Positions 1 to 64,000 are shown, counted from the stretch's first letter. The stretch: 64,000 bases of DNA from Styela clava (GCF_964204865.1 NC_135263.1:15438001-15502000); one strand, 5' to 3'. A program made the numbers and translations. Notes: generated by a model not told the origin, from the sequence alone.

Positions 1-729
1 ACTAATTATTTGCAACCATCCGAATAGAATTAATCAACGATTGAATAAAAATGGTTTATGAGAATAATTGATGTGACAAATGTTTGCACGAATGACCAAT
101 TATGAAACATGACTCACCTTCAACAAAAATGATAACAATAAAATACATGAAACAGTTACCACGGATTTGAACACTCGTCTATTAATTAAGACATGATAAG
201 GTATTTTAGTTAACAATAATTCAATGAAAACTTTCGATGAAAATAGAAACTGGTTATACGAAATAGGAGAATATATAGGTTGTGACGGTATGGAACGTTT
301 GGTTATTTATCTTCTATTCGGTGAAATCTATTTCATTGCAAAGAGATGCATGAAAACGAGCAGAGACACCAAGTTCGTGGAGTTTGTTGTAGAATTTGAT
401 GACACTATTGAGAGATGGCTTTGGTTGCTTGAAGGAATTCCAGAGGAGCCATTCTCCTGTGAATGAGCCATAAATATGTGTAAAAGGTACCAAGTTAGAA
501 AGCTTACTCTGATAAGATAAAAATAAAGTGATGTCTCTGATGTTCACAGCAAACCTATATCAATCAAATATGTAGCAGGGGAGATATTCGATCTGTGATT
601 ATTTTAACTTATAGTAAGCGACACTTGTTTTTGACAGATAGAAGAATTGTGCGAACTATAAATATGTATAAAAGCAAGCCAAATACTGGCAAAACAATAG
701 CGATAGGTATTTGAATATATTCAAATAAT

Positions 730-839
730 GGACCTCCTGAAGTATGCGCATCAAGATGGCGCACAACCTGAACTCAGATTGTGTACCATGTTGGGGTTCA
801 GGTTGTGCGACATCATGGTGCGCATACTTCAGGAGTACC
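730..839. mobile_element. 110-bp foldback MITE with about 45-bp imperfect TIRs
   Basis: ggacctcctgaagtatgcgcatcaagatggcgcacaacctgaac / gttcaggttgtgcgacatcatggtgcgcatacttcaggagtacc; the same TIR recurs at 25326-25371; no clear TSD. Confidence 0.75.
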
Positions 840-3800
840 AGTGAATATTCCTATAATAATATAAGCTCCAGGATTTGCAAGTAAACTGGCGGTGTGTTAG
901 AGGAAACCCCGCAAAGAACCACTGAGCTTTTCATATAATGGCTTGCTTATTGGGTAGTATAATTTTCCATATTAAGATGAATTTTAATTTGAGCTCAATG
1001 AAAATGTTACTCATAAACAAGAGAGCTATGCTCAAATATAAGAACATGTTGCGCCATCTAGTGGCAATAATTCTAATGACGTCATAGCAAATACGTAATA
1101 GCCTTCTGGTGGAAAATTTTATCTTTAACCACTGAAAATTTCAAAGCAATTGGTCCAGTAATCAAAGATAAAAGCGATTTCTTCAAAACGTGGCAAAGAA
1201 CAACATAACAACAAAACGATTGCTATGTCCACTACGTGTCCAATAAAATTATAGTTTACTCACCTTCTGCGGTACATAGCATTACTCCAAAGTAATTGGA
1301 ATAATCGGTTATAAATACGTACTCGTTTTGGATCAAGTTTTCCTCATCTAAATAGGAACAATATTAAACATTAGCCTATAGTGCAGGAAAATTGAAATAA
1401 TATCTATTTTTATTTTGAAATATAGTGGTTATCGTCATTACTATATAAATTGTTAAAAGTATAGGATATTCAGCATAAGAATAAAACATTTTTTGTCGAG
1501 CAATGTGCGCTTATTTATCGATAGTAAATATTTTATTTTATGACTGGAATTCAGCAGAAATTAATGTGGATGACATCATTAAAATCACCTAAATAGACTT
1601 TTCTGCAACAAACTTATACAATGAATCTCTGGCTGAAATCAAATATTTAATTCCGTTTTTTAAAGTGTGACGAACATTATTTGATCTACTGCTAGATTTT
1701 GTATTTTATTGCTCGGGACACTGCTGGCGCTGTAGCACTGTTAATCTGTCTTTTGGTATTCAGTTAGGATAGGCTACCAGTTGCAGCTATGGTTGCTTTA
1801 GGCTTTATATGTAGACTGACGGCATGCTACAAAAGAGATGGTCCCATATAAATGTGTTCAATTTTATTTATTTCCCCACTCATCAAAAATCACTTTTCAT
1901 AACAGAATGAGAAATTTTAGGTATTTTTTTTTATTTAAATACGCTTTTCAAAATGATGTATTATTACGACGCTTTCTCGTGCCATTTGCTTCAAACAGTG
2001 ATTTCCCCACACCCCCCTATAGGGGGTGAACACCCTCTATCAAATTTCAAACACCACACCCCTAATTTTTATTTTCATTTTCAGGCAACATGATGTTGAA
2101 AAAACGTAAGAAGTTATGTTTCACTGCAAATGCCGCAAAATTGCATAAAAAAATGTTTGTTACGCATATGTATAAACACATACCTATTTTACGCGCTTCG
2201 GCATTAAATTTTCCGTCTAACTTGTACTCGTGTGCGGCTTTTATAAATGGTTCTGTAATATAATAGTACTACAGTTAGTTTTACGCTAGAAATAAATATA
2301 AATTAGTTTTATGTTTCAAGCTAAGATCAAGAGTATAGAAGACTGTTCTAAAGAGCTACTGTAGACTATAGTACAACAAACTATATATATTGTAAAAATA
2401 TAATAATGTATACGTCATACCGTCTTCAGGACTTCGGTGGTAAACTCCTAGTCTGTGGCGTATAACGTGACCGATAAAATCAGTTTTGTGCGACCTAAAA
2501 AATATATATCACTTGATTTGAGGATGTAAAAGTTTGTACTACAAATTATTTCAAATTGTCTAGTATCATTGGACGTGATTGGGTTGAGTTTTGTCGACTT
2601 TTTCGACACGAAGGATACATATAAACCGTTTTGTTATGATAATGTTGTTTTTGTTCTTGCTGGTAGTCTTCTTCTTCTTGTTACAAAAATGATCGGTTTT
2701 CTCGTACACTACTGGACCTTTGAGTCAAAATTGTCAGTGGTTGAGGATTGTATATTTCACCAGAAGTCTATTACTAATATATTTCAAAAGTTTCTATGCT
2801 CTATGCTATGGGATTCGTTTTTTTGGGTGCGATGACGTCATCAAGTGAGAATTGCGCTTCTTGCGGCGGTTCCGATTTCGCGTAAGCTGAAGCTCAAATC
2901 TCAACTGAAAGTAAAATAGATTTACAAAGACCAAAGATTTTAAACGTCGGAGAGAGTATCGCAAAATCAACAATCTTTATTGTTGAATGGGACATAATCG
3001 GTCAAAAGTCATGTCGATCACCATATGTCTATCAAGATACCGAGATATGAGCTTCCACGACCACCGAGTGCAAATAAGTGTGGCGCTTCACGAGCTAGGT
3101 TAAGCTGTTGAGGACGATGAAAGTTATGATATATATGTACGGAAATGGATACAAGTAACCTACCCAGCACCAAATTCCTCCATATGAGCACTAAATCCCG
3201 CTGAAGTTATTGTAAAATTGTTCGTTCGAGCACATGTCACGGCTGCCGAAACGGCGTCGTTAGTTTGAACTCCGAGGTACCAAACTGTGTCTTCTAGCTG
3301 TAAGTAAAATTTGAAATAAGTTGGACTTTTTGTTATCTTGGGTCAAAGATTTATTTATATCCATAAATATTTATTCTACTTATGAATAATACGTACCTCG
3401 ATTGCATAATAGTTCATCGATGAATTGATAACATTTTAAATATAGAAATAAGGTAAAAGAAGGATATACTCTTCCGTTTGAGAATTGAAATAATGGTAAA
3501 TCTATACCTTTGAAATATCAAGATCTTCTTGTGGTATGGGAAGCGCGCATTTCTCCGCAAATGCCAAAAAAACTGATCCACACAGAAACACAGCCAACGT
3601 TAAGCAATTAAAACCCATTATTAGTGATGAATCTATTTCAAATTAGCAATCCACTACTGCTAAAATTAAAAATCAAATTTTAGTAAAGTTAAGTAAACTT
3701 GAGGAATAGTTGATAAGAAATGACAACGATGTGATAGCCTGGTACGGTTCAAGTCTTATTAAAATTCGATAACTCAAGTTTTGGGTTTTTGGGGTTTACT

Positions 3801-4899
3801 TCCTGATTTATCTCTTCTTATTCATTCCCATAAATGACGATAAAAGTTCTGCACCGCCTTCCTTTTAATCGGGTCCGCCCCGGTTATGTAACAGTTGCAT
3901 ATTGTTGTAACATATTGACTTACAATGATGCAATTAAATAAATTACGTGATGGTAACATTGTTCTTGATCTCAAACTAAGACTGACAAATGATATTTTAA
4001 ATAAATCGCAGCCAAGTTCGGATATTCTGATGGGGTTTCGCCTGAGAATGAAAAATATTTCGAAAACCACACTTTCACCACGATGATTCCAAAGCACTAC
4101 TTTACAAGCATAGAATCCACAATCAAATGCAGTGAAGACGGAATGAAAATGGCATTTCCTAGGCGGTTCTACTTTTGATTGATTCCACCGTAATCTTTGA
4201 CGTGTTTTACATAAACACGCTTGGATGGATTTGATTGACAGTGTAAACAAAATTTTTGTTTCTGAGGAATCGATTTATTACAGAACTTTTTTTAGAACTT
4301 TTGTCTAAAGAATATGCAAAACAAGCGTCTTCGAAAATCCTTGGCCCAAAGAAGAGATACGTAAACCAATGATATAGGAAGAGCTTCATCATACGTGAGT
4401 GGGTATAATATATTATAAGATATAGCTGCAAGGAAAATCACTGTATCCACAGCGAAGCCATCAGTCCAAACTTGAACCCAAACTCAGTCTCATTCTATAT
4501 TTTATTTAGAATTGCGCATCTGGATGTGGTTGTGAAGTTAATGTAATTAAATATTTTACAGTTTATAATGATTTAAAAAATATATTTTTATTTAATACTC
4601 AAGCGCGAAAATGACCATCGATAGTTTGATTGCAGTGTAATTAAGACACCTCGTTGAAACAAAACTGATAGTGTTTGTAAATATATCTGTAGTTATTACA
4701 ATTGTTGTAGATAAGGCAGGTCATGATGATGAAAGGTGTTGATGGAACATATGAACCATAAACGTTGTTGTTAAAAAACTTTTCACAATACCTTTGTATT
4801 GATCTAAGGGGTTCCTGGTCTTTTGATTTGATGTATCGGGCTATAAATTATGTATTAAGATTTCTATGAGCAATGTTTTGAGCGGTACCGTACCGCTAG

Positions 4900-6130
4900 C
4901 CTACTGTGACAGATTGCATACACGTATTATTTTGTTTTGACTTTCGCGTCCAAATATTTGAGCATTGCTCAAATTGGAGAATGGAGCAGGGTTTAATTTG
5001 ACAGCTGGGGACGTCTAAAGGTCACAAAAAGGAAGGAAAACTGGTTCCAAGTTGATACGTTGTGAAGATTTGGCTTGAATGCGACCGTAAAATACTTTTT
5101 GGACCTGGAAAACCCCCGTGCGGGCCGGTATAGACGGGATGAAGTGTTCCCTTTGAAGATTTGGCACGAATGTGTACGTGTGTTGCATTACTGAGTTCTT
5201 TAGAGATATGAACTTGGTTAGGAGGCTGCTCTCAAGTTGCTCTGCCCAAAGCTGGCATTTGAATTGTTTTCCACGATCTGTGACGATATTTTTTGTTGTC
5301 CCAAAACGTGATTGGCAACATTTTACGCGGAGATATCAGACAAAGGGATGCATTCTTATCAACGTGAGAAATGGTCTACGCACATCCGAATGTAGTTGTA
5401 GTCTCTGCTTAAACCAAATGGACCTAATATATCAACGTTGAACAGTGTTAAAGCATTAATTCTATTCAAATGTATGTGAGATTCGTGTGTGTGGGTTCGG
5501 TGGGATTTTTTATGGATTTAACAAGAAAATAGTTATCTATTACTATCTGAATATTCCTGCATTTCAGTTTTGTGCTAAAATGACGTATCACAGCGTAATC
5601 AGCTAAGAGCTCACGATCAACACGAAATAGTTACTTTGTGCTAAATTGAGTGATTTTGAAACGAATCCTAGAGGCGACCATTCGCCGCCAACTCATTCCT
5701 GAAGAACGGCTGCCAGTGCCAATCGGCTGGAGTCGATTACTAAAGAGCGTCGATTACTAAAGAGCGTTGCAGAATTAATTGGATGTACGTATTTACAAGT
5801 CCGCATTTTCGAAGGATTAGGAAAAGTTTTTTCCGTGCTTGGCGATGTTGTCCATCAGTTTTGGTTGCAATTAATATATCGTCTAAGAATAGGAATCTAA
5901 ATTTCAAACCTGAAGTTACTGCCAACAGAAAACGAGAAAATGATGAGAAACAGTCATTCCACAGACCAAATGGTAGGATTATTGGTCCAAACAATCCCTC
6001 AGGACAGACGAAAGCAGCCTTATTTATATCAAGGTGGGCAAAGGTATTTGGTGATATGCTTTCGAAAGGTCACATTTGCTAAAATATAGTATTTCATTTG
6101 CGCATGTGTGTAATCGGTTATCTGTCTTAA
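4900..6130 (-). mobile_element. Decayed Ty3/gypsy pol remnant (RT, RNase H, integrase); boundaries approximate
   Basis: Minus-strand motifs ILPFGL.N..FLDDILIA (RT), SKSLNLAQSNY..RELLA (RNase H) and RFGTTKNIVTDRGKQF (integrase), in gypsy order. Confidence 0.8.
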
Positions 6131-8258
6131 ATACAAAATGTCGTGAATTAAGACGAATCATCTTTTTTTCTGCAACTTTACCGCAAGGTGGAGTATTCAT
6201 GTTATGCTCAGTATACCGCGAAAAACTCGTTCTAACTTAGACCTTTAGTCAGTCTGCTGTGTGCTGCTATGCTGTTACGTTACCCCTAGTTAACTCATCT
6301 GTACTTAACGGTGCCCGGAGTCTCTTTTTTGTAACGGATTTGTTTTTTCGGACATTATTGTTTTTATTTATATATATTGTTTGACTTCTTTCTATTCAAT
6401 CTGTATCAAAGTTAGGTTTTTATCAGGGGTGTCGCTGCCCGATGTTCGCATCAAGACTATTTTTATTTTGGTGAATTGCCTCCTAGGCATATTGGGCTGC
6501 AATATTTGATTTGACCCTAGGTTTGATATTTAAGGCGTTTAGACAAGACTTGCACTCAAGTGCAATATACCTGTGAAGAACTGTTTTATGTCAATAGGTT
6601 TTCACTCTAAATAAAAAATTGTGATTAATATGTCTAAAATGCATGAGTTTTGTTGTGACAAATTTGCGAATTGTATGGTGATGTACCATGTCTGGTCCTC
6701 GAAGTCCTCGCTAACACCCATAGCAATCGCTAAGTAGCTCATAGATGTGTTATCGTTGTTCTGTATTTTGTATATATAGATTTTTGAGTTGTCTCTTTGT
6801 TGCCCCAGTTTACGGTTTGGTATTTTAACGTCACAGACAAAAAAAAATGTAGGTCTAACTCAAGCAAAAGTTATGAGACCTCTCCATGGAACCAGATGTA
6901 CATTCTGATCATTTTTTGTGTATATCAATCAACCAAGCAAAACACGCAAATACATCATAACTTCTATATCGTTGAATGATGACATTGTTCAGTTCTGAAT
7001 TGCTTTGAAAAAAATCTTTCAAATCATCATATTATAACGAAGTAATGAAATTCTGCCAACTAGGTTTTGTTAAGTTCCAAAAATTAAAAACAATACGAGT
7101 TGTTGTTCGGATGAAAAATCTCCAAACGCGGCCTTTTCCTGGGCGTCATTCAGTCTGTATTGTAAACCTATAGAAAGCATTAACGAAACGCACGACTGCC
7201 GAAATGGAGCGAAATCTACTGAACCTGAAAAATCTGAAGGAGCGAGGACCTATTAATAACTCGATAGCAAATCATTATTTGGAAATGCATTTTTTTGTAA
7301 TGTAATTGAGGCTGCAAAAATTTTCGCCTTCGTCATTCGTTGCAGGCAATGAGAGGGTGAATCGAAATCAGCTAAACCTGGAAAATCTGAAGGAGCAAGA
7401 ACCTATCAATAACTTCACAGGAAACCACTATTTTTAAAACTGCAAAAATTCTCGCGTTTGTCTTACGTTACGGGCAATGAGGAGGTGGGTGCATCGCAAA
7501 TTACCTAAAGTCAATTTTGAAACTTTATTTATATAGTTAAGGATGGTTTTTAAAGTTGAGGTAAATTGTGTAATGTCGAATAATGAACAATTGTGATTGC
7601 CCATATAATATTAATATCACTACACTATAGCCTACTATATATATATATATGTTATTTGCTTAAATGTCAGGCACTAGTTTGGGATATAAATATTCAAAGC
7701 TTATCAATACGCAGATGGTGAAATTTAAAAAAGCCTAATGTAAAATATTTCGACCAAGTGTTGTTTTTTGAAATTCGCTGCTGACTAGAACTCACGCTGA
7801 TAAAAGAGTTTTTTGAGATGTCGTCGCAATTTTATGAGTTATGCTTTCGCATCCAAAAACTGGGGAGTTGGTTTGTATCTAACAGTTTCAAATAATGAGC
7901 ATAAATCATGTGAATTTGCGCTAATTATGCAATAAAATAATAAAATAATACAATAATACAATAATTAAATATTGCAAAATATTCAAATTTTTTCTATATA
8001 TATATTCTCATATGTACATACTTCGAATCACCGAGCACATTACTAAAAATCTCAGATTAAACAAAACAGAAAAATAAGACAGAAAAGTTTTATATATTGT
8101 GTATTCATGTTGAGTGCAGTTTTATATTTCTGAAAAAGTTGACTTCCATTACAGCAATATTGGATAATAAAAAGATTGATTTGTTGTTTTATTTCTTTTT
8201 AAATTATTTTTATATTCATAAGTCTATATAAAATAGAATCATTAGATAGCTCTGCATC

Positions 8259-10284
8259 ATGTTAACGATAAAAACGCTGGGTCTGCTTTTACTAGTTAGC
8301 TGGTCAAATGCATTTGATGATACTCCAGCTTGTGCACAGATTGAAAATTTATTTCAAACACTTTGTGCCCGAGACGGGACACATACATCAATCGGAATGG
8401 AAACATCTCAGGGTTCTCCGGGGAAGAGAGGACCAGTTGGAGAAAAAGGTGAAATAGGTCGGCCTGGACCCGTCGGGCCTCCGGCTATTGTGGATTACGA
8501 ACGCATCGAAACTGAGATAGAAGAGAAGGTTGCGCCAGGTAAGATGATTTTTCAGCTGGCGGTACAACTGATATACTGAAAATCACGAAAGACACTGTTC
8601 CTATTCCTACGGTCGAATATAAAAAGACTCGACCCTTTGAAAATCCGTATTGCTTAACTTGTTATTATTTTAAAAACTGAACTCATAAAAATACCGTTTG
8701 ATTTTCGACATTATACACATCTGCAACAGATCCACTTTATGAAATAATTTAGCACAATTATATAACACTTGAAGCAATTTTAATTTTTTCTAGTAAGCTG
8801 TTGACTTCATGTTGTTCAAAAATATTTACACCCTTTTTAGTTATCAGTCAATCAGCTGCGAACAACACCGCCCTCATCTTGGCGATAGCGAAATTGGAAG
8901 AACGAATAAATATTCTAGAAAGCAGAGAAGGTATTCAGAAAAATACAACAGCAATCTTTAAACCGGTATATGGCTGCGTCCATGTAGACTTCGGCCAATA
9001 AAAAAAGTCCAAACGAAAATTCATCTCCTGCATAATATTTGTAGTAATAAACATCGATTCTTTGGTACTCCAGTAGTGTGTGTACCAGGTTTGGGTTAGG
9101 CATAATTTTATTCCGATTTGCCTTATTTTAGTTCTATTACGACTGTATGTGTTAGCCGAGTGAATATACCTCCTGCCCATATGTTTCAGTGCGTTTACAC
9201 AACTTGATGTAACGTAGGCGAACAAAATTAGTTACCTCCATATTGGTACACATACTTCTTGGGGGCCGATTTTTTTACATAAGCTTATTCCCGCTTCTTC
9301 CTCGCCGACAGTATATAATTCAACAGTTAATTACCTCGTGTATTTTCCTATATTATTCAGGTGCGTGTGAGATAAAGTTCGACGGTAAATGCTACTGGGT
9401 AGAGAGTCTCGATCATTTTGTGACAGGCTATGAAAGATGGGTCGCAATATGTGCGGAACGGAATGGCTCACCAGCGAATATTTATTCGGAAAAACATTAC
9501 AATGTCATCATGCGATACCTTCGAGCGAAAATATTTGCAAAGAGGGATCTGATTGCCCTATGGGTGGGAATGCGAACAAACCCAGATGTAAATAAATTTA
9601 TACCTTTTCTTCAATTCAAATTGGTAAAAATGTTTTAACAAAGCCCGCATTCCTAACAAATTTTAACGTTTCTTGGCATATGTTTATTGAAAATAAAGTG
9701 ATTGTTTTGTAATTTTGAATTCTTGTTGTTACCGTATGAAAAAAGTCGCCATGCGTGACGGCTGTCTTTCGTTTTGCTTTTTACGAACTGGTACTATGCG
9801 AAAGTCGGAGGTTATTTGATACCGGTACCCACTGTAGACTAGGTACTGAGACTGCTTCGTTTTAAACTTCGTGTCATTATATATATAAACATCCTCTCTT
9901 GTTGTTCCCTGTTAGAGATATATTAAACGAGCGTTTGGAGAATACCAATTTTATAATTTGTAATTACATTCGTCCAAGATGCCACACGTATACTAAATCA
10001 AAATCTTTTGTATTTTCCCTCGTCGCTAATTCTATGTTATGAAACGAAAATAAGCTTGACTTTGTTGCAAGAAACACTGTTGTTTTTCTTTGCAGACTCT
10101 AATCGTTACACTTTCCGACGGAAGTCTAGCTCCATTTATGAAATGGGCTCCTGGATATCCCTCTAAAGATCCTGCTTATACGCACATGACAATTGCTCAA
10201 CGAGCTCCATCAAGTTCTGCCAGCATTGGTATTCACAACTATCCACCAACGTCCAGCAGAGAAGGCGTATTATGTGAATTATAG
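8259..10284 (+). CDS. Collectin-like secreted protein, copy 1 (exons 8259-8538, 8841-8930, 9361-9587, 10096-10284; 261 aa)
   Basis: Signal peptide MLTIKTLGLLLLVSWSNA; collagen GSPGKRGPVGEKGEIGRPGPVGPP; heptad neck (LILAIAKLEERINILE); CTLD motifs CEIKFDGKCY, ICAERNG, LWVGM, LSDGS, KWAPGYP, GVLCEL*. GT-AG junctions join in frame (280+90+227+189 nt) and are identical in all paralogues. Confidence 0.9.
9064..9267. mobile_element. Merlin-like MITE in intron 2 of copy 1 (also 17303-17506 and 56850-57061)
   Basis: GG..CC termini (ggtactcc...); 8-bp TSD gattcttt (exact in copy 7); copy 3 shows the empty site; internal ggttagg motif. The superfamily assignment is inferred from termini and TSD length. 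Confidence 0.75.
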
Positions 10285-11694
10285 AGCAATAGCAATGCTT
10301 CGGATAATTTTCTTGACATGGAAATACTTTGTATTTTCACCTAAATCTAGGAGGCACCACTTTGAAATGTTATATATATATGAAATATATCCAAATGTAT
10401 AAAGGTAACAAAGTCTATTTTTAACGGTGTAGAAAACCATCTCACAACAAATAATTCTGTATCACACACCAGAACGCGAGTTTAGAATCTTATTGTGTAC
10501 ACCGAATCAATTGACGCTATATTGGAAATATTGAAGTTTGGGTCGACGAGACGTGAGTTGCGCAAGTCAACCACAAGATCATGCTCTGACAAAAAATCAG
10601 CTGTGATCAGTCTCTGACAATAACGAGTAGACTGCGTGGTTGTGTAACATTTTCTTTAATTAAAACGGCAATGATAAAATTAAAATGCGATGAAACAGTA
10701 ACTGACTTAATTTAAAGTTGGATTGAGGCAGAAGGTTACTTGTTGCGATTGAGGTGCGTGTGGTCGCAGAGTTGAAAGTAGAGTGCCAAAAATTTGAAAC
10801 CAAAAATATCAGAACGTGGCGAGTGAGTCATGTGACTAATCAACGGCTAATGCGACCCTGACCTAGATGTTGCTATAAGTTTTTTGTTAATTTTGCAACC
10901 GTAAAAGCGGATTCCGCACTTCTGATTTAATCAGTGGATATGCGCAAATACTGCCAACGCGCGAGAATTACAATGTCTTTGAGCCTGAGTGAAATATTTG
11001 AGATTGCTGTACGTCCGTGGGTAACATGACGTCCAATAGTTTCCTAATTTTGCAAAATCGTTGCTCAAAAACTAAATGTCGTGAATTAAGATGACTCACC
11101 TTTTTTTTCTTTTTTCTGCAACTTTACCCTAAGGCGAGTATTCATGTTATGTTCAATGTTTGCTCAATATATACTCGATATGCTCACTATAATCAAATCT
11201 TCACTCAGTCTGCTGTGTGCTACTATGCTGTTACGTTGCCCGTGGTCACCTCACTCTTTTTTGTAACGGATTTGTTTTACGGACAATAATCTTTTTAATT
11301 ATATTTATTATTTGACTTGTTTCTATTCTACCTGTATCAAAGTTAGACTTTTATCACGGGTGTTGCTGCCCGATGTTGGCATCAAGTATATTTTCATTAT
11401 GGTGAATTGCCTCCTAGGCATATTGGACTGCAATATTTGACCGTATGTTTGATATTTTTAATTTTGACAAGACGTGCACATCGAGTGCAATATACATGTA
11501 AAAACTTGTTCTATGTCAATATGTCTTCACCGTAAATGAAAAATTGTGATTTTATGTCTAAAATGCATCAGTTTTGTTATGAAAAATTCAAAAATTGTAT
11601 GCAGGTGTGCCATGTCTGGTCATCGAAACTTTGCTAACGCCCATAGCAATCGCTAAGTAGCGTAGATGTTCATCGTTGTTCTGTATTTTGTATA

Positions 11695-12189
11695 CCGTAT
11701 ATGCTCGTTTTTCCGCCCGATCTTGATTAAGGGCCCGTTTGAATAGCCGCCCGATGTAAAAGCTGATTTTTCAGTGGTAGAGAACAATAGAAAATAAGAA
11801 GTGGTCACAACGCTGTTGAATTTTAAGCGCCGGTAGATAACACTCACGCCTTAGGCGTCCAAGTACATAACAGATAGCATTTATTACGTAACACCATGGT
11901 TCTCAAACTAGGCGTCGCGACGCCCAAGTGCGTTGTTTCAATATTGATAGGGCGTCGCAAAACTTTTCTTCTTTTGCGGATTTGTACCTGCGGTGCGTAG
12001 AAAAAGTAAAAATTTTCGTTATTCTCGTTTAAATCATACTTGAGAACTGGAAATAACAATATATTAATTATTGTAACGATCGAAAATAACAAGCGCCCGT
12101 GCTTGAATAAGGGCCGGTTTGAATAAGGGCCCGGTTAGTGAGTTGGTTGAAAAAATATGGGCCCGGGCTATAAAACGAGCAAATACGGG
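11695..12189. mobile_element. Tc1/mariner-pogo-like MITE (second copy 19934-20428)
   Basis: TA-flanked TIR ccgtatatgctcgtttt...aaaacgagcaaatacgg inserted into a tatata site that is empty in paralogous modules; carries a nested hAT-like end (tggttctcaaact, about 11896). Confidence 0.8.
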
Positions 12190-12737
12190 TACATAGATTT
12201 TTGAGTTGTCTTTTTGTTGCCCAAGTTTACAGTTTGGTATTTTAACGTCACAGACATAATAAAAAATGTAGGCCTAACTCAAGCATGAGACCTCTCCAGA
12301 AAACCAGACGTACATTCTGATCATTTTTTTTTTAATTTTCAGTGATCAAAGATTGTTGTTGTCGCTTAAAAGGCTATCACTGATATTCCATCCAAAATTT
12401 CATTGTAATATTTTTCTTTCGTGAGAACACGCTTTTTAATCCGCCAAGCGTAATGACTGTCTTCCGTTTTGTTTTTACGAACTGTTACTATGCAAAGGCC
12501 GGAGGGTTAGATACAGGTACCCACTGTAGACTAGGTATCCAGGTGTGGTAAACTATAGACTACTTCGTTTTAGACTTCGTGCCATTATATATTTGAACAT
12601 CGTTCTCTTGTTGTTCTCTGTTAGAGATATATTAAACGAACGTTTGAAGAATACCAATTACATAATTTGCGATTACATTGTAAGAATGTCCAGGATGCCA
12701 CACGTATACTAAGAAACAATGTTGTTTTTCTTTGCAG

Positions 12738-13076
12738 ACTCCAATCGTTACACTTTCCGACGGAAGTCTAGCTCTATTTATGAAATGGGCTCCTGGATAT
12801 CCCTCTAAAGATCCTGCTTATACGCACATGACAATTGCTCAGCGAGCTCCATCAAGTTCTGCCAGCATTGGTATTCACAACTTCCCACCAACGTATACCC
12901 GAGATGGCGTATTATGTGAATTAAAAAGCAATCACAATGTAACAAAGTCTAATTTCAATAGTGTAGATAACCAGCTCACAACAATCAAATTTGGGTTCAC
13001 ACACCAGAACGCTTGTTTGGAGTCTTATTGTTTTGCACCAAATGGACCTCGCCACATCACATCAAAGTTTACATAA
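12738..13076 (+). other. Orphan duplicate of exon 4 (CTLD C-terminal half) with intact acceptor and lost stop; alternative last exon or pseudo-exon
   Basis: tttgcag|ACT acceptor preceded by a copy of intron 3; encodes TPIVTLSDGS...HNFPPTYTRDGVLCEL plus a 50-aa extension. Confidence 0.75.
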
Positions 13077-16000
13077 AAATCTTTCAAGAACCACCACTTT
13101 CACTAAGAGCATTCCAAGCACTACTTCACACACATACAATCCACAATCAAATGCAGTGAAGATGTAATGATAATGAAAAGCCATTTCCTAGACGTCTTGA
13201 TATTAATTGATTCCACAGTGATCTTTGACCTGTTTTACATAAACACAATTGGAGGGATTTGATTGACAGTATAAACAAAATAGTTAAACAGTGGTTTTAA
13301 GATAGCAAAGCAATCCCTCACGAATACGAATATATTTTTCAAACCGGAAGTAACTTCCGACAAAGAAACGAGAAAATGATGAACAGGCGTTGCACAGATC
13401 AAATAGTAGGATCATTGCTTCAAAGCAACCGTCTTTTAAAAGCAGCCTTCTTCATATCAGGTTGGTGAAGAGGTATTTGGACTTGGTGATATGCTTTCGA
13501 AAGGTCGTATTTGCTGAAATATTGTAATTCATTTGCCCATTTGAATAATTGGCGATGTGTATTTTATTGTCTGATTGGTAAGGAATTTAGAATCAACGCA
13601 AGTTCGTACCTCATCGCTATCCCTCCTTGGTACAACTGCGATGGGAAATGAATAAAACAGGGTTAGAAGGAACTATATCTCCTGATTTGATAAGTTTTTC
13701 AAGTTGGTCCTGACTTTTTTGGCGTAAGTAGAGCGAAAGTGGTCTGATTTAGAATGCACTGGTTGTCGGTTGCGATCACACGGTGGGTAGTGTTATGTTT
13801 CGTGCTAACAATTGTATGTCGAGGGATTGTCAAATCTTCGAATTCTTCCAACGAATTAGCGTCGTGCTGATGTCTCTGTGAAATGAAATTGGTTGTTATT
13901 GGCCGGCCCAGATAACTTTCAACCATAAATGTAGGTATTGGACATGCGAGTCGTGGTAATGGACTACAAGATTATGCCTTGACAGAAAAGTAGCTTCTTA
14001 TATTGGTTTAGAAACATGTGCTATTCGGAAATTGCAGAAATATTGCTATTGGTGGAACACAATTTACCAAGTGCATGTACCTGCCGGAATAATAATTTTA
14101 AAAATGTAAGTAAAAATTCTTGCTTTGACTTTCATTTTTATCGTGTACATTTATCGCCAAGTTTGTATCATAAATAAGATTTTAAAAGGACTTTTATCCG
14201 AGATATCAGAGAGACGTTTTGAGTAAGAACAATCATAAAACATATAGCTCACGAGACTAAGACAATCCAAAAGCATTTGGATCACGGGCGGTCTTCGGAA
14301 AAACAACTGCGTTACGATAATAAGAAATATACTTAGAATGACGGCAGTCTACGGATTTGGACGACGAGACACCTTAGCCTAGCTATGCAAATTGTAAGAC
14401 ACCTCCGATACATTGACGTAACAACTAATCTGTTATGACGTCATATTAGAGATTTCGAGTTTATGTATTGACATTTCGTTCATAAAATAAAGGACTTAAT
14501 ACGTTTAAAACTGTTCGGTTAATTTAAATCAGCATACTTTGTTTTTGAGGTTAAATGGATGGAGTGTTTCAGAGATATTTAAAGAAACTCATTTATTCGG
14601 CCGTATTTCAATTTTCGCAAGATGGTTTCGTCGCCGCCGCCGCAGGTTGGTTCACGTAATGGCTTATCGGTTGCGTCTTTCTTTGTCAACCACGTTTGTG
14701 GACGCATTGCGCTACAACTTGGGAAGGCGTGTATGGGCAAGTCATCAATATGACCCTAGGTTTGATATTTAAGGCGTTTAGACAAGACTTGCACTCAAGT
14801 GCAATATACCTGTGAAGAACTGTTTTATGTCAATAGGTTTTCACTCTAAATAAAAAATTGTGATTAATATGTCTAAAATGCATGAGTTTTGTTGTGACAA
14901 ATTTGCGAATTGTATGGTGATGTACCATGTCTGGTCCTCGAAGTCCTCGCTAACACCCATAGCAATCGCTAAGTAGCTCATAGATGTGTTATCGTTGTTC
15001 TGTATTTTGTATATATAGATTTTTGAGTTGTCTCTTTGTTGCCCCAGTTTACAGTTTGGTATTTTAACGTCACAGACAAAAAAAAATGTAGGTCTAACTC
15101 AAGCAAAAGTTATGAGACCTCTCCATGGAACCAGATGTACATTCTGATCATTTTTTGTGTATATCAATCAACCAAGCAAAACACGCAAATACATCATAAC
15201 TTCTATATCGTTGAATGATGACATTGTTCAGTTCTGAATTGCTTTGAAAAAAATCTTTCAAATCATCATATTATAACGAAGTAATGAAATTCTGCCAACT
15301 AGGTTTTGTTGAGTTCCAAAAATTAAAAACAATACGAGTTGTTGTTCGGATGAAAAATCTCCAAACGCGGCCTTTTCCTGGGCGTCATTCAGTCTGTATT
15401 GTAAACCTATAGAAAGCATTAACGAAACGCACGACTGCCGAAATGGAGCGAAATCTACTGAACCTGAAAAATCTGAAGGAGCGAGGACCTATTAATAACT
15501 CGATAGCAAATCATTATTTGGAAATGCATTTTTTTGTAATGTAATTGAGGCTGCAAAAATTTTCGCCTTCGTCATTCGTTGCAGGCAATGAGAGGGTGAA
15601 TCAAAATCAGCTAAACCTGGAAAATCTGAAGGAGCAAGAACCTATCAATAACTTCACAGGAAACCACTATTTTTAAAACTGCAAAAATTCTCGCGTTTGT
15701 CTTACGTTACGGGCAATGAGGAGGTGGGTGCATCGCAAATTACCTAAAGTCAATTTTGAAACTTTATTTATATAGTTAAGGATGGTTTTTAAAGTTGAGG
15801 TAAATTGTGTAATGTCGAATAATGAACAATTGTGATTGCCCATATAATACTAATATCACTACACTATAGCCTACTATATATATATATATGTTATTTGCTT
15901 AAATGTCAGGCACTAGTTTGGGATATAAATATTCAAAGCTTATCAATACGCAGATGGTGAAATTTAAAAAAGCCTAATGTAAAATATTTCGACCAAGTGT

Positions 16001-16497
16001 TGTTTTTTGAAATTCGCTGCTGACTAGAACTCACGCTGATAAAAGAGTTTTTTGAGATGTCGTCGCAATTTTATGAGTTATGCTTTCGCATCCAAAAACT
16101 GGGGAGTTGGTTTGTATCTAACAGTTTCAAATAATGAGCATAAATCATGTGAATTTGCGCTAATTATGCAATAAAATAATAAAATAATACAATAATACAA
16201 TAATTAAATATTGCAAAATATTCAAATTTTTTCTATATATATATTCTCATATGTACATACTTCGAATCACCGAGCACATTACTAAAAATCTCAGATTAAA
16301 CAAAACAGAAAAATAAGACAGAAAAGTTTTATATATTGTGTATTCATGTTGAGTGCAGTTTTATATTTCTGAAAAAGTTGACTTCCATTACAGCAATATT
16401 GGATAATAAAAAGATTGATTTGTTGTTTTATTTCTTTTTAAATTATTTTTATATTCATAAGTCTATATAAAATAGAATCATTAGATAGCTCTGCATC

Positions 16498-18523
16498 ATG
16501 TTAACGATAAAAACGCTGGGTCTGCTTTTACTAGTTAGCTGGTCAAATGCATTTGATGATACTCCAGCTTGTGCACAGATTGAAAATTTATTTCAAACAC
16601 TTTGTGCCCGAGACGGGACACATACATCGATCGGAATGGAAACATCTCAGGGTTCTCCGGGGAAGAGAGGACCAGTTGGAGAAAAAGGTGAAATAGGTCG
16701 GCCTGGACCCGTCGGGCCTCCGGCTATTGTGGATTACGAACGCATCGAAACTGAGATAGAAGAGAAGGTTGCGCCAGGTAAGATGATTTTTCAGCTGGCG
16801 GTACAACTGATATACTGAAAATCACGAAAGACACTGTTCCTATTCCTACGGTCGAATATAAAAAGACTCGACCCTTTGAAAATCCGTATTGCTTAACTTG
16901 TTATTATTTTAAAAACTGAACTCATAAAAATACCGTTTGATTTTCGACATTATACACATCTGCAACAGATCCACTTTATGAAATAATTTAGCACAATTAT
17001 ATAACACTTGAAGCAATTTTAATTTTTTCTAGTAAGCTGTTGACTTCATGTTGTTCAAAAATATTTACACCCTTTTTAGTTATCAGTCAATCAGCTGCGA
17101 ACAACACCGCCCTCATCTTGGCGATAGCGAAATTGGAAGAACGAATAAATATTCTAGAAAGCAGAGAAGGTATTCAGAAAAATACAACAGCAATCTTTAA
17201 ACCGGTATATGGCTGCGTCCATGTAGACTTCGGCCAATAAAAAAAGTCCAAACGAAAATTCATCTCCTGCATAATATTTGTAGTAATAAACATCGATTCT
17301 TTGGTACTCCAGTAGTGTGTGTACCAGGTTTGGGTTAGGCATAATTTTATTCCGATTTGCCTTATTTTAGTTCTATTACGACTGTATGTGTTAGCCGAGT
17401 GAATATACCTCCTGCCCATAAGTTTCAGTGCGTTTACACAACTTGATGTAACGTAGGCGAACAAAATTAGTTACCTCCATATTGGTACACATACTTCTTG
17501 GGGGCCGATTTTTTTACATAAGCTTATTCCCGCTTCTTCCTCGCCGACAGTATATAATTCAACAGTTAATTACCACGTGTATTTTCCTATATTATTCAGG
17601 TGCGTGTGAGATAAAGTTCGACGGTAAATGCTACTGGGTAGAGAGTCTCGATCATTTTGTGACAGGCTATGAAAGATGGGTCGCAATATGTGCGGAACGG
17701 AATGGCTCACCAGCGAATATTTATTCGGAAAAACATTACAATGTCATCATGCGATACCTTCGAGCGAAAATATTTGCAAAGAGGGATCTGATTGCCCTAT
17801 GGGTGGGAATGCGAACAAACCCAGATGTAAATAAATTTATACCTTTTCTTCAATTCAAATTGGTAAAAATGTTTTAACAAAGCCCGCATTCCTAACAAAT
17901 TTTAACGTTTCTTGGCATATGTTTATTGAAAATAAAGTGATTGTTTTGTAATTTTGAATTCTTGTTGTTACCGTATGAAAAAAGTCGCCATGCGTGACGG
18001 CTGTCTTTCGTTTTGCTTTTTACGAACTGGTACTATGCGAAAGTCGGAGGTTATTTGATACCGGTACCCACTGTAGACTAGGTACTGAGACTGCTTCGTT
18101 TTAAACTTCGTGTCATTATATATATAAACATCCTCTCTTGTTGTTCCCTGTTAGAGATATATTAAACGAGCGTTTGGAGAATACCAATTTTATAATTTGT
18201 AATTACATTCGTCCAAGATGCCACACGTATACTAAATCAAAATCTTTTGTATTTTCCCTCGTCGCTAATTCTATGTTATGAAACGAAAATAAGCTTGACT
18301 TTGTTGCAAGAAACACTGTTGTTTTTCTTTGCAGACTCTAATCGTTACACTTTCCGACGGAAGTCTAGCTCCATTTATGAAATGGGCTCCTGGATATCCC
18401 TCTAAAGATCCTGCTTATACGCACATGACAATTGCTCAACGAGCTCCATCAAGTTCTGCCAGCATTGGTATTCACAACTATCCACCAACGTCCAGCAGAG
18501 AAGGCGTATTATGTGAATTATAG
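16498..18523 (+). CDS. Collectin-like protein, copy 2 (exons 16498-16777, 17080-17169, 17600-17826, 18335-18523); protein identical to copy 1
   Basis: Offset of 8239 nt from copy 1 with the same splice sites; only a synonymous change was seen in exon 1. Confidence 0.88.
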
Positions 18524-20977
18524 AGCAATAGCAATGCTTCGGATAATTTTCTTGACATGGAAATACTTTGTATTTTCACCTAAATCTAGGAGGCACCACT
18601 TTGAAATGTTATATATATATGAAATATATCCAAATGTATAAAGGTAACAAAGTCTATTTTTAACGGTGTAGAAAACCATCTCACAACAAATAATTCTGTA
18701 TCACACACCAGAACGCGAGTTTAGAATCTTATTGTGTACACCGAATCAATTGACGCTATATTGGAAATATTGAAGTTTGGGTCGACGAGACGTGAGTTGC
18801 GCAAGTCAACCACAAGATCATGCTCTGACAAAAAATCAGCTGTGATCAGTCTCTGACAATAACGAGTAGACTGCGTGGTTGTGTAACATTTTCTTTAATT
18901 AAAACGGCAATGATAAAATTAAAATGCGATGAAACAGTAACTGACTTAATTTAAAGTTGGATTGAGGCAGAAGGTTACTTGTTGCGATTGAGGTGCGTGT
19001 GGTCGCAGAGTTGAAAGTAGAGTGCCAAAAATTTGAAACCAAAAATATCAGAACGTGGCGAGTGAGTCATGTGACTAATCAACGGCTAATGCGACCCTGA
19101 CCTAGATGTCGCTATAAGTTTTTTGTTAATTTTGCAACCGTAAAAGCGGATTCCGCACTTCTGATTTAATCAGTGGATATGCGCAAATACTGCCAACGCG
19201 CGAGAATTACAATGTCTTTGAGCCTGAGTGAAATATTTGAGATTGCTGTACGTCCGTGGGTAACATGACGTCCAATAGTTTCCTAATTTTGCAAAATCGT
19301 TGCTCAAAAACTAAATGTCGTGAATTAAGATGACTCACCTTTTTTTTCTTTTTTCTGCAACTTTACCCTAAGGCGAGTATTCATGTTATGTTCAATGTTT
19401 GCTCAATATATACTCGATATGCTCACTATAATCAAATCTTCACTCAGTCTGCTGTGTGCTACTATGCTGTTACGTTGCCCGTGGTCACCTCACTCTTTTT
19501 TGTAACGGATTTGTTTTACGGACAATAATCTTTTTAATTATATTTATTATTTGACTTGTTTCTATTCTACCTGTATCAAAGTTAGACTTTTATCACGGGT
19601 GTTGCTGCCCGATGTTGGCATCAAGTATATTTTCATTATGGTGAATTGCCTCCTAGGCATATTGGACTGCAATATTTGACCGTATGTTTGATATTTTTAA
19701 TTTTGACAAGACGTGCACATCGAGTGCAATATACATGTAAAAACTTGTTCTATGTCAATATGTCTTCACCGTAAATGAAAAATTGTGATTTTATGTCTAA
19801 AATGCATCAGTTTTGTTATGAAAAATTCAAAAATTGTATGCAGGTGTGCCATGTCTGGTCATCGAAACTTTGCTAACGCCCATAGCAATCGCTAAGTAGC
19901 GTAGATGTTCATCGTTGTTCTGTATTTTGTATACCGTATATGCTCGTTTTTCCGCCCGATCTTGATTAAGGGCCCGTTTGAATAGCCGCCCGATGTAAAA
20001 GCTGATTTTTCAGTGGTAGAGAACAATAGAAAATAAGAAGTGGTCACAACGCTGTTGAATTTTAAGCGCCGGTAGATAACACTCACGCCTTAGGCGTCCA
20101 AGTACATAACAGATAGCATTGATTACGTAACACCATGGTTCTCAAACTAGGCGTCGCGACGCCCAAGTGCGTTGTTTCAATATTGATAGGGCGTCGCAAA
20201 ACTTTTCTTCTTTTGCGGATTTGTACCTGCGGTGCGTAGAAAAAGTAAAAATTTTCGTTATTCTCGTTTAAATCATACTTGAGAACTGGAAATAACAATA
20301 TATTAATTATTGTAACGATCGAAAATAACAAGCGCCCGTGCTTGAATAAGGGCCGGTTTGAATAAGGGCCCGGTTAGTGAGTTGGTTGAAAAAATATGGG
20401 CCCGGGCTATAAAACGAGCAAATACGGGTACATAGATTTTTGAGTTGTCTTTTTGTTGCCCAAGTTTACAGTTTGGTATTTTAACGTCACAGACATAATA
20501 AAAAATGTAGGCCTAACTCAAGCATGAGACCTCTCCAGAAAACCAGACGTACATTCTGATCATTTTTTTTTTTAATTTTCAGTGATCAAAGATTGTTGTT
20601 GTCGCTTAAAAGGCTATCACTGATATTCCATCCAAAATTTCATTGTAATATTTTTCTTTCGTGAGAACACGCTTTTTAATCCGCCAAGCGTAATGACTGT
20701 CTTCCGTTTTGTTTTTACGAACTGTTACTATGCAAAGGCCGGAGGGTTAGATACAGGTACCCACTGTAGACTAGGTATCCAGGTGTGGTAAACTATAGAC
20801 TACTTCGTTTTAGACTTCGTGCCATTATATATTTGAACATCGTTCTCTTGTTGTTCTCTGTTAGAGATATATTAAACGAACGTTTGAAGAATACCAATTA
20901 CATAATTTGCGATTACATTGTAAGAATGTCCAGGATGCCACACGTATACTAAGAAACAATGTTGTTTTTCTTTGCAG

Positions 20978-21316
20978 ACTCCAATCGTTACACTTTCCGA
21001 CGGAAGTCTAGCTCTATTTATGAAATGGGCTCCTGGATATCCCTCTAAAGATCCTGCTTATACGCACATGACAATTGCTCAGCGAGCTCCATCAAGTTCT
21101 GCCAGCATTGGTATTCACAACTTCCCACCAACGTATACCCGAGATGGCGTATTATGTGAATTAAAAAGCAATCACAATGTAACAAAGTCTAATTTCAATA
21201 GTGTAGATAACCAGCTCACAACAATCAAATTTGGGTTCACACACCAGAACGCTTGTTTGGAGTCTTATTGTTTTGCACCAAATGGACCTCGCCACATCAC
21301 ATCAAAGTTTACATAA
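20978..21316 (+). other. Second orphan exon 4 duplicate (within the 8.24-kb duplication)
   Basis: Identical ORF to 12738-13076. Confidence 0.75.
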
Positions 21317-24300
21317 AAATCTTTCAAGAACCACCACTTTCACTAAGAGCATTCCAAGCACTACTTCACACACATACAATCCACAATCAAATGCAGTGAA
21401 GATGTAATGATAATGAAAAGCCATTTCCTAGACGTCTTGATATTAATTGATTCCACAGTGATCTTTGACCTGTTTTACATAAACACAATTGGAGGGATTT
21501 GATTGACAGTATAAACAAAATAGTTAAACAGTGGTTTTAAGATAGCAAAGCAATCCCTCACGAATACGAATATATTTTTCAAACCGGAAGTAACTTCCGA
21601 CAAAGAAACGAGAAAATGATGAACAGGCGTTGCACAGATCAAATAGTAGGATCATTGCTTCAAAGCAACCGTCTTTTAAAAGCAGCCTTCTTCATATCAG
21701 GTTGGTGAAGAGGTATTTGGACTTGGTGATATGCTTTCGAAAGGTCGTATTTGCTGAAATATTGTAATTCATTTGCCCATTTGAATAATTGGCGATGTGT
21801 ATTTTATTGTCTGATTGGTAAGGAATTTAGAATCAACGCAAGTTCGTACCTCATCGCTATCCCTCCTTGGTACAACTGCGATGGGAAATGAATAAAACAG
21901 GGTTAGAAGGAACTATATCTCCTGATTTGATAAGTTTTTCAAGTTGGTCCTGACTTTTTTGGCGTAAGTAGAGCGAAAGTGGTCTGATTTAGAATGCACT
22001 GGTTGTCGGTTGCGATCACACGGTGGGTAGTGTTATGTTTCGTGCTAACAATTGTATGTCGAGGGATTGTCAAATCTTCGAATTCTTCCAACGAATTAGC
22101 GTCGTGCTGATGTCTCTGTGAAATGAAATTGGTTGTTATTGGCCGGCCCAGATAACTTTCAACCATAAATGTAGGTATTGGACATGCGAGTCGTGGTAAT
22201 GGACTACAAGATTATGCTTTGACAGAAAAGTAGCTTCTTATATTGGTTTAGAAACATGTGCTATTCGGAAATTGCAGAAATATTGCTATTGGTGGAACAC
22301 AATTTACCAAGTGCATGTACCTGCCGGAATAATAATTTTAAAAATGTAAGTAAAAATTCTTGCTTTGACTTTCATTTTTATCGTGTACATTTATCGCCAA
22401 GTTTGTATCATAAATAAGATTTTAAAAGGACTTTTATCCGAGATATCAGAGAGACGTTTTGAGTAAGAACAATCATAAAACATATAGCTCACGAGACTAA
22501 GACAATCCAAAAGCATTTGGATCACGGGCGGTCTTCGGAAAAACAATTGCGTTACGATAATAAGAAATATACTTAGAATGACGGCAGTCTACGGATTTGG
22601 ACGACGAGACACCTTAGCCTAGCTATGCAAATTGTAAGACACCTCCGATACATTGACGTAACAACTAATCTGTTATGACGTCATATTAGAGATTTCGAGT
22701 TTATGTATTGACATTTCGTTCATAAAATAAAGGACTTAATACGTTTAAAACTGTTCGGTTAATTTAAATCAACATACTTTGTTTTTGAGGTTAAATGGAT
22801 GGAGTGTTTCAGAGATATTTAAAGAAACTCATTTATTCGGCCGTATTTCAATTTTCGCAAGATGGTTTCGTCGCCGCCGCCGCAGGTTGGTTCACGTAAT
22901 GGCTTATCGGTTGCGTCTTTCTTTGTCAACCACGTTTGTGGACGCATTGCGCTACAACTTGGGAAGGCGTGTATGGGCAAGTCATCAATATTCGTGGCGT
23001 TTCGAAGGGTTTATTGAGAATAATATGCGCTTGACAAGTTTTAACATCAATTTAATACAAAAAAAAATAATACAGACATTTTAAACAAAACAGGCAAAAA
23101 AAACTTGATTTAAAACAAATATTTTAAAACAATTCTTTTTGAACAAACCTATCTGTGTGAAATATTTTAGGTTTTAAGTCCGTAGCCTACGTGACTTTTA
23201 ATAGTATTCGTGGTTTTGCAAAATCGTTCCCCAAATACAAAATGACATGAATTAAGATGAATCATCGTTTTTTTTTGTTCCGCAACTTTACCGCATGGCA
23301 AGCAATCAGGCTTCATTTCACGTTTGCACAATATATATTCGATATGTTCAGAATACCGTGGAAAACTTGTATCAATTATTTAATTATACAAACTAATTGA
23401 ATTTGAAACGTTGAACGCCAGTATCAGTAACTGAGAGAGAACAGTTGATGCGCGGCACATAACAGAGCCATACTAAAGACAAGCATAGACCTCCATGATG
23501 CACAAACACCAATTGTGGTTTGTTGCCTAAAAGGGGTAAAGTTATCTGCGATGATAGAAAAGGAATTTCAAGACGCTGATAAACTGAAATCATAACAATG
23601 CAGCGCGAACATGAGGCTACATAAACGAGGTAATTCATCTGTAAGTGTGCAAGGGCAGGATTCTCCCAATACAAAATGCTTTCAAGGTAGTGGTAGGAAT
23701 TGTTTTGATAGCTGGATTATTATTCTGTGCCTATGCTAGATCTCCAATTACTGCTGTTTCATTCAGTGATGTACAAGAAGTTTGCCAATGTGAATGGGTA
23801 CAAGTTGAAAATAGCTGCAATGTGGGATAAGAATTCCAGATGAACTGATTGAACCTGAATCCATCTCAATAGACGAACATGATCATTTAAACACTGTACT
23901 CACTGATGGATGGGTCGTTAAAATAATACATCTTAGTAGTAAACAAGATCAATCAATTTTCAACTTTAGGATTCGTTATAGACTGTACATAAGAAAGCAA
24001 CCATGTAAGGGACGTCTTCTGGGTAATCAATTGCATGGTTCAATTTTTTGAATTTCATAGGCTTGTTTCAGAATAAAAGCGGTTTAAAATGTGATAAAAC
24101 TGATATTTTATTAGTAGAATAGAATTCATTATAGAATCTGTAAAATAAACACAACAACGAATTATTTCGTCGATGGGAGAAGGTTCGCAATTCTGACGCC
24201 AATTGGAAGCCAATCATATTTGATATTTGTGTTTGAATTCGGTATAGGGGGTTTATCACGGTCATAGGGACACCAGCACAAATAAATATGACTACAATAT

Positions 24301-25243
24301 CCCACGCATGTACATATCAGTGAATTGTTCAGTCACTGGACAAATATTGTCGAGCACGTAAGGAGATCCAACTTCCATGACGCGTTTCTAGCTACTGACG
24401 TTCGGACATGGTGAATCCAACCAGATGCAAGTGGTATGGTTTGTAGTTGGGTGTATGGCTGGTTGTATGGTCTCAATCGTCAGTAGTCATATTGGGCTGC
24501 CGTATTTGACAGTAGAAGACTTGTTCTATTTCCATATGTCTTCTACTTCATTCAAAATAGTGATTATTTTATCTAGAAGTGCATAAGTTTTGTTATGACA
24601 AATTTGAGAAGTGTGCGAAAGTGTGTCATGTCTGGTTATCGAAGACTTAGCTAACACCCATGGAAATCGCTAAGTAGCTCAGATGTTTTCCCCAAGTTTA
24701 CAGTTTAGTGTTTTAACGTCACAGACATAAAAAAAAATGTAGGCCCAATTCAAGCAACAGTTATGAGACGTCTCCAGGAAACCAGACGTGCATTCTAATC
24801 ATTTTTTGAGTTCATCAATCAACTGAACAAAACACACAAATGCATCATAACTTAACGCATGACTGCCGAAACAGAGAAAAAAATCTGAAAGAGTAAAGAC
24901 CTATTAATAAATAACTCGACAGAAAACCGTTATTTGAAACTGTATTTTGTAATGTAATTGGGGTTGCAAAGTTGTCGCGTTTGTTACAAGCAATTAGAAA
25001 GTGCATCGCGAAATTGTTTGAATTGTAGTTGAATTAAATTGTGTAATGTCTAATAAAAACAATTGTGATTGCTCATAGAACATTATTACCACTATACTAA
25101 ATATGTTACTTGCCTAAATGCCAGGCACTAGTTTGAGATATAAATATTCAAAGTTTTATAAATACGCACGTGAATGCAATATAAAAAAAAGCTAAATGTA
25201 AAATCTTTCGACCAAGCGTTGTTCAGTTTGTGCGAAAACTTTA

Positions 25244-25387
<144 letters not shown>

Positions 25388-25759
25388 TCATGTTGTCGCA
25401 ATTTTAAGAGTTCTTTTTTTTGCACTAAGACAGCAGGGGTTGTATGTATTAAACAGTCTCAAATAATGAGCATAAATCATATAACTTTGCGCTATATACA
25501 AAATTAAATTTATTTCATACTTTGAACGACCGATCAAATTGCTAAAAATTATAGATTATACAAAAGAGAAAAATAAGACAAGAAAGTCTTATATATTGTG
25601 TATCCATGCTGAGTGCAGTTTCTTATTTCTGAAAAAGTTGACTCCAACCCAGAAATATTATATAAAAATATTATTTTATTTGTTAGTTGTTTATTTTTTT
25701 AAATTTAATTTTACATACATAAGCTAATAGAAAATAGAATCATTAGATAGCTCTGCATC

Positions 25760-28416
25760 ATGTTAACGTTAAAAACGCTGGGTCTGCTTTTGCTTGTTAG
25801 CTGGTCAAATGCATTTGATGATACTCCAGCTTGTACGAAAATTGAGAACTTATTTCAAACACTTTGTGCCCGATACGGAGCACATACATCAATCGGAATC
25901 GAAACATCTCAAGGTTCTCCGGGGAAGAGAGGACCAGTTGGAGAAAAAGGTGAAATAGGTCGGCCTGGACCTGTCGGGCCTCCAGCTATTGTGGATTACG
26001 AACGAATCGAAACTGAAATAGACGAGAAGATTGTGCCAGGTAAAATGATTTTTCGGTTGGCCGTAAAACTGAAAGCGTTGAAAATCGTGAAAGAGACTGT
26101 TTCTGTGATCAAATATGATGTGCTTCGAAATCCGTATTGCTTTAACTTGCTATTATTTTCGAAATTGCACTCATAATGATGTCATTTGATTTTTTACATT
26201 ATACTCTCTGCAACAAATCCACTAAACCAGGGGTTCCCAAACCGCGGCCCGCGGGCCAATTACGACCCGCGTAACGATTTAAAATGGCCCGCCGGAGTTA
26301 AGTGAAATAATTTAACGGTTAAACTTTTTGAAGTAAATGGCAGCGTTCTTATTTCTTTATTAAAAAAAATCAAACTTCAGCGATTTGTCTTCCTTGCCAA
26401 CAAAATATGCCAGTTCTGAAGGAATATGACATTAGGCGCCATTATGAGACGAAGCATTTTTCGAATTATGATCAGTTGATGCGCGTATTTCAAAATTCAA
26501 TGCTAAATTCATAAAAAAGTCAAATAAACATGTTTAAGTTTCCCGATTTAAGAAGTTAATTTTTCAGCATCAGTCTTTCTAACAACACAATTATGAACCT
26601 TAACAAAACAAAACTTCGGTCCGGACTGCATGATAGATAATCACTTGAATGCGTTGTTGCGAATATAATGTACTGAATTGGAGCCACGTAAAGAACATCT
26701 GCCCTAATTACACCTACAAAAATATAGAATTGGTATATACAAAAACAAACAACCAAATCATGTTGGCATTTCGTTTTTTTTATACTTATATACATTGGGA
26801 TGTTTTTTGTGCAACAAAACAAGCCATAAGTAGCCTCATTTATACGAAGCCGTATATTCCAGATGAGCAAGTAACTTCAATCAGTTATCATAACAAACTG
26901 CGATGCTAGGTGTAATAATATCAAGCTTGCAGTCTATTTTAGTGCTTAATTTTTAAAATTTTCTCAGCCGTGGCGTCGAGCTCTTTTTGTCGCTCACCTT
27001 TTCTGGTCCGCGAATATCCTTTAGCTTCGAAATTTGGCCCGCGGTCAATCAACTTTGGGAACCCCTGCACTAAACCCTAAAAAGTTTGACTGAATTTGTG
27101 AATTTTAGCACAATTATTTAATACGTGAAGCTGTTGACATCATCTTGTTAAAAATACTTACACCCTTTTCAGTTATCAGTCAATCATCTGTAAACAACAA
27201 CGCCCTTACCTTGGTGATTGAGAAATTGGAGGAACGAAAAAAGATTTTAGAAAGCAGAGAAGGTATGCAGAAATATACAACAGCAATCCGTACAAAACCG
27301 TACAGAGCTGCGTTCATGTAGACTCCGGTCAAAAAAAAAGTCTAATCGATAATTTGTCTTTTGAATAATCTTGGTAGTAAACATCGATTCTTTCAAATAA
27401 GCTCATGCCCGCTTTTACTAGAAAATAATGTGTATTCCTAAATCATTCAGGGGCGTGTGAGATAAAGTTCGACGGTAAATGCTACTGGGCAGAGAGTCTT
27501 GATCATGGCGTGACAGGCTATGACAGATGGGAAGCCACATGTGCAGAACGGAATGGCTCACCAGCGAATATTTATTCGGAAAAACATTACAATGTCATCA
27601 TGCGATACCTTCGCGCGAAAATATTTGCGAAGAGTAGTGGGATTTATCTATGGGTGGGAATGCGAACAAACCCAGCTGTAAATATATTTATATATATATT
27701 TTTTCAATTTGAATTGTAAAATATGTTTTAACAAAGTCCGCATTTGTAGCAAATTTGAACGTTTCTTGATAATCTTTACCTGACGATCGTTGGTAATTTT
27801 CCAAAGGCTTTGTGATTAAAGATTGTTGTTTTCGCTAGAAGCCTATTACTTGTATTTATTCCAAAATTTTCTATGAATCCCATGAGATCTAATATTTTAT
27901 CTAACATTTCGCTATCCCATTTTTTTCCTTCACGAGAACGCGATTTTCATGCAGACAAGTTACTAAGATGCGGCAAACTACTTCGTTTTATACTTCGTGT
28001 TAATATATAATTGAACAATTCCCCCTTGTTGTTTTCATTAGAGATATATTAAACGAGCGTTTGGAGAATACTAATTTTCTAATTTGTGATCAAATTGTAA
28101 GAACGTCCAGTATGCCACACGTATACTGAAGCAAAATATTTTGTATTTTCCCTCGTCACTAATTCTATGTTATGAAACGAAAAAGAGCTTGACTTTGTTG
28201 CAGGGAACAATATTCTTTTCTTTACAGACTGGAATCGTGACACTTTCCGATGGAAGTCGAGCTCCATTTATGAAATGGTATCCTGGATATCCCTCTAAAC
28301 GTTTTGATCATACGCACATGACAATTGTTCAAAGAGTTCCATCAAGTTCTGCCGAGATTGGTATCCACAATTGGCCGCCAACGTCCAGCAGAGGGGGCGT
28401 ATTATGTGAATTATAG
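25760..28416 (+). CDS. Collectin-like protein, copy 3 (exons 25760-26039, 27173-27262, 27451-27677, 28228-28416)
   Basis: Same exon lengths and phases with an open frame; intron 1 is enlarged by a hAT insertion; CTLD C-half is KWYPGYPSKRFDHTHM...HNWPPTSSRGGVLCEL. Confidence 0.9.
26228..27067 (+). mobile_element. Internally deleted hAT (Charlie/SPIN-like) DNA transposon in intron 1 of copy 3
   Basis: TIR caggggttcccaaa...tttgggaacccctg; 8-bp TSD cactaaac on both sides; transposase remnants WQRSYFF..AICLPCQQNMPVLKEYDIRRHYETKH and MNLNKTKLRS..DNHLNALLRI; absent from the other paralogues. Confidence 0.92.
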
Positions 28417-29369
28417 AGCAATAACAATGCTTTGGATAATTTTGACATGGAACATAATCTTCACATGGAAATACTAATATATATTTTTATCTAATTCTAG
28501 GAGGTACCTGTTTGAAATGCTATATATATATATACATGAAATATATCTAAATGGATAAAGGTAACAAAGTCTATTTTTAGCGGTGTAGAAAACCATCTCA
28601 CAACAAATAATTCAGTATCACACACCAGAACGCGAATTTGGAATCCTGTTGTGTACACCGAATGAATTGATGCTTTTAATCAAGAGCGAAAGTCAAAGGT
28701 TTGAAGACGATCAGATTCCGTCTTAGTTCTGACTATGAACGATGCCAACTAGCGATCGGGAGGCGTTATCATGACGACCTTTCCGGCAGCTTCCGGGAAA
28801 CCAAGATCTTTGGGTTCCGGGGGAAGTAGGGTTGCAAAGCTGAAACTTGAGCAATCTTACTATTGCAAATATTGGAGTTTAGGTCGACGAGACGTGAGTT
28901 GCGCAAGTCAACAACACGATCATGCTCTGACAAAAAATCAGCTCTGATAATAACGAGTAGACTGCTGCGTGGTTGGATAATATATAATATTTGATTTAAA
29001 ACGACAGTGATAAAATAAAATGCGATAGAACTGTAAACATTTAACTTCAAGTTAGATTGAGGCAGAAGGTTAGCCTACTTGTTGAGGTGGGTGTGGTCGC
29101 AGAGTTAAAAGTAGGGTGCCCAAAATTTGAAACCATAAAGATCAGAACGTGGCGAGCGAGTCATGTGACCAACCGACGGCTGAAGCGACCCGGACCTAGC
29201 TATAAGTCTTTGTGTATTTTGCAATCTAAAAAGCGAATTCCGCACTGATTTAATCAGTGGATATACGCAAATACTGCCAGCATGCGAGCATTACAATGCC
29301 TTTGAACCTGGGTAGAATATTTGTGATTTCTGTACGTCAATAGGTTACATGACGTCCAATAGTATTTAT

Positions 29370-30200
29370 ACTCTTACAAAATCGTTGCTCAAAAACAAAA
29401 TGACGTGAATTAAGATGAATCACCTTTTTTTCTGCAACTTTACTGCAAGGCGAGTATTCATGTTATGTTCAATGTTGGCTCAATATATATTCGATATGCT
29501 CGGTATACCGCGAAAAACTCGTTCCAATTTAAATATTCACTTAGTCTGCTGTGTGCTGCTATGGTGTTACGTTACCCGTGGTTACCTCACCGGTACTGGC
29601 CGGTGCCCGGAGTCTCTTTATTTGTAATGGTTTTGATTTTTGGACATTAATCTTTTCAATTATATATATATTTTTGACTTCTTCCTATTCAATCTGTATC
29701 AAAGTTAGACTTTTATCACGGGTGTCGCTGCCCGTGGTTCGCATCAAGTGTATTTTCATTTTGGTGAATTGCCTCCTACACATATTGGGCTGCAATATTT
29801 GACCGTGGGTTTGATATTTTCAATTTAGACAAGACGTGCACATCGAGTGCAAAATACATGTAAAGACTGTTCTATGTCAATATGTCTTCGCCCTAAATGA
29901 AAAATTGTGATTATCATGTCTAAAATGCATGGGTTTTGTTATGACAAATTTGAAAAGTGTGTCGAGGTGTGCGATGGCTGGTCATCGAAGCTTTGCTAAC
30001 ACTCATAGCAGTAGCTAAGTAGCTTAGATGTTCATCGTTGTTCGGTATTTTGTATATATAGATTTTTGAGTTGTCTCTTTGTTGCCCAAGTTTACATTTT
30101 GGTATTATAATGTCACAAACAAAAAATGTAGGCTTAACTTAAGCAAAAGTTATGAGGCCTCTCCAGGAAACCAGACGTTCATTCTGATCATTTTACGTTT
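29370..30200 (+). mobile_element. Probable decayed piggyBac-like transposase 3' end, repeated upstream of every gene copy (about 6130, 11050, 19290, 35990, 43080, 54040, 59840, 62207)
   Basis: Across frames the copies read YAVT..TGRCPESLF..DI...N.YILF, then GCNI*P..VQYTCKTCSMSICL..IVILCLKC, resembling the RRWP motif and C-terminal Cys-rich domain; no TTAA termini were identified. Confidence 0.4.
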
Positions 30201-30772
30201 TAATCAATTAACCGAACAAAACACAAATACATCATAACTTCTATATCGCTGAACGATGACAGTGTTCAATCCTGAATTGCTTTGAAAAATGTTTTTCAAA
30301 TCCGCACAATATAACGAGGTAATCACATTTTTTCAACTAGGTGTTGTTTGTGTTCCAAGAATTAATACCAATACGATGTTGTTCGAATTAAAATCCAAAC
30401 GCTGCATTTCCTCGGCGTCAATTACTCTCATTGTACACCTATAGATTGAAAGCATTAAAGAAACAAACGCATGACTGCCGACACGGAGGAAAATCTCCTG
30501 AACTTCTGAAACCATTATTTGAAACTGCATTTTGTAACGTAATTGAGGCTGCAAAAATTTTCGCGTTTTTCATTCGTTATAGGCAATGAGGAGGTGCATC
30601 ACGAAATTGTTCCAGTCAATTTCGAAACTTTACTTTTAAAGTTGAGTTGAATTGTGTAATTGCGAATAATGAACAACTGTGATTGCTCATAGAATAATAA
30701 TACCACTATACTGTACTCAATATGCTGTTTTTTCAATGTCGGGCACTACTAGTTTAGGATATAAATAATCAA

Positions 30773-30940
30773 AGTGCAAAGGTTCATGAGTTCAGATGTC
30801 CGTGGGTGCAAATGTCTATGGGTGCAAATGTTTATGGGTGCAATCTGTATGTGGGTGCAATTGTTCATGGGTTCAAATGTCCGTGGGTGCAAAAGTATGC
30901 AGGTGCAATTGACCTGGGTGCAAATGTACGTGGGTTCAAA
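30773..30940. repeat. Minisatellite of about 17-bp units (gggtgcaaatgt core); shorter versions about 37410-37560 and 44322-44405
   Basis: Directly visible tandem units; unit number differs among the three copies. Confidence 0.85.
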
Positions 30941-32110
30941 GATAATGGAACTGCAATTAAAATATCGTTTAAGAAAAATACGAAAAATTGTGATTATTAT
31001 GTCCCAAAATGCGCAAGTTTTGTTATGACAAACTTGAAAATTGTGTGGAGGTGTGCCATGTCTCATAGCAATCGCTAAGTAGCTCAGATATTTTATCGTT
31101 GTTCTGTATTTTTATGTATATATAAAAAAAATGTAGGCCTAATCCAAGCAAATGTTATGAGATCTTTCCAGGAAACCAGACATGCATTCTGATCATTTTT
31201 TTTGTGTCCATCAATCAACCAAACAAAACACACAAAGACTTCATAACTTGTATATCGTTGAACACGGACATTGTTCAGTCTTTAAATTCTTCGAAAAAAA
31301 TCTTTCAAATTTGCATATTATAACCAAGTAATGGCATTTTGCCAACTAGGTGTTGTTTGTGTTCTATGAATTGATGCCAATACGATCTGTTGTTCGAATT
31401 AAAAATCTCCAAACGCGGCGTTTCCTCGGCGTCAATTACTCTCATTGTACACCTATATATTGAAAACATTGAAGAAACAAACGAATGACTGCAGCCACGG
31501 AGCGAAATCTGCTGAACTTGATAAAATCTGAAAGCGCAAGGACCTATTAATACCTCGACGGGACACTGCATTTTGTAATGTAATTGAGGCTACAAAAATT
31601 TTCGCGTTTTTCAATCGTTACAGGCAATGAGAAGGTGCATCGCGAAATTGATTTAGTCAATTTTGAAACTTTATTTTTGAAGTTGAGTCAAGTTGTATAA
31701 TGTCGAATAATGAGCAATTGTGATAAAAGAGTTCTTTGGGATGTCGTCGGAATTTTATTATTATTATTATTATTTTCGCACCGAAAAAGGATGGGATTGT
31801 ATGTATTGAACAGTTTTAAATAAAGAGAATGAATCATCTAACTTTCCGCTATATATATTAAATAAGATGTCGCCGAATAGTCAACTTTTTTCTATTATAC
31901 CACTGAGCACATTGCTGAAAATTTTAAATTGGAAAAAAAAACAGAAAAAGTTTTATATATTGGATATTCAGGCTGAGTTCAGTTCTGTGTTTCTGGAAAA
32001 GCTGATTTCAACTACAGCAATATTGGATAAAACTTCATTTTATTATTTTTTTAAAATAGTTTCATATGCATAAACCTATTTAAAATAGAATCATTAGATA
32101 ATTCTGCATC

Positions 32111-33674
32111 ATGTTAACGATAAAAACGCTGGGTCTGCTTTTACTTGTTAGCTGGTCAAATGCATTTGATGATACTCCAGCTTGTACGCAAATTGAAAAT
32201 TTATTTCAAACACTCTGTGCCCGAGACGGGACACATAAATCAATCAGAATCGAAACATCTCAAGGGTCTCCTGGGAAGAGCGGACCAGTTGGGGAAAAAG
32301 GGGAAATAGGCCGGCCGGGACCCGTCGGGCCTCCAGCTATTGTGGATTATGAACGCATCGAAACTGAAATAGAAGAGAAGGTTGCGCCAGGTAAGATAAT
32401 TTTTCAGCTGGCGGTACAATTGAAAACATTAAAAATCATGAAAGACGCTGTTCTTATTCCTATGGTCGAATATGAAAAGGCTCGACTCTTCTTCAAAAAT
32501 CCTTTTTGCTTAACTTGTTAATATTTTCAAAACTGAACTCATAATAATGCCGTTTGATTTTAGACATTAAACACATCTGCAACAAAACCACTTTATAAAA
32601 TAATTTAGCACAATTATATAACACCTGGAGTTTTTTTTATTTTCTTATTTGTAAGCTGTTGACTTCATCTTGTTCAAAAATACATACACCCTTTTTCAGT
32701 TATCAGTCAATCAGCTGCAAACAACAACGCCCTCACCTTGGTGATTGAGAAATTGGAGGAACGAATAAAAATTTTAGAAAGCAGAGAAGGTATGCAGAAA
32801 AATACAACAGCAATCTTTAAAACAGTACAGAGCTGCGTCTATGTAGACCTCGGTCAATAAAAATAGTCCAATCAAAAATTCGTCTTCTGAATAATCTTGG
32901 TAGTAAATTCTTTCACATAAGTTCACGCCCGCTTTTACCTCGCCGAGAGTATATAATTCAACTTGACAGAAAAATTACTACATGTATTTTCCTATATTAT
33001 TTAGGTGCGTGTGAGATAAAGTTCGACGGTAAATGCTACTGGGTAGAGACTCTTGATCATGCTGTTACAGGCTATGACAGATGGGAAGCCACATGTGCAG
33101 AACGGAATGGCTCACCAGCAAACATTTATTCGAAGAAACATTACAATGTTATTATGCGATACCTTCGAGCGAAAATACTGACAAAGAGGGGAGTGATCGC
33201 CCTATGGGTTGGAATGCGAACAAACCCAGCTGTAAATATATTTCTCTTTTCCTTTCAGTTCGGGTTGTTGAAAATGTTTTAACAAAGTATATACATATTA
33301 CATATATTAAGTGAGCGTTTGGATAATACCAATTTTATAATTTGTGATCGCATATTAAGAATGTCAAAATGCCACACGTACATGTACTAAAGCAAAATCT
33401 TTTACATTTTCCTTCGTCACTAATTCTATGTTTTAAAACGAAAAAATGCTTGGCGTTGTTGCAGGAAACAATTTTTTTTTCACAGACTGGAATCGTGACA
33501 CTTTCCGATGGAAGTCGAGCTCCATTTATGAAATGGTGTCCTGGATTTCCCTCTAAACTTTCTGATTATACGCACATGACAATTGTTCAAAGAGTTCCAT
33601 CAAGTTCTGCCAACATTGGTATCCATAACTGGCCACCAACGCACGCCAGAGAAGGCGTATTATGTGAATTATAG
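32111..33674 (+). CDS. Collectin-like protein, copy 4 (exons 32111-32390, 32700-32789, 33005-33231, 33486-33674)
   Basis: Intact GT-AG sites and frame; CTLD C-half is KWCPGFPSKLSDYTHM...HNWPPTHAREGVLCEL. Confidence 0.9.
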
Positions 33675-36600
33675 AGCAATAACAATGCTTCAGACAATTT
33701 TCTTGACACGGAAATACATTGTATTTTTTATCTAACTCCAGGAGGCATTTTTCTTGAAGCTCATGCTTCAACAATCTCTTTGAAATGTTATATGAAATAA
33801 ATCCATGTGTATAAAAGTAACAAAGTCTCTTTTTACCGGTGTAGAAAACCAGCTCACAACAAATAATTCAGTATCACACACCAGAACGCGAGTTTAGAAT
33901 CTTATTGTGTACACCGAATGAATTGACGCTTTTAAGCAATCTTAATATTAGAAATATCACAAACGGACCTTGCCAAATCACTTCAAAGACTAAATAGAAA
34001 TCTTCTGAAAACCACCTCTCTCACCAAGAGCATCCCAAGCACTACCTCACTACGATTTTGCTTATTTTTGTTCTATCACGAGTTCGGGAACTGTCGGTGT
34101 TAGCCAAGTGAATATACCCCATGTCCATAGGATTCAGTCCCTTTACACAACTTGATGTAAAGTAGGCAAACAAAATTAGTTACCTCCATATCTGGACACA
34201 TACTAATGGAGCGCCGTTTAAACAATCCCTCAGTGCAGATGAAAGTAGCCTTCCTCATGTCAGGCTGGCAAAGAGGTATTTGGTGATATGCTTTCGAAAG
34301 TTCGCATTTGCTAAAATATTGTAATTCATTTGCGCACGTGCGTAATTTGCCATCTGTTTTTATTGTCTGATTGTTGAGGGATCTATAATTAACGCAAGTA
34401 CAGACCTCATCGTTATTCTTCTTTGATACAACTGTAATGGCAGATGAATAAGGGTAGTTAGAAGGAACTATGTCTCCTGACTAATTTTTTTTAGTTGGTC
34501 CCGGAAATTTTGACGCAAGTTGGGTGAAAGTGGTCTTGCTTTAGAATGAACTGGTTGCCTGGCCGCAATAATACGGCGGGTTATGTTTTGTCCTAACAGT
34601 TGCATGTCGAAGGATTGTCAAATCTTCGAATTCTTCCAACAAATTGGCGTAGTGCTGATGCCTTGGTGAAGTTGGTTTCTATTCATCTGCCAGAGAACTT
34701 TCTACCATATATCTAGGTATTGTAGTTTGGGTCAGCAAGTGCGTAAGTCAACCACAAAATCATGCTTTGACAAAAAAATCAGCCTCTAATATTGGTTGAG
34801 AAACACGTACTATTAGGAAATTGCAGAAATGTTTGATATTTATCTGATGCAAAAGTCATAGCTGGCTGGCCCTACCATGGTATTGGCGTACCGTTTGCCG
34901 CACACAACTTATGGCCTGGTCGAAGCCGCTTGTGGCGTTTCTATTGTGGGGGAATTTGTTAATCCAGTATCAACTAGAAATCTTCGGCCGTTTTTTCAAT
35001 GACATAATATAGAGAAGGTTTGTGTTCAAAAAATTGGAATAAAAATTATGAAGTGAATTGAACCATTTAGTACTGAAGTTAAATCTGTGGAATGCATCAT
35101 GAACAATAAGAAACCGCGATCGAACCAGATCATTAATATATATTAAAAAAGCTGGAGGGCTTCATTGTATGTGCCAAGTCTGGCGATTGTCCGTCGCTAT
35201 TATTATCAATTAGTACTAAATCCGTCTCTCGCACTTTCGAGTTGAATTACGTTGCATATAATAATAAAATGTAAATAAAAACATTTGGCTAAAATGCATG
35301 CAATAAAATGGTCGATAAAGGGGTCTTTTAAAATTTATCGCAAAAGTCTAAAACCACTTGAATCAGTCAGTTTTGGGAATAGAATCTTTAAAAATCTTGA
35401 TTTCAGGTTTCATCGATTTTTGCAGTTGAGGCTTGAAGTTAATCTTGATAGGCACGTCGGGATGTCACCAACTTTCTGTAGGGTACGCAGTTATTTTCCT
35501 ATTGACTCCTCGCGAGCCTAGACTGGCTTTTTTTTAATTGTTCGCTTCAAAGTCTCTGACAATAACAAGTAGACTGCTTGGTTGTATAATATAGTATTTA
35601 ATTCTAAACGGCAATGATAAAATAAAAAAGGTGCCAAAAACAGCAAAAGACTTAACTTCAAGTTAGATTGAGGCAGAAGGTTGCTTGTTGCGGTTGATGT
35701 GGGTGTGGTCGCAGAGTTAAAAGTAGAGTGCCCAAAATTCGAAAACTCAAAGGTCAGAACGTGGCGAACGAGTTATGCGACCAATCAACAGCTAAAGCGA
35801 CCCTGACCTAGGTGTCGCTATAAGTCTTTTGTGTATTTTGCAACCGAAAAAGCGGATTCCGCACTTCTGATTTAATCAGTCGATATGCGCATATACTGCA
35901 AACGTGCAAGCATTACGATGTCTTTGAACCTGAGTGAAATGTTTGGGATTGCTTTACGTCCGTAGGTTACATGACGTCCAATAGTGTTCTTACTTTTGCA
36001 ATATCGTTGCTTAAAAACAAAATGTCGTGAATTAAGATGAATCACCATTATTTCTGCAACTTTACCGCAAGGCGAGTCTATTCATGTTAATATTTCATGT
36101 TCGCTCAATATATATTCGATATGCTCTGTATACCGCGAAAAATTCGTTCCAACTTAAAATCTTCACTCAGTCTGCTGTGTGCTGCCATGCTGTTACGTTA
36201 CCCGTTGGTTACCTCACCGGTCCTTGTCGGTGTCCGGATTCTATTTTTTGTAACGGATTTGTTTTTCGGACATTAATGTTTTTAATTATATATATTGTTT
36301 GACTTCTTTCTATTCAATCTGTATCAAAGTTAAACTTTTATCGCGGGTGTCGCTTTGCGATGTTCCCATCAAGTGTATTTTCAGTTTGGTGAATTGTCTC
36401 CTGGGCATATTGGGCTGCAATATTTGACCGTAAATTCGATATTTTCAATTTAGACAAGACGTGCACGCCGAGTGCAATATACATGTAAAGACTTGTTCTA
36501 TGTCAATATGTCTTCGCCCTGAATAAAAAAAAAAAATGATGATTATCGTGTCTAAAAATGCATTAGTTTTGTTATGACGAATTTGAAAATTGTATGGAGG

Positions 36601-38937
36601 TGTGCCATGTCTGGTCATCGAAGCCCTGCTAACACTCAAAGAAATCGCTAAGTAGCTTAGATGTTCATCGTTGTTCGGTATTTTGTATATACAGATTTTT
36701 GAGTTGTCTCTTTTTTGCCCAAGTTTACAGTTTGGTATTATAATGTCACAGACAAAAAATGTAGGCTTAACTTAATCAAAAGTTATGAGACCTCTCCAGG
36801 AAACCAGACGTTCATTTTGATCAATTTACGTGTTAATCAATCAACCGAACCAAAACACAAATACATCATAACTTCTATATCGCTGAACGATGACATTGTT
36901 CAATCCTGAATTGCTTTGAAAAATGTTTTTCAAATCCGCATAATATAACGAAGTAATCACATTTTGTCATATAGGTGTTGTTTGTGTTCCAAGAATTAAT
37001 ACCAATACGATGTTGTTCGAATTAAAAATCTCCAAACGCTGCATTTCCTCGGCGCCAATTACTCTCATTGTACACCTATAGATTGAAAGCATTAAAGAAA
37101 CAAACGCATGACTGCCGACACGGAGGAAAATCTGCTGAACTTCTGAAACCATTATTTGAAACTGCATTTTGTGACGTAATTGAGGCTGCAACAATTTTCG
37201 CGTTTTTCATTCGTTATAGGCAATGAGAGGGTGCATCACGAAATTGTTTTAGTCAATTTCGAAACTTTACTTTTAAAGTTGAGTTAAATTGTGTAATTGC
37301 GAATAATGAACATCTGTGATTGCTCATAGAATAATAATACCACTATACTGTACTCAATATGCTGTTTTTTCAATGTCGGGCACTACTAGTTTGGGATATA
37401 AATAATCAAAGTGCAAATGTTCATGAGTTCAGATGTCCGTGGGTGCAAATGTTTATGAGTGCAATCTGTATGTGGGTGCAATTGTTCATGGGTTCAAATG
37501 TCCGTGGGTGCAAAAGTATGCAGGTGCAATTGCCCTGAGTGCAAATGTACGTGGGTTCAAAGATAATGGAACTGCAATTAAAATATCGTTTAAGAATACG
37601 AAAAATTGTGAATATTATGTCTCAAAATGCGTAAGTTTTGTTATGACAAACTTGAAAATTGTGTGGAGGTGTGCCATGTCTCATAGCAATCGCTAAGTAG
37701 CTCAGATGTTTTATCGTTGTTCTTTATTTTTATGTATATATAAAAAAAAATGTAGGCCTAACTCAAGCAAATGTTATGAGACCTCTCCAGGAAACCAGAA
37801 ATGCATTCTGATCATTTTTTTGTGTTCATCAATCAACCAAACAAAACACACAAAGACTTCATAAATTGTATATCGTTGAATAACGACATTGTTCAGTCTT
37901 TAAATTCTTTGAAAAAAATCTTTCAAATTCGCATATTATAACGAAGTAATGGCATTTTGCCAACTAGGTGTTGTTTGTGTTCTAGGAATTGATACCAATA
38001 CGATCTGTTGTTCGAATTGAAAATCTCCAAACGCGGCGTTTCCTCGGCGTCAATTACTCTCATTGTACACCTATATATTAAAAACATTGAAGAAACAAAC
38101 GCATGACTGCAGCCACGGAGCGAAATCTGCTGAACTTGATAAAATCTGAAAGCGCAAGGACCTATTAATACCTAGACAGGAAACTGCATTTTGTAATGTA
38201 ATTGAGGCTGCAAAAATTTTCGCGTTTTTCAATCGTTACAGGCAATGAGAAGGTGCATCGCGAAATTGATTTAGTCAATTTTGAAACTTTATTTTTAAAG
38301 TTTAGTCAAGTTGTATAATGTCGAATAATGAACAATTGTGATTGCTCATAGAATACTAATACCGCTATACCCGATATATTATTTGCCTAAATGTCGGGCA
38401 CTAGTTTGGGATATGATTAATCAAAGTTTCATAAATACGCACTGAGTGAAATGTAAAAACTCCTAATGCAAAATCTTTGGACCAAGCGTTGTTTTTTAGA
38501 ACCCGATGCTGACTGGAACTCACGCTGATAAAAGAGTTCTTTGGGGTGTCTTCGGAATTTTATGAGTTATTATTTTCGCACCGAAAAAGGATGGGATTGT
38601 ATGTATTGAACAGTTTCAAATAAAGAGAATAAATCATTCAACTTTTCGATATATATATTAAATAAGATGTCGCCGAATAGTCAAATTTTTTCTATATATA
38701 TATTGTCATATATATAAATATATATACCACTGAACACATTGCTGAAAATTTTAAATTAGAAAAAAAACAGAAAAAGTTTTATATATTGGGTATTCATGCT
38801 GAGTTCGGTTTTGTGTTTCTGAAAAAGCTGATTTCAACTACAGCAATATTGGATAAAACTTCATTTTATTATTTTTTTTAAAATAATTTCATATGCATAA
38901 GCTTATTGAAAATAGAATCATTAGATAAATCTGCATC

Positions 38938-40490
38938 ATGTTAACGATAAAAACGCTGGGTCTGCTTTTACTCGTTAGCTGGTCAAATGCATTCGATGAT
39001 ACTCCAGCTTGTACGCAAATTGAAAATTTATTTCAAACACTCTGTGCCCGAGACGGGACACATACATCAATCAGAATCGAAACATCTCAAGGGTCTCCTG
39101 GGAAGAGAGGACCAGTTGGAGAAAAAGGGGAAATAGGCCGGCCGGGGCCCGCCGGGCCTCCAGCTATTGTGGATTATGAACGCATCGAAACTGAAATAGA
39201 AGAAAAGGTTGCGCCAGGTAAGATGATTTTTCAACTGGCGGTACAATTGAAAACATTAAAAATCATGAAAGACGCTGTTCTTATTCCTATGGTCGAATAT
39301 GAAAAGGCTCGACTCTTCTTCAAAAATCCTTTTTGCTCAACTTGTTAATATTTTCAAAACTGAACTCATAATAATGCCGTTTGATTTTTGACATTAAACA
39401 CATCTGCAACAGATCCACTTTTTAAAATAATTTAGCACAATTATATAACACCTGGAGTTTTTTTGATTTTCTTCTTTGTAAGCTGTTGACTTCCTCTTGT
39501 TCAAAAATACATACACCCTTTTTCAGTTAGCAGTCAATCAGCTGCAAACAACAACGCCCTCACCTTGGTGATTGAGAAATTGGAGGAACGAATAAAAATT
39601 TTAGAAAGCAGAGAAGGTATGCAGAAATATACAACAGCAATCTTTAAAACAGTACAGAGCTGCGTCTATGTAGACCTCGGTCAATAAAAATAGTCCAATC
39701 GAAAATTCGTCTTCTGAATAATCTTGGTAGTAAATTCTTTCACATAATTTCACGTCCGATTTTACCTCGCCGAGAGTATATAATTCAACTTAACAGAAAA
39801 ATTACTACATGTATTTTCCTATATTATTTAGGTGCGTGTGAGATAAAGTTCGACGGTAAATGCTACTGGGTAGAGACTCTTGATCATTCTGTGACAGACT
39901 ATGACAGATGGGAAGCCACATGTGCAGAACGGAATGGATCACCAGCAAACATTTATTCGAAGAAACATTACAATGTTATTATGCGATACCTTCGAGCGAA
40001 AATACTGACAAAGAGGGGAGTGATCGCCATATGGGTGGGAATGCGAACAAACCCAGCTGTGAATATATTTCTCTTTTCTTTTCAGTTCGGGTTGTTGAAA
40101 ATGTTTTAACAAAGTATATACATATATTAAGTGAGCGTTTGGATAATACCAATTTTATAATTTGTGATCGCATGGTAAGAATGTCAAAATGACACACGTA
40201 TACTAAAGCAAAATCTTTTACATTTTCCCTCGTCACTAATTCTATGTTATAAAACGAAAAAATGCTTGGCTTTGTTGCAGGAAACAATTTTTTTTTCACA
40301 GACTGGAATCGTGACACTTTCCGATGGAAGTCGAGCTCCATTTATGAAATGGTATCCTGGATTTCCCTCTAAACGTTCTGATCATACGCACATGACAATT
40401 GTTCAAAGAGTTCCATCAAGTTCTGCCAGCATTGGTATCCATAACTGGCCACCAACGCACACCAGAGAAGGCGTATTATGTGAATTATAG
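38938..40490 (+). CDS. Collectin-like protein, copy 5 (exons 38938-39217, 39527-39616, 39832-40058, 40302-40490)
   Basis: Intact GT-AG sites and frame; CTLD C-half is KWYPGFPSKRSDHTHM...HNWPPTHTREGVLCEL. Confidence 0.9.
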
Positions 40491-41019
40491 AGCAATAACA
40501 ATGCTTCAGACAATTTTCTTGACACGAAAATACATTTTTTATCTAACTCTAGGAGGCATTTTTCTTGAAGCTCATGCTTCAACAATCTCTTTGAAATGTT
40601 ATATGAAATAAAACCATGTGTATAAAGGTGACAAAGTCTATTTTTAACGGTGTAGAAAACCAGCTCACAACAAATAATTCAGTATCACACACCAGAACGC
40701 GAGTTTAGAATCTTATTGTGTACACCGAATGAATTGACGCTTCTAAGCAATCTGGAAATATCACAAACGGACCTTGCCAAATCACTTCAAAGGCTAAATA
40801 GAAATCTTCTGAGAACCACCTCTCTCACCAAGAGCATCCCAAGCACTACCTCACAAGCATAAATTCTACAAAGAAAAAGAGTGAAGATGGAATGAAAAAG
40901 CCATGTCTTAGACGTCTTGATTTTATTTGATACCACAGTGATCTTTGACCTGTTCTACATAATCAGACTTGGAGGGAATTGATTAACAGTGTAAACAAAA
41001 TGGGTAAACATTAGTTTTA

Positions 41020-42110
41020 AGATAGCATAGCATCCCTGACAAAACGATAGCAGTAGCGAGCTAGATTTAAGATGGATCTAAGCTTTTTTGAAGTATTTGG
41101 AGAAGGGAACTTGTTGATTGCTTCAACCTTTGAACCTAAAAAATCTAGCTTTTATTTACCGAACTCGCATTTATTCGAAAAAGTCCGTATTTTTGAAAGC
41201 TCAAGTAAAATTGTCTCATTGCTTGGCGATGTTGTCAGTTCCGATTGCATTCAATATATAGTTTATGAATACGAATATATTTTTCAAACCGGAAGTTACT
41301 TTCGACAGAAAACGAGAAAATGATGAACAGACGAAATTGTAGGATTAATGGTTCAAACGGTACTCCCGTAGTATGTGTAACAGGTTGGGGTTGGGCCATA
41401 ATTTTATTCCGATTTTACTTATTTTTGTTCTATCACGAGTTCGGGGACTGTCGGTGTTAGCCAAGTGAATATACCCCATGTTCATAGGCTTCAGTCCCTT
41501 CCCACAACTTGATGTAAATTAGGCCAACAAAATTAGTTACCTCCATATCTGTATACATACTAATGGAGCGCCGTTCAAACAATCCTCCAGTGCAGATGAA
41601 AGTAGCCTTCTTTATATCAGGTTGGCGAAGAGGTATTTTGTAATTCATTTGTATAATTGTAATTCATTTGCGCATGTGCGTAATTTGCCATCTATTTTTA
41701 TTGTCTGATTGTTGAGGGATCTATAATTAACGCAAGTACAGACCTCATTGTTATTCTTCTTTGATACAACTGCACTGGCAGATGAATAAGGGTAGTAAGA
41801 AGGAACTATGTCTCCTGACTTGATAATTTTTTTTAGTTGGTCCCGGAAATTTTGACGCAAGTGGGGTGAAAGTGGTCTTGCTTTAGAATGAACTGGTTGC
41901 CCGGTCGCAATAATACGGCTGGTTATGTTTTGTCCTAACAGTTGCATGCCGAAGGATTGTCAAATCTTCGAATTCTTCCAACAAATTGGCGTAGTGCTGA
42001 TGCCTTGGTGAAGTTGGTTTCTATTCATCTGCCAGAGAACTTTCTACCATATATGTAGGTATTGTAGTTTGGGTCAGCGAGTGCGCAAGTCAACCACAAG
42101 ATCATGCTTT
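41020..42110 (-). mobile_element. Decayed gypsy RT remnant downstream of copy 5 (homologues about 13300-14000, 21540-22240, 34220-34800, 59000-59353)
   Basis: IIATGQPVHSKARPLSP...IVPS..PYSS...CVNYRSLNNQT here, and KCEFGKQKLDFLG..KVEAINKFPFP..KKLRS in the 59011-59214 homologue; many stops and frameshifts. Confidence 0.8.
41359..41572. mobile_element. Same Merlin-like MITE family inserted independently into the gypsy remnant (partial copies about 34051-34214 and 59354-59561)
   Basis: ggtactcc...ggagcgcc flanked by 8-bp TSD gttcaaac; the empty site is seen in the RT remnant near 5985-5995. Confidence 0.8.
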
Positions 42111-45100
42111 GACAAAAAAATCAGCCTCTAATATTGGTTGAGAAACACGTAATATTAGGAAATTGCAGAAATGTTTGATATTTATCTGATGCAAAAGTCA
42201 TAGCTAGTTGGCCCTACCATGGTATTGGCGTACCGTTTGCCTCACACAACTCATGGCCTGGTCGAGCCGCTTGTGGCGTTTCTATTGTGGGGGAATCTGT
42301 TAATCCAGTATCAACTAAAAATCTTCGGTCGTTTTTTCATTGACATAATATAGAGAAGGTTTGTGTTCAAAAAATTGGAATAAAAATTATGAAGTGAATT
42401 GAACCATTTAGTACTGAAGTTAAATCTGTGAAACGCATCATGAACAATAAGAACAATAAGTCTGGTGATTGTCCGTCGCTATTATTATCAATTAGTACTA
42501 AATCAGTCACTCGCACTTTCGAGTTGAAATACGCTGCATATAATGATAAAACGTAAATAAAAACATTTGGCTAAAATGCATGCAATAAAATGGTCGATAA
42601 AGGGGTCTTTTAAAATTATATCGCAAAGGTCTAAAACCACTCGAATCAGTCAGTTTTGGGAATAGAATCTTTAAAAATCTTGATTTCAGGTTTCTTCGAT
42701 TCTTGCAGTTGAGGCTTGAAGTTAATCTTGATAGGCACGTCGGGATGTCACCAACTTTCTGTAGGGTTGCGTACCCTTATTTTCCTATTAACTCCTTGCG
42801 TGCCTAGACTGGCTTTTTTTTTTAATTGTTCGCTTCAAAGTCTCTGACAATAACAAGTAGACTGCTTGGTTGTATAGTATTTAATTGAAAACGGCAATGA
42901 TAAAATAAAAAAAGAGCCATAAAACAGCAAAAGACTTAACTTCAAGTTAGATTGAGGCAGAAGGTTGCTTGTTGCGGTTGATGTGGTCGCAGAGTTAAAA
43001 GTAGAGTGCGACGAGTTATGCGACCAATCAACAGCTAAAGCGACCCTGACGCTATAAGTCTTTTGTGTATTTTGCATTCGTTCCAACTTAAAATCTTCAC
43101 TCAGTCTGCTGTGTGCTGCCATGCTGTTACGTTACCCGTTGGTTACCTCACCGGTCCTTGTCGGTGTCCGGATTCTATTTTTTGTAACGGATTTGTTTTT
43201 GGGACATTAATGTTTTTAATTATATATATTGTTTGACTTCTTTCTATTCAATCTGTATCAAAGTTAGACTTTTATCACGGGTGTCGCTTCGCGATGTTCC
43301 CATCAAGTGTATTTTCAGTTTGGTGAGTTGCCTCATGGGCATATTGGGCTGCAATATTTGACCGTAAGTTTGATATTTTTAATTTAGACAAGACTTGCAC
43401 ACCGAGTGCAATATACATGTAAAGACTTGTTCTATGTCAATATGCCTTCGCCCTGAATAAAAAAAAAAGTGGTTATCGTGTTAAAAATGCATTAGTTTTG
43501 TTATGACAAGTTTGAAAAGTGTGTGGAGGTGTGCCATGTCTGGTCATCGAAGCTTTGCTACCACTCATAGCAATAGCTAAGTAGCTTAGGTGTTCATCGT
43601 TGTTCGGTATTTTGTATATATAGATTTTTGAGTCGTCTCTTTGTTGCCCAAGTTTACAGTTTGGTGTTATAATGTCACAGACAAAAATGTAGGCTTAACT
43701 CAAGCAAAAGTTACCCCTCCAGGATACCAGACGTTCATTCTGATCATTTTTTGTGTTAATCAATCAACCGAACAAAACAGAAATACATCATAACTTATAT
43801 ATCGTTGAACGATGATATTGTTTAATTCTGAATTGCTTTGAAAAATGTTTTTCAAATCCGCATAATATAACGAAGTAATCACATTTTGTCAACTAGGTGT
43901 TGTTTGTGTTCCAAGAATTAATACCAATACGATGTTGTTCGAGTTAAAAATCTCCAAACGCTGCATTTCCTCGACGTCAGTTACTTTCAATTGTACACCT
44001 ATAGATTGAAAGTATTAAAGAAACAAACGCATGACTGCCGACACGGAGCAAAATCTGCCGAACTTCTGAAAACATTATTTGAAACTGCATTTTGTAACGT
44101 AATTGAGGCTGCAAAAATTTTCGCGTTATTCATTCGTCATAGGCAATGAGAAAATGCATCACGAAATTGTTTTAGTCAACTTTACTTTTAAATTTGAGTT
44201 AAATTGTGTAATTGCGAATAATGAACGACTGTGGTTGCTCATAGAATAATAATACCACTATACTGTACTCAATATGCTGTTTTTTCAATGTCGGGCACTA
44301 GTTTGGGATATAAATAATCAAAGTGCAAATGTTCATGAGTTCAGATGTCCGTGGGTGCAAAAGTATGCAGGTGCAATTGCCCTGGGTGCAAATGTACGTG
44401 GGTTCTAAGATAATGGAACTGCAATTAAAATATCGTTTAAGAAAAATACGAAAAATTGTGATTATTATGTCTCAAAATGCGTAAGTTTTGTTATGACAAA
44501 CTTGAAAATTGTGTGGAGGTGTGCCATGTCTCATAGCAATCGCTAAGTAGCTCAGATGTTTTATCGTTGTTCTGTATTTTTATGTATATATAAAAAAAAA
44601 TTAGGCCTAACCCAAGCGAATGTTATGAGACCTCTCCAGGAAACCAGGCATGCATTCTGATCATTTTTTTTTGCGTCCATCAATCAACCAAACAAAACAC
44701 ACAAAGACTTCATAACTTGTATATCGTTGAACAAGGACATTGTTCAGTCTTTAAATTCTTTGAAAAATATCTTTCAAATTCGCATATTATAACGAAGTAA
44801 TGGCATTTTGCCAACTAGGTGTTGTTTGTGTTCTATGGACTGATACCAATACGATCTGTTGTTCGAATTGAAAATCTCCAATCGCGGCGTTTCCTCGGCG
44901 TCAATTACTCTCATTATACACCTATATATTATTAACATTGAAGAAACAAACGCATGACTGCAGCCACGGAGCGAAATCTGCTGAACTTGATAAAATCTGA
45001 AAGCGCAAGAACCTATTAATACCTCGACGGGACACTGCATTTTGTAATGTGATTGAGGCTGCAAAAATTTTAGCGTTTTTTAATCGTTACAGGCAACGAG

Positions 45101-45781
45101 AAGGTGCATCACGAAATTGATTTAGTCAATTTTGAAAATTTATTTTTAAAGTTGAGTCAAGTTGTATAATGTTGGATAATGAACAATTGTGATTGCTCAT
45201 AGAATACTAATACCGCTATACCCGATATATTATTTGCCTAAATGTCGGGCACTTGTTTGGGATATGATTAATCAAAGTTTTATAAATACGCACTGAGTGA
45301 AATGTAAAAACTCCTAATGAAAAATTTTTGGACCAAGCGTTGTTTTTTAGAACCCGATGCTGACTGGGACTCACGCTGATAAAAGAGTTCTTTGGGATGT
45401 CGTCGGAATTTTATGAGTTATTTTTTTAGCACCGAAAAAGGATGGGATTTTATGTATTGACCAGTTTCAAATGAAGAGAATAAGTCATCTAACTTTCCGC
45501 TATATATATTAAATAAGATGTCGCCGAATAATCAAATTTTTTCTATATATATATTGTCATATATATATACCACTGAGCACATTGCTGAAAATTTTAAATT
45601 AAAAAAAAAAACAGAAAATGTTTTATATATTGGGTATTCATGCTGAGTTCAGTTTTGTGTTTCTGAAAAAGCTGATTTCAACTACAGCAATATTGGATAA
45701 AACTTTATTTTGTTATTTTTTTTAAAATAGTTTCATATGCATAAGCCTATTGAAAATAGAATCTTTAGATAAATCTGCGTC

Positions 45782-47620
45782 ATGTTAACGATAAAAACGC
45801 TGGGTCTGCTTTTACTTGTTAGCTGGTCAAATGCATTTGATGATACTCCAGCTTGTACGCAAATTGAAAATTTATTTCAAACACTCTGTGCCCGAGACGG
45901 GACACATACATCAATCAGAATCGAAACATCTCAAGGGTCTCCTGGGAAGAGAGGACCAATTGGAGAAAAAGGTGAAATAGGCCGGCCTGGACCCGTCGGG
46001 CCTCCAGCTATTGTGGATTATGAACGCATCGAAACTGAAATAGAAGAGAAGGTTGCGCCAAGTAAGATGATTTTTCAGCTGGCGGACAATTGAAAGCAAT
46101 AAAAATCACGAAAGACGCTGTTCTTATTCCTATGGTTGAATATGAAAGGGCTCGACTCTTCTTCAAAAATCCGTTTTGCTTAACTTATTAATATTTTCAA
46201 AACTGAACTCATAAAAATGCCATTTGATTTTTGGACATTATACACATCTGCAACAGATCCACTTTATAAAATGATTTAGCACAATTATATAACACGTGGA
46301 GCAATTTTAATTTTCTTTATTGTAAGCTGTTGACTTCATCTTGTTCAAAAATACATACACCCTTTTCAGGTATCTGTCAATCAGCTGCGAACAACAACGC
46401 CCTTACCTTGGTGATTGAGAAATTGGAGGAACGAATAAAGATTTTCGAAAGCAGAGAAGGTATGCCGAAAAATACAACAGCAATCTTAAAAACCGTATAG
46501 AGCTGCGTTCATGTAGACTCCGGTCAAAAAAAGTCAAATCGAAAATTCATCGTTTCAATAATCTTGGTAGGAAACATCTTGGTAGTAAACAAACTTTCTT
46601 ATAAGCTCATGCCCGATTTTACCAGAAAATGATGTATATTCCTAAATTATTCAGGGGCGTGTGAGATAAAGTTCGACGGTAAATGCTACTGGGTAGAGAG
46701 TCTTGATCATGGTGTGACAGGCTATGACAGATGGGAAGCCTCATGTGCAGAACGGAATGGCTCACCAGCGAATATTTATTCGGAAAAACATTACAATGTC
46801 ATCATGCGATACCTTCGAGCGAAAATATTTGCAAAGAGTAATGGTATTTACCTATGGGTGAGAATGCGAACAAACCCAGCTGTAAATATATTTACATATA
46901 TATTTTTTTCAATTTGAATAGTAAAATATGTTTCAACAAAGTCCGCATTTGTAGCAAATTTTAACGTTTCTTGATACTCTTTACCTGACGATCGTTTGTA
47001 ATTTTCCAAAGGCTTTGTGATTAAAGACTGTTGTTTTCGCTAGAAGCCTATTACTTGTATTTATTCCAAAATTTTCTATGAATCCCATGAGATCTAATAT
47101 TTTATTCAACATTTCGCTATCCCATTTTTTTCCTTCACGAGAACGCAATTTTCATGCAGACAAGTTACTAAGATGCGGAAAACTACTTCGTTTTATACTT
47201 CGTGTTGATATATATTTGAAATCTTCCACTTGTTGTTTTCATTAGAGATATATTAAACGAGCGTTTGGAGAATACCAATTTTCTAATTTGTGATCACATT
47301 GTAAAAACGTCCAGGATGCCACACGTATACTGAAGCAAAATATTTTGTATTTTCCTTCGTCACTAATTCTATGTTATGAAACGAAAAGTTGTTTGACTTT
47401 GTTTCAGGAAACAATATTCTTTTCTTTACAGACTGGAATCGTGACATTTTCCGATGGAAGTCGAGCTCCATTTATGAAATGGTATCCTGGATATCCCTCT
47501 AAATCTTCTGCTTATACGCACATGACAATTGTTCAAAGAGTTCCATCAAGTTCTGTCAACATTGGTATTCACAACTGTCCACCAACGTCCAGCAGAGAGG
47601 GCGTATTATGTGAATTATAG
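45782..47620 (+). CDS. Collectin-like protein, copy 6 (exons 45782-46061, 46370-46459, 46655-46881, 47432-47620); possibly degenerating
   Basis: Frame is open, but WVGM has become WVRM, there are new Cys residues in the neck (SICQ) and at HNC, and the exon 1 donor context is changed (CAA|gtaag). Confidence 0.8.
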
Positions 47621-48922
47621 AGCAATAATATTGATTCGGATAATTTTCTTGACATGGACTACTTTGTATTTTTATCTAATTCACAAAGAATTTTTTTTCA
47701 AGGCTTTTTTTTGAAATGTCATGTGAAATATATCCAAATGTATAAAGGTAACGAATCTATTATTAACGGTGTAGAAAAACAGCACACAGCAAATAATTCA
47801 GTTTTGACACGTATTGTTTATCCCGTTTTTTTCTTTTCCCCGTGTCTTATTTCAATTTTCTTTTGAAAAATAACACTAGGGCTTATCAGGTGTGTTTTTT
47901 ATTTTCATATATCAAAAACAAAGTTACACAGTGGAGAATGATGAAATTTTCAAATACACAAAATTGGTGAGCCGATATCCATTTACTCATAAATAACCTA
48001 ACATTTTCCTCTTCCACGCGTCTTAGATTATTCATTTACTGTTGGTGAGATTTCTTGCTATCGACTAGGTCAAAAAAAAAATAAAAATTTGCGCTATAAA
48101 CTAGGTCTTATTTTAAGGCGAGTGTCCCACATCACCCCAAAGACTTTACGTTGAATCAGTACTCGTTTTACTGTACTCTCACTGACTCAACTGTATAATT
48201 GACCAGATTTATGCTGGCTTATACTGATTTGACTTCTTTTTCCTGGCGGAAAAGTATGTTTTTTTCGTTTACTAAATAAGTATGTAACAAACTAAAAGTC
48301 CGAATTTTTCATATTTGTATTTAAGACATCATTATAAATACTAGCATCAGCGAAGAAATGAAATATATTATATAATATTCTATATATAAGTAAATCAACA
48401 CTTTTCTAAAAAATATATTCATATTGTTTCAGATTCCCGCCGGTTTTTTTCATTTATATTTTAACAGTTCACTCCGAACAAGGTTCTGGCCAAGTAGACA
48501 ATAAATTCTTCCGAATCAATGAATGTATACTTAAATCTTAGTATAACATGGAGTGAACACATGCAAATTAGGCATATTTCAAACGAATACCCGTTTGCCG
48601 TTTTAGAATGTTAATTCTGGAGTGAGTATAAGGACGGTTTTTCATATCTTCGTATTAAATAAAATTATAAAGAAAACGTCTTTCAAGTGTGGAGAAACTC
48701 CATTCTCTTAATATTTTCACCAATGCAAACATTCAGCCCAATTTTTACACAGGATACATATCTTCTGATACATTTTCAATTCAGATATCATTGAATTGAG
48801 TATAGACACACACGCAGCGTTTTCTTGTATACTGGATTCTGCTATCAAATTTAACTCTTCATCTTATGTTCCGTCATAAGAAAAATTGACTAAAAATAAC
48901 CACGAATCCCAGATTCAAAAGT

Positions 48923-49815
48923 ATGACGAGAACAATCAAAAATGATCGATTCTGAAATAGAAAATGGATAAAATATTATTAATATCGATTTTTGAATAAT
49001 GGAATATCGTTTTAGTAAAAAGTTCATTCTAGTGACACATAGGCTCGGCAGCTGCCACGTGGGGAATAATCATATGCGAGGGGATCGAGTATTTCCTACC
49101 GAGATCTTTTCCTGAAATGTGTTATTTTCATCCTGTTTATTGTTAAAAAAAATATTAAAATATATTTAGAAAACGAATTAAATTTCTGTAATGCTGGTTA
49201 AAACGAATACTATGTTTTGGTTTAATTGTTACCTCGCGTAGATCCACTGGAACATAATGCACCGCAATAAATTCATATTGTTTTAGTAGCTCTTGGCGTT
49301 CAAGTGGTCGCCATAACTGCGATCGCAGATGCGCCCCCCTTCATTTTTGTGCGAGCTCGCATGGCCTTGTTTCGAGTATATATCCTTACAAAAATTGAGC
49401 ATATCGTATTGATATTATATTTCCGTAACCAGAAATAAAATCCAGTGTGAAAAATGTAAACGCGACGGCTGTACAGATGATTTCTTTCTGAACCTAATTT
49501 ATCTTAGATTTAGACGAGTCGTTGCTCTAGTTGAAATCCCAACATGGTGGTACACTAGACACAAAACACATTATATAAACTTGTTTCAGACGTATGGACT
49601 TGGTAGTTAAGAGAGGCCTAACCCACCAGCGGTTTTGTGATCCAGCGATCCTCTCGCATATGATCATTCCTCACGGGCCAGCTGCCGAGCCTATGTGTCA
49701 CTGGTCGTTAGAATGTACTTCTTTCTAAAACGATATTCCATTATTCCAAAATCGATATTAATTATATTATTCATTTTCTATTTCAGAATCGATCATTTTT
49801 GATTGTTCTCGTCAT
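48923..49815. mobile_element. Non-autonomous element with long (about 165 bp) terminal inverted repeats
   Basis: 48923-49087 is the reverse complement of about 49645-49815; no ORF; TSD unclear. Confidence 0.75.
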
Positions 49816-49874
49816 TCCAGATTATTTTATCTAATAGCTCGTTTCGCGGGTACATCATTCAAAACTTCAGACAC

Positions 49875-49945
49875 TTCTCCGCGGGCCGCACAATTTTTCT
49901 TTGCGGGCCGCATTTGGCCCTCGGTCCGTAGTTTGCCAACCCCTG
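49875..49945. mobile_element. hAT-type MITE right end
   Basis: gcgggccgca...ggccc...gtttgccaacccctg, resembling the right end of the 26228-27067 element. Confidence 0.55.
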
Positions 49946-50264
49946 CTCTACTCAGTAAGAAGTAGATTATTTTTGCTTGTCACCCCGCACTAATTAATTT
50001 TAATATGATGGAAACGCTCGCCATTTCGCCGCATGTTACGCAACGCAGGAACTGCGTGTTCGAATTGCACGATTTATATTATTTGCATTAGACACGATTG
50101 CTTTATTTGGTTTGTCGCGGTGTCATTCATCACAAGGGTTCTTGTCCACTATAATTACCTGAAAAAAGCAACTGATAGGCTATATCATTTCAGCATTCCT
50201 AACAACATATTCTAACAGCATTTCTGACAAAATATCGGCTATGTCGATAGTACTGTCCACAATC

Positions 50265-50648
50265 AAGCGAGTCTCTACCCAGTAGCATTTACCGTCGAAC
50301 TTTATCTCACACGCCCCTGAATAATATTGGGAAATGCATGTGTTAATTAAGTGTTAAGTTGAATTATATACTCTCGGCGAGATAAAAGAGGGCATGAACT
50401 TATGTGAAAGAATTTACTACCAAGATTATTCAGAAGACGAATTTTCGATTGGAAGTTTTTTTATTGACCGAGGTCTACATGGACGCAGCTCTGTACTGTT
50501 TTAAAGACTTCTGTTGCATTTTTCTGCATACCCTCTCTTCTCTACTTTCTAGAATCTTTATTCGTTCCTCCAATTTCTCAATCACCAAGGTGAGGGCGTT
50601 GTTGTTCGCAGCTGATTGACTGATAACTGAAAAGGGTGTAAGTATTTT
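50265..50648 (-). pseudogene. Inverted collectin gene fragment (exon 2 at 50626-50532, intron 2, 5' part of exon 3 from 50316)
   Basis: The reverse complement encodes VISQSAANNNALTLVIEKLEERIKILESRE (exon is 95 nt, +5) and ACEIKFDGKCYWVE; it is truncated at both ends. Confidence 0.9.
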
Positions 50649-50954
50649 CACTTGTCCCATGTGTCCCTAATTCGCAAAATGGCAAAAATACGGGTTCCTA
50701 ACGGCGATAAAGAATTAGCAAGATTGCAAACATACTCATCAAAATTAAATATAATTAGACAGTTTATCTCATGTGTTTATGTCCGCATATTACATCTGTT
50801 TTTTTTAGAGTAGTAATGTATTTAAAAGTAGCCACGGCGAGTTACGGTAGACACAATTAAGTTAATTACCATGGATTGACAATTATACGCCACAGAAGAG
50901 TCTCACTGAAAAAGTCGTTTTTTTAACGAGCGAATAGTCACGGCGACTGTTTTA

Positions 50955-51490
50955 TGAGGGAAACGAAATATATATAGACAAAATATCTGGTGAATGGAAT
51001 GTATGTAAACGGGATTCATGTGGACAAAATATTCGGCGAATAAGATACATGTGAACAAAACTCATGGACAAAATGTATGAAGAGAAAACACTTCGCGAAT
51101 GAGCTGTTGTTTCATCAGGGAAACGAGATATATATGGACAAAATGTATGGTTAATTAGATGCATGATAAACGACATTCATGTGGGTAAAATATCAGGCGA
51201 ATGAGATATATGTGGACAAAACCCCTTGGCGAAATGTATGGAGAGAAAACATTCAGCGAATGAGCTGTTGTTTCATCAGGGAAACGAGATTTATATGGAC
51301 AAAATATCTGGCGAATGAGATATAGGTGGACAAAACCCCTGAATGTATGAAAACAAAACATTTCACGAATGAGCTGTTGGTGGACAAAACATCTGTTAAA
51401 TAGTATGTATGATAAATGGGATACATGTGGACAAAATACATATTGTACATGTGGACAAAACATTTGATGAATAAGATGTAGGTGTAAAAG
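50955..51490. repeat. Degenerate tandem repeat (tggacaaaa / gcgaatgag units)
   Basis: Recurring tggacaaaa motif and a repeated gcgaatgagctgttgtttcatcagggaaacgagat block. Confidence 0.75.
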
Positions 51491-54400
51491 TCATGTGATT
51501 CCAAACCTTATCTGTTAAACTTCTCCCTTATCAAATCTTTCAACCTTTTTATTCTTCCCCCACTATGCACAAAAACAAAAACTGTATTAATTGATTTCTT
51601 TAGATCTTTGTCTATTGCCCTAGTTGAAAAACCGATTTTGTACAGTTCCAGTATTTTCTAATTGTATGTGTGCATTGTATTATAAGAGGCAGAGCGAACT
51701 TTGGGAAACCAGTAATGCTACAGAAAATACAAAGCCGATTCCTCCTCAAAAGGACAAAGTTACTCGCCAGGGATGAATTTTTTTCCAGTTTGGAAAACGT
51801 GCCCCCAATGAATGAGATATTTGTAGACAAATTACGTAATAAATAATACTATCTTTACCTATAGTATATGCTCAATCAGTCAATGCTCAATTGAAGCAAT
51901 TCGTTCATTTTTGTTAGAAAGACGCATTCGTAAAGCAGACTAAGTCCGTCAAAGACATGACTTTATGTTTTTTGCAGTAAATGCGCCAAAAATATATGAT
52001 CACAATGACTTAAGAAATTGTGATTGTAGTATTTTTTCAATCGGGCTAATATCATTAAGTACGAATGACTTGAAGATGAAAAAAATAAGGGAACTTAACA
52101 TAGAAATAAAAAGAAATTGGTATAAAATAGTAAAAGCAATTGATGCTTGCAATAAAATACCAAACATATTGGCAGAAAAAAATATAAGGTATTGCAGTTA
52201 CATATAAAATCGGAGAAAAAAATGCAATAGAATGATAAAAATATCATAAAACAATATGGTAGTATTCATGTTAGATGGGGCAATAATTTTTTGGTTCGAT
52301 AGATAATGTCAACATCTGTTCGGGACATTGATAACTTTTACATATCATATTAGTCTACAAGCTACCTGAACTATTCTCTTATTGCTCTAAATTAAAGAAA
52401 AAAATGACGAAATCGAAAAAAACATGATAAATATTCAGCGAATAACTAGGTTGCAAAGCAATTAAAGAAGTTAAAACCAAGGGTGTGCAACCTTTAATAC
52501 AGAAGGACCAGATAAAGATAACTGAGTAAAACTGCAGGTCGCACTTTCATTCAACATAGGCTTTCTGGTAATAGCAAGCCCAAAAGTTTTAGTTATTGAT
52601 GACATGGGTCACAAATTATGACTTGGTTTATCAGTGTCGGAATAAAGCCGGGTACCAACATAGGTGCAGCCAAAATTTTCGGTGAAATTAAAACAGACCA
52701 CCCAAAGTGCAATTCACGACGACGTGAGGCGTTTAATAAACTGAAAAGAATGCGTCGTTCACAGCGAAATTCCACAGTTACATGTAGCCCGTCTCTTATG
52801 TGCCGGGCGGTTTATGGTGAATATTTTGCAAGTCCTATTTCAAATATCGATCCTTAATCCGTAGTCAGCAGTACCCGCATTCGAAAATAGAACATTAGAA
52901 ATCGTGTAAAATAATTTTGAGAGAAGTGTAACTCGCAGATGTCAGTAGTGCCAAAATCGTTACAAAAGTACAAAAACACGCTCGCATGTAGCGCCGATCA
53001 AACGCATTAAATGTGAAACTATTACTTGGATTTTAATGTTAAACAAGTTGATTTTTAATTGCCATTCAATGATAATTAACATGCGTCGTGATTAGTGGTG
53101 GGCAAATAGTTTTTTTAGCCGAATTATTCGAATATTTTCAACGAACACAACACCAAATATTGAGTATTGTCATTTCAAACAACCGTGTTTGGAATGTCGG
53201 CCGCCGTAACGATCGCCGTGACAATTTTATTTTTCGGAATTTACTTGAAGACTGGAAACTTCGCAACAATGCAGCGATTTTTATTTCCTAATTTTGTCAT
53301 AATCCATGACCGCAGTGAATATTTTCGTCACCGCGATCCTTTCGGCGGCTTGACTTCCCAACTGATGATGATAAACTATATTAAAGTCCTTTTATTCACT
53401 AGTAAATATTAATTCTCATGCAACAGCGGATATCGCAGTTTGGTTTTTATTTTTTGGACAGAAATTTGATTTCACATCGGCGACGATGTCAAAGACAACT
53501 ATTAGGGAGTGCATTCACAACACAAATTAATTTTATGCTGCTTTTAATCTTTTTTGTAGGATTTGTATCACAGTTTGTAAATTAAGGTCCCAGTTTTAAG
53601 CGAACAGTATTACTGACCCCAGAATGCGATATTTTTGAAGCTGATAGTTGACTTTTTTATGCTTAATTTTATATCGTGTCCGTGTTACTTCCGTATTAAA
53701 TATTAATAATTAAAAACTCCGCAAATTGGTAATCTCTCTAATACTCATTGTTGAGAATTCACGTAACTCAGCTTTGGAATAAAACACTGATACTAAATAC
53801 TTGAATAAATCGGCAATAATGGCATTTCCACGTGGTCAAAATAATATTTTTCCCCGTCCCCAATATGTCGGAAAATTTCCATAGAATACAAAATTTACCA
53901 GTCGTACTTATCTGGTTCGACAATTCTAAATTTACAAAAACGGTGTTGGCGCGCTTTATTCAAAATTAGAAAATGAAAAATATGATAATTCTTACCCGTA
54001 AGTGGGACAAGTGGGACAAGACATTTTGGAGACTCCCCTCGGTATACCGCGAAAAACTTGTTCCCATTGAAATCTTCACTCAGTCTACTGTGTGCTGCTA
54101 TGCTGTTACGTTACCCGTAGTTACCTCATCGGTACTTAACGGTGCCCGGAGTCTCTTTTTTGTAACAGATTTGTTTTTTCGGACATTATTGTTTTTAATT
54201 ATATATATTGTTTGACTTCTTTCTATTCAACCTGAATCAAAGTTAGGTTTTTATCACGGGTGTAGCTGCCCGAGTTTCGCATCAAGTCCATCTTCAAGTT
54301 GGTGAATCACCTCCTAGGCATATTAGGCTGCAATATTTGATTTGACCTTAGGTTTGATATTAAAGGCGTTTAGACAAGACTTGCACATCAAGTGCAATAT

Positions 54401-56054
54401 AAATGTAAAGACCTGTTTTATGTCAATAGGTCTTCACTCCAAATGAAACATTGTGGTTATTATGTTTAAAATGCATAAGTTTTGTTACGACAAATTTAAA
54501 AAAATGTGCCATGTCTGGTCATCGAAGCCGTCGCTAACACCCATAGCAATCGCTAAGTAGCTTAAAGATGTTTTATCGTTGTTCTTTATTTTGTATATAT
54601 GGATTTTTGCGTTGTCTCTTTGTTGCCCAAGTTTACAGTTTGGTATTTTAACGTCACAGACATAAAAAAAAATGTAGGTCTAACTCAAGCAAAAGTTATG
54701 AGACCTCTCCATGAAACCAGTCGTACATTCTGATCATTTGTGTTCATCAATCAATCAAACAAAACACACAAATACAAAAAAACTTTTATATTGTTGAACG
54801 ATGACATTGTTCAGTCCTGAATTGCTTTGAAAAAAATCTTACATGTTATCCGCATATTATAACGAAGTAATGACATTTTGCCAACTAGGTTTTTTTGTGT
54901 TCCAAGAATTAAAAACAATATGAGTTGTTGTTCGGATGAAAAATCTCCAAACGCAGCCTTTTCCTGGGCGTCATTTAGTCTGTATTGTAAACCTATTGAA
55001 AGCATTAAAGAAACGCACGACTGCCGAAATGGAGCGAAATCTACTGAACCTGAAAAATTTGAAGGAGCAAGGACCTATTAATAACTCGATAGCAAACCAT
55101 TATTTGGAAATGCATTTTTTGTAAGGTGATTGAGGCTGCAAAAATTTTTGCCTCTGTCATTCTTTGCAGGCAATTAGAAGGTGAATCAAAATCAGCTGAA
55201 CCTGAAAAATCAAAAACTTTACAGGAAACCATTATTTTCAAAACTGCATTTTTTAATGTAATTGAGAATTGAGAAAATTTTCGCGTTTGTCATTCGTTAC
55301 AGGCAATGAGAAGGTGCATCACGAAATAGCTTAAGTCAATCTTGAAACTTTTTTTTATAGTTGAGTTAAATTGTGTAATGTCGACTAATGAACAATTGTG
55401 ATTGCTCGTGGAATACTAATACTGCAATACTTGGTATGCTATTTGCCTAAATGCCAGGCAGTTGTTTGTGATATAAATAGTCAAAGGTTTAAATACGCTC
55501 GTGAGTGCAATATAAAAAAGCATAATGTAAAATCTTTGGACCCAGCGTTGATATTTTAGAACCCGGTGCTGACTGGAACTCACGCTGATAAAAGAGTTCT
55601 TTGGGATGTTGGCGCAATTTTATGAGTTATTCTTTCGCACCGAAGTAGGAGGGGATTGTATGTATCTAACAGTTTCAAATAATGAGCATAAATCATCTGA
55701 ATTTTTGCTATATACATTAATTAAGATATTGCTAAATATTCAAATTTTGTCTATATATATATTCTCATATGTATTGTATTGTATATGTATATATATATAT
55801 TCTCATATATATATACTTCGAAGCACCGAGCACATTGCTAAGATTCTTATATTAAACAAAACAGAAAAATAAGACAGAAAAGTTTTATATAATGTGTATT
55901 CATGTTGAGTGCAGTTTTGTATTCCTAAAAAAGTTGACTTCAACTACATCAATATTGGATAAAAATATGATTTGATTTGTTGTTTTCTTTCTTTTTAAAT
56001 TATTTTTATATTCACAAGCCTATATAAAATAGAATCATCAGATAGCTCTGCATC

Positions 56055-58472
56055 ATGTTAACGATAAAAACGCTTGGTCTGCTTTTGCTTGTTAGCTGGT
56101 CAAATGCATTTGATGATACTCCAGCTTGCACACAAATTGAAAACTTATTTCAAACACTTTGTGCCCGAGACGGGTCACATACATCAATCGGAATGGAAAC
56201 ATCTCAAGGTTATCCGGGGAAGAAAGGGCCAGTTGGAGAGAAAGTTGAAATAGGGCGCCCTGGACCTGTCGGACCTCCGGCTACTGTGAATTACGAACGC
56301 ATCGAAACTGAAATAGACGAGAAGATTGCGCCAGGTAAGATGATTTTTCAGTTGGCCATACGAATAAAATCGTGAAAGACACTGTTCCTATGGTCGAATA
56401 TGAAAGGGCTCGACTCTTCGAAAATCCGTATTGCTTAACTTGTTATTATTTTCAAAACTGAACTCATAATAATGCCGTTTGATTTTCGACATTATACACA
56501 TCTGCAACATATCCACTTTCTAAAATAATTTAGCACAATTATAGACTATAACACGTAGAGCATTTTTCATTTTACATTTTGTAAGCTGTTGACTTCATCT
56601 TGTTTAAAAATATTTACACCCCTTTTAGTTATCAGTCAATCAGCTGCAAACAACAACACCCTCACTTTGGTGATTGAAAAATTGGAGGAACGAATAAAGA
56701 TTTTAGAAAGCAGAGAAGGTATGCAGAAAAACACAACAGTAATCTTTAAAATCGTATAGAACTCCGTTCATGTAGACTTCGGTCAATAAAAAAGGCAATC
56801 GAAAATTCGTCTGATGTATAATCTTTGTAGTAATAAACATCGATTCTTTGTTACTCCCGTAGTGTGTGTACCAGGTTAGGGTTAGGGCATAATTTTATTT
56901 CGATTTTCATTATTTTAGTTCTATTACGACTGTCTGTGTTAGCCAAGTGAATATTTCCCCTATCCGTAGGTTTCAGTCCGTTTACACAACTTGATGAAAA
57001 GTAGGCGAACAAAATTAGTTATCGCCATTTTGTGACACATACTTCTGGGCTCTGGCGCACCGATTCTTTTACATAAGCTCATGCCCGCTTTTACCTCGCC
57101 GAGAGTATATATATAATTCAGCTTAACAGACAAATTAACACATGTATTTTCCTATGTTATTCAGGAGCGTGTGAAATAAAGTTCGATGGAAAATGCTACT
57201 GGGTAGAGAGTATTGATCATTTTTTTTTACTGGCTATGATAGATGGGTCGTAATATGTGCGGAACGGAATGGCTCACCAGAAAATATTTATTCCGAGAAA
57301 CATTACGAAGTGATCATGCGATACCTTCGAGTGAAAATATTGGCAAAGAGGGATGTGATTACCCTATGGGTCGGAATGCAAACAAACCCAGCTGTAAGTA
57401 TATTTCTATTTTTTTTTCATTTCAAATTGTTAAAAATGTTTTAACAAAGTCTGCATTTGTAACAATATTTTACGTTTCTTGAGTCCGACTCCGTTGCTAT
57501 CCGAAACTGCGCTTCCATTCGTATCAGCTTCAAAGTCTCTATCAAACGTGCAAAATATTTGTTGTATATTGTATTAAAATCAGCAATGGTGAAACAGTAC
57601 AAAATAGATAATAAAACACAAAAACAACGTAACTTAGTTGAGGTATCTTGTTAGGAGCGGTTGAGTTACGTGTGCTCCAAAGAGTGCGCGTAATGGGGTC
57701 ACATGACCTGGGCCTAGGTATCGCTATATTGATAATCTTGACCTGAGAATCGGTTTGCAATTTTGCATTCATTTTCTTATTGTTACCGTATGAAAGAAAA
57801 TCGCTTTTCCTCCTTTAACTACCGGAGCAAATGCTTTTTGATTGAATATTGTAGTTGTTGCTAAAAGTATTACTGTTATTCATTCCTAAATTTTCTATGA
57901 ATCCTATGAAGTCTGATATGTCATTCAAAATTTCGCTGTATTATTTTTTTTTAATAAGAACGCGACTTTTATTCTGTCAAACGTGATGGCTGAATTCTGT
58001 TTTGTGGACTATAGGTACTAAAAAGCGGCAAACTACCTCGTTTTAGCCTTCGTGCTAATATATATTCATACATCGGTCTCTTGTTGTTTACTGTTGGAGA
58101 TATATTAAACGAGCGTTTGGAGAATACCAATTTAATAATTTTTGATCACATTGTAAGAATGTCCAGGATGCCACACGTATATTGAGGCAAAATATTTTGT
58201 ATTTTCTCTCGTCACTAATTCCATGTTATGAAATGAAAAAAGGCTTGGCTTTATTGCAGGAAACAATGTTCTTTTCTTTACAGACTGGAATCGTGACACT
58301 TTCCGATGGAAGTCGAGCTACATTTATAAAATGGTATCTTGGATATCCTTCTAAAGATTCTGCTTATACGCACATGGCAATTGATCAAAGAGCCCCATCA
58401 AGTCGTAGCGACATTGGTATTCACAACTGGCCACCAACGCCCGGCAGAGGAGGCGTATTATGTGAATTATAG
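56055..58472 (+). pseudogene. Collectin-like copy 7, frameshifted (exons 56055-56334, 56629-56718, 57165-57393, 58284-58472)
   Basis: Exon 3 is 229 nt rather than 227 because of +2 nt in a T run at about 57220-57228, giving TAA at 57251-57253. There is also a Gly-to-Val break in the collagen (GEKVEI). Confidence 0.75.
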
Positions 58473-60659
58473 AGCAATAACAACGCTTCAGATAATTTTT
58501 TTGACACGGAAATACATTGTATTTTTTATCTATCTCTAGGAGGCATTTTTCTTGAAGCTCATGCTTCAACAATCTCTTTGAAATGTTATATGAAATATTT
58601 CCAAATGTATAAAGGTAACCAAGTCTAATTTTAACGATGTAGAAAACCAGCTCACAACAAATAATTCAGTATCACACACCAGAACGCGAGTTTAGAATCT
58701 TATTGTGTACACCAAATGAATTGACGCTTCTAAGCAATCTTAATATTGGAAATATCACAAACGGACCTTGCCAAATCACTTCAAAGGCTAAATAGAAATC
58801 TTCTGAGAACCACCTCTCTCACCAAGAGCATCCCAAGCACTACCTCACAAGCATAAAATCTACAAAGAAATGCAGTGAGAATGGAATGAAAAAGCCATGT
58901 CCCAGACGTCTTGATTTTATTTGATACCACAGTGATCTTTGACCTGTTTTACATAATTAGACTTGGAGGGAATTGATTAACAGTGTAAACAAAATGGTTA
59001 AACATTAGTTTTAGGATAGCATAGCATCCCTGACAAAACGATAGCAGTAGCGAGCTAGATTTAAGATGGATCTAAGCTTTTTTGAAGTATTTGGAAAAGG
59101 GAACTTGTTGATTGCTTCAACCTTTGAACCTAAAAAATCTAGCTTTTGTTTACCGAACTCGCATTTATTCGAAACAAGTCCGTATTTTTGAAAGCTTAAG
59201 TAAAATTGTCCCATTGCTTGGCGATGTTGTCAGTTCCGATTGCGTTCAATATATCGTTTAAGAATACGACTATATTTTTCAAACCGGAAGTTACTTTCGA
59301 CAGAAAACGAGAAAATGATAAACAGACGAAATTGTAGGATTAATGGTTCAAACGGTACTCCCGTAGTATGTGTAACAGGTTAGGGTTGGGCCATAATTTT
59401 ATTCCGATTTTACTTATTTTTGTTCTATCACGAGTTAGGGGACTGTCGGTGTTAGCCAAGTGAATATACCCCATGTCCATAGGCTTCATTCCCTTCACAC
59501 AACTTGATGTAAATTAGGCAAACAAAATCAGTTACCTCCATATCTGTACACATACTAATGGTCGCAGAGTTAAAAGTAGAGTGCCAGAATTCGAAACCTC
59601 AAAGGTCAGAACGTGGCGAACGAGTTATGCGACCAATCAACAGCTAAAGCGACCCTGACCTAGGTGTCGCTATAAGTCTTTTGTGTATTTTGCAACCGAA
59701 AAAGCGGATTCCGCACTACTGATTTAATCAGTGGATATGCGCATATACTGCAAACGTGCAAGCATTACGATGTCTTTGAACCTGAGTGAAATGTCTGAGA
59801 TTGCTTTACGTCCGTAGGTTACATGACGTCCAATAGTGTTCTTACTTTTGCAATATCGTTGCTTAAAAACAAAATGTCGTGAATTAAGATGAATCACCTT
59901 TATTTCTGCAACTTTACCGCAAGGCGAGTCTATTCATGTTAATATTTCATGTTTGCTCAATATATATTCGATATGCTCGGTATACCGCGAAAAAATTCGT
60001 TCCAACTTAAATCTTCACTTAGTCTGCTGTGTGCTGCCATGCTGTTACGTTACCCGTTGGTTACCTCACCGGTCCTTGTCGGTGTCCGGATTCTCTTTTT
60101 TGTAACGGATTTGTTTTTCGGACATTAATGTTTTTAATTATATATATTGTTTGACTTCTTTCTATTCAATCTGTATCAAAGTTAGACTTTTATCACGGGT
60201 GTCGCTTCGCGATGTTCGCATCAAGTGTATTTTCAGTTTGGTGAATTGTCTCCTGGGCATATTGGGCTGCAATATTTGACCGTGAGTTTGATATTTTCAA
60301 TTTAGACAAGACGTGCACACCGAGTGCAATATACATGTAAAGACTTGTTATATGTCAATATGTCTTCGCCCTGAATAAATAAAAAAAAATGATGATTATC
60401 GTGTCTAAAAATGCATTAGTTTTGTTATGACAAATTTGAAAAGTGTGTGGAGGTGTGCCATGTCTGGTCATCGAAGCTTTGCTAACACTCATAGCAATAG
60501 CTAAGTAGCTTAGGTGTTCATCGTTGTTCGGTATTTTGTATATATAGATTTTTGAGTCGTCTCTTTGTTGCCCAAGTTTACAGTTTGGTATTATAATGTC
60601 ACAGACAAAAATGTAGGCTTAACTTAAGCAAAAGTTATGAGACCTCTCCAGGAAACCAA

Positions 60660-63600
60660 ATTACGTAATAAATAATACTATCTTTACCTATAGTATATGC
60701 TCAATCAGTCAATGCTCAATTGAAGCAATTCGTTCATTTTTGTTAGAAAGACGCATTCGTAAAGCAGACTAATTCCGTCAAAGACATGACTTTATGTTTT
60801 TTGCAGTGAATGCGCCAAAAATATATGATCACAATGACTTAAGAAATTGTGATTGTAGTATTTTTTCAATCGGGCTAATATCATTAAGTACGAATGACTT
60901 GAAGATGAAAAAAATAAGGGAACTTAACATAGAAATAAAAGAAATTGGTATAAAATAGTAAAAGCAATTGATGCTTGCAATAAAATACCAAACATATTGG
61001 CAGAAAAAAATATAAGGTATTGCAGTTACATATAAAATCGGAGAAAAAAATGCAATAGAATGATAAAAATATCATAAAATAATATGGTAGTATTCATGTT
61101 AGATGGGGCAATAATTTTTTGGTTCGATAGATAATGTCAACATCTGTTCGGGACATTGATAACTTTTACATATCATATTAGTCTACAAGCTACCTGAACT
61201 ATTCTCTTATTGCTCTAAATTAAAGAAAAAAATGACGAAATCGAAAAAAACATGATAAATATTCAGCGAATAACTAGGTTGCAAAGCAATTAAAGAAGTT
61301 AAAACCAAGGGTGTGCAACCTTTAATACAGAAGGACCAGATAAAGATAACTGAGTAAAACTGCAGGTCGCACTTTCATTCAACATAGGCTTTCTGGTAAT
61401 AGCAAGCCCAAAAGTTTTAGTTATTGATGACATGGGTCACAAATTATGACTTGGTTTATCAGTGTCGGAATAAAGCCGGGTACCAACATAGGTGCAGCCA
61501 AAATTTTCGGTGAAATTAAAACAGACCACCCAAAGTGCAATTCACGACGACGTGAGGCGTTTAATAAACTGAAAAGAATGCGTCGTTCACAGCGAAATTC
61601 CACAGTTACATGTAGCCCGTCTCTTATGTGCCGGGCGGTTTATGGTGAATATTTTGCAAGTCCTATTTCAAATATCGATCCTTAATCCGTAGTCAGCAGT
61701 ACCCGCATTCGAAAATAGAACATTAGAAATCGTGTAAAATAATTTTGAGAGAAGTGTAACTCGCGGATGTCAGTAGTGCCAAAATCGTTACAAAAGTACA
61801 AAAACACGCTCGCATGTAGCGCCGATCAAACGCATTAAATGTGAAACTATTACTTGGATTTTAATGTTAAACAAGTTGATTTTTAATTGCCATTCAATGA
61901 TAATTAACATGCGTCGTGATTAGTGGTGGGCAAATAGTTTTTTTAGCCGAATTATTCGAATATTTTCAACGAACACAACACCAAATATTGAGTATTGTCA
62001 TTTCAAACAACCGTGTTTGGAATGTCGGCCGCCGTAACGATCGCCGTGACAATTTTATTTTTCGGAATTTACTTGAAGACTGGAAACTTCGCAACAATGC
62101 AGCGATTTTTATTTCCTAATTTTGTCATAATCCATGAAAAATGAAAAATATGATAATTCTTACCCGTAAGTGGGACAAGTGGGACAAGACATTTTGGAGA
62201 CTCCCCTCGGTATACCGCGAAAAACTTGTTCCCATTGAAATCTTCACTCAGTCTACTGTGTGCTGCTATGCTGTTACGTTACCCGTAGTTACCTCATCGG
62301 TACTTAACGGTGCCCGGAGTCTCTTTTTTGTAACAGATTTGTTTTTTCGGACATTATTGTTTTTAATTATATATATTGTTTGACTTCTTTCTATTCAACC
62401 TGAATCAAAGTTAGGTTTTTATCACGGGTGTAGCTGCCCGAGTTTCGCATCAAGTCTATCTTCAAGTTGGTGAATCACCTCCTAGGCATATTAGGCTGCA
62501 ATATTTGATTTGACCTTAGGTTTGATATTAAAGGCGTTTAGACAAGACTTGCACATCAAGTGCAATATAAATGTAAAGACCTGTTTTATGTCAATAGGTC
62601 TTCACTCCAAATGAAACATTGTGGTTATTATGTTTAAAATGCATAAGTTTTGTTACGACAAATTTAAAAAAATGTGCCATGTCTGGTCATCGAAGCCGTC
62701 GCTAACACCCATAGCAATCGCTAAGTAGCTTAAAGATGTTTTATCGTTGTTCTTTATTTTGTATATATGGATTTTTGCGTTGTCTCTTTGTTGCCCAAGT
62801 TTACAGTTTGGTATTTTAACGTCACAGACATAAAAAAAAATGTAGGTCTAACTCAAGCAAAAGTTATGAGACCTCTCCATGAAACCAGTCGTACATTCTG
62901 ATCATTTGTGTTCATCAATCAATCAAACAAAACACACAAATACAAAAAAACTTTTATATTGTTGAACGATGACATTGTTCAGTCCTGAATTGCTTTGAAA
63001 AAAATCTTACATGTTATCCGCATATTATAACGAAGTAATGACATTTTGCCAACTAGGTTTTTTTGTGTTCTAAGAATTAAAAACAATATGAGTTGTTGTT
63101 CGGATGAAAAATCTCCAAACGCAGCCTTTTCCTGGGCGTCATTTAGTCTGTATTGTAAACCTATTAAAAGCATTAAAGAAACTCACGACTGCCGAAATGG
63201 AGCGAAATCTACTGAACCTGAAAAATTTGAAGGAGCAAGGACCTATTAATAACTCGATAGCAAACCATTATTTGGAAATGCATTTTTTGTAAGGTGATTG
63301 AGGCTGCAAAAATTTTTGCCTCTGTCATTCTTTGCAGGCAATTAGAAGGTGAATCAAAATCAGCTGAACCTGAAAAATCAAAAACTTTACAGGAAACCAT
63401 TATTTTCAAAACTGCATTTTTTAATGTAATTGAGAATTGAGAAAATTTTCGCGTTTGTCATTCGTTACAGGCAATGAGAAGGTGCATCACGAAATAGCTT
63501 AAGTCAATCTTGAAACTTTTTTTTATAGTTGAGTTAAATTGTGTAATGTCGACTAATGAACAATTGTGATTGCTCGTGGAATACTAATACTGCAATACTT

Positions 63601-64000
63601 GGTATGCTATTTGCCTAAATGCCAGGCAGTTGTTTGTGATATAAATAGTCAAAGGTTTAAATACGCTCGTGAGTGCAATATAAAAAAGCATAATGTAAAA
63701 TCTTTGGACCCAGCGTTGATATTTTAGAACCCGGTGCTGACTGGAACTCACGCTGATAAAAGAGTTCTTTGGGATGTTGGCGCAATTTTATGAGTTATTC
63801 TTTCGCACCGAAGTAGGAGGGGATTGTATGTATCTAACAGTTTCAAATAATGAGCATAAATCATCTGAATTTTTGCTATATACATTAATTGAGATATTGC
63901 TAAATATTCAAATTTTGTCTATATATATATTCTCATATGTATTGTATTGTATATGTATATATATATATTCTCATATATATATACTTCGAAGCACCGAGCA
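60660..64000 (+). repeat. Near-identical duplicate of 51831-55831 with an internal deletion of about 660 bp; upstream region of a probable copy 8
   Basis: 60660-62136 matches 51831-53308 and 62137-64000 matches 53969-55831; identical ORF translations recur in the ORF track. Confidence 0.92.

What the first reader, a model, noticed from the sequence alone, without database searches (positions are those of the whole stretch)
8259..58472. Expanding tandem array of mini-collectins with loop-restricted hypervariability: candidate diversified innate recognition system
Seen: seven paralogues have near-constant signal peptide, collagen and CTLD framework, while differences concentrate in four short CTLD patches. 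These are after DH (F/G/A/S), before WVGM (FAKRDLIAL / FAKSSGIYL / LTKRGVIAL / FAKSNGIYL), after GYP/GFP (SKDPAY / SKRFDH / SKLSDY / SKRSDH / SKSSAY / SKDSAY) and after IHN (YPPTSSRE / FPPTYTRD / WPPTSSRG / WPPTHARE / WPPTHTRE / WPPTPGRG). Known: in collectins (MBL, SP-D, CL-K1) the long loop and beta4 region form the ligand site, and collagen plus neck drive trimerisation. Inference: a birth-and-death family under diversifying selection; the near-identical stalks could allow heterotrimers with combinatorial specificity.
Basis: partly seen in the sequence, partly recalled or inferred. Interest (0 to 1): 0.85.

Follow-up and report, generated by a model that had tools for sequence, protein, structure and literature searches.

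The report
Sea-squirt mini-collectin gene array
This stretch of the sea squirt Styela clava genome is a tandem array of small secreted collagen-stalked lectin-like genes that duplicate, decay and swap exons, and whose predicted binding loops vary fastest; it is a plausible but untested innate immune recognition family of a kind already known in outline.

Summary
The window (Styela clava, chromosome piece C18) holds seven four-exon genes for 261-residue secreted proteins. Each has a signal peptide, two N-terminal cysteines, eight Gly-X-Y triplets, a coiled-coil neck and a C-type lectin-like domain (CTLD).

Three corrections apply:
- Two copies encode identical proteins (8.2 kb units, 99.83% identical).
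- One copy is frameshifted.
- One quoted variant comes from an orphan last exon.

Variation is not confined to the loops: 37 of 78 variable residues lie outside the CTLD. The four patches are still the most variable part.

The array shows birth-and-death evolution with exon-level recombination. Trees for the four exons conflict at 100% bootstrap.

Diversifying selection is suggested, not shown. My standard site-model tests are significant (p about 1e-4), but the signal comes only from exon 4. It falls to p = 0.02 once the loops' faster rate is modelled. Taken as a whole, the loops evolve at the neutral rate.

The head lacks the calcium/sugar motifs and the inner disulfide, so it is not a classical collectin. 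The stalk keeps a Pro-Gly-Lys-X-Gly-Pro motif like the MASP (MBL-associated serine protease) docking site.

Expression could not be tested.

The scan has other notes on this window, and a related stalked-lectin family on another piece.

The parts
8259..10284 (+). Copy G1. Exons: 8259-8538 (signal peptide, 2 Cys, 8 Gly-X-Y triplets, start of neck); 8841-8930 (neck); 9361-9587 (first half of CTLD); 10096-10284 (second half of CTLD with the binding-face loops, plus stop).
   Evidence: GT-AG splice sites read. Translation. The same architecture as RefSeq proteins of sister copies.
16498..18523 (+). Copy G2. Its protein is identical to G1. It lies in a unit (14748-22991) that is 99.83% identical to 6509-14751.
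25760..28416 (+). Copy G3 (= RefSeq LOC120341429), intact, with a long intron 1.
32111..33674 (+). Copy G4 (= XP_077976233.1), intact. It has an extra Cys at residue 217.
38938..40490 (+). Copy G5 (= XP_077976405.1, LOC144432158), intact. This protein was used for the fold and trimer predictions.
45782..47620 (+). Copy G6 (LOC120341254), a chimera. Its exon 1 resembles G4/G5 and its exons 3-4 resemble the G3 group. It reads WVRM instead of WVGM and has Cys at residue 248.
   Evidence: The RefSeq model P0079 uses an upstream donor and skips 8 codons.
56055..58472 (+). Copy G7, a probable pseudogene. It has a +2 frameshift in a T9 run at about 57220-57228 in exon 3, and a Gly-to-Val break in the collagen. 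The next copy, just past the window end, carries the same defect.
12738..13076 (+). Orphan exon 4. The acceptor is intact and it is 93.5% identical to G1 exon 4. The stop is replaced, so the frame runs on for 51 more codons. An identical twin lies at 20978-21316.
50269..50641 (-). Inverted fragment of exon 2 plus the start of exon 3, a remnant of a broken copy.
8418..8435 (+). Pro-Gly-Lys-Arg-Gly-Pro (residues 54-59) in the collagen stalk of G1. [quoted passage not shown]
   Evidence: Sequence. Conservation in distant relatives. Motif definition in PMC2856262.
9534..9560 (+). Patch 2 (residues 182-190, the alpha2-beta2 junction just before WVGM). Hypervariable, but with no support for omega above 1.
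10168..10179 (+). Core of patch 3 (residues 224-227), just after the [Y/F]-P-S that replaces EPN. At least 10 non-synonymous and 0 synonymous changes among 8 copies.
10240..10263 (+). Patch 4 (residues 248-255), after I-H-N, which stands where WND would be. Residue 248 is Y, W, F or C.
51828..64000 (+). Second very young unit duplication: 51828-53309 matches 60657-62137 at 99.66%, and 53970-55832 matches 62138-64000 at 99.73%. The two units differ by a 660-bp dispersed repeat at 53310-53969.

Best explanation
The window is the core of a Styela-lineage tandem array of 'mini-collectin' genes. There are at least 10 units in 80 kb, and more relatives elsewhere on the same chromosome.

Shown or predicted:
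- Each intact gene encodes a secreted 261-residue chain. It has a signal peptide, two N-terminal cysteines, a very short collagen stalk (8 triplets), a roughly 45-residue coiled-coil neck and one CTLD.
- The chains are predicted to form parallel trimers through the neck.
- The head has the CTLD fold. It has lost the calcium/sugar motifs ([Y/F]-P-S in place of E-P-N, H-N-[Y/W/F/C] in place of W-N-D) and the inner disulfide. Any ligand binding is therefore non-classical and probably calcium-independent.
- The array grows by whole-unit duplication and loses copies to frameshifts and partial deletions.
- Unequal crossing-over in introns produces genes that combine exons from different lineages.
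- The last exon encodes the loops that form the ligand face in classical C-type lectins. These loops change about 5 times faster than the framework of the same exon, at roughly the neutral rate.

Inferred:
- A few loop codons (224, 225, 248, perhaps 217, 227 and 242) change faster than neutral, which suggests diversifying selection.
- The proteins are humoral recognition molecules.
- The conserved Pro-Gly-Lys-X-Gly-Pro in the stalk lets them dock a MASP-type protease, as MBL (mannose-binding lectin) and ficolins do.
For: - Gene models: splice sites and frames. Copies 3, 4 and 5 are identical to RefSeq proteins of Styela clava.
- Fold: the AlphaFold2 model has pLDDT above 90 over the CTLD and one long helix at residues 80-123. 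Foldseek finds Mincle, CD23, tetranectin, the CL-K1 trimer, langerin and SP-A at E about 1e-8. The family profile finds PDB CTLDs at E 6e-16 to 1e-7.
- Trimer: score 0.68 against a best control of 0.00. The mark was reached by 21 of 30 proteins solved as pairs and 0 of 23 solved as single chains. Runs agree in at least 71% of contacts, partner pLDDT is at least 82, and contacts follow a heptad pattern over 76-123.
- Lost motifs and disulfide: only 4 Cys are invariant in the head across 22 relatives. G-[Y]-P-S aligns with G-E-P-S of a mannose receptor CTLD.
- Stalk motif. The collagen segment has the lowest dN/dS, 0.11.
- Birth and death.
- Mosaics.
- Rates and selection.
- Family context: the S. 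clava genome paper reports an expansion of collectin/MBL and ficolin genes, many highly expressed at metamorphosis (PMC7540406).
Against: - There is no direct expression evidence. Only runs guessed to be RNA hold 7-21% of the words of a 5 kb stretch.
- Loop-wide dN/dS is 0.9-1.0, equal to the rate of flanking non-coding DNA. Synonymous changes also cluster in the loops. Unconstrained loops could therefore explain most of the pattern.
- Homoplasy from micro gene conversion could inflate the tree-based tests.
- One patch-2 variant looks like a compensated frameshift.
- Several 'intact' copies carry suspicious changes: G193R in the WVGM motif, a Gly-to-Glu break in the collagen, and unpaired Cys residues.
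- Pfam Lectin_C and Collagen scores are below the curated cut-offs for these proteins.
- The X residue of the stalk motif is Arg, Lys or Ser rather than aliphatic. Only one triplet precedes the lysine.
- The trimer pass may reflect the model's memory of solved collectin and tetranectin trimers.
Confidence: 0.58

Rival explanations
1. Neutral drift in a redundant, partly decaying array. The loops are simply unconstrained. Their variety, shuffled by gene conversion and unequal crossing-over, has no adaptive value, and many copies are on their way to becoming pseudogenes.
For: - Loop-wide omega is 0.99, and the loops' rate equals that of the flanking non-coding DNA.
- Synonymous changes are concentrated in the same loops.
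- Exon 3 patches show no omega above 1.
- Frameshifted, truncated and collagen-broken copies are common.
- There is a compensated-frameshift-like patch in L036.
Against: - Site-model tests reject the nearly neutral models, at p from 1.5e-4 down to 1e-5. The tests remain nominally significant after masking patch 2 (p = 6e-4) and after fitting loop-specific branch lengths (p = 0.017).
- A bootstrap under the null never came near the observed value.
- Codons 224-227 show at least 10 non-synonymous and 0 synonymous changes.
- Half of the loop positions are invariant, so the loops are not free of constraint.
- The rest of the protein is under purifying selection, with omega 0.1-0.4.
Confidence: 0.3
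2. The proteins are not immune receptors. They serve development or the matrix, for example larval tissue resorption, tunic assembly or settlement cues at metamorphosis. Copy-number growth would then give dosage rather than new specificities.
For: - The S. clava genome paper reports that many expanded complement and lectin genes peak at metamorphosis, and links complement signalling to tail regression (PMC7540406).
- The head lacks the classical sugar site.
- Two of the copies are identical or nearly identical duplicates.
Against: - A dosage explanation does not predict fast change focused on the ligand-face loops.
- The architecture and the lysine motif match humoral defence collagens.
- Related collagenous lectins of Styela plicata rise in inflammatory responses, according to a review (PMC5465252).
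Confidence: 0.12
3. The 'expanding' part is an assembly artefact. The 99.7-99.8% identical unit pairs would be two haplotypes of one locus placed in tandem.
For: The divergence of 0.17-0.3% is within the range of allelic differences. Read depth could not be checked.
Against: - The G7 and G8 units differ by a whole 660-bp dispersed repeat, so they are distinct sequences.
- Both pairs lie inside one long contig.
- Older duplicates of every age exist in the same array.
Confidence: 0.08

Closest known systems
Vertebrate collectins (MBL, SP-A, SP-D, CL-K1/CL-L1)
   Same: - The domain order is the same: N-terminal cysteines, collagen, coiled-coil neck, C-terminal CTLD.
- The closest structural matches include the CL-K1 trimer and SP-A.
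- A trimer through the neck is predicted.
- A lysine motif like the MASP site of MBL is present.
- CL-10/CL-11 heterocomplexes are a precedent for mixed oligomers (abstract of PMC6172411).
   Different: - There are only 8 Gly-X-Y triplets.
- There is no EPN/QPD or WND motif and no inner disulfide, so the heads are not classical calcium-dependent carbohydrate-recognition domains.
- Pfam scores are below the cut-offs.
- Orthology was not shown.
Tunicate collagenous lectins: Styela plicata collectin-like proteins, Ciona MBL-like collectins, and the expanded 'MBL/collectin' set of the S. clava genome paper
   Same: - The same animal group and the same general architecture.
- The S. clava paper already lists the collectin/surfactant-protein family as expanded and counts 25 MBL genes (PMC7540406).
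- S. plicata collectins rise in inflammation, according to the review PMC5465252.
   Different: None of the papers I could search describes this array, its loop variation, its exon mosaics or the loss of the calcium site. I could not compare sequences of the S. plicata proteins.
Calcium-independent CTLD receptors that evolve by birth and death (NK-cell Ly49/KLR families, snake-venom C-type lectin-like proteins); from general knowledge, not tested here
   Same: A CTLD fold without the calcium/sugar site, clustered multigene families, rapid change on the ligand face, and recombination between paralogues.
   Different: Those are membrane receptors or venom heterodimers without a collagen stalk. 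The relationship is one of fold only. CD69 and snake-venom CTLDs appear among the PDB sequence hits.
Collagen-stalked discoidin lectins of S. clava (earlier scan note s1-817517)
   Same: Per that note, the same genome, the same kind of short collagen stalk plus neck, and the same lysine motif. The stalk exon of the present family has at least 112 matches in the genome.
   Different: The head is a discoidin domain there and a CTLD here. I did not test whether the stalk exons are homologous.

Membership tests
CTLD superfamily (C-type lectin-like fold) | Double-loop alpha/beta fold with two helices, a WIGL-type strand and a long loop region | tested here: met
   The AlphaFold2 model has pLDDT above 90 over residues 124-261. 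Foldseek TM-scores of 0.67-0.79 (normalised by target length) to Mincle, CD23, tetranectin, CL-K1 and type II antifreeze proteins.
CTLD superfamily (C-type lectin-like fold) | Sequence match to the Pfam Lectin_C model above its curated cut-off | tested here: inconclusive
   P0001 scores 15.2 bits against a cut-off of 22.6, and only the first two thirds of the model match. Relatives P0013 (26.9) and P0006 (22.7) pass. The family profile hits PDB CTLDs at E 6e-16 to 1e-7.
CTLD superfamily (C-type lectin-like fold) | Both core disulfides (C1-C4 and C2-C3) | tested here: not met
   Only C126, C134, C154 and C259 are invariant across 22 relatives. No cysteines stand at the beta3 and post-beta4 positions.
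Collectins | N-terminal cysteine segment, collagen-like Gly-X-Y region, alpha-helical neck and C-terminal CTLD, in that order | tested here: met
   Translation shows C25 and C36, 8 triplets at residues 52-75, a helix at 80-123 and then the CTLD. Pfam Collagen gives E 4e-5 to 9e-4, below the cut-off because the stretch is so short.
Collectins | Trimerisation through the neck | tested here: met
   In silico only: score 0.68 against a best control of 0.00, with heptad contacts over 76-123. The pass may come from the model's memory of solved collectin trimers.
Collectins | Calcium-dependent carbohydrate-recognition site (EPN or QPD, plus WND) | tested here: not met
   [Y/F]-P-S stands where E-P-N would be. 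It aligns to G-E-P-S of a mannose receptor CTLD. I-H-N-[Y/W/F/C] stands where W-N-D would be.
Lectin-pathway recognition molecules (MBL, ficolins, CL-K1) | [quoted passage not shown] | tested here: met
   P-G-K-[R/S/K]-G-P at residues 54-59 in the copies, kept in distant relatives. The motif is as defined in PMC2856262. Xaa is not aliphatic here. Hydroxylation and binding were not testable.
Lectin-pathway recognition molecules (MBL, ficolins, CL-K1) | Physical association with a MASP and activation of C3 | not testable with these tools
   MASPs are reported in ascidians (review PMC5465252). I did not look for the S. clava gene.
Diversified innate recognition families (FREP-, VCBP-, 185/333-like) | Sequence diversity focused on the ligand-binding surface and driven by positive selection | tested here: inconclusive
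   Sites with posterior above 0.5 all lie in the CTLD: 143, 186, 187, 189, 217, 224, 225, 227, 242 and 248. The tests are significant only for exon 4, and weak once rate variation is modelled. The sites could not be mapped in 3D because no model coordinates were available.
Diversified innate recognition families (FREP-, VCBP-, 185/333-like) | Expression of many members in immune tissues and induction by challenge | not testable with these tools

The most novel reading that the evidence does not exclude
The array encodes a combinatorial repertoire of calcium-independent, complement-activating recognition molecules. Exon shuffling between paralogues and mixed trimers would multiply the specificities of the hypervariable last-exon loops, while every variant keeps the same MASP-docking stalk. 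That would be a germline-diversified front end to the lectin pathway in the closest invertebrate relatives of vertebrates. It would form part of a superfamily of more than 100 genes that share this stalk exon.
Probability: 0.12. Interest if true: 0.8.

Novelty: new variant of a known kind. Interest (0 to 1): 0.5.

Why it matters
Tunicates are the sister group of vertebrates and have no antibodies, so how they widen innate recognition is an open question. Here the collectin architecture is reduced to a minimum, the classical sugar site is replaced, and diversity is generated in the germline by duplication and exon exchange. If the stalk really docks a MASP and the loops really differ in specificity, the family would show how a complement-activating lectin scaffold can be turned into a variable repertoire. 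If not, it is one more lineage-specific lectin expansion, already counted in outline in the S. clava genome paper.

Tried and rejected
They were included only in a local alignment and tree of the exon-1 flanks inside run_python. The run search found only runs guessed to be RNA.
The species behind three unnamed Logan relatives therefore stays unknown.
- Pfam on single exons found only a weak Collagen hit.
- The word-indexed protein search found only S. clava proteins.
- Papers naming the locus tags: none. Papers on tunicate collectin arrays or their selection: none found.
- Other genes in the window: ten long ORFs outside the units gave no Pfam family.
- 3D mapping of the variable sites was not possible, because the tools return no model coordinates.
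Searches used single exons by reference or database protein ids.
- I rejected the idea that whole-gene or whole-domain dN/dS exceeds 1. It is 0.38 overall and 0.53 for the CTLD.
- I rejected positive selection on patches 1 and 2.

Full report
WHAT IS THERE

The window is G000:C18:15438001-15502000 of Styela clava. Earlier scan notes gave the species as a lead. I confirmed it because my spliced model of copy 5 is residue-for-residue the RefSeq protein XP_077976405.1 of S. clava.

A self-comparison shows a tandem array of 6.6-8.2 kb units.

All copies have GT-AG introns in phases 1, 1 and 0, and a 786-nt coding sequence:
- Exon 1 encodes the signal peptide, two cysteines, eight Gly-X-Y triplets and the start of the neck.
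- Exon 2 encodes the rest of the neck.
- Exons 3 and 4 encode the two halves of a C-type lectin-like domain (CTLD).

Ten long ORFs outside the units gave no Pfam family, so the window is essentially the array.

CHECK OF THE OBSERVATION

Five points need correcting:
- Copies 1 and 2 give identical proteins and sit in units that are 99.83% identical.
- Copy 7 has a +2 frameshift in a run of nine T in exon 3, and a glycine-to-valine break in the collagen. The next copy, just beyond the window, is a 99.7% duplicate with the same defect.
- The variant FPPTYTRD comes from an orphan fourth exon 2.4 kb downstream of copy 1. That exon has an intact acceptor, but its stop is replaced, so the frame runs on for 51 codons.
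- Variation is not confined to loops. Among eight intact family members, 78 residues vary, and 37 of them lie outside the CTLD. Twenty of the 49 neck positions vary.
- The family extends beyond the window. There are ten exon-3-bearing units within 80 kb, four more within 0.4 Mb, and three distant ones at 9.45 Mb on the same chromosome. Several are broken.

The four patches are still the most variable part of the head: 17 of 24 positions vary, against 24 of 114 elsewhere in the CTLD. That contrast was defined after seeing the data.

WHAT THE PROTEIN IS

Sequence evidence:
- Single exons gave only a weak Collagen hit in Pfam.
- A profile of exon 3 against 1.84 billion representative proteins returned full-length relatives. 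Of the 20 I looked up, 17 are S. clava proteins and 3 are unnamed transcript contigs.
- The word-indexed protein search also found only S. clava proteins.
- Sources name these proteins 'uncharacterized', 'pulmonary surfactant-associated protein A-like' or 'collectin-46-like'.
- The full protein scores below Pfam's cut-offs for Lectin_C (15.2 bits against 22.6) and for Collagen. Two relatives pass Lectin_C.
- A family profile finds solved CTLDs (DEC-205, PLA2R, mannose receptor, snake-venom lectin-like proteins, SP-A) at E from 6e-16 to 1e-5.

Structure prediction:
- An AlphaFold2 model built on 22 relatives is confident over the head (pLDDT above 90) and shows one long helix at residues 80-123.
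- Foldseek places it with Mincle, CD23, tetranectin, the CL-K1 trimer, langerin and SP-A.
- Three copies of residues 76-261 are predicted to form a parallel trimer through heptad contacts along 76-123. The score was 0.68 against a best control of 0.00. The mark was reached by 21 of 30 proteins solved as pairs and by 0 of 23 solved as single chains. The runs agree in at least 71% of contacts, and partner pLDDT is at least 82. The pass may rest on the model's memory of solved collectin-type trimers.

Differences from a classical collectin head:
- Across 22 relatives only four cysteines of the head are invariant: the N-terminal hairpin pair and the outer C1-C4 pair. The inner disulfide is missing.
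- Where classical lectins have W-x-x-G-E-P-N, these have W-x-P-G-[Y/F]-P-S. The exon-4 profile aligns this with the G-E-P-S of a mannose receptor CTLD.
- Where W-N-D would stand, they have I-H-N-[Y/W/F/C].

So the architecture is that of a collectin, but the head is a non-classical, probably calcium-independent CTLD. I reached it independently.

The stalk carries Pro-Gly-Lys-Arg-Gly-Pro at residues 54-59, with the lysine in the X position of its triplet. Related forms (P-G-K-[R/K/V]-G-x) are kept in relatives that are only 25-40% identical.

[quoted passage not shown] The collagen segment also has the lowest dN/dS of the protein, 0.11.

This makes docking of a MASP-type protease a reasonable, untested hypothesis. 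There are two caveats: Xaa is not aliphatic here, and only one triplet precedes the lysine.

HOW THE ARRAY EVOLVES

- Two whole-unit duplications are 99.7-99.8% identical.
- The second pair differs by a 660-bp block that is a dispersed repeat, with over 1000 candidate matches in the genome. The two units are therefore distinct loci and not one locus assembled twice.
- Older copies differ by 3-30% in their introns.
- Trees built from each exon with 200 nt of flank conflict at 100% bootstrap. The copy at 15.889 Mb groups with copy 1 for exons 2-3, but with the copy-6 group for exon 4. Copy 6 and its relatives group with copies 4/5 for exon 1, but with copy 3 for exon 3.
- Genes are therefore mosaics of exons from different lineages, most simply by unequal crossing-over in introns.
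- Pseudogenes, orphan exons and an inverted exon 2-3 fragment complete a birth-and-death picture.

IS THERE DIVERSIFYING SELECTION?

Pairwise Nei-Gojobori estimates (dN/dS):

| Region | dN/dS |
|---|---|
| Whole coding sequence | 0.38 |
| Exon 1 | 0.20 |
| Exon 3 | 0.39 |
| Exon 4 | 0.93 |

The patches were picked by their variability.

I wrote a codon likelihood program with a separate tree for each exon, to respect the recombination:
- M0 gives omega = 0.47.
- M1a against M2a gives 2dlnL = 17.6 (p = 1.5e-4).
- M7 against M8 gives 19.3, and M8a against M8 gives 17.8.
- About 4% of codons fall in a class with omega near 5.
- Thirty-five data sets simulated under M1a gave a maximum statistic of 4.99.
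- Sites with posterior above 0.5 are 143, 186, 187, 189, 217, 224, 225, 227, 242 and 248.

The controls weaken this result:
- One patch-2 variant looks like an insertion plus a deletion that restores the frame. Masking it leaves 2dlnL = 13.5.
- Exon 4 alone carries the signal (25.05, p = 4e-6). Exon 3 alone gives 2.4 (p = 0.3), and exons 1+2 give zero.
- Tree-free minimum counts show that synonymous changes are also concentrated in the binding-face loops, which I defined beforehand as residues 217-228 and 244-255. These loops have 0.47 synonymous and 0.42 non-synonymous changes per site. The rest of exon 4 has 0.11 and 0.12.
- Flanking non-coding DNA of exon 4 shows 0.36-0.43 changes per site.
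- With branch lengths fitted to the loops alone, omega is 0.99, and the M1a-M2a statistic falls to 8.2 (p = 0.017, 22% of loop codons at omega about 4).

The fair reading has three parts. Taken together, the loops evolve at the neutral rate, about five times faster than their framework. Half of the loop positions are invariant. A few codons, above all 224 and 225 (at least 10 non-synonymous and 0 synonymous changes over 224-227), exceed the neutral rate. That suggests diversifying selection on patches 3 and 4 but does not establish it. Micro gene conversion could also mimic recurrent change.

FUNCTION

Predicted: the proteins are secreted and trimeric, with the head loops pointing away from the stalk.

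Inferred: they act as humoral recognition molecules, possibly feeding a MASP.

Context:
- The S. clava genome paper lists the collectin/surfactant-protein family among the expanded families. It counts 25 MBL and 54 ficolin genes and reports that many of the expanded genes are highly expressed at metamorphosis (PMC7540406).
- A review reports that collectin secretion in Styela plicata rises in inflammation (PMC5465252).

I have no direct expression data for this array. Heterotrimers remain speculation. The collagen is nearly constant, but 9 of the 21 predicted neck contact positions vary between copies.

WIDER CONTEXT

The stalk exon has at least 112 matches in the genome. These include further arrays on C6 (13.27-13.60 Mb), C18 (16.03-16.08 Mb) and C19. 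Units from the C18 and C6 arrays also carry CTLD exons. The array is thus one branch of a large stalked-lectin superfamily.

NOVELTY AND SCORE

The existence and expansion of collectin-like genes in S. clava is published. I found the following in no paper: the array's anatomy, the non-classical head, the exon mosaics, the loop-focused fast evolution, and the conserved lysine motif in such a short stalk. I class the finding as a new variant of a known kind.

Interest is moderate. The pattern is what comparative immunologists expect of invertebrate lectin expansions, and the key claims (selection, expression, binding) are still open.

- Joined spliced sequences were used only inside scripts, never typed or sent to search tools.
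- The codon program is my own, with branch lengths fixed from M0 up to a scale factor.

Noticed in passing
window 12738-13076 and 20978-21316: An orphan copy of exon 4 lies 2.4 kb downstream of copies 1 and 2. It has an intact acceptor and an open frame, with 6 residue differences from G1 exon 4. The stop is replaced (TTA AAA), adding 51 codons. Whether it is ever spliced to exon 3 is unknown.
   Followed up: partly
window 57220-57228, and the next copy at G000:C18:15503382: The +2 frameshift of copy 7 lies in a run of nine T. It is shared by its 99.7% duplicate, so it predates the duplication or is a systematic homopolymer error.
   Followed up: partly
window 53310-53969: A 660-bp block is present in the copy-7 unit and absent from its young duplicate. 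It is a dispersed repeat with more than 1000 candidate matches in the genome at 81-95% identity, probably a non-autonomous transposon that is or was recently active.
   Followed up: partly
G000:C6:13.27-13.60 Mb; C18:16.03-16.08 Mb; C19:5.3-6.0 Mb (L041, L042): The stalk exon (signal peptide, short collagen, start of neck) has at least 112 matches genome-wide, many in further tandem arrays. One array has about 30 copies on C6, and another has 8 copies spaced 6.96 kb apart on C18. Sampled units from the C18 and C6 arrays also have CTLD exons.
   Followed up: partly
window exon 4 of all copies (e.g. 10096-10284): Outside the loops, synonymous sites of exon 4 show only 0.11 changes per site, against 0.36-0.43 in the flanking non-coding DNA and 0.43-0.52 at synonymous sites of the other exons. 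No explanation was tested. Homogenisation by conversion or constraint at the RNA level are possibilities.
   Followed up: no
L036:4524-4750 (copy at C18:15508825), residues 185-189: The patch-2 variant RSTNF, against SNGIY in its closest relatives, looks like a one-base insertion and a one-base deletion a few codons apart. A compensated frameshift would thus create four new residues at once.
   Followed up: partly
L033/L034 (C18:15.221-15.228 Mb): RefSeq LOC120341454 isoform X1 joins exons 1-2 of one array unit to exons 3-4 of the next unit. Isoform X2 uses the first unit's own defective exon 3 and ends early. Partial units can therefore be stitched into one gene model.
   Followed up: partly
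window 50269-50641 (-) and L031:536-895: The same inverted fragment (exon 2 plus the start of exon 3) lies between copies 6 and 7, and again next to the inverted copy at 15.889 Mb. This suggests a shared segmental duplication.
   Followed up: no
window 30774-30940 and 37411-37561: A 16-nt minisatellite (unit GTGCAAATGTCCATGG, about 10 copies) recurs in the spacers upstream of copies 4 and 5.
   Followed up: no
window 46655-46881 (copy 6, exon 3): Copy 6 has Arg in place of the Gly of the WVGM core motif. The RefSeq model for this gene (P0079) uses an upstream donor that skips exactly these 8 codons. This may be an escape by alternative splicing or only a prediction artefact.
   Followed up: no
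residue 248 (copies 6, L032, L036) and residue 217 (copy 4): Several copies gained an odd, unpaired cysteine in the binding-face loops. It could form disulfide links between heads or to ligands, or mark decay.
   Followed up: no
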